This document shows, one piece after another, positions 1 to 64,000 of a stretch of DNA of 64,000 nucleotides. Position numbers and translations under genes: made by a program. This DNA comes from Tubulanus polymorphus (taxonomy: Eukaryota > Animalia > Nemertea). The DNA lies in NCBI RefSeq assembly GCF_964204645.1, contig NC_134026.1:14604150-14668149 (forward strand), in the 5' to 3' direction. Position 1 is the stretch's first letter, and each line of letters starts with the position of its first letter. The notes under the pieces were generated by a model. That model did no database searches. It saw nothing but the letters and a program-made list of their open reading frames with translations, and was not told the DNA's origin.

Positions 1-349
1 GCCCAACTGCTGGGCAGACGGAAACGCGGAGCCTCGCGGTCCGGTTTGTCTCGGAAGTGATGGTCGAGTTTCACTAGCCGGTTGAATCGGCACACTCCCT
101 TGGTGCGCTCGGTCGCGGCGGCATCAGAACCGATTTTTGGAGTCGGGCAATAAGTGAGGCCCTTTCGGAGTAGCTGATGTTGCGCCGGACTTAGGCGGAG
201 TGAACGTGTGAGGTTGACCACCGGGCTCCCGAGAGCGGTGACCGGATCGCGTCGCGCTTGGTTTGGTGCCGGTTCTTCGTGTTCGTCGGACCTGGAAATG
301 GAAGAAATTAGAGAAGCATTGGTTAATTCCGGTTGATTTAACTCACCAA

Positions 350-386
350 TAGTGGACCCGTTGGTCTCACTAATACTTAGTTTAAA
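350..386 (-). promoter_or_regulatory. Putative -1 programmed ribosomal frameshift signal (U_UUA_AAC, 7-nt spacer, hairpin)
   Basis: TTTAAAC (386-380) is in the correct phase just before the ORF1 stop; hairpin TAGTG(A)GACC-AACG-GGTCCACTA at 372-350; the -1 frame is open into the RT ORF. Confidence 0.6.
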
Positions 387-631
387 CCACTGAGCCAGTG
401 GTCCAGCAGGGTGTTAGCTGTACCACGGTTCCAGTGGATCCCGTCTCCAACAACTCTGAAGCGTCGATCATCGATGGGTGGTATCGCGGTGACGTCGTCG
501 TGATTTTCGAGGAGTTCGTTGAACTTCCGGGCGAACTGCTGGTGTTCGCGGGTCGTGTTGAGTTGAACGAAGTGGACGAACGAGTGCTGATACTTTTTGA
601 CTGCGGCGTTGATCAGGCGCTGTGTAGTCAA
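377..631 (-). CDS. C-terminal part of PLE ORF1, SGNH/GDSL-hydrolase-like (DGIHW motif)
   Basis: ORF ends ...FRVVGDGIHWNRGTANTLLDHWLSGLN*; DxxH block resembles SGNH block V; 5' truncated. Confidence 0.45.
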   Translation of the reverse strand: MTTQRLINAAVKKYQHSFVHFVQLNTTREHQQFARKFNELLENHDDVTAIPPIDDRRFRVVGDGIHWNRGTANTLLDHWLSGLN

Positions 632-799
632 ACGTCTCCTATCATTGAGGAATGACTTGAACAGTTAGGAATGTACATCGTACACATTCCAAATTAAGGG
701 TTTAAAAGAAGTTTAAGTGAAAGCCTTATAATTGCGCAATTGCCATGATTGATACGAAAAAGGTTTCTAGAATCGGATGACAATTTATATAGAATTGGA

Positions 800-3425
800 G
801 TCAGATGTGCATTGTTTTGGGGGTGTTCGAACTTCGCTGAATCACTGAATCGTTGATTATTATATTAATTTCGCTGATTTGAATTTACGCTGAATCCATG
901 CACATTTTACATATTCTAAAGAAAATGTTTCATTTGACCGATTCATTGATAAATTTCGTTATATATATTCTATAAAAATTCAGTTGGATTACGGTAACGA
1001 ATGTATTTTGCGGAGAGCGGTAACGGCTTTCGGCTTACGTCATCGGTACTTCGATGTAGTCTAACGGCTTTAATAGGGATTCGCCCTGGGGACCCGAGTT
1101 TCAGATATGACAGAAAAATATATAAAAAATCGTGACGATTGTAAGTTGAGGCAAGGATTGAAATGAAATCATTTGACTGCTGGATGTAATCAAAAATAAC
1201 AAATAAACTGATGCCGAAATAGTCTACCTTTTAATTCAGTTGGTTTTCCTTAGAAGCTGTTTGAAAGAATCTACTGCAGAAAAGTGACTGTTGTAAAACA
1301 TCTGATGTGCTAGTGTGCTAGCATTTTGATAGTGCATACTGGCAGTAGATGACTGTAACCAACCGATTGTAAACAGCGACTTAGTGATAGTAACTCCTAC
1401 CACAATAGCTACTCTCAAAACACATCGTTTCTAAAAGTCAACTAGTGAAAAATGACCATTTTGAGATGGCACGTTAATTTCCTGGTCAAAATAGCCACAT
1501 CTGTTAAAGATATGCAGTGATACGTGGCAGGGTCAAAGGTACTGTTAAACCCCATATGCTTTGTATACAGAACTCCGTATGCTTTGAATACAGTTCTGTC
1601 AATAGAAATCCTAGTTTCTGAGTTGCTAAGAGCCCCCTAAATTATATCACGCTCAACAAAATGGGAATAACCAATAGGAAAACTATTGATTTATATAACA
1701 CCATTATGGATTAAATCCGTTAAAACAAGTATTGTGCCAGATCTAATATGGAATTTTATGATTTTTGTTTTATATTTGCGATTATAAAACATGCTGGTGC
1801 ATTCATACTGTCATAAATCCTTGATTCTGTAGAAATGAATTTGTCTTCAAGGATATTTGAGAGACGAAAATACAAATAAAATCATATGTTCATGAAATGG
1901 ATTATGTCTTTAGATCTCTTTACTTGGAAGACTACAACAAATTTTCCCAAAAATTGTATCTAAAATACTTAGAATTAACCTACAATTAACCTACAATTAT
2001 TGTTTATTTCGATACAATCAATTTTTAAGTAATCCATGTGATGTTCACTTTGTCACGCTGTTCTCTGCTTGTTCGTTTATGAATATTGAACCCTTTTATC
2101 GCTTGTTAGAATTGATATACCTTAACCGAAATTTCATTTCATAGTTATACAGTTTGGTTGAAATGATATTAAAACTTCTAATATAAGATCAAAATAATAG
2201 TGCATTATATTATAATCTAATACCCATTACTTACTGAGCGTATGCTAGTGAGAATAAGCCTAACAATTATCATTATTGATTGAATAAATACTGAAATAAA
2301 TTCAGTTGAGATGTTCACGTAGTTTTGAAATCAGTTAATCCAATTTGATAAAAATACCTCTTCTGGTCTAAGTAAAAGAATGCAAGGCTGAAATTTCAGT
2401 TTCACATGCTTTCCTACTTTGTTGAGTAAATTGTTTGTATAGGTTATCAAAAGCCCAGCAGCAGCTATCAGTCAACAGGTGAATTACACTGGCTAACTAG
2501 ACAGTGATTGATGAACGAATAAACAAACTGCACTGACCACCAAAAATAATAACCTTTTAATAGTATTTAACTTAGCACCTCAAAACTCTATTTGAAGATG
2601 CCAATGAAATAAAATGCCAATGAATCGCTGAATTTTAAGGTACTTTATCAGTTTTTTTCCAATATAACTCATTTTATCGTAACTCAAATTATCGTAAAAT
2701 AAAAACTACTTTTATATCAGTGGCACCATATTCTACGACAGAAGTGCATTCATAGTAAGAATAACGTCACCAATACGTTAAATTGGAAGTGAATGCAGGC
2801 TAGGACCAACAAAGGTGCCGATTTAAGATGCCGATATACAGAGAATCTCTCCCGTAGCGACTGACACGGTTGCATATACCTTCCGTGGCGACAAGTAAAT
2901 AATTGTCTATCTAAACGACTACATGACCCGAAGTAGTCGAATAGAACACTAATCCGATAAATGAAGAAATTCCGCAATAAAATGTTATACGATGACATTT
3001 AATTATCAAAATTAAACCACAACAACGTTCGGATTTTCAGTGACTGCCATCTGACTTAAAGCTCAAATCACTGGAATGTCTACATTCCACCTGATGATGG
3101 CTGTTAGTCAACAGTCAAAACGTTGCGGTTTCATCTCAACACATGTTATCATATTAAGCGTTCTATTGCGGTATTTCTTCATTCATGACCCCACGGTGAA
3201 GATCACCAAAGGCCGTTACCGTTATCCAAATGAAATCTTGAATACTATACGAAATTTCTTATTTCTATTAAACTCGGCCACAGTTCGGAAGATTTCTTTA
3301 GAATGCATTGATAGATCCACATAAATCCATTATAGATACAGCATATTTTATTTTTTTAAATCAACGATTCAGCGAAATTAATATAAAATCATGGGAGGTT
3401 CGAACACTCCAAAATGCACATCTTA
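800..3425. repeat. Possible old TIR element bounded by degenerate inverted repeats
   Basis: AGATGTGCATT..GGGGTGTTCGAAC..TATATTAATTTCGCTGA near 800-880 has an approximate reverse complement at 3360-3425; no TSD or ORF found. Confidence 0.3.
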
Positions 3426-5091
3426 ATTTATGATGCAAAGACATCCAGACCCCCGTTGAAAATAAACCACCATTTCAATAATGAGAGGTTAGGCTGAATT
3501 TATGATTACGCTTCTAATTTAAAAATTAAATCAAAATATGAATGCAGACATGCTTGAAAATAGCTGCATTTGTTGAAATCGAATTCTTCATTAAACTAAT
3601 ATCGCCATAAAAAGAAGGTAATTTCGATTCATCGTAAAACTCCATAACCAATGGCAATTTGTAAACTAATTTACTCAAATCTCGATTTTTAGTGGTTAGA
3701 CTATCTTCAGAGCTTAACTGAGTCACTCAAAATACAACTATACCCCAAACTATAACGTGAGAATAGAATTTTCCACTAGTTTCTCAGTGTGTTCATGTTG
3801 TCACATATCACCGCAAATCTTAAGTGGCTACTAAATAAAAGTAGACGTTTAGGCTCAAATGTGCGATAGACATGTTCTTGGATTCAGAGAACAATACATA
3901 GACATGGGGCCAGGCCTTCATCCACTTTTCTGACAATTTTTTTCATCGCCTGCTGTTAAAGGATACCAGTGTAAAACCGTTATTGTCGTATTTCTGCATA
4001 GCGTTACATTCTGAAATTCTTCAACAGTTCGTGGGCTTAGATAGATTTTAACCTTCATTTTATACATTAGATATTCTTAGCCTCCTTGAATCTATTGTAA
4101 TTATTATCCTTTTTACATAAAACATGCCTGAAATCGTGAGCTATATACCATTCCTAATTTCAACTAAGAAAGTGCTCAGAAAGCACCTAAACGCATCTCA
4201 TTCTTCAAAGACCATACCCCTTTTGTGCCTTACGCACCTGTGGCCCTTCTCCAAAAGCTTGATTCTCGAACATTTATCTAAATTACTCAATGGCATTTAT
4301 TTCAAGTCTGCCCCCCCCCCCGCGATCATGCCATTCTCCATAAGCATCTTCTTTTCAGTTTGGATTCTCTTGCCAGATTCCCTGTTATAAATAGCGACAT
4401 ATGCTTCAGATTTGCAGTGATACGTGACAATATAAACAGCGTATAAACAGTAGCGCAAAACTGTATGCAAACGCTATATAGTTTTCAGGGCAGTCAAAAT
4501 CTAAAGATTCTGAATATGCTCTTTGAGGATGTGAAATATATGAGCGATAAAACTCTAACCGATAACCATCGAGCTAAATCTGTTTGTATGATGTGATAAG
4601 TTTTGAAGTTTTAAGATTAATCGAAATTGCGTTTATTTCATGGCAATAATTTAATGAAAATTTAATTGGAAGAAATGCAGCTTTTTCAAGTATAGGTCAA
4701 CATTATTTTTGATTATTTTTGCCATTAAAATTGTTTATATTCGGAAAAATCCCCCAGTAAATATCCCCCCCCCCACCCGGTAAAAATCTCCTCTAGGCAA
4801 ATGTCCCTCCTAAATAAATTTAATAAAATACTTCAATATTCTGATTTTGAAAAGCTTAAATCGTTTCAAAACTTTCAAATTTTCGGTGTTTTTTTCCCAA
4901 CATTCATCTTGAATAATCTGTGACTTTTACTAAGCTGCGTACATATAAGATGACATAATTCGTGACTTTTAGCAAGCAACATGCATAAAAAAATGATGAT
5001 ATTATCAGACGTAAGATAAAAACCCACTATTTAAAAATTAAAAGAAATCTAAAATCGAGAATTATTTATTGAAACAATCTAAAATTTAAGA

Positions 5092-5133
5092 ACACGACGT
5101 TTCAATCTCACACTAGAGATCATCGTCAGGTGT
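5092..5133 (-). ncRNA. Minimal type I hammerhead ribozyme (PLE pLTR)
   Basis: Minus strand: ACAC-CUGACGA-U-GAUCUC[UAGUGU]GAGAUU-GAAAC-GUC-GUGU; full core, GUC cleavage triplet, palindromic ACGU stem III. Confidence 0.85.
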
Positions 5134-6510
5134 GAGATATTGACTAAAAACAGGGGTATATATAAAGAGGAGAACAGGTTAATTGAGTAAATTGGTGAGT
5201 GAGTAACTAATTAGTGTTTGGCAAGGCATGGAGTAATGGAATTGTTGGGAGAAAAGCCATTATTTAAATTGGTACTAATATCTGAGTGACGAGTAATTAG
5301 GGCAGACTCAACTATGTGGCGTTTAGTGTAATTGCTGGAAGTATAAATAATTTCGGCTTTCAAAATTAAAACGATGATCAGTGTTCCAAACGTGATTGGC
5401 TACGCCACTAGCCGGTTTTTGATTTATTATATCCTTTTTGTGTTCCGAAATTCGAGTTTTTAAATCACGACCAGTTTCTCCAAAGTACATTTTATCACAG
5501 CCAAAACATGGAATTTCGTAAACTCCGCAGTCCAAAGGTTTAGATTGATTGTTTTTTACCAAAGTCTTGCTAATTTTGTTTTCATACGTGAAAATGATTT
5601 GTTTATCCATTTAAGGGAGAGAGTGACGAAACTTTTCCAAAACAGGTACATACGGAACTACAATGAATTCTGAAATGTGTTTTTTATTTTCTGGAGGTTT
5701 AGAGTTAAAGAAAGTACGTTTAGCCTTAGAAATAGCGATTTTCAAAATGTGATCAGGGTAAGCCAATTTTTTAAGAGAGTTGGATATATGGTCAAATTTA
5801 GCCGAAAGGAAGGTTTTATCGCAGATCCGCAGTGCACGGAGAAAGAAGCCTTGAGCGAGACCAATTTTGATTTTAGCAGTAAACGAAAAGAAATGGAGAT
5901 ATGCCTCAGCGTTGATCGGTTTACGGTAGACTGAAAAAAACAAATGAGAGTATTTATTGTGGATTAGAACATCTAAAAACGGAATTTGGTCATTTTGTTC
6001 CCATTCAAATGTGAATTTCAAAGATGGATATTGAGAGTTGATGAAGTCAATAAAAGAGTTAAGATCAAAATCATCAGAAACTAAGCACAGAATGTCATCA
6101 ACACATCTAAAAGTTAGGTTTAGAGCCAGCGTAATTGGGAAGAATTTCGGATTCAAAATGTTCAAGGAAAAGATTAGCCAAAATGGGGGATTACGGGTTA
6201 CCCACATCGAAACCGAAAATTTGTTCATAGAATTTGTCTTGGAATTGGAAGTATAGATTGGTTGTACAGAGCTCTAAAAGTTCAAGTAAGCAATCTACAG
6301 GAATCGGGAGATCAAGATTGGAGTCCGGGAGTTTTCTTCTTAATAAATTGAGAGTTGGTTCCAATGGTATATTTGTAAACAAGGATATAGCGTCGAAAGA
6401 TATAAATTCTTGGCCATCAGGTTTGAGATTTTTGAGTTTGTCTAAAAGATCCATATTGTGCCGAATGTGAGAATCAGAAAAAGTACCCAGAGCCGGGGAG
6501 TACTTTAGCC
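5092..6510 (-). mobile_element. 5'-truncated, frameshifted Penelope-like element (RT + GIY-YIG)
   Basis: ORFs 6191-6454, 5611-6228 and 5323-5610: SFDAISLFTNIP, FRCVDD, IPFLDV, VYRKP, CGVYEIPC..C.KMYFGETGR. Confidence 0.9.
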
Positions 6511-9395
6511 AGATATTGTGACGTAGTTTTTATTCTGAAGAAATCTTGTTTAAAAGTATTAGTTTAAATTAGTTTATTTATTAGTATGTAGTTATTTTAT
6601 TAGTAAATTAGTTTAAAAGTATTAGTTATATTTATGTATCCTGCGTTAAAAGTATCAGAGTATGGAGAGGCCCGTGTACTTCTTCACAAAAATAGCATTT
6701 TGACCTTTCAAGGAGATCGGTGTGCAGCAAAGATATACGCGTTACCTCCGCTACGAGATTTTCAGGCAGGTGGGGAATTCGAGTCACCCGGGTCTATAGT
6801 CATGAACACTGTACTATAACGTCCAGACATCCATCTAAACGAGTCCATGCTCGTAGGTACCAGGTTTATAGTATCCAGGCAGCAGGCGAATCATTTGGGT
6901 CACCTGCAATGTACTATAACCATAGAAATATAGCACTACTATGCTTTAACCAACCAACAGCTGATAGAGTTCATCAGAGCATCCAAACTTTAAATCTCCA
7001 GAAATCTATCTACTGTTTTATAAGCAGTGGATGCCATGTGTCCCTCTAATCGCCTTCATCAACGCAAACATTTAAAAAATGTGACGATTTTAACTGCTAA
7101 ATCTGCCAGCGATTACTCGATACCGTTACTTTTCATAGTTGACTTTTCATTGAAACAAATCCTTCCCGGATAAAAGGAACACCTTAAACAGTCACCTTAA
7201 AAACATATTCATAGTCATATAGTCTTGGATCATTACCTGCTACATAATTATTTTAGTTCAGGAATCGAAATGTTTGAAGCTCTGCTTAAAAATCCTCCGA
7301 TATTTAACAAGTGTTTTAAAGAACAATGATATGTTTGATAACAGGGTCGAATGGCTTATTTTGAACATTTCATCCAATTCCAAATGGGCTACATATTTCA
7401 GCCTAGATTTCATACTTTTTGAGACAGGATGATTTGATATTGTTTTAACAATCAAGAGAAATCCCTCAAGAAAATCAAGACGTGGGGAATATATTTAAGG
7501 CAACGTTTCGCCTAAAAAATTGAAAAGTCATATTGTATTTCTAATATAACACATTTGCCTGATCAGGCCTCATGACAGATAGGCTACTACTCAACGGTGA
7601 AAGCCCTCAAATTCTGCTGATCTGTATTAATTTGTATTAGACAACAAACGTAAGTGACTTAAGCAAGGGGACAAAACGCGGACAATTAGTAGTCGTACTT
7701 TTCGGAAATTCAACTTAAGCAAGACTTTTCTAAGTCTTAGGATTTTTCTTAGTTCCAAACGATTCGACTTGTCACCGAATAACCAAGACCTCAATTCTTG
7801 TTATATCTTTGGTTTCATTTGTAAAATCTTATGTACATATTCAAGCACTAATCGAGGACTTCGGTAAGAAACAGATTTTGAGAAAACTGATTCTGATATG
7901 TCAACTGTGAGGGAAACGAGACATCAAGCTTAATTGCTGTTCTTGGAAGAACGTTTTCATAGCCATTTAAAACATAGTAGTGCGCACCCGGTAAATCGAA
8001 CAGCCGTCTTACCGAGTCAACAGGTCATTATTTCAACTCAAAATAAAATGTTGTTGGCCGCATTGCTCTTCCGGATCGATATTTGAATATTTATTCAAAC
8101 AAAATCTTTGTTCGGGATATATTTACCATAAAACCAGACAGGAGAAAGTTAGACACAATTATGTATATATGTTGATATTTCCTCTGTGCACAAGTTTACA
8201 ACTGCTTACATCTGTTTTTATAAATTATTTAAACCGTTGTTGACTCCTGACCATCCAACTTGAGTACGTCTACTAACAACCGTCTTGTTTGGTTCTCGCG
8301 TGGAAATCACGCATATTTATTTAGACACGACGTAATGATTGACAGTTCAGATAACAGTGTGTTGTTTTGCTGCTAGCGGAAAATTAGTCCATTGTAATTA
8401 ATTTCTTGATTCATAAAATACTAAATCACCCTAAAGTAAGGGAATATTCTCCCAACTGGACTCAATATAAATAAATATCAATATTTGCGCCCATCAGTGA
8501 CCTCTCGAACGATGAAATCAATGTAATTTTAAAACGTACTGAAAATAACCTAAATATAGCGGTAAATTTCCGTCAATAAGATTTTATTAATTATTGTGTT
8601 TAATTGAATTTTAACTGAATTCTGCGAAGTTCAAACACCCTTCAACCTAGCAAGACAGCTATATCAGTGCGATTATACATTCCTCTGTCAGGAAGAAAAT
8701 TTTGGTCAAGCCCATTTTCATGTATAGTCAATTAGCACACTGTCCTTTAAAACCAAGCAACATGTGATGCTCACAGTGTGCAGACTATTTTTGATCAGCG
8801 CGCTGAGTGACGTCACACAGAGCTCCTAAACTATAATGATCCAAAAATTGAATTAAACTCTATGTATCGGTACAAATCCGAACATGTACACGGCCGGTAT
8901 TTTTACATTTGATACCAAAAACCCGTTCATACAGCGCACAGACCGCACCAACCCGTGAAGTTTCGCCGTTGCTCGGACGAAACTTATTAAGTTAACATTC
9001 TAACCGTGTGAATCCCTAGTTTTGGAATTCTGACATATTAGGAATTGTGCGCATAAACGCCGCTTTCCAAATGAAATTTGGAATTTAAAGATAATTTTCG
9101 TTTTCTAATACGTGAATTTGAAACTGTCGTAGGTTATCACTATAATTGCTATAACACAATTATCCTTCATGACTAAAAGCATAAATACAGTAGTGGGAAA
9201 GGAAACTAACTCCATCCTTTATATTTCAATTCATATTTTGAACAGTAGGACCTTCTCAAGACGAAATAAAAAACAGATTCTCTCTGTCCATCTTCAAAAT
9301 ACTGTTTATTTATGGAAACATCCAATTAGCCAGTACTTCAAATACTGTAAAATCAACCGACTGGGGTTGGGCCAGTAATCGCAAGCAAAGGTCAT

Positions 9396-9500
9396 GCAGT
9401 GAACCGACCTAGGCTACAATATTGTAGCCTCGGTCAGTGTTTCCAAAAAAAGTTGTGCAGTGAACCGACCTAGGTTACAATATTGTAGCCTCGGTCAGTG
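9396..9500. repeat. Short direct duplication containing an 18-bp palindrome
   Basis: TGCAGTGAACCGACCTAGG(C/T)TACAATATTGTAGCCTCGGTCAGTG occurs twice about 60 bp apart. Confidence 0.7.
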
Positions 9501-10151
9501 CTAACAGCTGAATCACACGTTCTACGCAAACCCGCACTGCTAGGTAACAATTTCTCTATCATTCCTTTGACCGAAGCATAATGTTTTTCTTTTTTCAGCT
9601 TTACAATTGATTCCATGAATTTAATAATTCCATTTTCGAATAATAATGTGTTTATGATAGTTTTTTTTTTCTTTTTTTTTAATATATGTATATATATAGT
9701 TTTTAAATTCAATTTAATGTTCTACACACAAAAATAGAAGTTTTCTTCCGTCAAGCGGAGTTGTAATAAAGTACGAGTACTTCGAGATTTCTATAAATAG
9801 TGATTAGTATGATACGTATATATCACAAGAGTCTATGATATAATATACGGTAAATATATATGTATATAATATGATACACAAAAATAGTGATTTTCCTCCA
9901 TTAAGGGGAGTCGCGATATAGTTAGAATACTTTGTCAATTACTATATACAAAGCTTATAATGTACATTTCTTAGATATGTTAATAAGAGGATATAGTTCT
10001 ACTGCATATAGTTCGGTTCACGTGACGTGTTGTGTAAGGAGTAGCGACCTAGATACGGGCTACCTATATAGTTCGTGTAACACAAAGAAATCTTCCATTC
10101 AATTCTCCGACTACGCGGGTGTCGGTTCGTAGTAGAGTACACGCTATAGAG

Positions 10152-10850
10152 TTATAGAATTGACGTAAACGCTTCCACGATGTCTGAAGACGGCCATGGA
10201 CTCGAAATATCGTAAAAGACACTCCTTAGTATCGGGTTATTTCGGTTGGAATTCAGGTACGTTTTCGTTAAGAGTTTAAAGCGCTGTTCGACAGTTTCTA
10301 TTCGAGCTTGCTTATGTAGGTCTGCCGTTCTTGTATAGCGCGGTCGGCCTAGAATAATTCGTAAACATTTATTTTGGTGTATTTGAAGGCGGTCTAACTG
10401 ACTACATGGGCAAGTTACCAGTATCGGAGCTCCGTATTCATAGATTGATCGAATGAGTAATTTAAAAGCAGTGAGTATGTATTCCATTTTTACGCGGTTT
10501 CGTTTCAAAATAGCTAGTATTCCAATTCTTTTATTTGCCTTAATTAATCTCTCTGTTATTTCCAGATTCCAGCGCAGATTAGACGAAAAAGTAATTCCGA
10601 GGAATTTGGTAGAATTTGATAGCGGTATTTGTTGGCCGTGAACAGTGTGCTCAGTGTATGGGTCGGTATTTATTAGGCGACTAAAGTGTATACTAACACA
10701 TTTAAGAACGTTTACTTTTAGCCTCCACATGTCACTCCATTGAGTTAGTTTGTCTATCGATTTTTGATGGAGATTTTCGATTGTTTTAGTTTTTACATTG
10801 TGCGTGTTCCATAGACTCATATCGTCTGCGAACGATGACGATTGAGTATA
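10152..10850 (-). pseudogene. 3' fragment of non-LTR retrotransposon RT (Jockey/I-group-like)
   Basis: FADD just upstream of ORF 10152-10820; KFLGITFSSNLRW, YEYGAP, LQIHQNKCLRIILGRPRY. Confidence 0.85.
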
Positions 10851-10861
10851 ATGACTAGCTT

Positions 10862-11053
10862 TATCACGATTGGTAGAACACTATATCCGTGTTGACGCGA
10901 TGAGGAGAGAATCCCACAATGATAATAAAAAGTCCGAAAATGAAACTTCGAGATAGTAGTTTATTTCAACGTTTCGACTATATCCTAATAGTCATCTTCA
11001 GGAATAATGAATAATGAATACATTATTCCTGAAGATGACTATTAGGATATAGT
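10862..11053 (-). mobile_element. Solo Penelope pLTR/5' junction fragment with hammerhead, same family as the 37-42 kb element
   Basis: Near-identical to 40078-40225 (TATCCGTGTTGACGCGATGAGGAGAGAATCCC...); hammerhead core at ~10962-11006; followed by an inverted duplication. Confidence 0.9.
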
Positions 11054-11060
11054 ATATATA

Positions 11061-11140
11061 GGTGTCACTAAACCTAAGACCCATAAACCTAAGACCCGAC
11101 TCTAAATCATTATTTGTGTACTTTAGACTATTCAAAATGG

Positions 11141-11232
<92 letters not shown>

Positions 11233-11547
11233 TTAAAATAATCCATCGATGGCCTATTTAAATTTGGTTCATTTATCAGAGACGAGATATTTGGGGGTCT
11301 TAGGTTTATGGGTCTTAGGTTTAGTATATTATATATATAGGTGTCACTAAACCTAAGACCCATAAACATAAGACCTGGCTCTAATTCGTTATTTGTGTAC
11401 TTTGGACGAGATATTTGGGGGTCTTAGGTTTATGGGTCTTACGTTAAGTATATTATATATAGGTGTCACTAAACCTAAGACCCCCTAAACATAAGACCTA
11501 ACGGGTCTTAGGTCTTAGGTTTAGGGGGTCTTAGGTTTAGTGACACC
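11061..11547. mobile_element. Cluster of short TIR elements (MITE-like, possibly Mutator-derived) with internal (TA)n
   Basis: GGTGTCACTAAACCTAAGACC at ~11061, ~11340 and ~11462; inverted copies GGTCTTAGGTTTAGT(GACACC), the last ending at 11547. Confidence 0.7.
11147..11228. repeat. (TA)n microsatellite
   Basis: Pure TA run of about 80 bp. Confidence 0.98.
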
Positions 11548-12530
11548 CTACACTTGAGGCAGAGAAACAACAGACTTATAATCTCTTCAGGTGATAACGG
11601 TGTGCGGTCTTTCAAGGTGTTGTCGTTACGGAGTCTTGTTGTGATCACCTCCAAAGCTTTGTCCACAGGTACGCTGGTGAACAAAGCACAGACACCATAC
11701 GATCGTAGCTCTTCATCTTCCTCAAGTTTAAGGTGTTGTACCTCAGCCGCAAACACCTTCGAGTTTTTCACGTGGTGTTCGGATTTACCAACTAATGGAC
11801 CTAGTACTGAGCTAAGATAATCGGCGCACTGATACGATAACGTACCGATCGAGCTAACAATAGGTCGTAATGGCATTCCAGTTTTATGGACCTTAGGTAA
11901 GCCATAGAATCGAGGTGGTTGGTCCACCGTGGGGTAAAGTTTCCGGTGTAACACAAAGGAGATCACTTTCCTATCAAATAAATCTTTAAGGACATCCACA
12001 AATTTCTTCTTATACTGATTGGTTGGATCACGTGATAGCTTCTTGTATGTTTTCTTATCTGATAGTAACAAGTTGCATTTGTCAAAATAATCCGTCTTGT
12101 TCATAACTACAGTAACCCTCCCTTTATCAGCAGGTAAAACCATTATGGAGAATCAATTGCATCTCTTTCTTGTGTGGTGACATTCTGGTATCTAACTTTG
12201 CTGTTAATGTCGATTATCCCGATAACCTTGGCTCTGAGTTCACTCGCATCAGCACTCTTTAGGGACCGGCAGGCTGATTCGGTGGCGGTGATAAAATCAA
12301 CAACAGGAATTTTCTTGGGGGTGACTGCGAAGTTAAGACCTTTCTTCAAAATTGACAGCTCCGGATCCGATAATATACGGTCCGAACAGTTCTTTACCCA
12401 GCGGGACATACATCCTATAGCTTCGTTACTTTGACTGACCTTACTGTTGTCCTGACATGTATTCTTCGCTGTTTGTTTACGTTCGAGAAGTCGATGAAAC
12501 TTGTTTTGTTGTCGGCTTTTCACTTCGGCA
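11548..12530 (-). pseudogene. Penelope-like (Poseidon-type) N-terminal/RT fragment
   Basis: VKNCSDRILSDPELSILKKGLNFAVTP; LPADKGRVTVVM; FYGLPKVHK..PLRPIVS; ALFTSVP. One frameshift at 12143; truncated by the MITE. Confidence 0.9.
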
Positions 12531-12689
12531 TTTTTCCGCGACTGCGCATGCGCGATAAAAGTCTCGATCTCGCTAAATATTCGGAGTTCCTACGGTTCAA
12601 ATTAGGATACTATTCATGTTACCCGAATAGATGAACATACATCAACGTATGATTAATTTTTGTTTTTGTCAATGGATATCGATGCAGGT

Positions 12690-13050
12690 TTAGGAAGAAA
12701 CGTTTCTCAAACGTTTTTGTAACGTTTTTTGGAGGTCTCTAATACGTTTCAATGAAAGGAATGAAAAAACGTTTAGGATGAAACGTTGTTGAAACGTTTT
12801 TTTACGTTTTTAATGGTTCTATTACGCTTCAATGAAAGGAATGAATAAACGTTAAAAAAACGTTTAGGATAAACGTTTTTGAAACGTTTCCATAAGGTTT
12901 TCAAGGTTTTGACAAGGTTTCCTTAAGGTTTTGTGAAAACGTTTCAGAAACGTTAAAATGTGTTCACAGAATAACATTTCTGAAACGTTTCAACAGAACG
13001 TTACCGGAACAAAAACGAAACGGTTTTAAAACGTTTTTGTGTTAGCTGGA
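12690..13050. repeat. AAACGTT-rich subterminal repeat of a non-autonomous DNA transposon (one end)
   Basis: Many AAACGTT(T) units ending in GTGTTAGCTGG; partner end not found. Confidence 0.45.
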
Positions 13051-14299
13051 ACTGGATCCACAGTCAAATTAAACCCACATGTCTTTGCAACTGGGTATGG
13101 AGTCATAGATACAACTGTGAAACTGGATCCAGAAATTTGATTTCGCTATGGATGAATTTTGACCCCAGTTTCAACTGGCCATCACAACAATAGTTTGACT
13201 TATCTTATTGAAAAATACCGGAGTGTTAATGGGAAAACCTTGAATTCGAAACAATTCCACACTCAATCGTTTACTTTGAAAACACAATTTGCATTTTATG
13301 GACATGTATTTTTTTTGCACCAAAAGCATGAAGTATATTATCTTTGCTAGTAAAAATTTGAAATTTTGGGGAAGATTTTTGGCCTCGTTAACCTGTGAAC
13401 ACGTCCTTCATATATTTTCTAAGACCGACCCTCGAAATAATGCTGAGAGTTTCGAGGATAATTTTGGTAGGATGTAAACTTAGGCTGCTTCGTATCCGTG
13501 GAGGGTTGCTAATTATTGATTCTATACACAATAATCATAAGTACCATGAGATTCGATAGAATATCGTTTTTCAACCCTACGTACACGAATTATCGCGATA
13601 TAAAGATAAATAGTATGTTCATATACTTTTTACGTCTTATACTGTATATTTCTTTAGTAGTAGGCCTATAAATAAAGAGTGGATCAGCAGGCCACCTGAG
13701 ACCATTCCACGATCTAAGGTCAGTTGCCAAAAGTTAGTAAGTTTACCTGTGGATAGTTAACATTTATAATGACAATTAGATTTTCATTGCTAAAATCACT
13801 TTGTACTTATTGACTCAAAAGCAGAGAATTGAAAATACGATAATACGATACGAAAACTCATATCATATCATATCATATCATATCATATCATTTTATTTCC
13901 TGGTTTACATCAATATATAATGAATACAATTATAATTATAATAATATAGACATTATGATCTCGTTTATATACAATGAGGTAAAATAACAGCAGGGGAGCC
14001 ATAGATAAAGCTAAGCTTGTGAGTGTAGGTACCCTGGGACAACAAAAAAGGAGAAGATACACGCACATATGTACTCATACACACACGCACAGTCGCTCAC
14101 TCACTCACTCGCACGTACGCTCGCACGCACTCACACTCGCTCACTCAAGACACAAAATCAAGGCATACTACTGGCTACATAGTTAATATTTAATAATATT
14201 GGGGACATACATAATCGTAAATGTATATATAATGGATTTTAGGACGCTAATTGATAGATTTCGATCAAGCTTTTTTTGAGATTTCTAGTAAAGGAATGC

Positions 14300-16900
14300 A
14301 GACTTTTAGACTGTTTCAATTCTTGAGGTAATGAGTTCCAGAGTCTAGGGCCTTTAGATCTTAGCGAATAATAACGGAGATTTGTTCTAGAATGAGGGAT
14401 GACGAAGTTAATTCATTTCTGGAGTTCCTGTTATTACTCTAATGGCTTTCTTTTGTAATAGTATTAGGGAATTTAAATTTGTTGGCGTATTACTACCCCA
14501 TGTCATATTACAATAATGTAAGTGAGGATAAATTAGGGAATAATATAATTTCAATTGGATTGATTGAGGCACAAAATATGATAAACGTCGGATGATACCA
14601 ACACCCTGTGCTACTTTTCTTGCTACAGTCTGTATATGGTCTTTCCAGGTAAGATTTTCATCAATTTCAACTCCTAAGAATTTGGTACTACTAACTTTTT
14701 TCAGTGGCTTGTTGTCAATATATATATTGATGTTTGGGTGTTAAGATTCAATGAAAGTTTATTTGCCTGGAACCAAATATTTAAATTCCCTAATTCAAAA
14801 TTAACAGTTCTTTCTAAGATTTTATGATCTTTGTTAGAGGCAAACGCATTGGTATCATCTGCAAACATTATAGTATGAAAAATGGCTGAGGCATTCGGGC
14901 AATCATTTATGTATACAATAAACAAGAGGGGGCCCAATATGGATCCTTGTGGGATTCCGCATGATATTTTGAGTTGAGTTGATGTTTTTGTACCGTACTT
15001 AACACATTGGAAACGGTTAGAAAGATAGCTTTTAAACCAAAAATTTGCCAAGCCTCTGATACCATAGTGCTCCAGTTTTTCTAGCAATATTTCATGATCT
15101 ATGGTATCAAAGGCTTTGGATAAATCAAGGAATATGCCCACTATGGTTTCGCCATGGTCTAATTTATCAATTAAGGTATCGATTATCTTTGCTAAAGCAT
15201 ACGAAGTGGAGTGCTTTTCTCTGATTCCAAATTGGGAATCAGAGATTACATCATTTGAATCGAAAAAGGCTATAACACGGGAGTACATAATTTTCTCTAG
15301 GATTTTTGAAATACACGGTAATATCGAGATTTGGCGTTAGTTTGCAAAAATTTCTTTATCGCCGGTTTTGAAAATTGGACAAACCTGGGCAATCTTAAGA
15401 GCACTAGGGAAAACACCAGACACTAAGCTAAGGTTAAATATATACATCAAAGGTTTTGATATAAGATCGATAACACATTTTAGTACTCTCTGACTTATAT
15501 TATCTACTCCAGTACCATTCCTGGAATTGAAATTTTTTACAATATTTTCGATTTCAAGGATAGTCACTGGATTCAAAAATATCGTGGCTTCAACCCTGTT
15601 CTTTAAATATGACCTATAATCTTTATTACAGTATGGGATTTTAGCCGCCAGATTTGAGCCAATATTTGTAAAGAAATCATTAAATTTATTAGCAATCGTG
15701 AGTGGGTCGGTAATAATTTGGTCTCCGTATCTAAACTTATGAGGGAATTCTGATTTTTTATGTTTATTGAGTAAAGTATTTATTAATCCCCAGGTTTGTT
15801 TGAGGTCAATATTTTTAAACTGCTGTGCATAGTAACTCTTTTTAGATGCTCGTATACAATTATGCAGGTGTTTTCTATAGTTTTTAAAAGTTATTTTAGA
15901 GTCTGTCGTCCTTTTTTGCAGATACTCTTTATAAAGTTTCTCTTTACGTTTTAATGAAGTTAATAAGCCTTTTGTCATCCAAGGGTTTTGGAATGGAATT
16001 ATTGTAATGTTTATGGAATAAATGGAGAAAATTATTGTATACTAAATTTACATCTTGGTATTTGTACACATCTTCCCAATCTTCCGTCATCAGTAACCTT
16101 TTAAATGTTAGCATGTTATAATCGTTTATCTTTCTATAAGTGACATACCGAGGAGTTTTTTTCCTATTCGAGCATTTTAGATCTATAATAGAAAATATGG
16201 GCAAATGATCCGAGAGATCAGACATTAAGATACCTGATTCAATATTGTATTTTTCATAACAGTTTGTAACGATTAGATCCAGTAGGGTCACAGAATTATC
16301 CGTAATTCTTGTTGGCTTGTTAATAAGACCTAAATAGTAATTACAGCTCAATGTATCAGTGAATTTAGCTGTTTGAGTGTCGCGATCTTTATTCAATATG
16401 TTAATATTAAAGTCCCCCATTAGGAAAACCATTTGATGACAAGATATTTTGTCAAATAACTTTTGTAAATCGTCAATGAAATTGTTTATCTTTAGTTGAG
16501 GTGGTCTATAGAATAAACCAATGAGGAACTTTTCCTTAGAGTTTATAGTAATTTCAATGAATATATTCAACTGAATCAATGGTCGTTAAGATAAGATCGG
16601 CACGAGTTTCATAATATAGCGTGTCCTTAATATATAAAGCTATACCGCCGCCAAGTGAGCTTTCTCTACATTTAAATATATAGTTATATCCTGGAATAGG
16701 ATATAATAGTGAATTGTTATTTGAGGTTTTTGCCCAGGTTTCAGTAATACCGATGATATCAAATTTACAATTTATTGAATCTAGCGTCAGAACTAAGTTG
16801 TCAAAGTTTTTATTCATGCTTCTTAAATTTGTATGAAATAGACTTAAACTCTGGTTTGAGGGGTATTGAGCTATCTCAGAACTACCATAATACAAGCAGT
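14300..16900 (-). pseudogene. LINE ORF2 (apurinic endonuclease + reverse transcriptase), frameshifted
   Basis: IIGITETW, GGGIALYIK, MGDFNIN, SDLSDHLPIF, FLDLSKAFDTIDH, GIPQGSILGPLLF, MFADDTN across four ORF pieces. Confidence 0.92.
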
Positions 16901-17098
16901 CGTATTGTAGGTTGTCAGATTGCATGCAAAATAAATATAATACATATCGTCCCAATAGTAATCATAATAGTACAGAGTGATACATAGGATAATTCCATAA
17001 TCGTTTCGGCACCGTAAACAGCGCGCATCAAACCAAGGAAATGTATAACAAAACATACTAGATAATGTAAGGTTATGAGTCATGTAGCCGGCAATGCG

Positions 17099-18249
17099 CG
17101 GTGTTGTCATATCGCGGAAAGACGGAATCGCGGAATTTTCAAAAAACGCGGAATTTCTTCATTTTTGCTATAAACAGTAAACGGGTTTTCCCACGGGGAT
17201 ACCCACTGTCGGACAGGGCACCGGACCCAGGTTTTCAACACCGGGAATTAGTATTTGATAATTTATTTTATCGCCAGTCAACAACTTAACGATACTGTTC
17301 CAAATAATGGAGAACCTAGGCAATACATGCTTTGCGAATTCAGTGATACAGAGTATCGCTGCATTTACTAAAGGAATACAAATCGATGGTACGTAAACGT
17401 AGGATTTGTGAAGACACCATGGGTCATTCTCAAGGACTCACTTCCAAGTTCAGATTTGACTCTGGTCTCTGGATTTAAAACATTGGAAATGAATTGATTC
17501 TAAGTAACTCAGAGTTAACTCACAACTGTGGAACTGGATCGATGTCAGACGAAAATAAATAGACATTATGTATATTTCATTCTGGCTTAGGATTGTTCAT
17601 GCGTGTTGTGTGTCTACATTGTTGTTATAAGCGAAGAATGTTGTTTATCTTTTAGAATTAAATGATATGAAAGGTTATAAAATGGTTTCGTTTTTTTTTA
17701 ATGTTTACTTTGTGACTACTATAACATATATGTTCCTATGCTGATTATTTGGATCAAAAGAATCTTATTGGTACCGGTACTGGACGGCCGTAAAATTATA
17801 ATAATTTCAAAGGAATTTGAACCGGTACTTGTTTGGTCGTAGGATTTCATGTTTGCAACCATCTACAACTACGGTCCGACACCGCGAACGTGCTCAATAT
17901 TTATCTGATAATATTCGTTTCTGAAGTTCTCAAAAAGTCGATGAACTTCGATAACCGAAGTTTGCCTAGTAGAAATAGACATTAGGTGCCTGGTCTCTTT
18001 CACCTCACTTGATTCTGACTTCTCCTACAGGTGGCAGCCAGTCAACGGTATCGTAATACAATAATTCAATATAAAATTGCCTGCAAATAATGGGATTCGA
18101 ACCTAAGTAGTTGCATCGATCGGTCCGGTGCCCTGTCCGACAGTGGATATCCCCGTGGGAAAACCCGTTTACCATTTAAAGTAAAAATGAAGAAATTCCG
18201 CGTTTAGGAAAATTCCGCGATTCCGTCTTTCCGCGATATGACAACACCG
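17099..18249. mobile_element. Non-autonomous Mutator (MULE)-type element inserted between LINE ORF1 and ORF2
   Basis: ~128-bp TIRs (CGGTGTTGTCATATCGCGG...; 17099-17227 and 18122-18249) and a perfect 9-bp TSD GGCAATGCG (17090-17098, 18250-18258). Confidence 0.9.
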
Positions 18250-18432
18250 GGCAATGCGTGGTGATCGCAAAATAAACATTGAGCAAAGAAAAAAAAACAA
18301 ATTTAAAGACAGCTGTTTTCACAACTGTTCATAATTAATATTTAAGTAGTATAAGCGTTATTCGAGTTGAAAATAGTTAAGTTAATACGTATATATATAT
18401 ATATATATATATTAGACTATAAGTTTTAGATT

Positions 18433-19469
18433 TCATTGAGTGATTGGGATTTTTTTCCCATCCTTGTCAAGAGCAAAGATTTTTCCATTTATGGTCCACA
18501 TCGTTTGGTAACCTTCTTGTTTTTTTACATATAGCTAACAATGTCCGGTGAAAGATCTTCTTGTACAAAAAATGTTTTACCTTTTAGACGTTTTTTATTA
18601 AATAGTATTTTGTTGCGGATCTGGTGGTCTTTAAATCTTACAATTATCGGGTTAGGGTATAAGTTTCCATCGGCATCTTTATTTTGCTTCTTAGGTTTAA
18701 TTCTATGGCAAACATCGATGTCGTTGACTGATAGATCTTCCAGGATTTTATCCGGCATGTTTGATTTCAGTGTGTTAACGACGACTGTAGCACAATTCTC
18801 TTCGGGCGTTTCACTGATCCCAAACAGGCGTATATTATTTCGACGAGAGTATTGTTCATTTTCGACAGTCTTCCGTTTAATAGACAAAAGTTCCTTTTTT
18901 GTAGAATCAAGATTCCGTTTTTTTTCGTCATCCTTCAATTTGAGATTTTCAATTTCCTTTTTCAAAACTTCAATTTCGCGTTCTAAGTCGTACAGACGAC
19001 ATTCAAATCGTTCAAGGGTTTTCTCCACTCGTTGGTAGTGCGCATCAAGTTTTCTATCCATGACATCCTCTAGTGAGAGTTTGAATTTTTCGAGGCTTTC
19101 ATTTGTAACCATAGTCTTTTGCATAATCAAAAGAGTTTCTAGGATAGTTGGCGCATCCGATATATTAACTGAGGTATTTTTTGGCGGTTTATCAATGAAA
19201 GATACCGTTTTTGGATCGATTACAGCATCTGACGCGTTTTTTGGCTGTTCATCAGAGGATGATAGAGGGGCCTCTTTACGTTTTTTTGAGGCCTGTTTGG
19301 GCCTAACTGATTTATTATCATCCACGGGATAATTTTTAACATAAGTTACGTCGTCCACGTCAGTGGACTTTGAGTCCATAAACACCTCACTTTCAGTGGT
19401 TTGGTTTGCTAGATCATTTCTATGGTCAGTCATGGTTGAAGGTAATACGTCAGATATTTCAATATACAA
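18433..19469 (-). pseudogene. LINE ORF1 (coiled coil + RRM-type, L1/CR1 ORF1-like)
   Basis: Coiled coil then ENEQYSRRNNIRLFGISE, IDVCHRI, PIIVRF, FVQEDL; frameshifted tail WTINGKIFA. Confidence 0.85.
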
Positions 19470-20291
19470 CTTTACGCCGAGTAACTTTAATCCCTTAAAA
19501 GCGCAGGTTCACATAGAGTTCATATGTACGTTGAATTTTCAGGACTATCGTACATACGAATATACAATGACCTTGAACGTTTGGATATTTGATAATCCAC
19601 TTGTCACTTCCAGAGAACTTAAATGATTTATAGTCTAAGCAAAGAAAACTACGAGTTTTGTAGTTTTTGTAGTTACTGGAGAGATAAAGCCACGGATACA
19701 ACAATAACTTTCAACCGGAGTTTACAGTTTATAGTCTATAGTTTAAAATTGTGTTGCCACAATTTACGCTTAACTACTTGCAGGTTATGTTGTCAGAGTT
19801 TTAAGCTAAATTTCAAGCATACCAATAATTAGTTGCGAATATTCCTTTTAAAATCCTGATGTATTGATGATAATCCTATCACAGGCACAGATCTGACACA
19901 TTTCTAGTCATAAAAACAGCAAGAAACATTAATTAATTACGGAGCGCATTTTCGTGCAAACCACCCGTCGGCCATCTTGCCAATCGTACTATCAGTGTAC
20001 AAATTCAAAAAGATTATCTCTAGTGAGAGATCGAACGTTGTGTCGTAATTTTCTAATGATGAAACATGGTTTGAAATTTGAAATGTGTACATAGTTGATC
20101 TTTTTCAGTGTATTTAGTCATGTATCATATTGGATGATGGTTAATTTAAACTCTTAATCTTTTGAGAAACGGGTCCCAGAGCTGTATCCTTTACTCCTGT
20201 AATAGAGGATGCAATCTATTTGCGACAAACAGCTAGTGCAAATAGCTAGAAAAGGTAACAATAGTGCATTGGCAAACTTAGAGCAAGCGTA

Positions 20292-20443
20292 AGTAATAGG
20301 GATAATAGGGGTTCAGGCCAAAGGTTGAAGGGTCGAGCTCATAAAAAATAAAAAATAAATTCTCGCACACTCGAATTTATTTTTCATTTTTTACTCACTC
20401 GCCCCTTCGACCTTTAACCTGAACCCCTATTATCCCTATTACT
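20292..20443. repeat. 152-nt imperfect palindrome (hairpin) at the left edge of Maverick A
   Basis: AGTAATAGGGATAATAGGGGTTCAGG ... CCTGAACCCCTATTATCCCTATTACT; 26-bp perfect outer stem, ~71-bp ungapped stem overall. Confidence 0.95.
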
Positions 20444-20522
20444 CTTAAAATATTCATATATATGAATAACATAAAAATGAATAACTTCTAAAATCAATTC
20501 TAATAAAAAATTTAGTATTAAA

Positions 20523-23230
20523 ATGGAAGCAAATAAGAAGTACTACTGTTCAACATGTAAAATCAATATAGATAAATCTCAAGAAGCAAGACATAATAAA
20601 ACTAAATCTCACTTAGAAAATAAATTAAAGTTAAAATATAAAGATGATATATTAGAAACTAAATTAGATGAATTAAAGAATGAAAAAGAAACATATAAAT
20701 ATTATACATGTAATAAATCATTCAGTGATAAAAGATATTATAAAGAACATTTGAAATCTAAAAGTCATATTAGAAATAAGAATAATGATATTTTAGGTGA
20801 GGATTATTTTGATAAAGATAATGATAAGAAACAGAAGACAATTAAAAGAATAAAAAATAAATTAAACAATAAAAGACCATACATGGAAGATGTAAGAAAT
20901 TATATTTTTCATTAGATAATAAAAAGGAAATAGAGATAACCGAAGCATTTAAAAGTGATATTGGTCCAGCAGCTATCGAGTTTAAATTTCATAAAGGAAA
21001 AACATTAGAAGAAAATAAAAAACATTTAAAAAATATGAAAAATATTATAAGAATAATTACTGATGTTGAATACCCTAAAATTAGCATATCTTCTAAAGTT
21101 AAGTTTATAAAATCTGAAGATAAACCAATATATAATATAAATTCCCATTCACAACATATTATTTCAAAACAACATATAGATGAAAAATTAGATAAATGTT
21201 ATAATAAAGTAAAGACTAAAATAGAAGAGAAATATTTTGAAGGATCAGGTTTAATATTCGATGAAATAATATGTATGACTTTACATGTTTATAACACAAA
21301 ATATAATAAGTTAACTAAATCAAAACCAATTGATGAAAATAATTCATCATATTATAAAGATGATAATATAAATGGGTCAAATTATATTATTAAACTACCA
21401 TTTAGTTGATGATGAATTAAGAATATTAAAGCAACACTATCCAAATAATGATGATTTTCAATTAATGAGATATAAAGGCGCAATTCCATATTCATTTTAT
21501 AAATCACATAATGATTTCAATATAACTGAATTATTAAAAGAACAATTTTATGGTGAATTAAAAAATGAATATGTTAAAGATGAAGTATATGATAGAACAT
21601 TGCATATTTGGAATCATTTTAAAATAATAAATCATGGACAATTAGTAGATTTATATTTAAAATCAGATGTATTATTATTATCGGATATATTTGAAAGGTT
21701 TAGAGATGTAAATCTAAAATATTTTAATATTGATCCTTGCCATTGTTATTCATAGCCAGGATTAACTTGGGATTGTGGTTTAAAATTTAAAGATATAAAA
21801 ATGGATTTGTTAACAAATATAGATCAATTATTATTATTTGAAAAATCTATAAGAGGAGGAGTTTCAGGTGTATTAGGCGATAGATATTTCAATGTAAATG
21901 ATAATCCTGGATATAAGTTATTATATATAGATGCAAATAATCTTTATGAATGGGCAATGATGGAACCACAACCTTATGGAGTATTTGAAATAAGTGAAGT
22001 TTTACAACATGAAAATAATGATAGATTTGATTGGAAGAAAAGAATTCTAGATATTGCAGATGATTCAGATACTGGTTACTTTTTTGTTGTAGACTTGGAA
22101 TACCCTGAACATATTAAATTTAAATCTAGAAATCTAGCATACTGTCCAGAACATAAAACTGTTACACATGAAGAATTATCAAATTATCAAAAAAGATTTA
22201 AACCTGAAAATCATATTCCTACAGAAAAATTAATGGTAACTCAGGAAGATAAATATAATTATGTAGTACATTATAGAATGTTGAAGTTTTATCTAAAACA
22301 AGAAATTATTCTAAAAAAGTACATAGATATATTTCATTTAGTCAATCTAAATGGTTAGAAAAATATATAGATTTTAACACCAAACAGAGAACTAAAGCTA
22401 AAACTGATTTCGAAAAAAATTTCAAACTAATGAATAATGCATTCTATGGTAAGACTTGTGAAAATATTAGAAATAGAAATGATATTGAGTTAGTTAGCAA
22501 TGGTAAAAGAATTAGACATTTACAAACATATCCTACGTTCATAGGTAACCGAATATTTGATGAAAATTTAGCTGCAGTTAAAATGAGGAGAACTTCTATG
22601 AAATTTAATAAACCCATTTATGTTGGTCCTTCAGTTTTAGAAATATCAAAGTTATTAATGTATGAATTCTATTATAATGTATTACAACCTCATTTTGGAG
22701 AAAAGCATATAGAAATCTTATATTTTGATACAGATTCTTACATATTTAAGATAAAAACTAATAACATAAAAGATGATTTAAAAACTTCAAAACATCATTT
22801 TGATTTCAGTAACTATCCAAAAGGTCATGAATTGTTTAGCAATGATAATAAAAAGGTGCCCGGTAAATTCAAAGATGAATTAGGTGGTGAAGAAATGATT
22901 GAATTCATTGGTATTAGATCTAAAATGTATAGTTATAAAACTAAAACTCATGAATCTAAAAAGTTGAAAGGAATTACCAAAAGTGTAGTAGAAAAGAATA
23001 TTCATTTCAAAGATTACATCAATTGTATATTCAATGAAGAAGTTAGAAAACATAAGATGAGATGTTTAAGATCTGAAGATCATGAAATGTTTATTGAAGA
23101 GATAGAGAAGATAAGTCTAAACCCATTTGATGATAAAATATATATTTTAGATGATGGTATACACACAGTTGCATATGGTTGTAATTTAGATGAATACTTA
23201 AGATTTAAAAGAGAAGAAACAAAAAAGTAG
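20523..23230 (+). pseudogene. Protein-primed family B DNA polymerase with N-terminal C2H2 zinc fingers; frameshifted, exonuclease region deleted
   Basis: LYLKSDVLLLSDIFERFR, SIRGGVS, YIDANNLY..AM, KLMNNAFYGKT.EN, YFDTDS, PGKFKDE, RSKMYS, KGI. Confidence 0.93.
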
Positions 23231-23320
23231 GAAATAATGAACAGGATTATAACGTGTTAATCAAATTTTAATAAAAATATGTATTATAAATGGAGAGTAA
23301 ACAAGCACACAGTGACTCCA

Positions 23321-23430
23321 TGTCTTTATTATCTTTAGTACTTTTAGTACATAAAGAATAAATCTTTATATTATAAGTAGTGAATACAATTATTTTTAAA
23401 ACTACTAAACTACTAAAGATAATAAAGACA
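23321..23430. repeat. Inverted repeat (20-bp perfect arms) downstream of pPolB
   Basis: TGTCTTTATTATCTTTAGTA (23321-23340) and TACTAAAGATAATAAAGACA (23411-23430). Confidence 0.9.
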
Positions 23431-23574
23431 CAGATTTATCATTGCTGAAACAGTAATATATAATAAATCTGTGAGATAAACAAATATTACTGAATAAAAT
23501 ATATATAATAAATCTGTGGAATAAGAAAAATAATATTATTGAAAAAGTAATATATAAAATCTATCAGATGAATA

Positions 23575-23739
23575 GAATATGAAAGATTAAATGGAAATAC
23601 ATATAAATTCAGAACATATTTACCAGATTGATTTCATAGATTATCAAGTGAAGATTTAGAAGAATTATGTTCTGGAGATTTCTATTTCATATACAAAGGT
23701 AAGAATGAAAAAGGGCACCATGAAATAGATTTCGAATAA
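23575..23739 (+). pseudogene. Remnant homolog of the 108-aa MGDRK protein
   Basis: Reads FRTYLPD*FHRLSSEDLEEL...FIYKGKNEKGHHEIDFE*, matching LKVFLPDKWASLSTKELKDL..IIYHGKNEDGHHDLEIVD. Confidence 0.7.
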
Positions 23740-23753
23740 AATATGTAAAATAA

Positions 23754-24516
23754 ATGGTAGAATTAAAAGAATATAGAATATTTGTTGATTCTAGAAGACT
23801 TACAAATTATAAATCACATAATTTACTAGTACAATTAGATAGGGAATTTAAGAATTGTGTTGATTTAAAATTAGTTAATATAAGTTTATGTAATTCTTTT
23901 TACAATATATCGAATAAAACTATTGAACATAGAGCCTTTTTAATTGTTAATAAAAATAAAAATGAATGGGCCTATATATATTTAAAACCGGGGTTATATA
24001 ATTTAGATACATTTGCACAAGAAATTAATAGAAAAGCCTGGCACAAGTCAGGTAATCATACCGGGTTTAATATTAGATTTTTAAAAAGTGAGAGTTCTAA
24101 CAAAATAAAGATAAGGTTGGCTGATATTGAAAAACATAAATTTATGGTAAAGAAACCTATAGCTAAACTGTTAGGAATTCCTCCAGATAAATCTTTTATT
24201 ATTAAATATTGAAGCTACACCAAACTTAATACCTTTTACACACTTTTATATTTATTGCAATTTAATCGATCCTACAAAAACATTCGAAGCAACTAAAGGT
24301 ATAACTTGTAATTCTAGTATATTAAATATTTTACCATTGAAGAATGTTAAAGAATTTGGAACGCAAATAAATTATAATTTAACAGAATGTGATTTCAAAC
24401 CATGCATTCCTCAATTTAATAATTTTAGATTAGAAATTAGAAATCATAATGGATATTTAATTGATTTGAATAACTTTCCTGTGATATATGAATTAGTTAT
24501 AAGATGTAGAGAGTAA
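23754..24516 (+). pseudogene. Putative minor capsid protein (penton, single jelly roll); one frameshift near 24210
   Basis: N-term IFVDSR..HNLLVQLD..LVNISLCNSFYNI, LKPGLYN; shifted C-term FYIYCNLID..ILNILP..FRLEIRNHNGYLIDLNNFPVIYELVI, a typical penton pattern. Confidence 0.65.
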
Positions 24517-24533
24517 TTTTTTTCACTATATAA

Positions 24534-24875
24534 ATGAATATAACTGTTGGACCGAGCATATGTTTTGGGTTTGATTTTAAACATGGTAAAGAAATGAGCA
24601 TTAAACTTAATGATGTAATTATTGATATTAAACGTAAATCATTTAACAATGCATCAATGATTAATAAAGAAAATTATAATATAGAAAAAGTAATTGATTT
24701 AATTAAAACACCTTTAGAATATTATGAATTAAATGAAGGTGGAATTATTGATGATATTAGAGATATATTATCTAGAATATATGATAATCATAAAAGTAGT
24801 AATGAAATAAATGTTGAAATAATTATCACTAAGATAACTAAATATTTTGAAGATAGTAATTTTTTTGATAAATAA
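24534..24875 (+). CDS. Maverick hypothetical protein (113 aa)
   Basis: Intact ORF preceded by T7-CACTATA-TAAATG. Confidence 0.6.
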   Translation: MNITVGPSICFGFDFKHGKEMSIKLNDVIIDIKRKSFNNASMINKENYNIEKVIDLIKTPLEYYELNEGGIIDDIRDILSRIYDNHKSSNEINVEIIITKITKYFEDSNFFDK

Positions 24876-25076
24876 ATGAGTGATAATAAGTGGATAATAA
24901 CTGGATTATATAATGGCGCCATACTATCAATTGGAACTGTTGGTTATTCAATGGTATTAATAAAAGTATTTAAAATGGGAAGTGTTAATGTTGATAGATT
25001 TGATATAAATGATATTTTAAAATTAACATTAGCAGTTACTTTATCTAATTTAACTATTGATTATTTGGAAAAATAA
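24876..25076 (+). CDS. Small hydrophobic Maverick protein (probably slightly truncated)
   Basis: Starts at the TAA|ATG junction; hydrophobic segments GAILSIGTVGYSMVLI and ILKLTLAVTLS. Confidence 0.55.
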   Translation: MSDNKWIITGLYNGAILSIGTVGYSMVLIKVFKMGSVNVDRFDINDILKLTLAVTLSNLTIDYLEK

Positions 25077-25124
25077 AAAATATATTCCTCCTATATAAGA
25101 AGTGCATATTTTTTTACTAAATAA

Positions 25125-25480
25125 ATGGCTTCTGCAATTATAACTATTATAGGATCGGCAATTGTTAACGCTTTAGCATTAACTGGTGGTGGTTATTTAT
25201 TTAAGCATATTGATAAAAATGGATCAGTATCAGAACAAAAAAGACATAACTTAGCATTAGAGAAATGCAATAAAGCTGCAGAAGAATATAGAGAAAAGAG
25301 ACAAAATTACATGGATTATATTTACAAGGAATTATATGATCAGAAGATTTCACAAAGAAAAATTAAATCTATAAAAAACTAAATTATTATACCCCAAGTA
25401 AAGAACAACAGAAATATGAAATAATTTGGATTTTAGGTGGAACTGTTATTGTTATATTTGTAGCGTATAAATTTACTAAT
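25125..25480 (+). pseudogene. Maverick membrane protein (MASA...VNALALTGGGYLF...EQKRHNLALEK) with C-terminal TM in a shifted frame
   Basis: ORF 25125-25382 plus downstream IIWILGGTVIVIFVAYKF; the same tail appears at 41888-41925 in copy C. Confidence 0.6.
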
Positions 25481-25503
25481 TAATAATTTTTTTTGCTAAA
25501 TAA

Positions 25504-25923
25504 ATGGATGATAAAGTTGATAATATTGATATTATTCCTCTCGATATAAATAAATCTAAATTAAAAACATATTTAGAAAAACAAATATTAGAATTTGAAA
25601 GTGACTTAAAGATAAAAAAGAAAAAATATTTAAAAAGTAAAATTATATATTATTTTATTATCAGTGGTTCAGTTACAATTAGTTCTGTAATAACACTTCT
25701 AGCAATATTCAGTCCATTAACACCTTTAGCTATATCACTTGGTGTGCTAGGATTATCATCAAGTGTTTTAACTGGTATAAGTTCAAAATTAAATATAAAA
25801 TGTAATAAAGAAAAAATTAAAACTAATATAAAAGAAATTAATAAATTAAAAAATACACTAGATTATATAATAAGTTTAAATGGTAATATTACAGTTGAAG
25901 AACAAGATAAATTATTAAAATGA
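25504..25923 (+). CDS. Two-TM coiled-coil Maverick protein (139 aa)
   Basis: Two hydrophobic helices between Lys-rich coiled coils; near-identical to 41947-42372. Confidence 0.75.
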   Translation: MDDKVDNIDIIPLDINKSKLKTYLEKQILEFESDLKIKKKKYLKSKIIYYFIISGSVTISSVITLLAIFSPLTPLAISLGVLGLSSSVLTGISSKLNIKCNKEKIKTNIKEINKLKNTLDYIISLNGNITVEEQDKLLK

Positions 25924-26724
25924 TTAATAAATTATTAATTTTTTAATTATATATATGGTAGATCGTTTTCCAAAAGCTTTCCAATCTAATAAATCAATTA
26001 AATATAATATTCCTGCAATAGATTTTAATAAAGATATTTCATATAGAAATGAAGTTTTAAATTCAATATTTACGTAATTAATTTCAAAAATTTAAATTCG
26101 GCAAAACAATGGTTATTAAAATCTAATATGAAGTATTGGCAGAACCAATTAAATTTTGCAGTTTATTGCGCAACAACAGGGTGTGGTATAAGTTGGAATG
26201 ATCATTTAAATAAACCAAGTTTACCATTGATGTTATCACTTTTTAGATTCCATACATATTTTCAAACAAAATTAATATTAGATGAATTTGAATGTCCTTT
26301 ACCAGGTTCAAAATATTTTAATGAACTAAATAATAATATTGATTTTTCTAAGTTTTGTAAAATATGTAACGAATTTAATATTAATTCAAATAATGATTTT
26401 AGATCAAAAATTGGAACAATGGGGTGATTAGGAATATTATATACTAAAGAATTTGGAAAAATAATGACAAATACAGATATAAGAACACTAAATTGGAATG
26501 AATTACCAAAATATTATAATAATATACAACAACAAAACAATAATGGTTGGATTAATTTTATTTTAGAAAATAGTGAAGGTTTTACTAAAGCTGGAATACA
26601 AAGAATAAATCAATCTATTAGAACTTATTTGATATGTATTTTAGGTGCGCAAGTTGAAACAAGATCACCAATAGTTGGAAATGATAACACTTCATTTGAT
26701 ACACAGAAACAATTCAAAGTATTA

Positions 26725-29128
26725 GACACCGTCAGGAAGACCGTCAGACACCGTCACGAACTCACGGGTTATACTAAACACCGTCAGGAAATAAAAAACA
26801 ATGATTGTGAATTCTAAAAATGAATATTTTATATTAAAATCAACACTAAATGAGCCCTACTGTGCAAATTGAATTTGGAAATATTTTTTTTTATATAACA
26901 CGAGTTTTCCTTGGTAAACTCAACAATACGCTGTGCAAATTGAGCAAATTTTGTGAAATAAATCTTTTCGTAATATATCGTAGTTTTTAGTTTCTTAGTT
27001 TGAGTTAAACTTTTTTCCGATTTTGTTTCTAAATCTAACAATCACTTTATTTTGCCAAATTGTTATTACCGGTACTTCGAAATGACAACAAAGTGATTAA
27101 TAAATTGCAAACTGGGTCTGTTCCATGTTCCCTAACCCCTAATAGACACGCCTGATGCACAACGCACTAATGAACTATGCTTTTATTTCGAGCTATAAGA
27201 CCCCCTACTTAATTATTGGAGTTTTTAGATACACTACATATCATATTGCCACGGGTCACTAATCCTATTCACAATTAGCACATAAAAACCAACAAATGAT
27301 TCTTCAGCACGTCATATTTTATTATCTCTCTATCACGACGGGTGATTCCAATTTTATTGTGGTGAGATTCTTGATAGAACGAAGTTGTGAGGAATAAAAG
27401 GATAACCATGAGTGACAAAAAAAAACCAAAGGCACCCGCCGTATTTACGCCAAGTAATGTTGCCAAGAAGCGAAAGAAAATTTCGAAAAAATATCCATGT
27501 AAAGGTAGGAACAATTGTTTTTCATTTGTGCTATCAAAATCGCAGTAAATTACGACTGAAATATCTATATTGGAACAAATCTTTGAATGCTAGCAAGTCA
27601 AAACTGAATTTAGTCATGTATACAATTTTTTTACCATTTAAGTATAAATATAAGTGTTCTAGTTATCAAAGATTTTTTAGTCATCTGCGAACCAAAATAG
27701 ATGGTAGCTTCGATACAGAAATAGGGACGAAAGAACATGTATTCGGGTCAGATGAAGAAAAAGCTATTCTCAAGGCAATCAAGCAATCGACACCTAGAAC
27801 AAAATGTAAAACGACATTTACGCCACAAAGTCGGTGCAAATGATAAAATTTCAAAAGAAATTGTATCTTGTATATTCGGAAACTCCGGGTTATTACAAAA
27901 AAGTGACGAATACGAATACGATCACTGCGTCCTCGAGTTGGAATCGAAATTTGAAACAATTGTGCCACTGTTCATGCCTTATTTCAAGAAGTTCGTCATA
28001 CGTCTCAAACAATATGTTTTCGTTCCTACGCAGATAGAGAAACGTGTTCATTTAAACTGGACTAATAATAATTGCGAAAGTATGAACAATCTCATAAAAC
28101 TATCGACGAATTGGAAAATTTTGAAAATTCCTGATCTCATTGAGCGCCTGAATAGTATAGTAGATCTGCAGTATGCAGATATTCGCCGAGCCTTACACGG
28201 TCAAGGAAACTACCAAGTTTCGCCTCGTTTGAGCAAACACGTCGTTTCGCACGTAGTATGGTGTAAAAAATCGAAGGAAGAAAAGGATGCGATCATGAAT
28301 ACATTTTCAGTGCAAAATCAAAAACAAAATCGATCGAAAAAGTTATCAAGTCCAGTGACGGAAAATTGAATATCCCGAAAACCGCAAAAGTAGCGAAGAA
28401 ACCAGGGCAATTAAAGCGTCCAAGGACGACGAGATCAATTACAATAAAAAAAACATAACTTGACACATACATTCTTATTGTCATGTCAATTTTCATGGAT
28501 ATTTGTATCAACTAGTACATTTAAATTTAATTTTCTAGTTAATTTTTCATTTGTTTATTTTGTATGAAATCTCATATTTGTATCAATTTATTCATCAATT
28601 TATCAATTATTCTAAAATAAGATCGATTACTTTGCCTTGATTTCAATGTACATTACAGTTGGAAAAAATTGAATAAATTGCGTTTCCTATTCATGTAAAT
28701 ATCAATTTTGCCAGTCATTTACCTTGTATAAATTTTTCAAAGTTTCTTTTTTTCATTAGATTATTTTGCCTTTTAAAAGTTGAATAAATGGGCCGGAATA
28801 AATTGTTTACCAGGGATTGCGTTTCCTATTCATGTAAATATCAATTTTGTCAGTCATTTACCCTGTGTAGTGTATTTGTTTATTGTTATTTTCAATTTTG
28901 CCTTTATTTTAATTTCGGCGTACTCTTAATGTATAAGCTTGAGTTGATTTCTCAAATTGTGAATAAACAACATGTTAGTATTTTCAAGAGTCGTTTCAAA
29001 TTTGCTTTCCTTTTCTGCCTTCAAGATTCGCTCTTCATGACGGTGTCTGACGGCTCCTGGCGGTGTCTGACAGTTTCTGGCGGTTCCTGACGGTGTCTGA
29101 CGGCTCCTGACGGTGTTTAGTATGACCG
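26725..29128 (+). mobile_element. Mutator (MULE) transposon remnant
   Basis: Transposase fragments FGSDEEKAILKAIKQ, HLEQNVKRHL, NWTNNNCESMNNLIK (27.7-28.45 kb); inverted ends GGTTATACTAAACACCGTCAGG (26767) and CCTGACGGTGTTTAGTATGACCG (29128) with ACCGTCAG subrepeats; no TSD because of an adjacent deletion. Confidence 0.8.
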
Positions 29129-29426
29129 AAATTATTTAGATAAATCACATATTAGATTAAATTATTGTATAGGCCCTAATATATTAATAATTTCTAATGA
29201 TTTAGTATTAAAGATGGGAAATATAATTGGTTATAATAATCTAATTAAGACTGCAACAATAAATAATTCATTTGGATTGAATGATATAAATAAAAAGATT
29301 ATCACTGCTCCAAAATTAATGGAAGGTGAAAAAAATAAAAAACATATTCAATCAACAGAAACTAAAACTAAGAATATTAAATCAAATAATGATTCTAAAA
29401 TAAAAGATTACAATTCTACAGAAAAT

Positions 29427-29451
29427 GGTGCCGTACGGCACCCACACGGTG
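29427..29451 (+). mobile_element. Double-hairpin micro-element, copy 1 (in-frame in a gene)
   Basis: GGTGCCGTACGGCACCCACACGGTG flanked by AT/AT; absent at the orthologous site in copy C (~43657). Confidence 0.75.
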
Positions 29452-29597
29452 ATATAAAAACTGATATTATTCAACATGAAATAATTAAACTAAATGATGA
29501 TAATAAATCCCATGAAAATGCTAAATTAGCTATAACTTGTATAGGAATTGTAATCAGAGAAATATTATATTTTAAATTTTAATTTTTTATTATATAA

Positions 29598-31256
29598 ATG
29601 GAAGAAGATATTCCAATGGATACTTTTGGTGACGCCCCCGGTATAAGTGATGAACCACAACCTGATTTTAATGAAACTAATATTGATAATGATGATGGAT
29701 CAGAATATAATTCTAATTTAAATAATGATGAAGATGATGATTATGATTATGATGGAATTAATGCCGAAGTACGTGAAAAATTAAATAAATATTTAGAAGC
29801 TTCTGAAAGTGGTAGAATTACAACTAGAACAGAAAGAAAAGAATTAATGAATCTATTAGAAAAACAACAAGAAAAATATCCTGATAAACCCATGGAATTA
29901 TATAGAATGAAATCTAGAGTAACAGATACAATTGTTAACGAATTATTACCAAAAGAAGTAATATATGAAATTGATTCAGAAGGTGTTGTAATGCAAATTT
30001 TAGAAGATGACCCATTTTTCATGAATAATTTAGAATTCAAAAATGATTCATGGTATTATAATCTTGAATTAAATAGGAATACTGTAACAATTCAATTATC
30101 TAAAATGGGACAAGAAAATATGTATGAACCTGGAATGCGAGCATTATCTACAATTAAGGTTCAAAAGGCGGTAGAGAATTTCTCAGAATTATATGGAATG
30201 CACTCGATAGAATAAATGAACCAATTCCTAATATTGATATTAACAAATATTCACCGTTTAAAAATCCAAATCCAAATCCTACCGATGTTGATCCAGAAAT
30301 GGAAGAGTATGGAGATCGATTAGATAGATTAAGATCTTCAACACCCGAAACATCGAGAAGAGATATTCAACAAATTGATAATGATTCAAGTCAATTACAA
30401 TTAGTAAAACATTTTGATAGCATGTTAGATACAGTTCATTCATTTGAAGAAGAGATGAATAGTGTTTTAATAAATCGAATACAATCTTTACTAGAAAAAG
30501 GATTATTTGATTTAACTGATGATGAATTAGAAGCATTTCCTGAACAAGCACGTAGAGAAATTAAAGCTATGCAAGAATCAGCTGATAAAATTGCGCATGA
30601 TAAAAGTATAAGAGATATTAAAATTATAACTTTAGAAAAAGATAGAACTGATAAAATTAAAGAAATAGAACAACTAAAATTAGATAGAGATAATAAAGTT
30701 ATTGAAGAAATTGAATTTAAAAAAAGAAATGCATATTTAGAAAAAGAAATAGATGATTTAGAATATAACATAGAATTTCAGAAAGAAGAAATTAAATTAT
30801 TATTAAAATCATATGATTATAATATTAATAGATTAAAAGTTATTTTTAAAGATTTGTTGATAAAACCAAATTCTGAAATATCATTAAAAGATAGAATAAG
30901 ATTATCATTTAAATTAGAAGGTATAACAATTCTTTCAATTCTAACAGCTGTAACTTTGGTATTTACAACAATTGGTTTAGCTATATCAAATTCATTAAAA
31001 TCCACTCCTAAACCGGATAAACCCCCGAATGATAATAATTCTATACAAGATAAAGTTAAGGATGGTTTAAACAAATTAGCAAAATATTTATGAGAACTAT
31101 CTAAAAAATCTGCTGCAGCTTTACCCGATTGTTGGTTTTATATTGAAATCTGCAGGAAAAAAAATTAACTTTGCTGCTGAACATATTATTTTATTTCTAA
31201 TTACAGTTGTAAGTGCAATTATTTTTGGGTTAGTGAATATGATAAAAAATAGATAA
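29598..31256 (+). pseudogene. Large acidic/coiled-coil protein with C-terminal TM segments
   Basis: ORFs 29598-30215 and 30299-31093 plus tail; C-terminal half matches 44330-45050 (EGITILSILTAVT..., DKVKDGL..LAKYL). Confidence 0.75.
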
Positions 31257-31275
31257 TTAATTTTTTGTTAAATAA

Positions 31276-32290
31276 ATGAGTGGGAGTTACATAGATCCTT
31301 CTAAGAATCATAGAATATCTAATGCTATTAAAGCAGAAAGATCTCATCATATAATTACTCATAATCCTTCTAATATTAATCCCGATGAAACTTTATATGT
31401 TTGAAGCCATAGATTAACACAAAATACTTTTTATGTTCCAAATAGTATTTATTTATCAGCTGATATAAAAGTAACTGGTAATGATAATAATTATGTTGTT
31501 GATAATGTTGGAAGATATTTGATTAAAAAATGAACTATAAAGATTGGTCCAGAAACAGTTTTCTCATTAGGTGATTATAATTTATTTATGCATTATAAAG
31601 ATTTATGGTTAACTAAAGAAAATAGAAATAATATGATATTTCAAGGCATCCAATCAGAAAACCAAAATAAATTAAGATCTGAAGCCAATAATGCAGTAGT
31701 AGCCAATGACGTAGATAATTTGATAACAAGGATATATGGAAGCAAATATAAAATTCCATTAGACTTTGAATTGATAAATAATAATTCACCTTTATATAAA
31801 TATGCAATTCAAGAAGATGTTATATTTGAGATAACATTTGCTCCTGTAAATGAAATTTTTATATCAAGTATAATTAAAGATATGGGTTATAAATTATCGA
31901 ATATATGTTTAGAATATGATACAGTAACTGATGAAAATATTGCTAACACAATTCAAACTCAATACAATCAAGGATTTTCATTATTATTTGATTATACTGA
32001 TAAATTTAAAACTGTAACTATTAATGCACATGATGAAATTATTAATGAGAATATTAACTTCCCAAGAAGATCTATTAAAGGTATATTAATATTTTTTACT
32101 ATTGCAGCATATTCTAATGGCGCAATAAAGGTTGATAATTATTATAATCCTGAAATAACAAAAGTAGAAATAACTATCGAAGGAATAGCAAATAAAATAT
32201 TTTGTCAAGGAATGAGAATGATAGATCAGTGGCCAGAAATTAGAAAATATTTTATGAATGAAAAAGTAAAATCATCTGCAAATTGTAATA
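31276..32290 (+). pseudogene. Major capsid protein of Maverick A, 5' part (nonsense mutations, split by Academ)
   Basis: Colinear with the intact 415-aa ORF 45090-46337 up to ...SANCN; continues at 58826. Confidence 0.85.
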
Positions 32291-32987
32291 TAGTAGAGGA
32301 GCAGCCAGGTCCTATCTTGCAAAATAAGAGATTCTCATTGACACATTTGCTCTGCTCGGGATATTGTTATTTCGTGATAGGGGGGTCATGTACGGTTATG
32401 GTGATGGTCGTTTCCATGGTAACAGGCGGTGCGAAAATGGTTTAACGCCCCCTGTTGTCAGCCGAGGGAACTAAAATTGCATCATTTACTAATCTGCGAA
32501 TAAAACAAAGAGTTTTATAGGTATGGAAGTAATTTTTTTTTTCATTTTATTTAGATTTATCAGGGCTTTCATTTCATATATTCATATCGCGAAATTACGT
32601 ACAAGTCTGCGACAAAATCAAAAAGTTTCATCAAATTTGAGAAAATTGACCGTTTTTTTCGAGGCACCACCTCATGGAATTTGTATTAAAGCTCGCTTCC
32701 AAAAATTCTAAATCGTAATTTTAGACATTAATCATTATTGCGGAATTATATGCTTCACATTTATATCATTCCTTGATGATTATCTTAAACACTTTGGACA
32801 CAGTGACGTTTTAAAGTTGGAGAAGCGTGAATGTAGCACATCACCAAAAATACGACCATTGTTGGTTTTTCCAGTGATTCACGCAAACGTCAGTATCTCC
32901 TTGAAATATCAGTTTTAATATACAGTAAACCGGTCCCGGTAATCCACTCAACTCGGTAGAATTGCCATAAGATTCTCATTTGCAATA

Positions 32988-33162
32988 CAGTCAACCCCCG
33001 ATATTCCGCCCACATCGGCGCAGAACGATTTTGGCGGTATAGAGAGTATGGCGGTACATTATGGGTGTTTTACTATGTATTTGTTTTGAGATGTACATTG
33101 AGAAAACCTGGCGGTAGGCGGGGTTGCGGTAAATGGGAGGGCGGTATATTGGGGGTTCACTC
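32988..33162. mobile_element. Tc1/mariner (pogo/Tigger-like) MITE
   Basis: TA|CAGTCAACCCCCGATATTCCGCC ... GGCGGTATATTGGGGGTTCACTC|TA. Confidence 0.7.
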
Positions 33163-33266
33163 TAGATTAATTGCTAATTTGTTCTATTCGGTAACCACCA
33201 AATTTGGTGAAAAATAAAACTAATAGTGAGTCAAGCAATCAAAAACTCCTGGCATGTGCTGCAACA

Positions 33267-33314
33267 TTAACGACGACATTCCGACCCGTAACATAAACAT
33301 CCGACTGTACACGG
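33267..33314 (-). pseudogene. Last codons of the Academ ORF (PCTVGCLCYGSECRR*), separated by Maverick B
   Basis: Joins in frame to ...CKCTVSMCTKNCSCARANI at 52675-52680 and completes a Cys8/CXC finger. Confidence 0.9.
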
Positions 33315-33657
33315 TATATTAGTAATTAGAAGATGGCGTTTTCATACCAGAGGTCGAGAGGTCGAGACACCACTCATCACAGCTAGGCTCTAGTGAGAAC
33401 GGACGATTGCTCTGTGATACACATATACAGTGAGTGCGCGTAACAACAACTGCGCGTGGATAGATAGATACAGTGAGTCGCTACTGAGAACGGTTATGAA
33501 CGCGTGTGATGTTACTGTAGTACAGTGATTGCGTGTCAACTGTGCCAGGATAAATAGATGCAGTGAGGCTTGGGTGAGAACGGTTAATTGTGTGCTTGTT
33601 ATATACAAGGGGAAGTAATCCCCACTCATCACCACAAGTAATTTTTTTTCCTTATAA

Positions 33658-33983
33658 ATGGGAGATAGAAAAGCATTCTTAGCAACAATAAATAACGGAA
33701 TAAAACCAGCAAAAAACAATTTGAAATAAAAAAGTTAGTTGATGTTACAAAAGAAATTGAACATAAAATATTGAAATTAGAAAAGATAAAAACTAAATAT
33801 GGAGAGAAAGTATCAGCTAATTTAAGCTACTGCAATGTTAGTACATCGCGAGAATTTAAAGTATTTTTACCTCATAGATGGGTTTCATTGGGTACAGAGG
33901 AATTAAAAGATTTAGAAGGATTTAAAATAATCTATCATGGAAAAAATGAAGATGGCCATCATGATTTAGAAATTGTTGATTAA
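33658..33983 (+). pseudogene. 108-aa MGDRK protein, copy B (one frameshift)
   Basis: Matches the intact 49179-49505; ATG lies inside the TIR. Confidence 0.8.
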
Positions 33984-34089
33984 ATTAAAAAAACAAAATA
34001 AATTAATAAAAATAATGAATATCTAAAATCCGAAATGACTTATCTGGACAATTTAATTGCTCCGCATAGATAGACAAAAGTAGTGAGAT

Positions 34090-34113
34090 GGTGCCTATGG
34101 CACCCACATGGTG
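34090..34113 (+). mobile_element. Double-hairpin micro-element, copy 2
   Basis: GGTGCCTATGGCACCCACATGGTG flanked by AT/AT; empty site GAGATATTC in copy C (~49045-49053, reverse strand). Confidence 0.75.
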
Positions 34114-34125
34114 ATATTCAATTAA

Positions 34126-34503
34126 TTAAAAGAAATTATTTCTTTGCTTTTTTTCTAAAATATTAATCCATTTTTTTATTATCAATTTCGGAATTTCAGA
34201 AGTATTTTCATTTTTGATAGCAGTTGTTTCAGAATTATTAATATCATGAATTTTATTTGATTTCTTATACCAATTACACCAGATCAAAATGAATACAATT
34301 ACAAATCCAACTGTAAAATATGGACATTTATCAAATATTCTATTATTAGAAGGAGTAGAAATAACAATATTTTCACCATTTTTATTACTTATTTTTTCTT
34401 TTACAGCTTTTTTATATTCTTGTGATTTAATTACTAATTGCCGAGACCATTCAATTTGTTTCGGACTTCTCGGTTTTTTCTTCACTTCTTCCACCTTGTT
34501 CAT
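34126..34503 (-). CDS. Maverick single-TM basic protein (125 aa)
   Basis: TAAATG start; KKKPRSPKQIEWSRQL then TM YFTVGFVIVFILIW; disrupted homolog at 48643-49040. Confidence 0.7.
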   Translation of the reverse strand: MNKVEEVKKKPRSPKQIEWSRQLVIKSQEYKKAVKEKISNKNGENIVISTPSNNRIFDKCPYFTVGFVIVFILIWCNWYKKSNKIHDINNSETTAIKNENTSEIPKLIIKKWINILEKKQRNNFF

Positions 34504-35041
34504 TTATTATAGAAATATTTTTACTTTCAATATTTGAAAATGTTATAACTCCAGTTGATAATAATGTCATAAATCCACCTAATTGAAATGATAAATATCC
34601 AATCCATTTATTTAATTCGGTCATAACTAAATAATCATTTTTTAAATCGGAATATAATCTATTTTCATCTTGAATTGGCAGCATATAATTACATAATTTA
34701 CTATAACCTTTTACTACATTTTCTGATATCACGTGATTAATTCTAGCTGTTCTCGCGGTTTCATAAATCTTAAAATATCTAATAATTTCATCTGATTTCA
34801 TTGTATCTAATTCATTATAAGTTAAATTTTTACCGATAAAATTTTTACATTTTCCAGATGCTATTAATATTTCTAATTGATGTTTACAATAAAGATAATA
34901 TTCATAATTATTATTTGTTGTAACATTATTTAAAGCACCATCATCTGGAGTTAATTTTGTTTCTGTTATTCCTAAATCATCTAAAGTTTTTTCAATTGGA
35001 ACATCACCATTTTTAGATTTTATTTTCTTTTCACCTCCCAT
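34451..35041 (-). CDS. Maverick hypothetical protein with C-terminal hydrophobic helix (196 aa)
   Basis: T6-GTTATA-TAAATG start; homolog at 48104-48710. Confidence 0.75.
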   Translation of the reverse strand: MGGEKKIKSKNGDVPIEKTLDDLGITETKLTPDDGALNNVTTNNNYEYYLYCKHQLEILIASGKCKNFIGKNLTYNELDTMKSDEIIRYFKIYETARTARINHVISENVVKGYSKLCNYMLPIQDENRLYSDLKNDYLVMTELNKWIGYLSFQLGGFMTLLSTGVITFSNIESKNISIINEQGGRSEEKTEKSETN

Positions 35042-35054
35042 TTATATAACAAAA

Positions 35055-35335
35055 AATTAGTTGTGATGTTGCAACTAGAATGTAACTAGAATTCAACTAG
35101 ATTAACAAGTTAGTTGAAATATTGTTGTTTTTATTTATTTCTTGTTAAATCTAGTTGATTTTTGTTCCAACTACCAATAACTAGAATTCAACTAGAATGT
35201 AACTAAAAATATACTAGATTAACAAGCTAGTTAAAATATTGTTGAATTTTATTTGATTTTTTTTTCAAATACCAATAACTAGAATTCAACTAGATTGTAA
35301 CTAAATATGTAATAGATTAACAAACCTGTTGAATT
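35055..35335. repeat. Intergenic array of AACTAG-core repeats (copy B)
   Basis: Repeated AACTAGAATT/AACTAGAATGT/AACTAGATTAACAAG units in both orientations; rearranged counterpart at 47812-48085. Confidence 0.8.
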
Positions 35336-35364
35336 TAAATAAATTCATATTTAAATGGGTGTTG

Positions 35365-35922
35365 TTATCTAAATAGTATTTTTGATCTTTTAATATTTTT
35401 CAATTTATCCAGTGGAATAATATCATTTTCCTCAAGTGCATTTTTCATCGATTTTCTATCTTTATTGTAGAATAAAACTAGAAATCTAATGTTTTCTCTA
35501 AAGTCTGTAACATTTGAATTATATTTTTGATTTAAAACCCAAGTTGTTATCCCAAAATGTCTACCAGAAAAAGCTAAATAACATAACTCACTTTCTCTAA
35601 CTTTTGAATCATGTAGATTAGCACAATCATCTATAATGAATAATGTATTTGATCCTTTATAAATATCTATTGCTATTTTAATACAATAATCTAAATTTTC
35701 TTTTACTGTTTTAGGATCTAATATAATAAATTTATTATTTTTAGTAATATTTCTATCATAAGTTTGATTAAATTCATATGTTGGACAAAATAATACTATA
35801 TTATCAAAATAGTTTTTATAAACAGTTTCTAATAAATTTAATATAAAATAAGTTTTTCCACAATTTGTTACGCCAGAAATTAACATATTATGAGGCTCAA
35901 ATATAAATAATTCCTTATTCAT
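35365..35922 (-). CDS. FtsK/A32-like genome packaging ATPase (short deletion near C-terminus)
   Basis: Walker A ISGVTNCGKT, Walker B LFIIDD, SGRHFGIT..LNQ arginine-finger/sensor motif. Confidence 0.9.
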   Translation of the reverse strand: MNKELFIFEPHNMLISGVTNCGKTYFILNLLETVYKNYFDNIVLFCPTYEFNQTYDRNITKNNKFIILDPKTVKENLDYCIKIAIDIYKGSNTLFIIDDCANLHDSKVRESELCYLAFSGRHFGITTWVLNQKYNSNVTDFRENIRFLVLFYNKDRKSMKNALEENDIIPLDKLKNIKRSKILFR

Positions 35923-37050
35923 TTACATATTTTTAATTTTACTTGATAATATCCATTCCTTGAATTTATCTGGCCATCCAACCCATTTTACTAAAGAATA
36001 TTTTTTTCTTTTAATAGTTTTTGTTTTTAATACTTTTTCAATTTTATATTCTTGTTCTAGATTTTCAGTAGTTAAACTTAATTCTTCTTCGTAAAAGTAG
36101 CCATCAACTTCTTCACCATCTAAATCTTCTAATTTATAGACATATGGTTTTGTTGTTATTACCTTTTTTATTTTATATATTTCCCTAGTAAAATTTCGAT
36201 CGTATCCTTTGTCAAATATCTTTTTATACTTAGAAATTCTAACATTTTGACCAATTTTAAATTTAGGTTCACCAAAATCATCTACAAGAAATGCTCCATA
36301 TAAATTATTCCAAACAATTTCAGCATTTTCAGGTTTTCTAGCATCAATAGGTTTCATTCCAATAGAAGAATGATAAGAATTATTATATCCTTCTATCAAT
36401 TTTGGTAAAACATCAATCCATTTAAAAGTATTATTTGCTGTAAAATATTTCCACATTCTTGTTCTTAATGTTCTATTAAATCGTTCAACAACTGCTGCTT
36501 TTTTATCCGATTTTGTTGAAAAATATTTAATATTATGATTATCTAAGAGTTCATGAACAAGTGAATTATCAAACTCTTTTCCGTCATCAAATTGTATTTT
36601 TTCTGGTTTTAGTTTATCATCCGAAAGAAATTTTCTTAAAACATTTGATGTTTGTACAGCATCTTTTCTATAAAGTGGGAAGCTCCATACATAACGACTA
36701 AAAATATCAATTATATTCAATAACCACCAATAATCATTATTATCTTTCTTACCATTTTTCATATCAATTAAATCTCCTTGCCACTGTTGATCTACATAAC
36801 TTACCATAGTTTTACGCGTTTTATATTTTCCAACAATTTTTTTATGTGTTGTGTATGTTGGTTGTTCTAACATAAATTCATTTATATCTTTATATTTAAC
36901 TAAATTTTGTGGGATTATCTTATCTAATTTATCTTGTTTTACTTGACGCCATATATTTTTGGTAGAAGAATAAGCAACCGAACTCTCAGGGTTGTAATAT
37001 AAATTTCTTAAATATTGTTCTTTAGTATTAGGAGTTTTTTTACCGCCCAT
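35923..37050 (-). CDS. Retroviral-like (rve) integrase with C-terminal chromodomain, intact (375 aa)
   Basis: WQGDLIDM, IDIFSRY, IQFDDGKEF, KAAVVERFNRTLR; chromodomain YKIEKVL...LVKWVGWPDKFKEWI. Confidence 0.95.
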   Translation of the reverse strand: MGGKKTPNTKEQYLRNLYYNPESSVAYSSTKNIWRQVKQDKLDKIIPQNLVKYKDINEFMLEQPTYTTHKKIVGKYKTRKTMVSYVDQQWQGDLIDMKNGKKDNNDYWWLLNIIDIFSRYVWSFPLYRKDAVQTSNVLRKFLSDDKLKPEKIQFDDGKEFDNSLVHELLDNHNIKYFSTKSDKKAAVVERFNRTLRTRMWKYFTANNTFKWIDVLPKLIEGYNNSYHSSIGMKPIDARKPENAEIVWNNLYGAFLVDDFGEPKFKIGQNVRISKYKKIFDKGYDRNFTREIYKIKKVITTKPYVYKLEDLDGEEVDGYFYEEELSLTTENLEQEYKIEKVLKTKTIKRKKYSLVKWVGWPDKFKEWILSSKIKNM

Positions 37051-37080
37051 TTATATATCGTTAATTTTAACTTTATATTT

Positions 37081-37258
37081 CTAATATTGAATACTATCTA
37101 ATTGTGAATTTACAATATTTAATTGTGCGTCAGATATAATATAAATGTGCATTTTGAAATTTTTGTCTCCTCTTTTCTTTGTCATGAATAATTGTATTCC
37201 ATCTTTTGTGTTCTGTAGTTTTTTCCCAGAACCATGTAATGAATTATCCTCTGTTGTT
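37081..37258 (-). pseudogene. 3' end of Maverick B major capsid gene, truncated by Penelope
   Basis: Reverse complement of 46160-46337 (TTEDNSLHGSGKKLQN...LDSIQY*). Confidence 0.9.
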
Positions 37259-37318
37259 GAGGAGAGAATCCCACAATGATAATAAAAAGTCCGAAAATGA
37301 AACTTTGAGATAGTAGTT

Positions 37319-37362
37319 TATTCAACGTTTCGACTATATCCTAATAGTCATCTTCAGGAATA
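37319..37362 (-). ncRNA. Minimal type I hammerhead ribozyme (3' pLTR)
   Basis: UAUUC-CUGAAGA-U-GACUAU[UAGGAU]AUAGUC-GAAAC-GUU-GAAUA; palindromic AACGUU stem III. Confidence 0.8.
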
Positions 37363-37672
37363 ATGAGATACTACAGAAATTATGAGATATATATACAATC
37401 CAGAGACAAAGAGACTAATTCAAGTAATCAGAGATGATACAAACTAAAGGAAAATTAACGTAGAAACAGTTACACGCTAAAATAGATTAAAGGGAAGCAA
37501 ACTAAGGGGTGATTATAAACAACAATAGTGAGTATAAATATAAATGAAACTTAAAGTCAGTAGTAAAAAGAAAGACAAACTAAGGGGCACTTAAATTAAA
37601 ACAAAGGTGAATACAAGTTAAGTCAGAGACGAAATTGATGAGAGAACAAATAACAAATAATCAAAGGGGAAA

Positions 37673-40081
37673 TCAAGTGTTGAGTTTAACCAGTTTACAG
37701 AGGAATTTTGATATAAGTTTATTATGGGGTGAAAAACCATTATTAAGGTTTACAACGTTGTTCGAATTTTCAATAATTAATGCAGATTCCAAAATATGTC
37801 TTCTAGTTTTATCGCTGCAAGGGTAAACTAATTCAGCATTAGCAAAATCAAAATTGTGTGAAGTCTGAAAAACATGACTAGCAACTCCGCTTTCAAGTTT
37901 AAAGTTTTTTACATCTAATTTATGCTCTTTTATGCGTTGATTAAGATTCCGACCTGTTTCTCCTATATATACTTTGTCGCAAACTTTACAAGGTATTTTA
38001 TAAATTCCACAGTTTAGGGATTCGGTTTTCGGTTTGTTGTTAATCAATATGTTACTAAGTTTATTATTGTATTTAAAGATGAGTTGTTTATTTAGTGACC
38101 GAAGAGAAACTTTAGAATTCTCGAGGAAAGGTACATACGGTACAATGATAGGCTGTTTATCGGTAGCCAACGTAGGAGTTCTAAGGTTGTTATTTCTAAA
38201 ATGCGTAGTACGAGCTTTAAGTAGAGCTTTTTTCAATAGGAAATCGGGGTAGGCAAGTTTTTTGAGAGATTGGTTAATATGGTGAATTTCATCGGGTAGA
38301 AATGAGGGGTCGCAAATTCTCAAAGCGCGAAGAAATAATCCTTGAGCTAAACCGAGTTTAATATCCGGAGAAGTAAAAGAGAAGTAATGGAGGTAGGATT
38401 CAGTGTTGGTAGGTTTCCTATAAACCGCGAATTTCAAAAAGGATCCACAGTTAAAAATCAAAACATCCAGAAAAGGTATTTTACTATTAGATTCCCATTC
38501 ATACGTAAAAGCCAGAGACGGGTAAAGGGAGTTTAAATATATAAGAAAGTTATCAACATTGAAGTCAAAGGGAACCAAAGCCAGAACATCGTCAACATAT
38601 CTGAGCCAGATTTTAGGGTGAATATCAGTGTAAAGAGGCAATATTTCAGATTCAACATGTTCTAGGAATAAATTAGCTAGAATAGGACTTAGAGGATTTC
38701 CCATAGCGATACCGAATGTCTGTTCGTAAAAACAATTGTTGAATTCAAAAAAGGAGTCCGTCGTACAAATAGAGATAAGGTCGATGATACAATCCGTAGG
38801 AATGCCGAAGTTAATGTTAAGTGATGGTAATCTGCGTTTTAAGAAATCAAGAGTAGGTCCAAGAGGAACATTGGTAAAAAGGGAAGTAACATCAAATGAT
38901 ATAAATTTGTCGTTGCCAGGGATAATATTCTTAATACGTTCAAGTAAGTGTTGATTATGGCGAAGGTGCGACGGAGAGAACGAACCGAGCACCGGAGATA
39001 ACTGTTTCGCGAGAAATTTAGATAACCGGTATGTAGGAGAATTACAATTGGAGACTATAGGGCGCAGTGGAACATTATCTTTATGAATTTTAGGCAATCC
39101 ATAGATATATGGTAAAGAGGGAAGACGTGAATGGAACTTATTCAGAGTTTCTTTAGCGGAGGGGAAACGTTTAATAATATCCGAAAGACTTCTGTTGAAA
39201 TTAGCTTGCATACGAGGAAGAGGATTCGATTTAAGTTTCTTATAAACACCAGGATTATCCAAGAGAGATTGCATTTTAACATTATAATTATCCAGATCTA
39301 AAATCACAATCTTGCCACCTTTATCAGCCTTAGATATTTTAATAGTCTTTAACTTCCGTAGTTCTTGGAGGGCGAGCCGAAATCGACGAGGTAGATATTC
39401 AAAAAGGTTCCTGTTGAGTTGATCGCATATAGCCTGTAGATTCATGAATATAAAGTTATAGTCCAAACTGTTCGGAGATGATTTGCGATATTCCAATTGG
39501 GTGACAAAGTCTAAAACATGTTTATCTTGATGAGGAAGAGAAAAATTCAAACCGTAGCCGAGAAGTTGACACTGAGTAGAAGATAACGTGGTTGAAGACA
39601 AATTTACTATGTTTTTGGTGTTGCTAAATCTAGTCCAAGGGCTGGAATCAATGAGTTTATTCAGTTGGTTGGTAAGATCCACGGACTTTCTGTGCTGATG
39701 ATATTTTCCAGAGCCTTGAACAATAGTGGAGAGCGATTTCCAGAGGAATAGGTCCGGTACGTGTGACTTCAAATAATTTTGAGATTGACGGAATTTGTAG
39801 AACTGATAGTTACAGTCTTCCTTAGCACGATCTATAGCGAATTTGAGTTGCTTGTTAGCTTCGGGTGGAAACGCAGAGCTGGAGTCGTATTTCCAAATCC
39901 AAGAAAGTGATCGCGGAACCACTTTTTCGGCATAACACTCCTGAAGGAACTTGACTTTACTTTTAGCAGTCCTGGATTTGATATAGCATTTCTCATAATT
40001 TCGGAAGCTAGCGATGAGGTACGGGAACGTGAAGAAGAAGAATTTTAATACGATATTTCGATCCGTGGGTAGCATGATCAC
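37673..40081 (-). CDS. Intact Penelope polyprotein: reverse transcriptase + GIY-YIG endonuclease (802 aa)
   Basis: IVNLS..LLGYGLNFS, KADKGG, IYGLPKIHK, SFDVTSLFTNVP, GIAMGNPLSP, WLRYVDD, CGIYKIPC..C.KVYIGETGR; no stops. Confidence 0.97.
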   Translation of the reverse strand: MIMLPTDRNIVLKFFFFTFPYLIASFRNYEKCYIKSRTAKSKVKFLQECYAEKVVPRSLSWIWKYDSSSAFPPEANKQLKFAIDRAKEDCNYQFYKFRQSQNYLKSHVPDLFLWKSLSTIVQGSGKYHQHRKSVDLTNQLNKLIDSSPWTRFSNTKNIVNLSSTTLSSTQCQLLGYGLNFSLPHQDKHVLDFVTQLEYRKSSPNSLDYNFIFMNLQAICDQLNRNLFEYLPRRFRLALQELRKLKTIKISKADKGGKIVILDLDNYNVKMQSLLDNPGVYKKLKSNPLPRMQANFNRSLSDIIKRFPSAKETLNKFHSRLPSLPYIYGLPKIHKDNVPLRPIVSNCNSPTYRLSKFLAKQLSPVLGSFSPSHLRHNQHLLERIKNIIPGNDKFISFDVTSLFTNVPLGPTLDFLKRRLPSLNINFGIPTDCIIDLISICTTDSFFEFNNCFYEQTFGIAMGNPLSPILANLFLEHVESEILPLYTDIHPKIWLRYVDDVLALVPFDFNVDNFLIYLNSLYPSLAFTYEWESNSKIPFLDVLIFNCGSFLKFAVYRKPTNTESYLHYFSFTSPDIKLGLAQGLFLRALRICDPSFLPDEIHHINQSLKKLAYPDFLLKKALLKARTTHFRNNNLRTPTLATDKQPIIVPYVPFLENSKVSLRSLNKQLIFKYNNKLSNILINNKPKTESLNCGIYKIPCKVCDKVYIGETGRNLNQRIKEHKLDVKNFKLESGVASHVFQTSHNFDFANAELVYPCSDKTRRHILESALIIENSNNVVNLNNGFSPHNKLISKFLCKLVKLNT

Positions 40082-40175
40082 GATAGGTAAAACACAATAT
40101 CCGTGTTGACGCGATGAGGAGAGAATCCCACAATGATAATAAAAAGTCCGAAAATGAAACTTTGAGATAGTAGTT

Positions 40176-40219
40176 TATTCAACGTTTCGACTATATCCTA
40201 ATAGTCATCTTCAGGAATA
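40176..40219 (-). ncRNA. Minimal type I hammerhead ribozyme (upstream pLTR copy)
   Basis: Identical to 37319-37362. Confidence 0.8.
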
Positions 40220-40529
40220 ATGAGATACTACAGAAATTATGAGATATATATACAATCCAGAGACAAAGAGACTAATTCAAGTAATCAGAGATGATACAAA
40301 CTAAAGGAAAATTAACGTAGAAACAGTTACACGCTAAAATAGATTAAAGGGAAGCAAACTAAGGGGTGATTATAAACAACAATAGTGAGTATAAATATAA
40401 ATGAAACTTAAAGTCAGTAGTAAAAAGAAAGACAAACTAAGGGGCACTTAAATTAAAACAAAGGTGAATACAAGTTAAGTCAGAGACGAAATTGATGAGA
40501 GAACAAATAACAAATAATCAAAGGGGAAA

Positions 40530-41809
40530 TCAAGTGTTGAGTTTAACCAGTTTACAGAGGAATTTTGATATAAGTTTATTATGGGGTGAAAAACCATTAT
40601 TAAGGTTTACAACGTTGTTCGAATTTTCAATAATTAATGCAGATTCCAAAATATGTCTTCTAGTTTTATCGCTGCAAGGGTAAACTAATTCAGCATTAGC
40701 AAAATCAAAATTGTGTGAAGTCTGAAAAACATGACTAGCAACTCCGCTTTCAGGTTTAAAGTTTTTTACATCTAATTTATGCTCTTTTATGCGTTGATTA
40801 AGATTCCGACCTGTTTCTCCTATATATACTTTGTCGCAAACTTTACAAGGTATTTTATAAATTCCACAGTTTAGGGATTCGGTTTTCGGTTTGTTGTTAA
40901 TCAATATGTTACTAAGTTTATTATTGTATTTAAAGATGAGTTGTTTATTTAGTGACCGAAGAGAAACTTTAGAATTCTCGAGGAAAGGTACATACGGTAC
41001 AATGATAGGCTGTTTATCGGTAGCCAACGTAGGAGTTCTAAGGTTGTTATTTCTAAAATGCGTAGTACGAGCTTTAAGTAGAGCTTTTTTCAATAGGAAA
41101 TCGGGGTAAAAGAGAAGTAATGGAGGTAGGATTCAGCGTTGGTAGGTTTCCTATAAACCGCGAATTTCAAAAAGGATCCACAGTTAAAAATCAAAACATC
41201 CAGAAAAGGTATTTTACTATTAGATTCCCATTCATACGTAAAAGCCAGAGACGGGTAAAGGGAGTTTAAATATATAAGAAAGTTATCAACATTGAAGTCA
41301 AAGGGAACCAAAGCCAGAACATCGTCAACATATCTGAGCCAGATTTTAGGGTGAATATCAGTGTAAAGAGGCAATATTTCAGATTCAACATGTTCTAGGA
41401 ATAAATTAGCTAGAATAGGACTTAGAGGATTTCCCATAGCGATACCGAATGTCTGCTCGTAAAAACAATTGTTGAATTCAAAAAAGGAGTCCGTCGTACA
41501 AATAGAGATAAGGTCGATGATACAATCCGTAGGAATGCCGAAGTTAATGTTAAGTGATGGTAATCTGCGTTTTAAGAAATCAAGAGTAGGTCCAAGAGGA
41601 ACATTGGTAAAAAGGGAAGTAACATCAAATGATATAAATTTGTCGTTGCCAGGGATAATATTCTTAATACGTTCAAGTAAGTGTTGATTATGGCGAAGGT
41701 GCGACGGAGAGAACGAACCGAGCACCGGAGATAACTGTTTCGCGAGAAATTTAGATAACCGGTATGTAGGAGAATTACAATTGGAGACTATAGGGCGCAG
41801 TGGAACATT
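40530..41809 (-). pseudogene. Truncated, internally deleted second copy of the Penelope ORF
   Basis: ORFs 41090-41869 and 40530-41093 are almost identical to the C-terminal part of the 802-aa protein. Confidence 0.95.
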
Positions 41810-41946
41810 AGTCGAAACGTTGAATAAACTACTATCTCGAAGTTTCATTTTCGGACTTTTTATTATCATTGTGGGATTCTCTCCTCAGTTATTGTTATAT
41901 TTGTTGCTTATAAGTTTACTAATTAGTAATTTTTTTTGCTAAATAA

Positions 41947-42372
41947 ATGGATGATAATATTGATATTATTCCTCATGATATAAATAAAACTAAATTAAAA
42001 ATATATTTAGAAAAACAAATATTAGAATTTGAAAGTGATTTAAAGATAAAAAAGAAAAAATATTTAAAAAGTAAAATTATATATTATCTTATTATTAGTG
42101 GTTCGGTTACAATTAGTTCTGTAATAACATTTCTAGCAATATTCAGTCCATTAACACCTTTAGCTATATTATTTGGTGTATTAGGATTAAGTTCAAGTGT
42201 TTTAACTGGTATAAGTTCAAAATTAAATATAAAAAGTAATAAAGAAAAAATTAAAACTAATATAAAAGAAATTAATAAATTGAAGAATACACTAGATTAT
42301 ATAATAAGTTCAAATGGTCATATAACAGTTGAAGAACAAGATAACTTATTAAAAGAATTAATAAATTATTAA
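41947..42372 (+). CDS. Two-TM coiled-coil protein (141 aa)
   Basis: Intact; T8-GCTAAA-TAAATG; homolog of 25504-25923. Confidence 0.8.
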   Translation: MDDNIDIIPHDINKTKLKIYLEKQILEFESDLKIKKKKYLKSKIIYYLIISGSVTISSVITFLAIFSPLTPLAILFGVLGLSSSVLTGISSKLNIKSNKEKIKTNIKEINKLKNTLDYIISSNGHITVEEQDNLLKELINY

Positions 42373-42388
42373 TTTTTTAATTATATAA

Positions 42389-43786
42389 ATGGTAGATAGT
42401 TTTCCAAAAGCTTTCCAATATAATAAATCAATTAAATATATTCCAGCAATAGATTTTAATAAAGATATTACATATAGAAATGAAGTTTTAGATTCATTAA
42501 TTGATTTATATATTTATGTTACTGAAAGTAATAATTTTCATGTAAAGATGGAAAATATATTCAATGTTTATGAAATTAATTTTGAAAAAGAATTAAGTAA
42601 AGCAAAATTATGGATGTTAAAATCAAATATGCAATTCTGGCAAAACCAATTAAATTTTGCTGTTTATTGCGCAACAACAGGGTGCAGAATAAGTTGGAAT
42701 GATCATTTAAATAAACCAAGTTTACCATTAATATTATCACTCTTTAGATTTCATACATACTTTCAAATAAGATTAATATTAAATGAATTAGAGTGTCCTT
42801 TACCAGGGTCTAGATATTGTAAAGAATTAGATAATAACATTAATTTATCAAAGTATTATAAAATATGTAATGAATTTAATATAGATATAAATAATTCTGA
42901 TTTTAGATCAAAGATGGGAACAATTACAGGGGGAGATTTATCTAAAGTAGAGAAAGCTTTGGATGCAATGAATAATTCATCATTTCCAATCGGAGGTTTT
43001 GCTGTCCCTTATACTAAAAAATATAGAAAAGAAATAAAAAATACTAACTCAAAAACGTTTAAATGGAATGAAATACCAAAATATTATATTTATATCAAAC
43101 AACAACAAAATAATGATGGTTGGGTTAATTTTATTTTAGAAAATAGTGAAGGTTTTACTAAAGCTGGTATACAAAGAATAAATCAATCTATTAGAACTTA
43201 TTTGATATGTATTCTAGGATCACAGGTTGAAACAAGATCCCCAATAATTGGAAATTTAAATACATCATTTGATACACAGAAACAATTCAAAGTATTATTT
43301 GAAGATTCAATTCATAATGATAAAAATAGATCGATTCCAGAAAACATTGTAAGATATCAAAATTATTTAGATAAATCTCATGTAAGACTAAATTATTGTA
43401 TAGGCCCTAATCTATTAATTATTTCTAATGATTTAGTATTAAAGATGGGAAATATAATTGGTTATGATAATCTAATTAAAACTGCAACAATAAATAATTC
43501 ATTTGAATTAAATGATATAAATAAAAAGATTATTACTGCTCCAAAATTAATGGAAGGTGAACAAAATAAAAAACATATTCAATCAACAGAAACTAAAACT
43601 AAGAATATTAAATTGCATAATGATTCTAAAATAAAAGATTACAATACATCAGAAAATATTAGAACTGATAATATTCAACATGAAATAATTAAAACTTATA
43701 ATGATAATAAATCCCATGAAAATACTAAATTAGCTTTAACTTGTATAGGAATTGTTATAGGAGGAATATTATATTTTAAATTTTAA
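42389..43786 (+). CDS. Conserved Maverick protein of unknown function with C-terminal TM anchor (465 aa)
   Basis: Intact ORF; WQNQLNFAVYCATTGC, FRFHTYFQ, GFTKAGIQRINQSIRTY..CILGSQV; C-terminal LALTCIGIVIGGILYF. Confidence 0.85.
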   Translation: MVDSFPKAFQYNKSIKYIPAIDFNKDITYRNEVLDSLIDLYIYVTESNNFHVKMENIFNVYEINFEKELSKAKLWMLKSNMQFWQNQLNFAVYCATTGCRISWNDHLNKPSLPLILSLFRFHTYFQIRLILNELECPLPGSRYCKELDNNINLSKYYKICNEFNIDINNSDFRSKMGTITGGDLSKVEKALDAMNNSSFPIGGFAVPYTKKYRKEIKNTNSKTFKWNEIPKYYIYIKQQQNNDGWVNFILENSEGFTKAGIQRINQSIRTYLICILGSQVETRSPIIGNLNTSFDTQKQFKVLFEDSIHNDKNRSIPENIVRYQNYLDKSHVRLNYCIGPNLLIISNDLVLKMGNIIGYDNLIKTATINNSFELNDINKKIITAPKLMEGEQNKKHIQSTETKTKNIKLHNDSKIKDYNTSENIRTDNIQHEIIKTYNDNKSHENTKLALTCIGIVIGGILYFKF

Positions 43787-43802
43787 TTTTTTTATTATAT
43801 AA

Positions 43803-45093
43803 ATGGATGTAGAAGGTGGAGAAGATATTGGAATGGATCCTTTTGATGAACCTGGTATAAGTGATGAACAACCACCTGATTCTGATGAAACAAGTCTTAA
43901 TGACGGTAATGAGTCAGAATATAATAATAATTTAAATATGCCTGATTATATTAAAAATGCAGAATCACAATTAAATCCTGAAAATTTAGACCCAGGTTTA
44001 GTAAAAAAAGATTTAAATAATTTAAACAAAATAGCTAAATTAGAAGATATAATTGAAAAATCTAAACTTAACATAAATGATGAAGACGTTGGACCTTTAG
44101 TAGACAAATTAAGATTTTTAGATAATGGTAAATGTTATTATAATTTGAAAGGTGATTATTATATTGATATCACTTATAAAAATAATTTAAAAAAAATATT
44201 AGCGGAATCAACTTAAATCAAATAAAGTTCCAATTGAAAAACTTTTAACGAATGGATTAATTGATGCAACAGATCAAGAATTAGAAGATTTAGATATATT
44301 TTCTGATAAAGCAATTAGAGAATTTGAAAGTATAAGACATGCATCTGATAAAATTGCGCATGATAAAAGTATAAGAGATTTAAAAATTAGAACTTTAGAA
44401 GATGAATTATTTAAATCAAGAAAAGAATCGGAACAACTAAAATTAGATAGAGATAATAAAGTTATTGAAGAAATCGAATTTAAAAAAAGAAATGCGTATT
44501 TAGAAAAAGAAAAAGATGATTTAGAATATAACATAGAATTACAAAAAGGAGAAATTAAATTATTATTAAAATCATATGATTATAATATTAATAGATTAAA
44601 AGTTATTTTTAAAGATTTGTTGATAAAACCAGATTCTGAAATATCATTGAAAGATAGAATAAAGTTATTATTTAAATTAGAAGGAATAACAATTCTTTCA
44701 ATTCTAACAGCTGTAACTATGTTATTTACAACAATTAGTTTAGCAATATCAAATTCTTTGAAATCTACGCCTACACCCAATAAACCGGATAAACCCCCGA
44801 ATGATAATAATTCTATACAAGATAAAGTTAAGGATGGTTTGAAGAAATTAGCAAAATATTTATGGGAACTATTTAAAAAATCTGCTGCAGCATTGCCGGG
44901 AGTTATTGCATCAATTGTTGGTTTTATATTGAAATCTGCAGGAAACATTATTAACTTTGCTGCTGAAAATATTATTTTATTTTCAATTACAGTTGTAAGT
45001 GCTATTATTTTTGGGTTAGTGAATATGATATCAAAAAGATATCAAGAAAAAATAATAAAAAATGAATCATTAATTTTTTTGTTAAATAAATGA
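43803..45093 (+). pseudogene. Acidic/coiled-coil/multi-TM protein (broken near 44216)
   Basis: ORFs 43803-44216 and 44617-45093 with open coiled-coil sequence between them; homolog of 29598-31256. Confidence 0.75.
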
Positions 45094-46337
45094 GTGGGAG
45101 TTATATAAGTCCTTCTAAGATTTCTAGAATATCTAATGCTATTGGAGCAGAAAGATCACATCATATAATTACTCATAACCCTTCAAATATTAATCCCGAT
45201 GAAACCTTATACGTTAGAATTCCTCAATTGACACAAAATACTTTTTATGTTCCAAATAGTATTTATTTATCAGCTGATATAAAAGTAACTGGCCATGATA
45301 ACAATTATGTTGTTGATAATGTTGGGAGATATTTGATTAAAAAATTAACTATAAAGATTGGTCCAGAAACAGTTTTCTCATTAGATGATTATAATTTATT
45401 TATGCATTATAAAGATTTATGGTTAACTAAAGAAAATAGAAATAATATGATATTTCAAGGCATCCAATCAGAAAACAATAATAAATTAAGATCTGAAGCC
45501 AATAATGCAGTAGTAACTAGTGCCGCAGATAATTTGATAAAAAAGATTTATGGAAGCAAATATAAAATTCCATTAGACTTTGAATTGATAAATAATAATC
45601 CACCTTTATATAAATATGTAATTCAAGAAGATATTATATTTGAGATAACAATTGCTCCTGTAAATGAAATTGTATTATCTAGCGTTGTTAAAGATATGGG
45701 TTATAAATTATCAAATATATGTTTAGAATATGACACAGTAACTAATGAAAATATTGCTAGCACAATTCAAACTCAATACAATCAAGGATTTTCATTATCA
45801 TATGATTATATTGATAAATCTAAAACTGTAACTATTAATGCAAATGATGAAATAATTAATGAGAGTATTAACTTCCCAAGAAGATCTATTAAAGGTATAT
45901 TAATATTTTTTACCATTGCAACATATTCTAATGGTGCAATAAAGGTAGATAATTATTATAATCCTGAAATAACAAAAGTAGAAATAACTATCGAAGGAAT
46001 AGCAAATAAAATATTTTGTCAAGGAATGAGAATGATTGATCAATGGCCAGAAATAAGAAAACATTTTATGAATGAAAAAGTAAAATCATTTGAAAATTGT
46101 AATATTAATCAAATTGATTATTATACCGGCAATAAATACGCATTATGGTTAGATTTTAGAACAACAGAGGATAATTCATTACATGGTTCTGGGAAAAAAC
46201 TACAAAATACAAAAGATGGAATACAATTATTCATGACAAAGAAAAGAGGAGACAAAAATTTCAAAATGCACATTTATATTATATCTGACGCACAATTAAA
46301 TATTGTAAATTCACAATTAGATAGTATTCAATATTAG
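45090..46337 (+). CDS. Putative major capsid protein (double jelly roll), intact (415 aa)
   Basis: Size, beta-strand pattern (LYVRIP, IYLSADIKV, LIKKLTIKIG, VIFEITF, ICLEYD, SIKGILIFF, KVEITIEG, ALWLDFR) and position next to integrase/ATPase; present in all three copies. Fold not computed. Confidence 0.75.
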   Translation: MSGSYISPSKISRISNAIGAERSHHIITHNPSNINPDETLYVRIPQLTQNTFYVPNSIYLSADIKVTGHDNNYVVDNVGRYLIKKLTIKIGPETVFSLDDYNLFMHYKDLWLTKENRNNMIFQGIQSENNNKLRSEANNAVVTSAADNLIKKIYGSKYKIPLDFELINNNPPLYKYVIQEDIIFEITIAPVNEIVLSSVVKDMGYKLSNICLEYDTVTNENIASTIQTQYNQGFSLSYDYIDKSKTVTINANDEIINESINFPRRSIKGILIFFTIATYSNGAIKVDNYYNPEITKVEITIEGIANKIFCQGMRMIDQWPEIRKHFMNEKVKSFENCNINQIDYYTGNKYALWLDFRTTEDNSLHGSGKKLQNTKDGIQLFMTKKRGDKNFKMHIYIISDAQLNIVNSQLDSIQY

Positions 46338-46367
46338 AAATATAAAGTTAAAATTAACGATATATAA

Positions 46368-47206
46368 ATGGGCGGTAAAAAAACTCCTAATACTAAAGAA
46401 CAATATTTAAGAAATTTATATTACAACCCTGAGAGTTCGGTTGCTAATTCTTCTACCAAAAATATATGGCGTCAAGTAAAACAAGATAAATTAGATAAGA
46501 TAATCCCACAAAATTTAGTTAAATATAAAGATATAAATGAATTTATGTTAGAACAACCAACATACACAACACATAAAAAAATTGTTAGAAAATATAAAAC
46601 TCGTAAAAGTATGGTAAGTTATGTAGATCAACAGTGGCAAGGAGATTTAATTGATATGAAAAATGTTTAGAAAGATAATAATGATTATTGGTGGTTATTG
46701 AATATAATTGATATTTTTAGTCGTTATGTATGGAGAACAAGAATGTGGAAATATTTTACAGCAAATAATACTTTTAAATGGATTGATGTTTTACCAAAAT
46801 TGATAGAAGGATATAATAATTCTTATCATTCTTCTATTGGAATGAAACCTATTGATGCTAGAAAACCTGAAAATGCTGAAATTGTTTGGAATAATTTATA
46901 TGGAGCATTTATTTGACAAGGGATACGATCGAAATTTTACTAGGGAAATATATAAAATAAAAAAGGTAATAACAACAAAACCATATGTCTATAAATTAGA
47001 AGATTTAGATGGTGAAGAAGTTGATGGCTACTTTTACGAAGAAGAATTAAGTTTAACTACTGAAAATCTAGAACAAGAATATAAAATTGAAAAAGTATTA
47101 AAAACAAAAACTATTAAAACAAAAAAAATATTCTTTAGTAAAATGGGTTGGATGGCCAGATAAATTCAATGAATGGATATTATCAAGTAAAATTAAAAAT
47201 ACATAA
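46368..47206 (+). pseudogene. Integrase of copy C, catalytic core deleted
   Basis: Matches 35923-37050 but jumps from SRYVW to RTRMW; further frameshifts. Confidence 0.9.
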
Positions 47207-47811
47207 ATGAATAAGGAATTATTTATATTTGAGCCTCATAATATGCTAATTTCTGGCGTAACAAATTGTGGAAAAACTTATTTTATATTAAATTTATTAG
47301 AAACTGTTTATAAAAAATATTTTGATAATATAGTATTATTTTGTCCAACATATGAATTTAATCAAACTTATGATAGAAATATTACTAGAAATAATAAATT
47401 TATTATATTAGATCCTAAAACAGTAAAAGAAAATTTAGATAATTGTATTAAAATAGCAATAGATATTTATAAAGGATCAAATACATTATTCATTATAGAT
47501 GATTGTGCAAATTTATATGATTCAAAAATTAGAGTGAGTTATGTAATTTAGCTTTTTCTGGCAGACATTTTGGGATAACAACTTGGGTTTTAAATCAAAA
47601 ATATAATTCAATTGTTAAAGATTTTAGAGAAAACATTAGATTTTTAGTTTTATTCTACAATAAAGATAGAAAATCGATGAAAAATGCACTTGAGGAAAAT
47701 GATATTATTCCACATGATTTACATAATGAATATATGGATAAGTTGAAAAATATTAAAAGATCAAAATTACTATTTAGATAACAACACCCATTTAAATATG
47801 AATTTATTTAA
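47207..47811 (+). pseudogene. Packaging ATPase of copy C, frameshifted near 47530
   Basis: GVTNCGKT, LFIIDD, then SGRH in a shifted frame. Confidence 0.9.
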
Positions 47812-48085
47812 ATTCAACTATCTTGTTAATCTAATTGAATTCTAGTTACATTCTAGTTATTGGTAGTTGGAACAAAAATCAACTAGATTCAACAATATTT
47901 TAACTAGCTTGTTAATCTAGTTTAATTCTAGTTACATTCTTGTTAAATCTAGTTGATAGTAGTTGAAACAAAAATCAACTAGATTTAACAAGAAATAAAC
48001 AAAAACAACAATATTTCAACTAGCTTGTTAATCTAGTTGAATTCTAGTTACATTCTAGTTGAATTCTAGTTGCAACAACACAACT
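47812..48085. repeat. Intergenic AACTAG/CTAGTT repeat array (copy C)
   Basis: Same units as 35055-35335 in a different arrangement. Confidence 0.8.
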
Positions 48086-48103
48086 AATTTTTTTGTTATA
48101 TAA

Positions 48104-49040
48104 TTGGTAGGTGAAAAGAAAACAAAATCTAAAAATGGTGATGTTCCAATTGAAAAAACTTTAGATGATTTAGGAATAACAGAAAACAAATTAATTCCAG
48201 ATGATGGTGCTTTAAATAATGTTACAACAAATAATAATTATGAATATTATCTTTATTGTAAACATCAATTAGAAATATTAATAGCATCTGGAAAATGTAA
48301 AAATTTTACTAGTAAAAATTTAACTCATAATGAATTAGATACAATGAAATCAGATGAAATTATTAGATTATTTAAGATTAATGAAGCCGCGAGAACAGCT
48401 AGAATTAATGACGCGATATCAGAAAATGTAGTAAAAGGTTATAGTAAATTATGTAATTATATACTACCAATTGAAGATGAAAATAGATTATATTCCGATT
48501 TAAAAAAATGATTATTTTGTTATGACTGAATTAAATAAATGGATTGGATATTTATCATTTCAATTAGGTGGATTTATGACATTATTATCAACTGGGGTTA
48601 TAACATTTTCAAATATTGAAAGTAAAAATATTTCTATAATAAATGAGCGAGGTGGAAGAAGTGAAGGAATTAACTGTGAAGAAAAAACCGAGATCACAGA
48701 AACAAATTGAATGGTCTCGGCAATTAGGAATTAAATCACAAGAATATAAAAAAGCTGTAAAAGAAAAAATAAGTAATAAAAATGGTGAAAATATTGTTAT
48801 TTCTACTCCTTCTAATAATTGAATATTTGATAAATGTCTATATTTTACAGTTGGATTTGTAATTGTATTCATTTTGATTGGGTGTAATTGGTATAAGAAA
48901 TCAAATAAAATTCATGATATTAATAATTCTGAAACAACTGCTATCAAAAATGAAAATACTTCTGAAATTCCAAAATTGACAATAAAAAAAATGGATTAAT
49001 ATTTTAGAAAAAAAGCAAAAAAAAATAATTTTTTTAATTA
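48104..49040 (+). pseudogene. Disrupted homologs of the 196-aa and 125-aa proteins
   Basis: Reverse-complement match to 34126-35041; TAAATG mutated to TAATTG. Confidence 0.8.
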
Positions 49041-49067
49041 ATTGAATATCTCACTACTTTTGTCTAT

Positions 49068-49094
49068 CACTGTGTGGGTGCTGTTTATGGCACC
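49068..49094 (-). mobile_element. Double-hairpin micro-element, copy 3
   Basis: Minus strand GGTGCCATAAACAGCACCCACACAGTG flanked by AT/AT; empty site CATAGATAGAC in B (~34065-34075). Confidence 0.7.
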
Positions 49095-49178
49095 ATCTAT
49101 GCGGAGCAATTAAATTGTCCAGATAAGTCATTTCGGATTCTAGATATTCATTATTTTTATTAATTTATTTTTTAAAAT

Positions 49179-49505
49179 TTAATCAACAATTTCTAAATCA
49201 TGATGGCCATCTTCATTTTTTCCATGATAGATTATTTTAAATCCTTCTAAATCTTTTAATTCCTTTGTACTCAATGAAGCCCATTTATCAGGTAAAAATA
49301 CTTTTAATTCTCGCGATGTACTAACATTACAGCAGCTTAAATTAGCTGATACTTTCTCTCCATATTTAGTTTTTATCTTTTCTAATTTCAATATTTTATG
49401 TTCAATTTCTTTTGTAACATCAACTAACTTTTTTATTTCAAATTGTTTTTTTGATGGTTTTATTCTGTTATTTATTGTTGCTAAGAATGCTTTTCTATCT
49501 CCCAT
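49179..49505 (-). CDS. 108-aa TIR-proximal protein, possibly an OB-fold ssDNA-binding protein
   Basis: Intact; KKL.DV...HKI..LEKIKTKYG.KV.A.L...KVFLP pattern; function is inference only. Confidence 0.6.
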   Translation of the reverse strand: MGDRKAFLATINNRIKPSKKQFEIKKLVDVTKEIEHKILKLEKIKTKYGEKVSANLSCCNVSTSRELKVFLPDKWASLSTKELKDLEGFKIIYHGKNEDGHHDLEIVD

Positions 49506-49845
49506 TTATTAGGAAAAGAAATTACTTGTGGTGATGAGTGGGGATTACTTCCCCTTGTATATAACAAACACGCTATTAACCGTTCTCACCCAAGCCTCAC
49601 AGCATCTATTTATCCGGGTACAGTTGACACGCAATCACTGTACTACTACAGTAATAGCACACGCGTTAATAACCGTTCTCAGTAGAGACTCACTGTATCG
49701 ATCTATCCACGCGCAGATGTTGTTACGCGCACTCACTGTATATGTGTATCACAGAGCAATCGTCCGTTCTCACTAGAGCCTAGCTGTGATGAGTGGTGTC
49801 TAGTACTCTAGTACTCTGGTACGAAAACGCCATCTTCTAATTACT

Positions 49846-52337
49846 ATCATCTACGGTTAAATGTTCTGGGCAATAAGGTAAGTTTCTTGTTTTAAACTTT
49901 ATATTTTCAGGATATTCTAAATCAACTACAAAGAAATACTCCTCTTTTAATTGATCATAAAATTGATCTTTTAATAATTCTGTTACATTAAAATCATTGT
50001 GTGTTTTATAAAATGAATAAGGAATTGCGCCTTTATATCTCAATAATTTAAAATCTTGGTCATTTGGATAATAATATCGAGTTATTATAAAATCATTATC
50101 AACTAAAATTTTTGATAAATTATCTAATGAACTTGCTAGAAATCTATAAGAATCTAAAAATCTAATGCAACCAAATTGAAATGAAATATAATTTTCAGAT
50201 GTTTTAGCTAATAGATTAAAATCATATTTTCTTACATTTACACCATTCATAGCATTATATTCTTCTATTTCTTGATTAATTGTGCCCAATTTCCTTGATA
50301 ATTGTTTTATAAATAGATGGGTATCATAGCCTGATAAATTATGAAATAATATTGGTACGAAATTAACTTTCTTAGCTTGTAAATTACAATCTTCATGAGC
50401 AGCTCCACGATATTTTGAATTTAAATGATCATGATCTCTAACTTTTTTATCAAATGAATAAAAACGTTTTTCACAATAACAACAATGAGTTGGATAATTA
50501 AAATCAATTTCATCTTCTTTTGTCATAACTATTCTTTTATTTTTGTTTAATAATTTTGCAAAATCACTTTCTAATTCAATCATTTTGTCACAAAAATCAT
50601 TAACTACATTTTCACCTCTAAAAGAAATATACTGACTTTCATATAATTCAGGATAATTTGATTTTATACAAATTCCATAAGCAGCAGCTCTTTGATGATC
50701 TTCTTTAATTGTATTTATAATTGGCGGGTCTAGTGTTGTGTCTTCATTTAATTCATTTCCTTTATCCATTGATTTCAATAATTGCTTTTTGTTATATATC
50801 TTTTTTCTATCTTGATCAGTTAATTCTTTATTCAACGATTCAAAATCCCCATAAATTACAAATGGAACAATATTTTTAAATTTATGATTAGTAAATTTCA
50901 ATTTATAATCTTTTTCTGTTGGCATTATTAATTTGCAAAAATCTTTATTATCACATAATTCTTTATGTTTTAGTAACGCATTCTCAGTTTTAAATTTAGA
51001 TAAACATTTTCTACGTAGATAAATTTTATTACTGTTAAAATCACTTTCTGTTCTAAAGAATAAATCAATTTGTTTTAACCACATATAATGTTCATTTTCA
51101 TCTTTTTTGTAATATAACAAATCTATAGCATTTTCAACATCATAATATTCCGTTAAATATAAAGCTTCCAATGTATAATCTTTAATATTTTCACCTTTTG
51201 TCTTTGGTAATTGCATCAATTCGAATACATTTATTTTTAAATTATTAATTTTTTCTATTTTGGGTATCATTTTTATAGTGACTGGATATTGATCAATTTT
51301 ATATAATGTTTCATATTTCCGGTAAATTTTTTATTCTAAAACTATGCGTTATATCTTCTGTTGGATGTAAGCAACTAATAATTGACCATAGAAAACATTT
51401 ATTATCTTCATTTTGAACATTTATTACTGCTTTTGTTGTAAATGGTAATTTAATATAAGATGATGCTTTAATATCCTTTTCTGTTGTAAAGTTTGAATCA
51501 TTTTTAAACATTGTTTTACTTTTTGATGTTTTATTCCTTTTTGTATTATAAACATTTAAATCTAAAAATGTAATTTCATTTAATGATAAACCAGAACCCT
51601 CAAAATATCTTTCTTCAATATGACGTTTAAATTCATTAAATACTTTTTCTAACTTCTCTTTTATTTGCGTTTTTGAAATTATTTCTTCAGAGAGTGTGTG
51701 AATATTATAATCCATTTTCTCTTCTGACTATAAAAAAACTTACTTTCCCAGAGATACTAATTTTTGGATATTCAACATCTGTTATCAAATCTAGTATTTC
51801 TTCTATTATTTCATTAAATTTATTATAATCTTCTATTGTTGTACCTTTAAAAAATCTAAATATAATAGCTGCAGGACCAATTTTACTACGTAATGTTTCT
51901 AATATTTCAATTGTATCTGTTATTTCTAGTGAATCAATATAATTTCTAACATTTTTCATGTAAGGCTTATTTGAAATGGATTTAGTTTTTGAAGTTGGTT
52001 TTTTTACTTTTTGAGGTTTATCATCGAAATAATCTTTTCCTAAAACATTACTACTCAAATTTTGATGGTGTTTTTGTAATTCGAGATGTCTATTATAATT
52101 CCTTTTTACTATAAATTCATTACAAACTTTACATTTTATTTCATCCACATTCATATTTTCTAATCGTTCTTTTCTTTCATTGGAATTTTCTGAAGTTTCA
52201 AAATCTATAACATTTTTTGTGTGATTTGAAGATTTTTCATGACGCGATTTTTGAGATTTATCAATGTACTTTTTACAATATGGACAATAATATTGATTTT
52301 CATTAACATCAATTTGTTCTGTCTTATTCTCTCCCAT
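49846..52337 (-). pseudogene. pPolB of Maverick B, 5' part (C2H2 fingers, EndoVII-like HNH insert, exonuclease), interrupted by copy C
   Basis: INVQNEDNKCFLWSI, PFVIYGDFES, C.YC...VRDHDHL..KYRGAAHEDCNL, PILFHNLSGYDTH, RFLDSYRFLASSLDNL. Confidence 0.92.
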
Positions 52338-52674
52338 TTATAAGGAAAAAAAATTACTTGTGGTGATGAGTGGGGATTACTTCCCCTTGTATATAACAAG
52401 CACACAATTAACCGTTCTCACCCAAGCCTCACAGCATCTATTTATCCGGGCACAGTTGACACGCAATCACTGTACTACAGTAATAGCACACGCGTTAATA
52501 ACCGTTCTCAGTAGCGACTCACTGTATCTATCTATCCACGCGCAGTTGTTGTTACGCGCACTCACTGTATATGTGTATCACAGAGCAATCGTCTGTTCTC
52601 ACTAGAGCCTAACTGTGATGAGTGGTGTCTCGACCTCTCGACCTCTGGTATGAAAACGCCATCTTCTAATTACT

Positions 52675-55600
52675 TATATTAGCCCGAGCACAAGAACAGT
52701 TTTTTGTGCACATGCTTACAGTACATTTACAGACTTTGCGAGACGTTGTCACTGGTTTTGCCGTCTTTGTCATTAACACCGGTGCCATCGTGCCAGTATC
52801 GGTAACTTTCCAACCAAAGAGTGTCGGATTTGGGATGATAGGTTGATATTCTACTGATTCCCTGTAAAGCAGTAGCTGATAAAGTGATCGCAACGTGTGT
52901 TGCCTGATTGAATCTTCGGTTGGCGGTAAACAACGTAGATCTGACGATTTCGAAGCAAAAAGATGCTGACGTAAAGTATCTAATGATTTAAAATGTTCTG
53001 TAGATTTACCATACAACGACACAAAGATAGAAACAGCTTCGGCGAAAATCTCATCAGTTGGGCTATGGTCTTTATTTGCCATGTAGTGAACCAGGTGTGG
53101 CAATTTACCAATAAGTTTTATAGCTACACTTGCTGATCGACACTTCTCCTTTCGAAACGGGTAACTGACACTGTCACATCCTGTCAAAACGTACGTGCTA
53201 AGTAACGTAACCATTGCATTATGGGGACATAATGGTGCGGGATCGATTTCATTCATACAGAGATGGTTGACATACTCATGGATGGGGAGGAAAGTATTAG
53301 CTAACGGCTTTTCAACCCACAGCTCACCAATGTCCAATTTGGTCTTGTTGTACAGGGCCAGCATTATTATATCGGTATCCGTGGCTCTTATTACTGCTCG
53401 ATTGACTTTCAGCTTCTCAGTCGAATACCGGAGATGAGCAAAAATCCTGGTATCTGCCTCTTCGTGGCCCTTGCATTGGAAAACTATTGGCTCTTCGACG
53501 CTGTGTTTTGTTGCGGCCCAGGTTGTATCACTAGCTGTACATCCTCCGATATATAATACTATCCCATCAGGGATTACATCGTGACTTCTGATTATGTATT
53601 CTGCGATGTAGTCCAGCAAGTTAGCTTTATTTCTATCCACACTCAAGAACACTTTCCAGTCTCGTATCTTTAGGTTGTCTCGCACACAGTATTCTTTACA
53701 AGTTTTTCCTTTCTTTCTTCTGTCTCTCTCTGCTTCTTTCAAACTTCTCTCTCCAAAATCATATCGGTCGCCTACTAGATGTATTTGCTTGCAGTCTTTT
53801 GGCATGATTACGAACAATTTTCTCATCAATGATTCGGCCATACTTTTAAAATTTTTCGTACTGGTGGATAAGTGCCATGGCATCAATTATATACGTGGCT
53901 GCTTGGTTGTTACCGGTTTCTTCGTAAAGTCACTTTTATTGCCTTTTCTCATTTGTATACCATTCTCATTTTTTTCAAAGAGTGATGATGGGAAGTCTGT
54001 CCACTCATGTGTTAATGCTGTGCTACTTTCCTCTTCGGACATGAAGCATAATGCACGTGTGACGAGACTTTCATCCTGGTATATGTTGACTAGTTTTTTC
54101 TCCTTGCTCACCTTAGACACTTTATTTGAGTTGGAGAATGTCATAAGTGCAGGAGTCTTGATGGCCATGAGGTTTTGTTTTTAGCGGACTTGAGAGAAGA
54201 TATACCAATGTCTCGCGCATTTGCCAAATCGGAGGATAACAGAACCTCTCCAGAACTGATGTTGATGATGTTGCTTTGGTCTGTAGTCTGAAATGGGTTG
54301 ATGAATTGGGATTTGAAGGAAGAAATTATCTTTTTGACAGCATTGTTATCTTTTCCAGTCTGCTTTTTTGTGTCGGCATGATGTTTTGTAGATATGTTGG
54401 TGTTAATTTTGACCATTGACTTGAGACAATTCGATACCTTTGCCAGGAATGGGACAGACTGGACATATTTCTCTTGGGTAACTGGTTTGTTGTTAAGCCT
54501 TTGAACAGGTGATTCTTTCCATGGCGGTTGATTGACTATTCCAGACCCAGGTCTGTCCAAACTCCATTACATTTGTTTGTGGTGTGATTGACTGTGAAAT
54601 TTCCATTGATAAATTGTCGGTAAATTTCAGGGAATTATATTGGAAGTTTTCTCATATCGTCAATACAATGTGATAATGCTGGTGCATAGTTGGTATATCC
54701 CGCAGCGATAGTGTATGGGATCATTCTCTCGACTTCCGTGAGATGTGCTACCCAGTCCCCTGAACGCTCAGCCTTGATGTATCGCAATATAATGTGTACC
54801 ATATCCATGTACATTAACCAGAATTTTGCTGTCATGTTTGCTTCAATTAGATTTTTCAAATGATCTGTCCATCTTTCGTTCAGCACCTCGATTTCTGATC
54901 TAAGTTCACAAAACATACGTTTGAAATTTAAGATATCTTCATTTTCACAACAATTCTTCTGAAGCAATTCTATACGTTTCATATGGATATTTTCGCCTGT
55001 TGCTCCGACAAATGACTGCCAAAGCATGTTTTCTAATGACTCAACTATATTCAAATGGTACTTTAAGGTTGAATAGTAATCTTTGCCGGACACTACTTTG
55101 TCTGTTGTTCCACTTTTACATAGGTCATTTTCTAAAAGGATGGCTTCAAAGCCGCTTTGCTTCATTAATGTACCAATACTGGCCATGAAATTTGTTGCAA
55201 TGTGGAATCCACCAAGTCTGAAAATGAAATTTTCATACTTTTTCTCGTTTTTATGAACTATGCCTTTTAGAATGTCATAAATCTTCTGATCTGCAGTTAC
55301 GACTGTATCCTGTTGGCCCAGGTTCACAGTGACGTCTACCAAGTAATCAAGTGACTTGTGTACAACAGCATGCGATGTTGGCGAATGTGGGAACATCGGA
55401 CCATATGCTACAGTTGTTGGCCTGTTCAATTCGGGATGCAGGCAGTCCAAGAATTATGACCAACTTAGCAATGCGGTTTCTTTATCATAATCACGTGAAG
55501 CTGAACGGATTAGTGACCATAGGAAGCTCTCATCTGTAATGAGGCTGGTGCCATGTAGACTGCCTTCTCCCATTGAAGCAGTGTCGACTACGATATCTAT

Positions 55601-56812
55601 CATAGATCGTGCCTTGCGACTATCGTTCAAACTGGCATTGCTTTCAGGTACAGAAAAACGACATGGTTGTCCTTCTCTTCTTCTTTACCGGCACAGTACA
55701 ACTTTCCTCGGTATCATTTCCATATTGGTAAAACACATGTGTTGTCCCATGGAATGTGGAACCATCGCTTGTTTTATCATTAAAGTCATGGTTATCAAAA
55801 GCTGTCTGGAGAAATTGGCCTTTCTTCAACTCACTAGGAACAAAATGTCCATCAACACTATGTTCTCCAATACTTTGTACCTCGGCTGTAATAATACGTT
55901 AACCCGAATCATAACTGATAGCATGACCAAGCTTATTGAGTAATTCTATTGTTTCCTTGCTTCTTGTGGTTTTCAAAACATACAATGTTAATGCAGAATT
56001 TGTTGGCATCGCTAGGCATGTAGCCTGTGCCATCATATCCTGAGCTGTCGACAAAACTTGCAATTCTTCACTTTCCGATAAACACTCTCCAGCATCTTTA
56101 TCTGACAAAATTCAAGCCAAATGGTTGTACAGTTCAACTGGGACTCGCTTTCTTGCTTCATCAAGACTTATTTCCATTGTATTCACATCTGTTTGTTTGA
56201 AGGTAGTTGCATGTTTTTTTCATTAATGATCGGATGTGCTTTGCCAATGTGAATGCATCACAGTTGAAATTCAATTGACGTGGGTATTTCACTTTTTCAG
56301 CTGGTTCTATTTCAGGTGCATCTTGCAATTTCATCAATTGAGTGCACAGGTCACTCACAGTTATGGATCCCGAACATATGATGGTCATGCGTTTATACTG
56401 CGCTGGTATCGCTTGAATAGAATCTCCATACCTATTAGATAGTTTTTTTTAGAAGACGTGCTGACCGAATACTTGGACTTTCATTAAGAGAATTTCATTT
56501 AGAGAGATAAAATCACAGAGCTTGGTAAATGCCGCATCGGGTAATTTTGGTGAACTTGCCCGTTTATTTAAATAATTATCCATACAGAGAGGATGGTAAT
56601 GGTATCCTTCTCGATTTTTTGGACTCCCAATATGACTTACTAGTTTACTGATCATATGCTCATCACCCAACTCCTTGGCTTTTTCATACAATCTGGTTTG
56701 TCTTGTCTGTGCATAATCAAACATATACATTTTCCGATCTTTCTTATATCTCTCTTTCTCGCAAAGTAGACACATATTCATTTTTGTTGGTTTTGGTATT
56801 TCCATACTTTTC
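52675..56812 (-). pseudogene. Academ transposase/XPG-like nuclease/Cys8 polyprotein, many frameshifts
   Basis: LNKLGHAISYD, AFDN.DF, TFHGT, VVTADQKIY, RLGGFH, AERSGDWVAHL, GYTNYA, GHEEADTRIFAH, ATDTDI, LTGCDSVS, LPPT, FGW, CKC..C..NCSC; splice acceptor TTTTGCAG at 56820-56813. Confidence 0.85.
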
Positions 56813-56896
56813 CTGCAAAATATAAATTGTAAATAAAATTACACATGTATATTTATTATACACAACTGACTGTATATATATACTGAAATATAAACG

Positions 56897-57418
56897 AATT
56901 TGGTTCCCTTTGGCCTAGATATTTAAGTGCCGAAATATCAATGAAAATTTGGGCATAGGTTCCCCTCTCGGCTAGATATTTAAGCGCTGAAATATCAATG
57001 AAAATTTGGGCATAGGTTCACATCTTGGCTAGACATTTAAGCGCTGAAATATCAATGAAAATTTGGGCATAGGTTCCCCTCTGGGCTAGACATTTAAGCG
57101 CTGAAATGTCAATGAAAATTTGGGCATAGGTTCCCCTTTGGGCTAGACATTTAAGAGCTGACTTATAAATGAAAATTTGGGCATAGGTTCCCCTTTGGGC
57201 TAGACAGACATTTAAGCACTGAAATATTTAGATGAAAATTTGGGTAGGACTATAGGTTCCCCTCTGGGCTAGACAGACATTTAAGAGCTGAATTATAAAT
57301 GAAAATCTGGGCATAGGTTCCCCTTTGGGCTAAACATTTAAGCACTGAAATATTTAGATGAAAATTTGGGTATAGGAAGCATTAAAATATGAATGAAACC
57401 CAATCAGGCATAGGTTCG
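56897..57418. repeat. ~58-bp minisatellite (about 8-9 units) inside the Academ element
   Basis: GAAAATTTGGGCATAGGTTCCCCT(T/C)TGGGCTAGACATTTAAGCGCTGAAATATCAAT repeated. Confidence 0.92.
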
Positions 57419-58825
57419 CCAAAAAAGTTTGTGACTTATACATGTACATCATATCGGCCTAACCATTTGAAATGGACATTAATGCGGACAATTCTTTTTC
57501 TTTTGAAAAACAAAGCCTATATTTTTTCAGCTTATCAGGTTCACCCAGTCCTGGCAGTGGTTGCCTCCAAAGAGATCTCCGTCGCCCTACGATCCTAGTG
57601 TAACCAACAACCCAGACACATTCACTCAAATTCGCTGTACATCAGATACTAAGGTTCTTGGTGAAATCATAGGCCCATAGGTATTATAATCCATTCCATG
57701 ATTAATTTTGTAGTTCATCGAAAAAGAGAAGAAGTGATATTTACTTACCAAATTATGTTTGAAGTTTCATTTTAGACAATTTCCATCAAATATATGCTAT
57801 GAATTTAAAGGGTTGGCTTTGCGTGTCCGGCAATCAGAGCATACTTTACTATCAACAGCAGATAACTTGAATCGATGCATAAATCCTCTGTCAGTTTCAA
57901 CAAATTTGACAACAATTAAAGATGTTATGTGTACAATGTTACCCAGTAACAGAAATAACAGATGGTAGGTGATGATGAAATGAATGTCCCATTTCAATTC
58001 TGAAACACTATAAGAGTGCATTTCATTTCTTACAGCAGTTACAGTTATTTATTTCTAAAAACACTAAAAATCATGACTAAAAGAAGTAGCATTTTTTATT
58101 ATAGAATATTCAGTACCAGGATTGTGCGATAACAAAGGACATAAATATAACTAAATGCATATAATATGATTTGATTTTAGACACATTGAACTATAATCTA
58201 TTAAAATGTGGCTTTTTGATTTTCCATTCTATAAAAATGTTCGTACTATTATAAACCAACAATGGTCGTATTTTTCGTGATGTGCTACATTCACGCTTCT
58301 CCAACTTTAAAACGTCACTGTGTTCAAAGTGTTTAAGATAATCATCAAGGAATGATATAAATGTGAAGCATATAATTCCGCAATAATGATTAATGTCTAA
58401 AATTACGATTTAGAATTTTTGGAAGCGAGCTTTAATACAAAATCCATGAGGTGGTGCCTCGAAAAAAACGTAAAATTTTCTCAAATTGGATGAAACTTTT
58501 TGATTTTGTCGCAGACTTGTACGTAATTTCGTGATATGAATATATGAAATGAAAGCCCTGATAAATCTAAATAAAATGAATAAAGAATTACTTCCATACC
58601 TATTTCCAAAACTCTTTGTTTTATTCGCAGATTAGTAAATGATGCAATTTTAGTTCCCTCGGCTGACTATAGGGGGCGTTAAACCATTTTCGCACCACCT
58701 GTTACCATGGAAACGACCATCACCAGAACCGTACATGACCCCCTATCACAAAATAACAATATCCCGAGCAGAGCAAATGTGTCAATGAGAATCTAAAAAT
58801 TCCTCTGTCTGCTCCTCTACTAATA

Positions 58826-59056
58826 TTAATCAAATTGATTATTACCGGAAATAAATATGCATTATGGTTAGATTTTAGAACAACAGAGGATAACTTATTA
58901 CATGGTTCTGGAAAAAAATTACAGAACACTAAAGATGGAATACAATTATTCATGAAAAAGAAAAAAGTAAGCTTAAATTTTAAAATGCACATTTATATTA
59001 TATCTGACGCGCAATTAAATATCATAAATTCCCAATTGAATAGTGTTATGTATTAG
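58826..59056 (+). pseudogene. 3' part of the Maverick A major capsid gene
   Basis: TGNKYALWLDFRTTEDNLLHGSGKKLQN...LNSVMY*. Confidence 0.9.
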
Positions 59057-59088
59057 AATTTAGATTTTAATAAAACTTTTTATAATAA

Positions 59089-60081
59089 ATGGAAGGAGGA
59101 ATATATGAAATACAAAGTTCAAGTGAAATGATACCAGATATATATTATATAATACCTTATGATGAATATAGTAAGTATTTTGGAGAACTCTTTAATCAAT
59201 TCAAATATAGAATAAGTAAAATAGATAAAAATATTGAAACAAAAATAGAAGATAATATTGAATCTAAAATAGATAATAATATTGAACCTAAAATAGAAGA
59301 TAATATTGAACCTACATCGAATGATGATAACATTGAACCTGATATCAAAACCAAAAAGACAAATGAAATATATTGTGACGTATGTAAACAGTATAAAAGT
59401 AATAAGAATTGGGCAACTCATCTTAATTCACTCAAGCATAAGAAAAATAGGAATAAGACTATAAATGAATTTAATAACGATAGTGAAATTGATAATTATA
59501 ATGTTAAAGAAGATAAATATTGTGAAGAATGTGATAAATATATAAGTCGTAGTAATTTTTCAAAGCATAAATTAACTCAAATACATTTGGATAATGTAGA
59601 AAGAAATATATGTGAAAAGTGTAATGTTGTTGTATTACCTAAAGATAAAATTAAACATGATAATTCTATTGAACATACAATAAAAGCTATTGATTCAAAA
59701 CGCCTTTATAGAGTACCAACTGTATTTTTTGATATCGAAAATAATACTCATAGGAAATTATATAGATCAATTTTTATCGATTATGTAAGAAATAATCCAA
59801 AACAAGTATTATTAGATCTAAAAACTCGTCGGACAGATATAAAAACATTTCCAAGTGATTATTCAGGTATACATTATTTCATAAAATTTAAAAATACAGA
59901 TTTGTTAACAGAATTGAAAAAAGTTGCTGCTAATGATAATTATGATAATAAAAGTGATAACGTTGATGAAATAATTCAATATTACAGTTATGCAGATTTT
60001 TCACAGGATGTTATAAATGAAATAAGAAATGATGCAGAAAATAAATATGAAAATATAAGTGAAGACAAATTAAACCAATAA
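59089..60081 (+). CDS. Maverick A C2H2 zinc-finger protein with KIEDNIE repeats (330 aa; may have extended to ~60237)
   Basis: YCDVCK..WATHLNSLKH, YCEECD..FSKHKLTQIH, ICEKCN..KHDNSIEH; TAAATG start; same composition as the other viral genes. Confidence 0.75.
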   Translation: MEGGIYEIQSSSEMIPDIYYIIPYDEYSKYFGELFNQFKYRISKIDKNIETKIEDNIESKIDNNIEPKIEDNIEPTSNDDNIEPDIKTKKTNEIYCDVCKQYKSNKNWATHLNSLKHKKNRNKTINEFNNDSEIDNYNVKEDKYCEECDKYISRSNFSKHKLTQIHLDNVERNICEKCNVVVLPKDKIKHDNSIEHTIKAIDSKRLYRVPTVFFDIENNTHRKLYRSIFIDYVRNNPKQVLLDLKTRRTDIKTFPSDYSGIHYFIKFKNTDLLTELKKVAANDNYDNKSDNVDEIIQYYSYADFSQDVINEIRNDAENKYENISEDKLNQ

Positions 60082-60248
60082 TATATTTATTTAACTTATG
60101 AATTGGATGCTAAGAGTTTGAATGCTGTTAATGGTTATCATACTAAACTATTAGGTGAAGTTGAAGGCAATAGAAAATCAAAAGAATTAAAAGATGCACG
60201 GCACAAATGGTTTTTAGAATTAGAATCAGAAAAGTAATTTAAAATATG

Positions 60249-63200
60249 AATATAGCTGCAAAGCAGCGATAACGGGTTGTCTGCACAGTCTTAGAATCCT
60301 GTTCAACGGTGGATTTCGACAAAGCATTCGATAAGGCACAACATCAGCCATTAACTAAACAGGCTATTAGGAAACAGTATCAATGATAGGTCTCCCAAAT
60401 GGCTCAGCAGTTATCTCTGAACGAAAACTTTTAGCCGAAATCAACCGAACGCCTCATCATGGAATAAGTCGGTCTAACTAGTGGAGTCACGCAACGTAGT
60501 ATCCTAAGTCGACTTCTGTTTAATGTCCTGAAAAATGACATACACAGTAATCCAAAATATACCAGACCGAGTAAATTTCCAAAAAACGAACTTAACACGC
60601 TGTTCGACCAAAAAACTTAATGTTCCGACAAGAAAATCTTGTTCAAGTGAAAACAATTCAGTTTGATCGAACAATACGCTTTTTGTTTGAACCATAACTT
60701 ACTTCATTCTTACAAAAAAATGTGTTCGAATGAAAAGCTATGTTATTGTTGAAATGAATAACTTTTTGTCCCGTCAAAAATATTTGGTTGAGCGAAAACA
60801 ATTTTTTCGAACGAATGTTTGAATGAAAACAATTCTGTTTGATTGAACGAAATACTTAATACTTTTGGTTCGGAGAAAAAACTTTTTACAATATACTTGT
60901 TTGAATGAAAAACTTAATGTTCTTACAAGAAAATTTTGTTCAAATTAAAACGATTCTGTTCGATCGAACGATTGTTCGAACGAAAAACATTTCGTTTGGA
61001 CAAAAAAAAGTTTGTTCAACTTTGTTCTAACGATTTTTTCAAATTGGTTCAATCGAACAGAATATTATTGGTTCGAGCGAAATGAATTTTGTTCCGACGA
61101 AAGAATTTTCAAGCGAAAGGTCTTTTGAACGAAAAAAAAGGATATTTCTGGGGCTCCGCAGTAACTTATCGCCAGACGTAGGTCGGCCTTGTGACAAGTT
61201 TCGGTGCAAGTCGGTTGCAATACGATTGTCGCGTTGCAGAAAGTTGAACACGTGCGACTCCTTGTGACTGGCGTTGCTGAAAGTCGCAACCCGTCGCAAC
61301 GGAGCGTAGGTCGATGAGTGGTGGCGACACAATATACTTGTTTTGTCGCGGGCGACAAAACCAAAATATTGAATTATCGCGGGCGACAAAACCAAACTAA
61401 TGAATTGTCGCGGGCAATAAAACCAAAATAATGAATTGTCGCAGGCGATAAAACCAAAATAATGAATTGTCACTGGCGATTAAACCAAAATATTGAATTG
61501 TCGCAGGCGATAAAACCAAAATATTGAATTGTCGCGCGGGACAAAACCAAAATATTTAATTGTCGCGGGCGACAAAACCAAACTAATGAATTGTCGCGGG
61601 CAATAAAACCAAAATAATGAGTTGTCGCGTGGGACAAAACCAAAATAATGAATTGTCGCGGGTGATAAAACCAAAATAATGAATTGTCGCGGGTGATAAA
61701 ACCAAAATATTGAATTGTCGCGGGCGACAAAACCAAATTAATGAATTGTCGCGGGCGATAAAACCAAATTAATGAATTGTCGCGGGCGATAAAACCAAAA
61801 TAATGATTGTCGCGGGCGATAAAACCAAAATAATGAATTGTCGCGGGCGATAAAACCAAAATAATGAATTGTCGCTGGCGATAAAACCAAAATATTGAAT
61901 TGTCGCAGGCAATAAAACCGCGACAAAAAAAAAAATTGTTGCGGGCGATAAAACCAAAATTATTGTTTTGTCGCGTTATTTTAGTTTTGTCGTTTCGTCA
62001 TAATGTCGCCCTCGTTTGCATATTGGTGTTTTTTTTACGCATGGCCCTTATCAGCCACCATATAAAAGCCTTAAGGTCGCGTAAAACTCGATAAACACTT
62101 AAAGCGACACAGCGAACGATCTCCTTTCCCCCACAGCGAACGCTTAACCTAGTAGAGGCTACTAGCCTATGTAGGCCTATGTATATGCGTAGGCCTAACA
62201 TCCGGACAGATTGGTCGTAGGCCTATTGAATAACAACCCACCTAAATATCGTAATTTTTGTTTTGAAGTTCAATCCAATGAGTCTGTTAATAAACGCAAC
62301 AATTACACTGTGTTTGTTTGAGACAGTAAAGCTCAGTACCGGTAGGCCTAAAGCCGCGTCAAACTCGATAAACACTTCAAGCGACACAGGGAACAACCCC
62401 TTTCCCCCACAGCGAACGCTTACTCCGAATGTCAAGTGTGAGTCCAGCATACGGAAAGGATTGTGTTATATACTTGTATTTAGTAAATACCTTATGCATT
62501 TGACAATGATCGGTATGTACTGTAGGAAATATAGAGTATTGATGGTATTGATATAGATGTTGAAACCCGCGGCCGAATAAAGTAATATATTCTTTTATTT
62601 TGATACCTCGTCGACATAACAGCTTTTCTCCGCTATATCTCTTCGGTGTGTTTCGTTTAGGCCTACGACTCCCCGGTACACTTATGATTTATCTTAGTAA
62701 CAACACGGTTAATTTGATAAAGAAAAATAGGTATTGCTAAACTAAGTGCTTGACGCCCGCGGCCAAATCACTGGTAGTAATAAATTAATTTGTACTCGAT
62801 TTGATTCTCATGATGAGGTGAAACTCGCAGCTGATCCCCGGAACGACGATGTAGTGACACACGTCGATTCGTCGATGTTTACGGCTCGACAGTGCTTTTA
62901 AAATCTAAAGTAGTAAATCTTGTGTATAAGTAATATAATTTGATGAGGAAAATGGGTTACTGTTAAAATTAGTTTTTAAAAACCGCGACAGAATATGCAA
63001 TCTTTCGGTAATAAATTTGTTAATTTATGCTTGAATTGATAATTGATGTGACAAGAAACGTGCGGTAGATTTCGGAAAGAGGACTTAGAAAAACATGTCG
63101 GCTCTTTGAATGGGGCTCAATTTTCGATGTTTACGGCCCGACAGTGCTTTTGTTACGATGATTCTTCAAAATACGCACGGAGCATTTGTAGATCAAAGTG

Positions 63201-63299
63201 AGCTGAACGATATCAGACGGATCGTATCGACAACAGCGGCAAGGTAACAAAGCCTTTGTTCTTTTAGTAAAAATAGTGTGGAAGAAAATAATAATAATA
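60249..63299 (+). repeat. ~3.05-kb composite repeat unit (second copy begins at 63300)
   Basis: 60249-~60960 is homologous to 63300-64000 (AATATAGCTGCAAAGCAGCGATAACGGGTT...); includes a LINE RT relic and GTTCGA-rich subrepeats. Confidence 0.75.
61343..61960. repeat. ~30-bp tandem repeat (about 20 units)
   Basis: GAATTGTCGCGGGCGATAAAACCAAAATAAT head to tail, no spacers. Confidence 0.95.
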
Positions 63300-64000
63300 A
63301 ATATAGCTGCAAAGCAGCGATAACGGGTTTTCTGCACAGTCTTAGAATCCTGTTCAACGGTGGATTTCGACAAAGCATTTGATAAGGCACAACATCAGCC
63401 ATTACTAAACAGGCTATTAGGAAACAGTATCAATGATAGGTCGCCCAAATGGCTCAGCAGTTATCTCTGAACGAAAACTTGTAGCCGAAATCAACGGAAC
63501 GCCTCATCTTGGAATAAGTCGGTCAAACTAGTGGAGTCACGCAAGGTAGTATCCTAAGTTGTCTTCTGTTTAATGTCCTGACAAATGACATACATAGTAA
63601 TCCAACATATACCAGACCGAGTAAATTTCCAAATCGACCTTAACACGCTGTTCGACTTAAAAACTTAATGTTCCAACAAGAAAATCTTGTTCGAATGAAA
63701 ATTATTCTGTTTGATCTAACAATACGCTTTTTCCTTGAACCAAAAATTTTCCTCATCCTGACAAAAAATGTGTTCGAATAAAAAGCTATGTTATTGTTGA
63801 AATGAAAAATTTTTAGTCCCGCCAAAAAAATTTGGTTGAGCGAAAACAATTTTTTCGAACCAATGTTTGAATAAAAACAATTCTGTTCGATTGAACGAAA
63901 TACTTAATACTTTCGGTTCGGAGAAAAAACTTTTTTCAATATACTTGTTCGAACGAAAAACTTAATGTTCTGACAAAAAATTCTGTTCAAATTAAAACGA
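63300..64000 (+). repeat. Second copy of the composite repeat, running off the window
   Basis: Homologous to 60249-60960. Confidence 0.85.

What the first reader, a model, noticed from the sequence alone, without database searches (positions are those of the whole stretch)
20523..59100. Maverick genes carry poxvirus-type late promoters: candidate poxvirus-dependent, virophage-like endogenous virus
Seen: almost every gene of the three Mavericks begins at TAAATG (ATGs at 23754, 24534, 24876, 25125, 25504, 29598, 31276, 33658, 34503, 35041, 35922, 37050, 41947, 42389, 43803, 45090, 46368, 47207, 49505, 52337, 59089). Most structural and membrane genes also have a run of 6-8 T, a 5-7-nt spacer, then TAAATG: T8-GCTAAA-TAAATG (25504, 41947), T-run-GTTAAA-TAAATG (MCP 31276, 45090), T6-ATTATA-TAAATG (29598), T7-ACTAAA-TAAATG (25125), T6-GTTATA-TAAATG (35041). 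I did not see this at the starts of the retroelement or transposase ORFs. Established: vaccinia late promoters are a T/A-rich tract, a ~6-bp spacer and TAAAT, usually overlapping the ATG; virophages such as Mavirus copy their helper's late promoter. A Pol II TATA box lies ~30 bp upstream of the start site and cannot abut the ATG. The elements encode no RNA polymerase, lack introns and are far more AT-rich than their flanks. Inference: this family is transcribed in the cytoplasm by the RNA polymerase of a poxvirus-like helper, making it an integrating hyperparasite and possibly an antiviral provirophage of this animal. I recall Polinton-like elements being reported alongside entomopoxviruses, so the link may not be wholly new; I cannot verify relatedness here.
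Basis: partly seen in the sequence, partly recalled or inferred. Interest (0 to 1): 0.92.

Follow-up and report, generated by a model that had tools for sequence, protein, structure and literature searches.

The report
Mavericks with poxvirus-style promoters
Three nested, broken virus-like Maverick transposons start nearly every gene at TAAATG, often behind a T-tract, the signal poxviruses use for late transcription; close relatives share it and more distant Mavericks do not, so this lineage likely borrows the transcription machinery of a poxvirus-like helper that has not been seen.

Summary
Observation confirmed. All 21 listed ATGs follow TAA. 23 of 26 homology-defined starts read TAAATG, covering all 15 gene families, against 55 of 935 other ATGs and 1 of 17 non-element ORFs. 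In 80 related loci the trait follows the capsid tree: 55 of 65 ORF starts in the window's clade, 7 of 7 in a second small group, 0 of 42 in the sister group, 4 of 290 in distant relatives, 1 of 43 in AT-rich distant ones. T peaks 9-11 nt before TAAAT, as in vaccinia late promoters. AT bias and stop-start coupling fail as explanations (1 of 69 starts uses an upstream stop; 16 are head-to-head 14-30 nt apart). T at -3 breaks the Kozak rule but fits a poly(A)-leader start. A sister clade instead has T-tract plus TATA, like asfarvirus late promoters, and a VLTF3-like gene. Best reading: an integrating Maverick lineage transcribed by a poxvirus-type helper (0.62). No helper, transcript or antiviral effect was shown. 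Ten literature searches found no report of this promoter; one unchecked note of this scan makes the same claim for another genome.

The parts
20292..32290 (+). Maverick A, left part: terminal 152-bp hairpin beginning AGT, pPolB (broken), accessory and membrane genes, 5' part of the MCP gene (broken)
58823..60237 (+). Maverick A, right part: 3' end of MCP and the zinc-finger gene starting at 59089 (TAAATG, A-run type); no integrase, ATPase or right end seen
33321..52674 (-). Maverick B/E: about 345-bp terminal inverted repeats with AG...CT ends and a 6-bp target duplication TATATT; middle lost or interrupted
41888..49845 (+). Maverick C, right part, inserted in opposite orientation into the pPolB of B/E; ends in the same terminal repeat
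33321..33665 (+). Left TIR of B/E; its inner end holds T8, a 5-nt spacer and TAAATG (ATG 33658), so one promoter and start codon serve the genes at both ends (also 52337 and 49505)
52330..52674 (-). Right TIR of B/E with the T-run TAAATG start of pPolB (ATG 52337)
45060..45092 (+). T-run (late-type) promoter-like site of MCP: T7, GTTAAA, TAAATG. Same type at 24534, 24876, 25125, 25504, 29598, 31276, 35041, 41947, 42389, 43803
47180..47209 (+). A-run (intermediate-type) promoter-like site of the ATPase. Same type at 35922, 37050, 46368, 34503, 48643, 23754, 59089
45090..46337 (+). Major capsid protein, 415 aa, intact ORF, predicted double jelly roll
   Evidence: pLDDT 88.6; Foldseek to PBCV-1 and iridovirus MCPs, E 3e-16
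35923..37050 (-). rve integrase with chromodomain, 375 aa, intact ORF
   Evidence: PF00665 E 1.3e-10, PF00385 weak
35338..35922 (-). A32-like packaging ATPase (3' end broken)
   Evidence: PF04665 E 3.9e-12
49837..52337 (-). Protein-primed family B polymerase of B/E with N-terminal zinc fingers and an endonuclease VII-like region; frameshifted and truncated
   Evidence: relative L023 hits PF03175
20523..23230 (+). pPolB of A, in several pieces; starts at TAAAATG
42389..43786 (+). Conserved 465-aa core gene of unknown function, intact ORF
   Evidence: cluster of 32 ORFs; no fold match
32291..58822 (.). DNA transposon with about 540-bp inverted repeats that split the MCP of A and later received B/E and C; TAG...CTA ends resemble Academ (label recalled); its ORFs lack TAAATG
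37258..41887 (-). Penelope-like retroelement copies (RT plus GIY-YIG) between B and C; no TAAATG
26726..29116 (.). Small DNA transposon with TTAG duplication inserted in a core gene of A

Best explanation
These are three integrated, now broken copies of a Maverick/Polinton lineage whose genes start at TAAATG, and the lineage is likely a satellite virus that would be transcribed in the cytoplasm by the post-replicative RNA polymerase of a poxvirus-type helper. Shown: the motif, its spacing, its restriction to a capsid clade, the integrase, pPolB, ATPase and capsid genes, and integration with a 6-bp duplication. Inferred: in a helper-infected cell, element DNA in or near the viral factory is read from T-run (late-type) and A-run (intermediate-type) promoters. 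Initiation would occur inside the AAA of TAAAT with slippage, giving a poly(A) leader directly before the ATG, which would make the T at -3 harmless to translation. pPolB would then copy the genome from its terminal repeats, ATPase and MCP would package it, and the integrase would insert copies into host chromosomes, including the germ line. Without the helper the copies are predicted to be silent. Whether activation harms the helper, as with Mavirus, is untested.
For: Window: 23 of 26 starts against 55 of 935. Relatives: 55 of 65 in the clade and 7 of 7 in a second group, against 0 of 42, 4 of 290 and 1 of 43 AT-rich controls. After dropping near-duplicate loci, 60 of 68 against a dinucleotide-shuffle mean of 11.0, maximum 17. 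The clade holding the window MCP has 100/98 support. The motif persists at 40-44% GC (L007 2 of 3, L008 3 of 4). T frequency peaks at -12..-14 from the ATG (0.84, 0.76, 0.71), i.e. 9-11 nt before TAAAT; vaccinia late promoters have a conserved T at the 10th nt and a 5-7-bp spacer (PMC11980589; PMC5294985). T at -3 in 56 of 65 clade starts, whereas a purine sits there in 34 of 42 sister and 210 of 290 distant starts. Only 1 of 69 TAA is an upstream stop, and 16 starts in 8 loci are head-to-head 14-30 nt apart, leaving no room for two Pol II leaders. A-run versus T-run type differs between enzyme-like and virion/membrane genes (20 vs 41 starts, p 7e-4, groups chosen after seeing the data); vaccinia A32 is an intermediate gene. 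No RNA polymerase, TBP or VLTF3 hit in window or clade ORFs. Precedent: Mavirus, Sputnik and Gezel-14T carry helper promoters; PLVs occur in entomopoxvirus occlusion bodies.
Against: No poxvirus-like helper was found or could be sought in this host (no genome). No poxvirus gene was found in the elements; a deoxynucleoside kinase in L001 had no named viral neighbour. The two promoter types are not fixed per gene across relatives: integrase is T-type in L001 and L002, MCP is A-type in L007 and L012. The TAAATG loci need two changes on the tree, although one clade is not rejected (p-AU 0.26). Read depth of roughly 100-950 in 1.9 Gb of reads means many copies, which a purely nuclear transposon would explain as easily. 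Pol II signals gave no contrast: AATAAA is not depleted inside genes in the clade (O/E 1.00) or in distant relatives (0.92). Several small genes have no assigned function and could encode a promoter-recognition factor.
Confidence: 0.62

Rival explanations
1. The lineage is helper-dependent, but the helper is another cytoplasmic large DNA virus with a TAAAT-like initiator (an unknown Pokkesviricetes such as an asfar-like or egovirus-like virus), not a poxvirus proper.
For: The sister clade has T-tract, 10-12 nt, TATA, then 1-16 nt to the ATG (10 of 26 against 0.2 shuffled), like the ASFV late initiator with short leaders. Many clade starts read TATAAATG. Promoters of most such viruses are unknown; the egovirus preprint has no occurrence of 'promoter'.
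Against: The invariant is TAAATG, not TATA: TATA in the last 20 nt is 26 of 64 against 22.1 shuffled, and 29 of 68 against 19.7, maximum 26. TAAATG over the ATG is documented for chordo- and entomopoxviruses; I found it for no other group in the passages read.
Confidence: 0.15
2. The motif is an element-specific nuclear promoter or translation signal read by host Pol II with help from an element-encoded factor, convergent on the pox motif.
For: High copy number in the host. Unchecked notes of this scan report other Mavericks with their own TBP and cognate boxes. Several ORFs, including zinc-finger proteins, are unassigned.
Against: No TBP, TFIIB or VLTF3 hit. The motif abuts the ATG, has T at -3, and divergent ATGs lie 14-30 nt apart. 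Relatives of the same family without the motif keep a purine at -3.
Confidence: 0.12
3. The promoters are inherited from a helper-dependent ancestor, and the family now spreads within this host's nucleus by read-through transcription without using them.
For: All three copies are broken. Nested insertions show the locus is a transposon sink.
Against: The motif is kept at every gene family and across a clade with 50-75% capsid identity and 20-44% GC, in spite of gene rearrangement, which needs continuing selection in the replicating lineage.
Confidence: 0.08
4. TAAATG is a by-product of AT richness or of stop-start translational coupling in a compact genome.
For: Elements are 76% AT; two window starts directly follow the upstream stop.
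Against: Background 5.9-6.0%; AT-rich distant relatives 1 of 43; 1 of 69 uses an upstream stop; 22 of 69 were classed head-to-head.
Confidence: 0.02

Closest known systems
Maverick/Polinton elements of animals (Polintoviricetes, 'adintoviruses'; probably group 2 as described in bioRxiv 10.64898/2026.06.19.733378)
   Same: pPolB, rve integrase with chromodomain, A32-like ATPase, double jelly-roll MCP, terminal inverted repeats with AG...CT ends, 6-bp target duplication.
   Different: Clade-restricted TAAATG starts with T at -3; no cysteine protease detected. No occurrence of 'promoter' in the main text of PMC8502044, PMC11131425 or the 2026 framework preprint.
Vaccinia and entomopoxvirus late and intermediate promoters
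   Same: TAAAT overlapping the ATG; T-rich core about 10 nt upstream with a 5-7-nt spacer; a second A-rich type on the packaging ATPase.
   Different: Here they sit on a small element with no RNA polymerase gene found; activity and start sites were not measured; no early-type signal was established.
Mavirus, Sputnik and Gezel-14T (helper-dependent virophages and PLV)
   Same: Small double jelly-roll viruses that carry their helper's promoter motif; Mavirus has pPolB and rve integrase.
   Different: Those use Mimiviridae-type helpers in protists. This is an animal-type Maverick with a pox-type motif, and its helper is not identified.
Entomopoxvirus-associated PLVs AHEV_PLV1, AHEV_PLV2, CBEV_PLV1 (PMC11296320)
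   Same: Proposed hyperparasites of poxviruses, of Polinton type.
   Different: They lack a detectable rve integrase or use a tyrosine recombinase; AHEV_PLV1 has protease, lipase and L2-mu genes. The paper has no promoter analysis. Direct sequence comparison was not done.

Membership tests
Maverick/Polinton (Polintoviricetes) | Protein-primed family B DNA polymerase | tested here: met
   Broken in the window; tblastn to L023 pPolB E 1e-116, which hits PF03175
Maverick/Polinton (Polintoviricetes) | Retroviral-type (rve) integrase | tested here: met
   PF00665 E 1.3e-10
Maverick/Polinton (Polintoviricetes) | Terminal inverted repeats and 6-bp target duplication | tested here: met
   33321..52674, about 345-bp TIRs, TATATT on both sides; shown for B/E only
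Maverick/Polinton (Polintoviricetes) | Double jelly-roll MCP and A32-like ATPase | tested here: met
Maverick/Polinton (Polintoviricetes) | Minor capsid protein | tested here: inconclusive
   23754 has only a weak DUF5901 hit; the family alignment found nothing in PDB or Pfam
Maverick/Polinton (Polintoviricetes) | Adenain-like cysteine protease (typical of group 1) | tested here: inconclusive
   No Pfam hit in window or relatives; copies and contigs are partial; group 2 gene content is described as variable
Poxvirus late promoter | TAAAT overlapping the ATG | tested here: met
Poxvirus late promoter | T-rich core about 10 nt upstream, 5-7-nt spacer | tested here: met
   met by 13 of the 23 TAAATG starts of the window, most others being A-run type
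Poxvirus late promoter | Initiation within AAA with a 5' poly(A) leader, by viral RNA polymerase and late factors | not testable with these tools
   needs 5'-end RNA data from infected cells
Virophage lifestyle (helper-dependent satellite) | Helper promoter motif and no own RNA polymerase | tested here: met
   motif as above; no polymerase hit and no unassigned ORF longer than about 485 aa
Virophage lifestyle (helper-dependent satellite) | Replication only with a helper virus; reduced helper yield | not testable with these tools
   no helper known
Virophaviricetes (virophages in the taxonomic sense) | Virophage-type MCP clade | not tested
   no tree with virophage references; Mavirus MCP ranked below NCLDV MCPs in Foldseek
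Entomopoxvirus-associated PLV lineages (Barth et al.) | No rve integrase, or tyrosine recombinase with primase-helicase | tested here: not met
   rve integrase present

The most novel reading that the evidence does not exclude
A widespread clade of animal Mavericks are endogenous satellites of poxvirus-type viruses with a borrowed intermediate-to-late cascade, and neighbouring clades of the same family have switched helpers, one carrying asfarvirus-type TATA initiators and its own VLTF3-like factor. Promoter type would then name the helper, reveal unseen pox-like viruses in the hosts, and make the many germ-line copies an inducible, heritable anti-poxvirus defence like Mavirus.
Probability: 0.3. 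Interest if true: 0.93.

Novelty: new variant of a known kind. Interest (0 to 1): 0.8.

Why it matters
How animal Mavericks are expressed, and whether they are autonomous viruses, nuclear transposons or satellites, is open: no virions have been observed. A 6-letter initiator plus T-tract that matches poxvirus promoters turns this into a cheap test (a reporter in infected versus uninfected cells, 5'-end mapping). It predicts pox-type viruses in hosts where none is on record, and would extend virophage-style parasitism, known from protists, to integrated elements of animals. The sister clade's different initiator suggests that promoter type can be used to assign helpers across the family.

Tried and rejected
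No whole genome is held. Four scans of IMG/VR (MCP, MCP alignment, integrase, VLTF3-like alignment) found no relative. The genome-contig scan gave three distant loci, which I did not score for the motif. The run search listed no RNA holder, and the one guessed RNA run laid nothing; neither is evidence on expression. TTTTTNT is depleted in clade genes (O/E 0.39), but so are all long T and A runs, also in non-element ORFs, so I rejected it as a pox early-terminator signal. AATAAA and splice-donor counts gave no useful contrast. T-runs near stop codons overlap the next promoter and were not used. The 465-aa core protein matched no fold (best Z 4.2, on a single helix). The candidate minor capsid family found nothing. 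ESM Atlas gave no usable hit for 24534; four other Atlas requests did not complete. The claim in e1-8580207 of a poxvirus polymerase subunit was not reproduced here. The list of read variants is cut (40 of 432 shown), so motif conservation among host copies was not measured; reads cover only 41800-49100. The full 89-row careful tree did not finish: one search is a quick tree, and one search is a careful tree of 28 chosen rows (near-duplicates and most distant rows left out).


Full report
Observation. All 21 listed ATGs follow TAA on the gene's strand. I defined starts by homology, mapping proteins of relatives onto the window. Of 26 such starts, 23 read TAAATG; the others are 20523 (TAAAATG), 25955 and 48104 (start codon decayed). 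One of the 23 (23591) is uncertain. The three copies are related, so the fair unit is the gene family: 15 of 15 have the motif. Controls: 55 of 935 other ATGs in the elements, 1 of 17 non-element ORFs. Thirteen of 15 starts examined have 6-8 T and a 5-7-nt spacer.

Anatomy. Self-comparison and junctions show nesting. Element A begins at a hairpin at 20292, and its MCP gene is split by a DNA transposon (32291-58822). Inside that lies element B/E (33321-52674, about 345-bp TIRs, 6-bp duplication TATATT). Element C lies in opposite orientation inside the pPolB of B/E, and Penelope-like copies sit between B and C. Hallmark genes: rve integrase and A32-like ATPase, pPolB, and a double jelly-roll MCP. 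All three copies are broken. The ORFs are colinear with uninterrupted ORFs of relatives, so no introns are needed. Reads of the same species label cover element C at roughly 100-950-fold in 1.9 Gb, mostly 90-99% alike; with no single-copy control this shows only a multi-copy, diverged family.

Relatives. The MCP has 926 homologues at E 1e-5 or better. A metagenome scan confirmed 170 and kept the best 80 loci. I grouped them after seeing identity and motif, then checked the groups on trees. Starts of ORFs of 100 aa or more that read TAAATG: 55 of 65 in 16 close loci, 7 of 7 in four further loci, 0 of 42 in six sister loci, 4 of 290 in 54 distant loci, and 1 of 43 in the 13 distant loci under 40% GC; shuffled null 6.0%. 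With near-duplicate loci dropped it is 60 of 68 against 11.0. The close loci form a clade with the window MCP (98 SH-aLRT in the quick tree; 100/98 in the 28-row careful tree). The second TAAATG group branches apart, but a single clade is not rejected (p-AU 0.26).

Match to poxvirus promoters. Over 63 distinct starts, T peaks at -12, -13 and -14 from the ATG and A at -16..-18. The vaccinia late promoter has TAAAT(G) over the start codon and a conserved T ten nucleotides upstream; intermediate promoters have TAAA, lack that T and are A/T-rich 15-19 nt upstream (PMC11980589; PMC5294985). Entomopoxvirus late genes use TAAATG too (PMC3061580). The element's ATPase, integrase and zinc-finger genes have the A-run form and the capsid and membrane genes the T-run form (p 7e-4, post hoc, with exceptions in relatives). 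Position -3 is T in 56 of 65 clade starts but a purine in most other starts. The Kozak preference for a purine there is from my own knowledge; poly(A) leaders from TAAAT are stated in PMC7163114. Only 1 of 69 TAA is an upstream stop, and 16 starts are divergent pairs 14-30 nt apart, which fits initiation at the ATG itself.

A second promoter type next door. L016 and L020 have T-tract, 10-12 nt, TATA and a short variable gap to the ATG. This resembles the ASFV late initiator TATA, whose late leaders have a median of 9 nt. These loci carry a VLTF3-like gene that is absent from the window and from the TAAATG loci. It rests on two independent loci (L017 duplicates L016). It suggests a family that changes helpers, and it is also the best ground for the rival that the helper here is not a true poxvirus.

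Against, or missing. No helper, transcript or captured poxvirus gene was found. Pol II signal counts gave no contrast, and TTTTTNT depletion was unspecific. Unassigned ORFs remain. The host is taken to be an animal by inference from its transposons and the element type; I did not identify it. The antiviral idea is untested.

Literature seen. Ten full-text searches listed no paper reporting pox-type promoters in Mavericks; the library lacks most subscription papers, and bioRxiv supplements were closed. PMC11296320: part 1 of 8 of the text, passages, and part 1 of 72 of the supplement. Passages only: PMC11980589, PMC5294985, 10.1101/2024.03.23.586382 (29), 10.64898/2026.10.13.758929 (30), PMC11788076, PMC7458399, PMC8502044, PMC11131425, 10.1101/2022.07.28.501842 (72), PMC4542343 (74, one reference-list passage), PMC3061580, 10.64898/2026.06.19.733378 (82), PMC7163114. 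The labels Academ and Penelope are recalled; the Penelope domains come. Earlier scan notes: three look-ups were empty. Searches returned e1-8580207, the same idea in another genome, which is an unchecked AI note and no independent support; its polymerase-subunit claim was not seen here. Notes on TBP-encoding Mavericks prompted the second rival.

Verdict. The feature is real, far beyond chance, restricted to a lineage, and shaped like poxvirus post-replicative promoters. I put dependence on a pox-type helper at 0.62 and dependence on any large cytoplasmic DNA virus at about 0.77. It is a new variant of a known kind (helper-promoter mimicry), interest 0.8.

Noticed in passing
L016 (all), L020 (all), L017: Sister-clade Mavericks have a different bipartite site: T-tract, 10-12 nt, TATA, then 1-16 nt to the ATG (TATA within 22 nt in 19 of 26 starts against 3.3 shuffled), like the ASFV late initiator.
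   Followed up: partly
L016:6543-7052, L020:5082-5579, L017:4427-4933: Short VLTF3-like gene (PF04947 E 6e-4 and 4e-5, just under the curated cut-off; three of its homologues pass it), found in no other locus and not in the window. VLTF3 in some polintons is already reported.
   Followed up: partly
window 33321-33665, 52330-52674, 49498-49845: The terminal repeat ends a few bases past TAAATG, so the same promoter and start codon drive the genes at both ends of the element.
   Followed up: yes
window 20292-20443: 152-bp imperfect hairpin beginning with AGT at the left end of element A, 80 bp before pPolB; no second copy in the window.
   Followed up: partly
window 32291-58822: A DNA transposon with about 540-bp inverted repeats holds two Mavericks and Penelope-like copies, and itself splits the MCP of a third Maverick.
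   Followed up: partly
L001:10340-10981: The closest relative carries a deoxynucleoside kinase (PF01712 E 2e-31) under a T-run TAAATG start; three close homologues, none named.
   Followed up: partly
P0045 and P0244 clusters: MCP and integrase relatives at 55% identity are filed as Bartonella proteins on short contigs; probably animal DNA in those assemblies (inference).
   Followed up: no
L021:9967-13596: A distant relative has a helicase-type replication gene (AAA_30) where others have pPolB.
   Followed up: no
window 23290 and 23591: Two further TAAATG sites with A-rich upstream DNA before very short ORFs; probably decayed small genes of element A.
   Followed up: partly
window 56849-57393 and 61250-61975: Tandem arrays with 57-nt and 31-nt periods.
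   Followed up: no

Follow-up and report, generated by a model that had tools for sequence, protein, structure and literature searches.

How gene-less hairpin elements of 20-50 nt move has been an open question since mitochondrial GC clusters and double-hairpin elements. The same question is raised by three short GC-rich inserts in the 64-kb stretch of DNA analysed here (the window), which lie in Maverick copies and, if genuine units, would be too short for ordinary repeat annotation. A many-copy Maverick family provides a natural set of filled and empty alleles in one genome, from which the target rule, copying versus cutting, and the dependence on Maverick activity can be counted.

Maverick copies, inserts and empty sites

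The following Maverick DNA was delimited in the window:

20290..32291, + strand: Maverick copy A, decayed; PolB pieces, homolog of the 465-aa gene in pieces, 5' part of the capsid gene (ends approximate)
33316..37258, - strand: Maverick copy B; terminal repeat, small genes, A32-type ATPase, rve integrase, end of the capsid gene
41888..49845, + strand: Maverick copy C; 465-aa gene, capsid gene, broken integrase and ATPase, small genes, terminal repeat
49846..52679, - strand: Maverick piece D; terminal repeat 97.7% like that of copy B, 5' part of PolB

The Maverick/Polinton identity of this DNA is indicated by Pfam matches to rve (E 1e-10) and Pox_A32 (E 4e-12), by a weak match to Capsid_N (E 0.007), and by the 350-bp terminal repeats at 33316 and 52679, which are 97.7% alike and correspond to the terminal inverted repeats of Mavericks. 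The pieces in copy A and piece D that we take to be PolB, with no Pfam match for PolB, are named by motifs in their translations, and one PolB piece contains a weak Endonuclease_7 match (E 0.0075). Copy A continues near 58821-60230, beyond a large inserted transposon, and an intact-looking Penelope ORF (RT and GIY-YIG) is nested within the window. The Maverick copies are nested among nuclear retro- and DNA transposons, which indicates that the location is not organellar. Run X5 (1.9 billion letters) contributes 31,075 reads that align to a 7,246-base part of copy C at a depth of up to ~900, which indicates that the Maverick family is multi-copy.

The inserts and the corresponding empty sites in sister copies are as follows:

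29425..29453, + strand: insert A with both ATs; 27 nt inserted in the 3' piece of the 465-aa gene homolog, in frame
34088..34115, + strand: insert B with both ATs; 26 nt inserted between two convergent genes
49066..49096, - strand: insert C with both ATs; 29 nt inserted in the same intergenic gap as B
43656..43657, + strand: empty site for insert A, single AT, in copy C; clean 27-nt gap
49048..49049, - strand: empty site for insert B, single AT, in copy C
34070..34071, + strand: empty site for insert C, single AT, in copy B

The double-hairpin motif described in the initial annotation is recovered at 29427-29451 (+), 34090-34113 (+) and 49068-49094 (-), that is, three matches against 0.00 expected and with no match in any of 100 shuffles. 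A scan that uses no consensus (AT, GC-rich hairpin, adjacent hairpin, AT) likewise returns only inserts A, B and C in 64 kb and nothing in 30 local shuffles. The half copy that had been suspected at 23306-23314 is at chance level: it is a single additional match against an expectation of 0.69, and no left hairpin adjoins it. The ends of the shared sequence are exact, and the reported AT on both sides of each insert, with a single AT at the sister empty site, is present at all three sites. The sites of B and C share one intergenic region and are separated by 18 bp, counted from one AT to the other (earlier given as ~19), a closeness found for 5 of the 527 ATs in copy B; B and C may therefore represent one arrival and a local hop rather than two independent samples.

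The direction of change is clearest at site A, where five of five close outgroup proteins (64-71% identical) align across the site without the nine residues, which indicates that insert A is a gain and not ancestral. Two more distant homologs also lack these residues, but the alignment is poor there. Together with the reciprocal empty sites, the outgroups bear out the proposal of separate insertions instead of ancestral presence followed by deletions. Among the joint rows listed, one X1 contig and one X2 contig are without insert C, and the X2 contig is also empty at site B (our own reading of two rows). No insert-bearing read occurs among the rows listed (12 of 236 indel rows, 15 of 89 joints and 24 of 1826 loose ends), insert C being situated near the end of the read-covered stretch. 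Judged from their sequences, the three inserts are likely copies of one very small jumping element. Each insert is private to one Maverick copy, which leaves the suggested "mobile cis-signal" without support. The statement that no such element has been described in Polintons agrees with a literature search covering Polintons and animal nuclear DNA, which found none (most subscription journals were outside its scope).

Ends, fold and divergence of the inserts

Read as T...A, the element strand starts with TG and ends with GTGA, and the opposite strand starts with TC and ends with ACCA. The left end is GGTG and the right end is CAC on the other strand. The two ends do not form an inverted repeat, a feature that speaks against movement by a cut-and-paste transposase; the indels among the three inserts are confined to the middle of hairpin 1. 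In element orientation, the target context is A-R-AT-A at all three sites (A-AT-A, G-AT-A and G-AT-A individually), a post hoc pattern that 7.9% of oriented ATs in Maverick DNA fit. All three sites fit insertion between A and T without duplication, and duplication of AT would yield the identical sequence.

Insert A consists of a perfect 16-bp palindrome with a 3-bp hairpin immediately after it, and it retains three CpGs. Two adjacent hairpins constitute the predicted minimum-energy fold of all three inserts on the element strand; the fold z-scores are only -1.2 to -1.6, and the 3-bp second hairpin is missing from the centroid structures on that strand. The earlier description that loops vary while stems are kept applies to the outer stems, which are invariant, and not to the inner palindrome pairs of insert A, which are broken in B and C, with none of 11 pairs compensatory in a covariation check on three copies only. 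The five substitutions between inserts are all transitions at the three CpGs of insert A, affecting five of six CpG positions in B and C relative to A, which, together with the lack of a compensatory pair, leaves structure selection without support from these three inserts.

The DNA flanking B and C retains 27 of 41 CpGs, and the CpG observed/expected ratio of the host DNA is 1.07. Simple CpG decay in place was considered and found insufficient: with rates assumed to lie between 0.085 and 0.25, its chance is 2.5e-5 to 0.005, calculated post hoc with the state of A taken as the start. The CpG changes fall on loop or loop-closing cytosines, on one strand per insert, as judged by eye; this would be as expected for a folded single strand, with CpG and loop positions confounded.

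Insert A adds the 27 nt encoding GAVRHPHGD in frame, as had been noted for the 465-aa gene, but these residues fall in a 3' fragment of 122 aa, the gene being already disrupted in copy A, and the whole 465-aa ORF is present in copy C. The 27-nt insert is in a gene and in frame, and the 26- and 29-nt inserts are both intergenic, an arrangement with a chance of ~0.015 when the broken-gene spans are set by hand. The location of the frame-breaking inserts outside genes suggests filtering by selection, an argument that is weaker if the insert lengths changed after insertion.

Comparison with known small elements and transposons

Very small palindromic inserts resembling A-C are represented in bacteria by the Nostoc small dispersed repeats, REP/REPIN and the Rickettsia palindromic elements. 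By analogy, the closest in kind are the double-hairpin elements and GC clusters of mitochondria, a comparison already drawn in the initial annotation and sustained by the two adjacent GC-rich hairpins in a short insert, the second stem (3 bp) being weak. The double-hairpin elements of Allomyces/chytrid and fission-yeast mitochondria (Paquin et al. 2000, via PMC10085805 and PMC2800124) are described as short and GC-rich, with two adjacent hairpins, patchily distributed in AT-rich multi-copy DNA and without a known enzyme, all as here, whereas the present inserts are nuclear and lie inside an endogenous virus-like element. Additionally, the inserts are flanked by AT on both sides, whereas the Allomyces elements are described in PMC2800124 without flanking duplications. 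Yeast mitochondrial GC42, as described in PMC4478555, is likewise palindromic, with a 2-bp flanking repeat (AG there, AT here), empty sites that have one dinucleotide, changes mainly in loops and a mechanism left open. GC42 differs in its length (42 versus ~27 nt), sequence and compartment, and its structural constraint rests on hundreds of changes (PMC4478555), compared with five substitutions among three copies here.

Resemblance to rolling-circle transposons lies in the geometry of the 3' end. In Helraiser, a 19-bp palindrome is located 11 nt before the right end, insertion is between A and T, and the left end is required for mobility (PMC4778049). The inserts are compatible with the A|T target and share a GC-rich palindrome ~10-11 nt from the 3' end, and in insert A the 16-bp palindrome lies 10 nt before the end, followed by T, within the Helitron1 description of 16-20 bp at ~11 nt. 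However, the 5'-TC and 3'-CTRR termini of Helitron1 are absent on the strand with the right geometry, and the inserts have no left-end region and comprise ~27 nt, compared with 162 bp for the shortest non-autonomous consensus found in PMC6544945; if a true unit, the element would be several-fold shorter than the non-autonomous Helitrons reported (162 bp and up). The Helitron2/Helentron-derived HINE and DINE-1 elements (PMC3627910, PMC4067079, PMC11417382) are described with a 5' T, asymmetric inverted arms and a short 3' hairpin, as in the inserts, and the order of 8-15-bp asymmetric inverted repeats upstream of a hairpin is reproduced, with arms of 8 bp and a distance of 10 nt in insert A. 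In those descriptions, however, the target is T|T, which fits none of the three A|T sites, and the 3' arm lies 20-30 bp away, whereas the arms of the inserts abut and the 3' arm is 10 nt from the end. No matching arm is present in the text of 10 supplement files of PMC4067079.

The ISL2EU target, described as A|AT|T, also fits none of the three sites, and ISL2EU terminal inverted repeats start with GG at both ends, whereas the inserts have GG at the left end only. The insert thus appears to resemble an isolated Helitron right end, yet it lacks the terminal features of Helitron1, Helitron2 and ISL2EU. For replitrons (Rep HUH transposase, short direct terminal repeats; described from plants, algae and protists), a possible counterpart is the GGTG at both ends of inserts A and B, which is not so placed in C, and no transposase is seen in the window. 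Further candidates were rejected. Likenesses to the RSS/Transib heptamer and to IS200/605 guide words fit only one end, and the pairing simply follows from the small hairpin; ciliate IESs do not agree with the standard code of the ORFs or with AT rather than TA.

Distribution, proposed mobility and rival explanations

All three inserts lie in Maverick DNA, which has a chance of 0.09-0.25 within the window and is not significant; confinement to Mavericks, like movement by them, is at this stage a proposal; the ~36 kb of non-Maverick DNA in the window contains no copies and no lone termini. Pattern scans returned 0, 0 and 2 matches in viral contigs, five in metagenome contigs (two groups of related contigs, GC 52-69%) and 14 in 185,579 prokaryote genomes (one per genome, GC 61-77%, with no multi-copy family). 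These matches have neither tblastx similarity to the window nor the 16-bp palindrome of insert A and are treated as chance. No match in the viral, metagenome and prokaryote collections is tied to a Maverick, which suggests that the sequence may occur in this host alone. Searches for related Maverick DNA found no locus, a search with the insert-bearing protein piece found nothing, Rfam gave no matches, and the insert peptide signatures gave one five-residue match in 165 homologous proteins, which was judged to be chance.

The reading that we tentatively favour, with somewhat less than even confidence in it as a whole, is a protein-less double-hairpin element of ~27 nt that is likely mobile and probably entered A|T sites as single-stranded DNA by means of an HUH-type enzyme, probably while the Maverick lineage was still under selection. 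The element would enter Maverick AT sites as folded single-stranded DNA and be joined between A and T by a candidate HUH-type strand-transfer enzyme supplied from elsewhere, and the insertions would date to the time when the Maverick lineage was still under selection. Read as T...A, both ends would come together at the base of the hairpin pair, an arrangement well suited to a reaction that nicks and rejoins one strand. Orientation-specific dinucleotide targets and hairpins are given as general features of Rep/HUH transposons in PMC10288648, and REPINs are tied to HUH (RAYT) transposases (PMC3116915). Searches with 43 ORF translations from the window gave no match to an HUH or Helitron Rep/helicase (RepHel) family. 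A stronger version, which we consider rather doubtful, is that Polintons/Mavericks carry their own class of double-hairpin parasite of ~27-30 nt, which would move as folded single-stranded DNA during Maverick replication, be sized to keep reading frames open, and be the nuclear/viral counterpart of the mitochondrial double-hairpin elements; if so, the mobility mechanism could be read from hundreds of filled and empty sites.

An unlikely but serious competitor is that the element is mobile throughout the host, either as a free micro-element or as what is left of a host rolling-circle (Helitron-like) transposon after collapse into a non-autonomous form, with AT-rich Maverick DNA a bystander target after integration. 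The weak confinement statistic and the possibly host-private sequence are in keeping with this, as are the succession of T, inverted arm, subterminal arm and 3' hairpin, which is the Helitron2 topology described in PMC3627910, and the description of HINEs as simple Helentron deletion derivatives (PMC4067079). However, the non-Maverick part of the window is empty of copies and lone termini, the target is A|T and not T|T, and both frame-breaking inserts avoid genes, an avoidance that dead Mavericks would not enforce. Quite improbable is a scar origin, in which each insert consists of end pieces left by excision and repair of a larger cut-and-paste transposon whose target duplication is AT (2 bp), and which would reduce the interest of the inserts to a curiosity. 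The flanking ATs, the initial GG usual for ISL2EU repeats (PMC4482050) and the restriction of indels to the middle of hairpin 1, the expected position of a repair joint, are compatible with such scars, but the ISL2EU target fits no site, the two ends are not inverted repeats, the same 25 bases would rarely be expected in three scars, and no longer element with these ends is present in the window. Additionally, GGTGCC/GGCACC is absent from the text of 3 supplement files of PMC4482050 (figures aside).

Still less probable is transposase-free spread by templated repair, in which hairpins in the multi-copy Maverick DNA would be cut or stall replication and a short copy, of RNA or DNA, would be patched in, possibly by the Penelope reverse transcriptase or the endonuclease VII-like domain of PolB. 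RNA routes have been proposed for the Allomyces elements and yeast GC42 (PMC2800124, PMC4478555), and the nested Penelope ORF, the weak Endonuclease_7 match and the multi-copy state of the family suit this explanation; however, proximity of these genes is no evidence of a role, and Rfam has no match. Against it also stand the exact ends and the flanking repeat of always 2 bp, as target-primed insertion usually produces ragged 5' ends and variable duplications. Hardly credible, finally, is that the motif is an old Maverick feature, or that B and C are one rearranged insertion, with the empty sites arising by precise deletions between ATs. By eye, all that separates B from C is that two neighbouring blocks, the element and an 18-nt stretch, have changed places, with microhomologies of 4 bp at the junctions, but this explanation requires more events than two insertions, the outgroup proteins are without insert A, and further contigs are empty at the B and C sites (by our own reading of the rows listed).

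Three short insertions and their empty sites

The three motif copies placed by the initial annotation in the window are recovered; the expected number is 0.00, and none of 100 shuffles gives a match. A structure-only scan of the 64-kb window returns the same three copies and nothing else, and none is found in 30 local shuffles. Each insert has AT on either side, and the matching site in a sister copy of the surrounding Maverick carries a single AT, as had been proposed.

Inserts, named after the Maverick copies that carry them, and their empty sites
29427-29451, plus strand: insert A, 27 nt inserted; empty site at 43656 in copy C, single AT
34090-34113, plus strand: insert B, 26 nt inserted; empty site at 49048 in copy C, single AT
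49068-49094, minus strand: insert C, 29 nt inserted; empty site at 34070 in copy B, single AT

Insert A lies in the 3' piece of a Maverick gene that encodes 465 residues in copy C and is broken in copy A. Because five of the seven best homologs of this protein (64-71% identical) align across site A without the nine residues that insert A adds, the sequence comparison points clearly to a gain. The same five homologs make it very improbable that the motif is ancestral and that the empty sites arose by deletion. The other two homologs are distant and also lack the residues, in an alignment that is poor at site A. Among contigs from sequencing read runs compared with copy C, insert C is missing, by our reading of two joints, from one contig of X1 and one of X2, and the X2 contig reads as a single AT at site B. 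No insert-bearing read is present among the 15 of 89 joints, 12 of 236 indels and 24 of 1826 loose ends listed, which are so few that the reads neither show nor exclude more copies. A half copy, also proposed, is no better than chance at 23306. It is almost certain that the element is mobile or has inserted repeatedly in some way, and it is probably its own copying unit; we regard the inserts as a genuine family of very small insertions, with their polarity shown.

Fold and base changes

Insert A is a perfect 16-bp palindrome with a 3-bp hairpin directly after it. All three inserts have two adjacent hairpins as their predicted minimum-energy fold, at z-scores of just -1.2 to -1.6; the centroid structures for the element strand do not include the small hairpin. 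Relative to A, inserts B and C carry five substitutions, all of them transitions at A's three CpGs, and hairpin 1 has lost 1 nt in B and gained 2 nt in C. Since the substitutions are all CpG transitions and none of 11 pairs covaries among the three copies, the reported pattern of kept stems and free loops is no evidence of selection on structure.

Plain CpG decay in place is insufficient to explain these changes: the B and C flanks have 27 of 41 CpG sites in common, CpG is not depleted in host DNA (observed/expected 1.07), and the chance of 5/6 CpG changes is 2.5e-5 to 0.005, calculated post hoc with assumed rates. Judged by eye, each changed cytosine is a base of a loop or one that closes it, and within each insert the changes fall on a single strand. 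Either deamination of the element as a folded single strand or a long stay of donor copies in methylated DNA would be consistent with this; two copies cannot choose between these.

Proposed mode of movement and known elements of similar kind

When the element is taken as T...A between a host A and T, the fold would bring both ends together, and a candidate HUH-type strand transfer would move it as a single strand. Ends that meet in a fold are the pattern of HUH strand transfer, in which terminal hairpins accompany dinucleotide targets of fixed orientation, as described for HUH transposons (PMC10288648). In element orientation the target is A-R-AT-A at all three sites, compared with 7.9% of oriented ATs, a pattern derived from these same sites. 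The two element ends have no inverted-repeat relation, a point against a DDE cut-and-paste element. No match to HUH or Rep/helicase families is found in 43 ORF translations from the window. The favoured reading, offered as a tentative guess, joins HUH-moved single-strand behaviour to spread in a Maverick lineage that was active.

The 27-nt insert A, open in five of six frames, is in frame within its gene, and both frame-breaking inserts, B and C, lie between genes (chance about 0.015, with gene spans set by hand), an arrangement that hints at insertion when selection still filtered the Maverick lineage. The intergenic position of the frame-breaking pair also speaks against a host-wide element, which we consider rather unlikely; in its favor, the proposed confinement to Mavericks does not stand out, as all three copies would fall in Maverick DNA by chance at 0.09 (length), 0.15 (AT sites) or 0.25 (target word) in this window. 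A transposon scar is less probable again, given ends that are not inverted repeats and an A|AT|T target at none of the three sites; ISL2EU, described with this target, an AT duplication and GG ends (PMC4482050), is rejected on the target, and the supplement text of that source contains no arm matching the element. Templated repair as the source of the inserts is slightly less probable than a scar. A limit on the intergenic argument is that just 18 bp separate sites B and C, a distance that a local hop could explain.

The right part of the element, with its palindrome 10 nt from the end, resembles Helitron1; Helraiser is described with a 19-bp palindrome 11 nt from the end and a left end needed for movement (PMC4778049). 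However, the element lacks 5'-TC/CTRR on the strand with the right geometry. The order of parts is that described for Helitron2 (PMC3627910), whereas the T|T target is not used, and we do not claim a Helitron.

In viral contigs, pattern scans return 0, 0 and 2 matches; metagenomes give 5 and prokaryote genomes 14. All of these lie in DNA of 52-77% GC, and none resembles the window in translated comparison. Three related metagenome contigs (L003:85-111, L004 and L005; GC 52-55%) have one match at a common position, taken as chance. Among 165 homologous proteins, one five-residue insert signature is chance-like, and Rfam has no match to the element. Small dispersed repeats of Nostoc are next in likeness, alongside bacterial REPINs, after the closest relatives in kind. 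These closest are the fungal mitochondrial double-hairpin elements (described in PMC10085805 and PMC2800124) and yeast GC42, described with a 2-bp AG repeat (PMC4478555), followed by the REPINs (PMC3116915). A literature search, covering the text of freely accessible papers, found no such element reported for Polintons or animal nuclear DNA.

Mavericks and nested elements

The window holds nested mobile elements, as self-alignment and ORF scans reveal: a large transposon with terminal repeats and a Penelope element are inserted among the Maverick copies.

Decayed Mavericks, from self-alignment and ORFs
about 20.3-32.3 kb, resuming near 58.8 kb: copy A
33316-37258: copy B
41888-49845: copy C
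49846-52679: piece D

An integrase, an A32 ATPase and a weak capsid match support the name Maverick for this DNA; PolB is assigned by its motifs. One capsid relative is a bivalve-named sequence (39% identity). Together with the transposon content and the atlas neighbours of the nested transposon's protein, it makes an invertebrate animal the likely host. The family is many-copy, with 31,075 reads of run X5 aligned to a 7,246-base stretch of copy C. Over the integrase and capsid end (36286-37258 and 46160-46913), copies B and C are 99% alike, against 92.5% elsewhere, and this unevenness suggests a recent conversion or inversion between them. The 465-residue gene of copy C contains a 66-nt in-frame stretch (42921-42986) with CAAT at either boundary, which is missing from copy A and from all seven aligned homologs and bears no sequence likeness to the double hairpin.

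The left edge of copy A is a 152-bp imperfect palindrome (20292-20443), a candidate hairpin end or mini-element, which starts with AGTAAT as the terminus of copy B does. The large DNA transposon, tentatively labelled Academ-like, has inverted repeats of about 540 bp (32329-32868 and 58253-58794; 96%); it interrupts the capsid gene of copy A, with B, C and D lying inside it, and the atlas neighbours of its 405-aa ORF are all unnamed, from Cnidaria, Arthropoda and Mollusca. The young Penelope element (37258-41887) has an 800-aa ORF that encodes RT and GIY-YIG, and the internal repeats of the element are 99.7-99.9% alike. In the PolB 5' piece at 49837-51270, a match to endonuclease VII, a type of nuclease that cleaves branched DNA, is weak (E 0.0075, below cut-off). 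Short self-inverted repeats are clustered at 10977-11547 between retroelement fragments.
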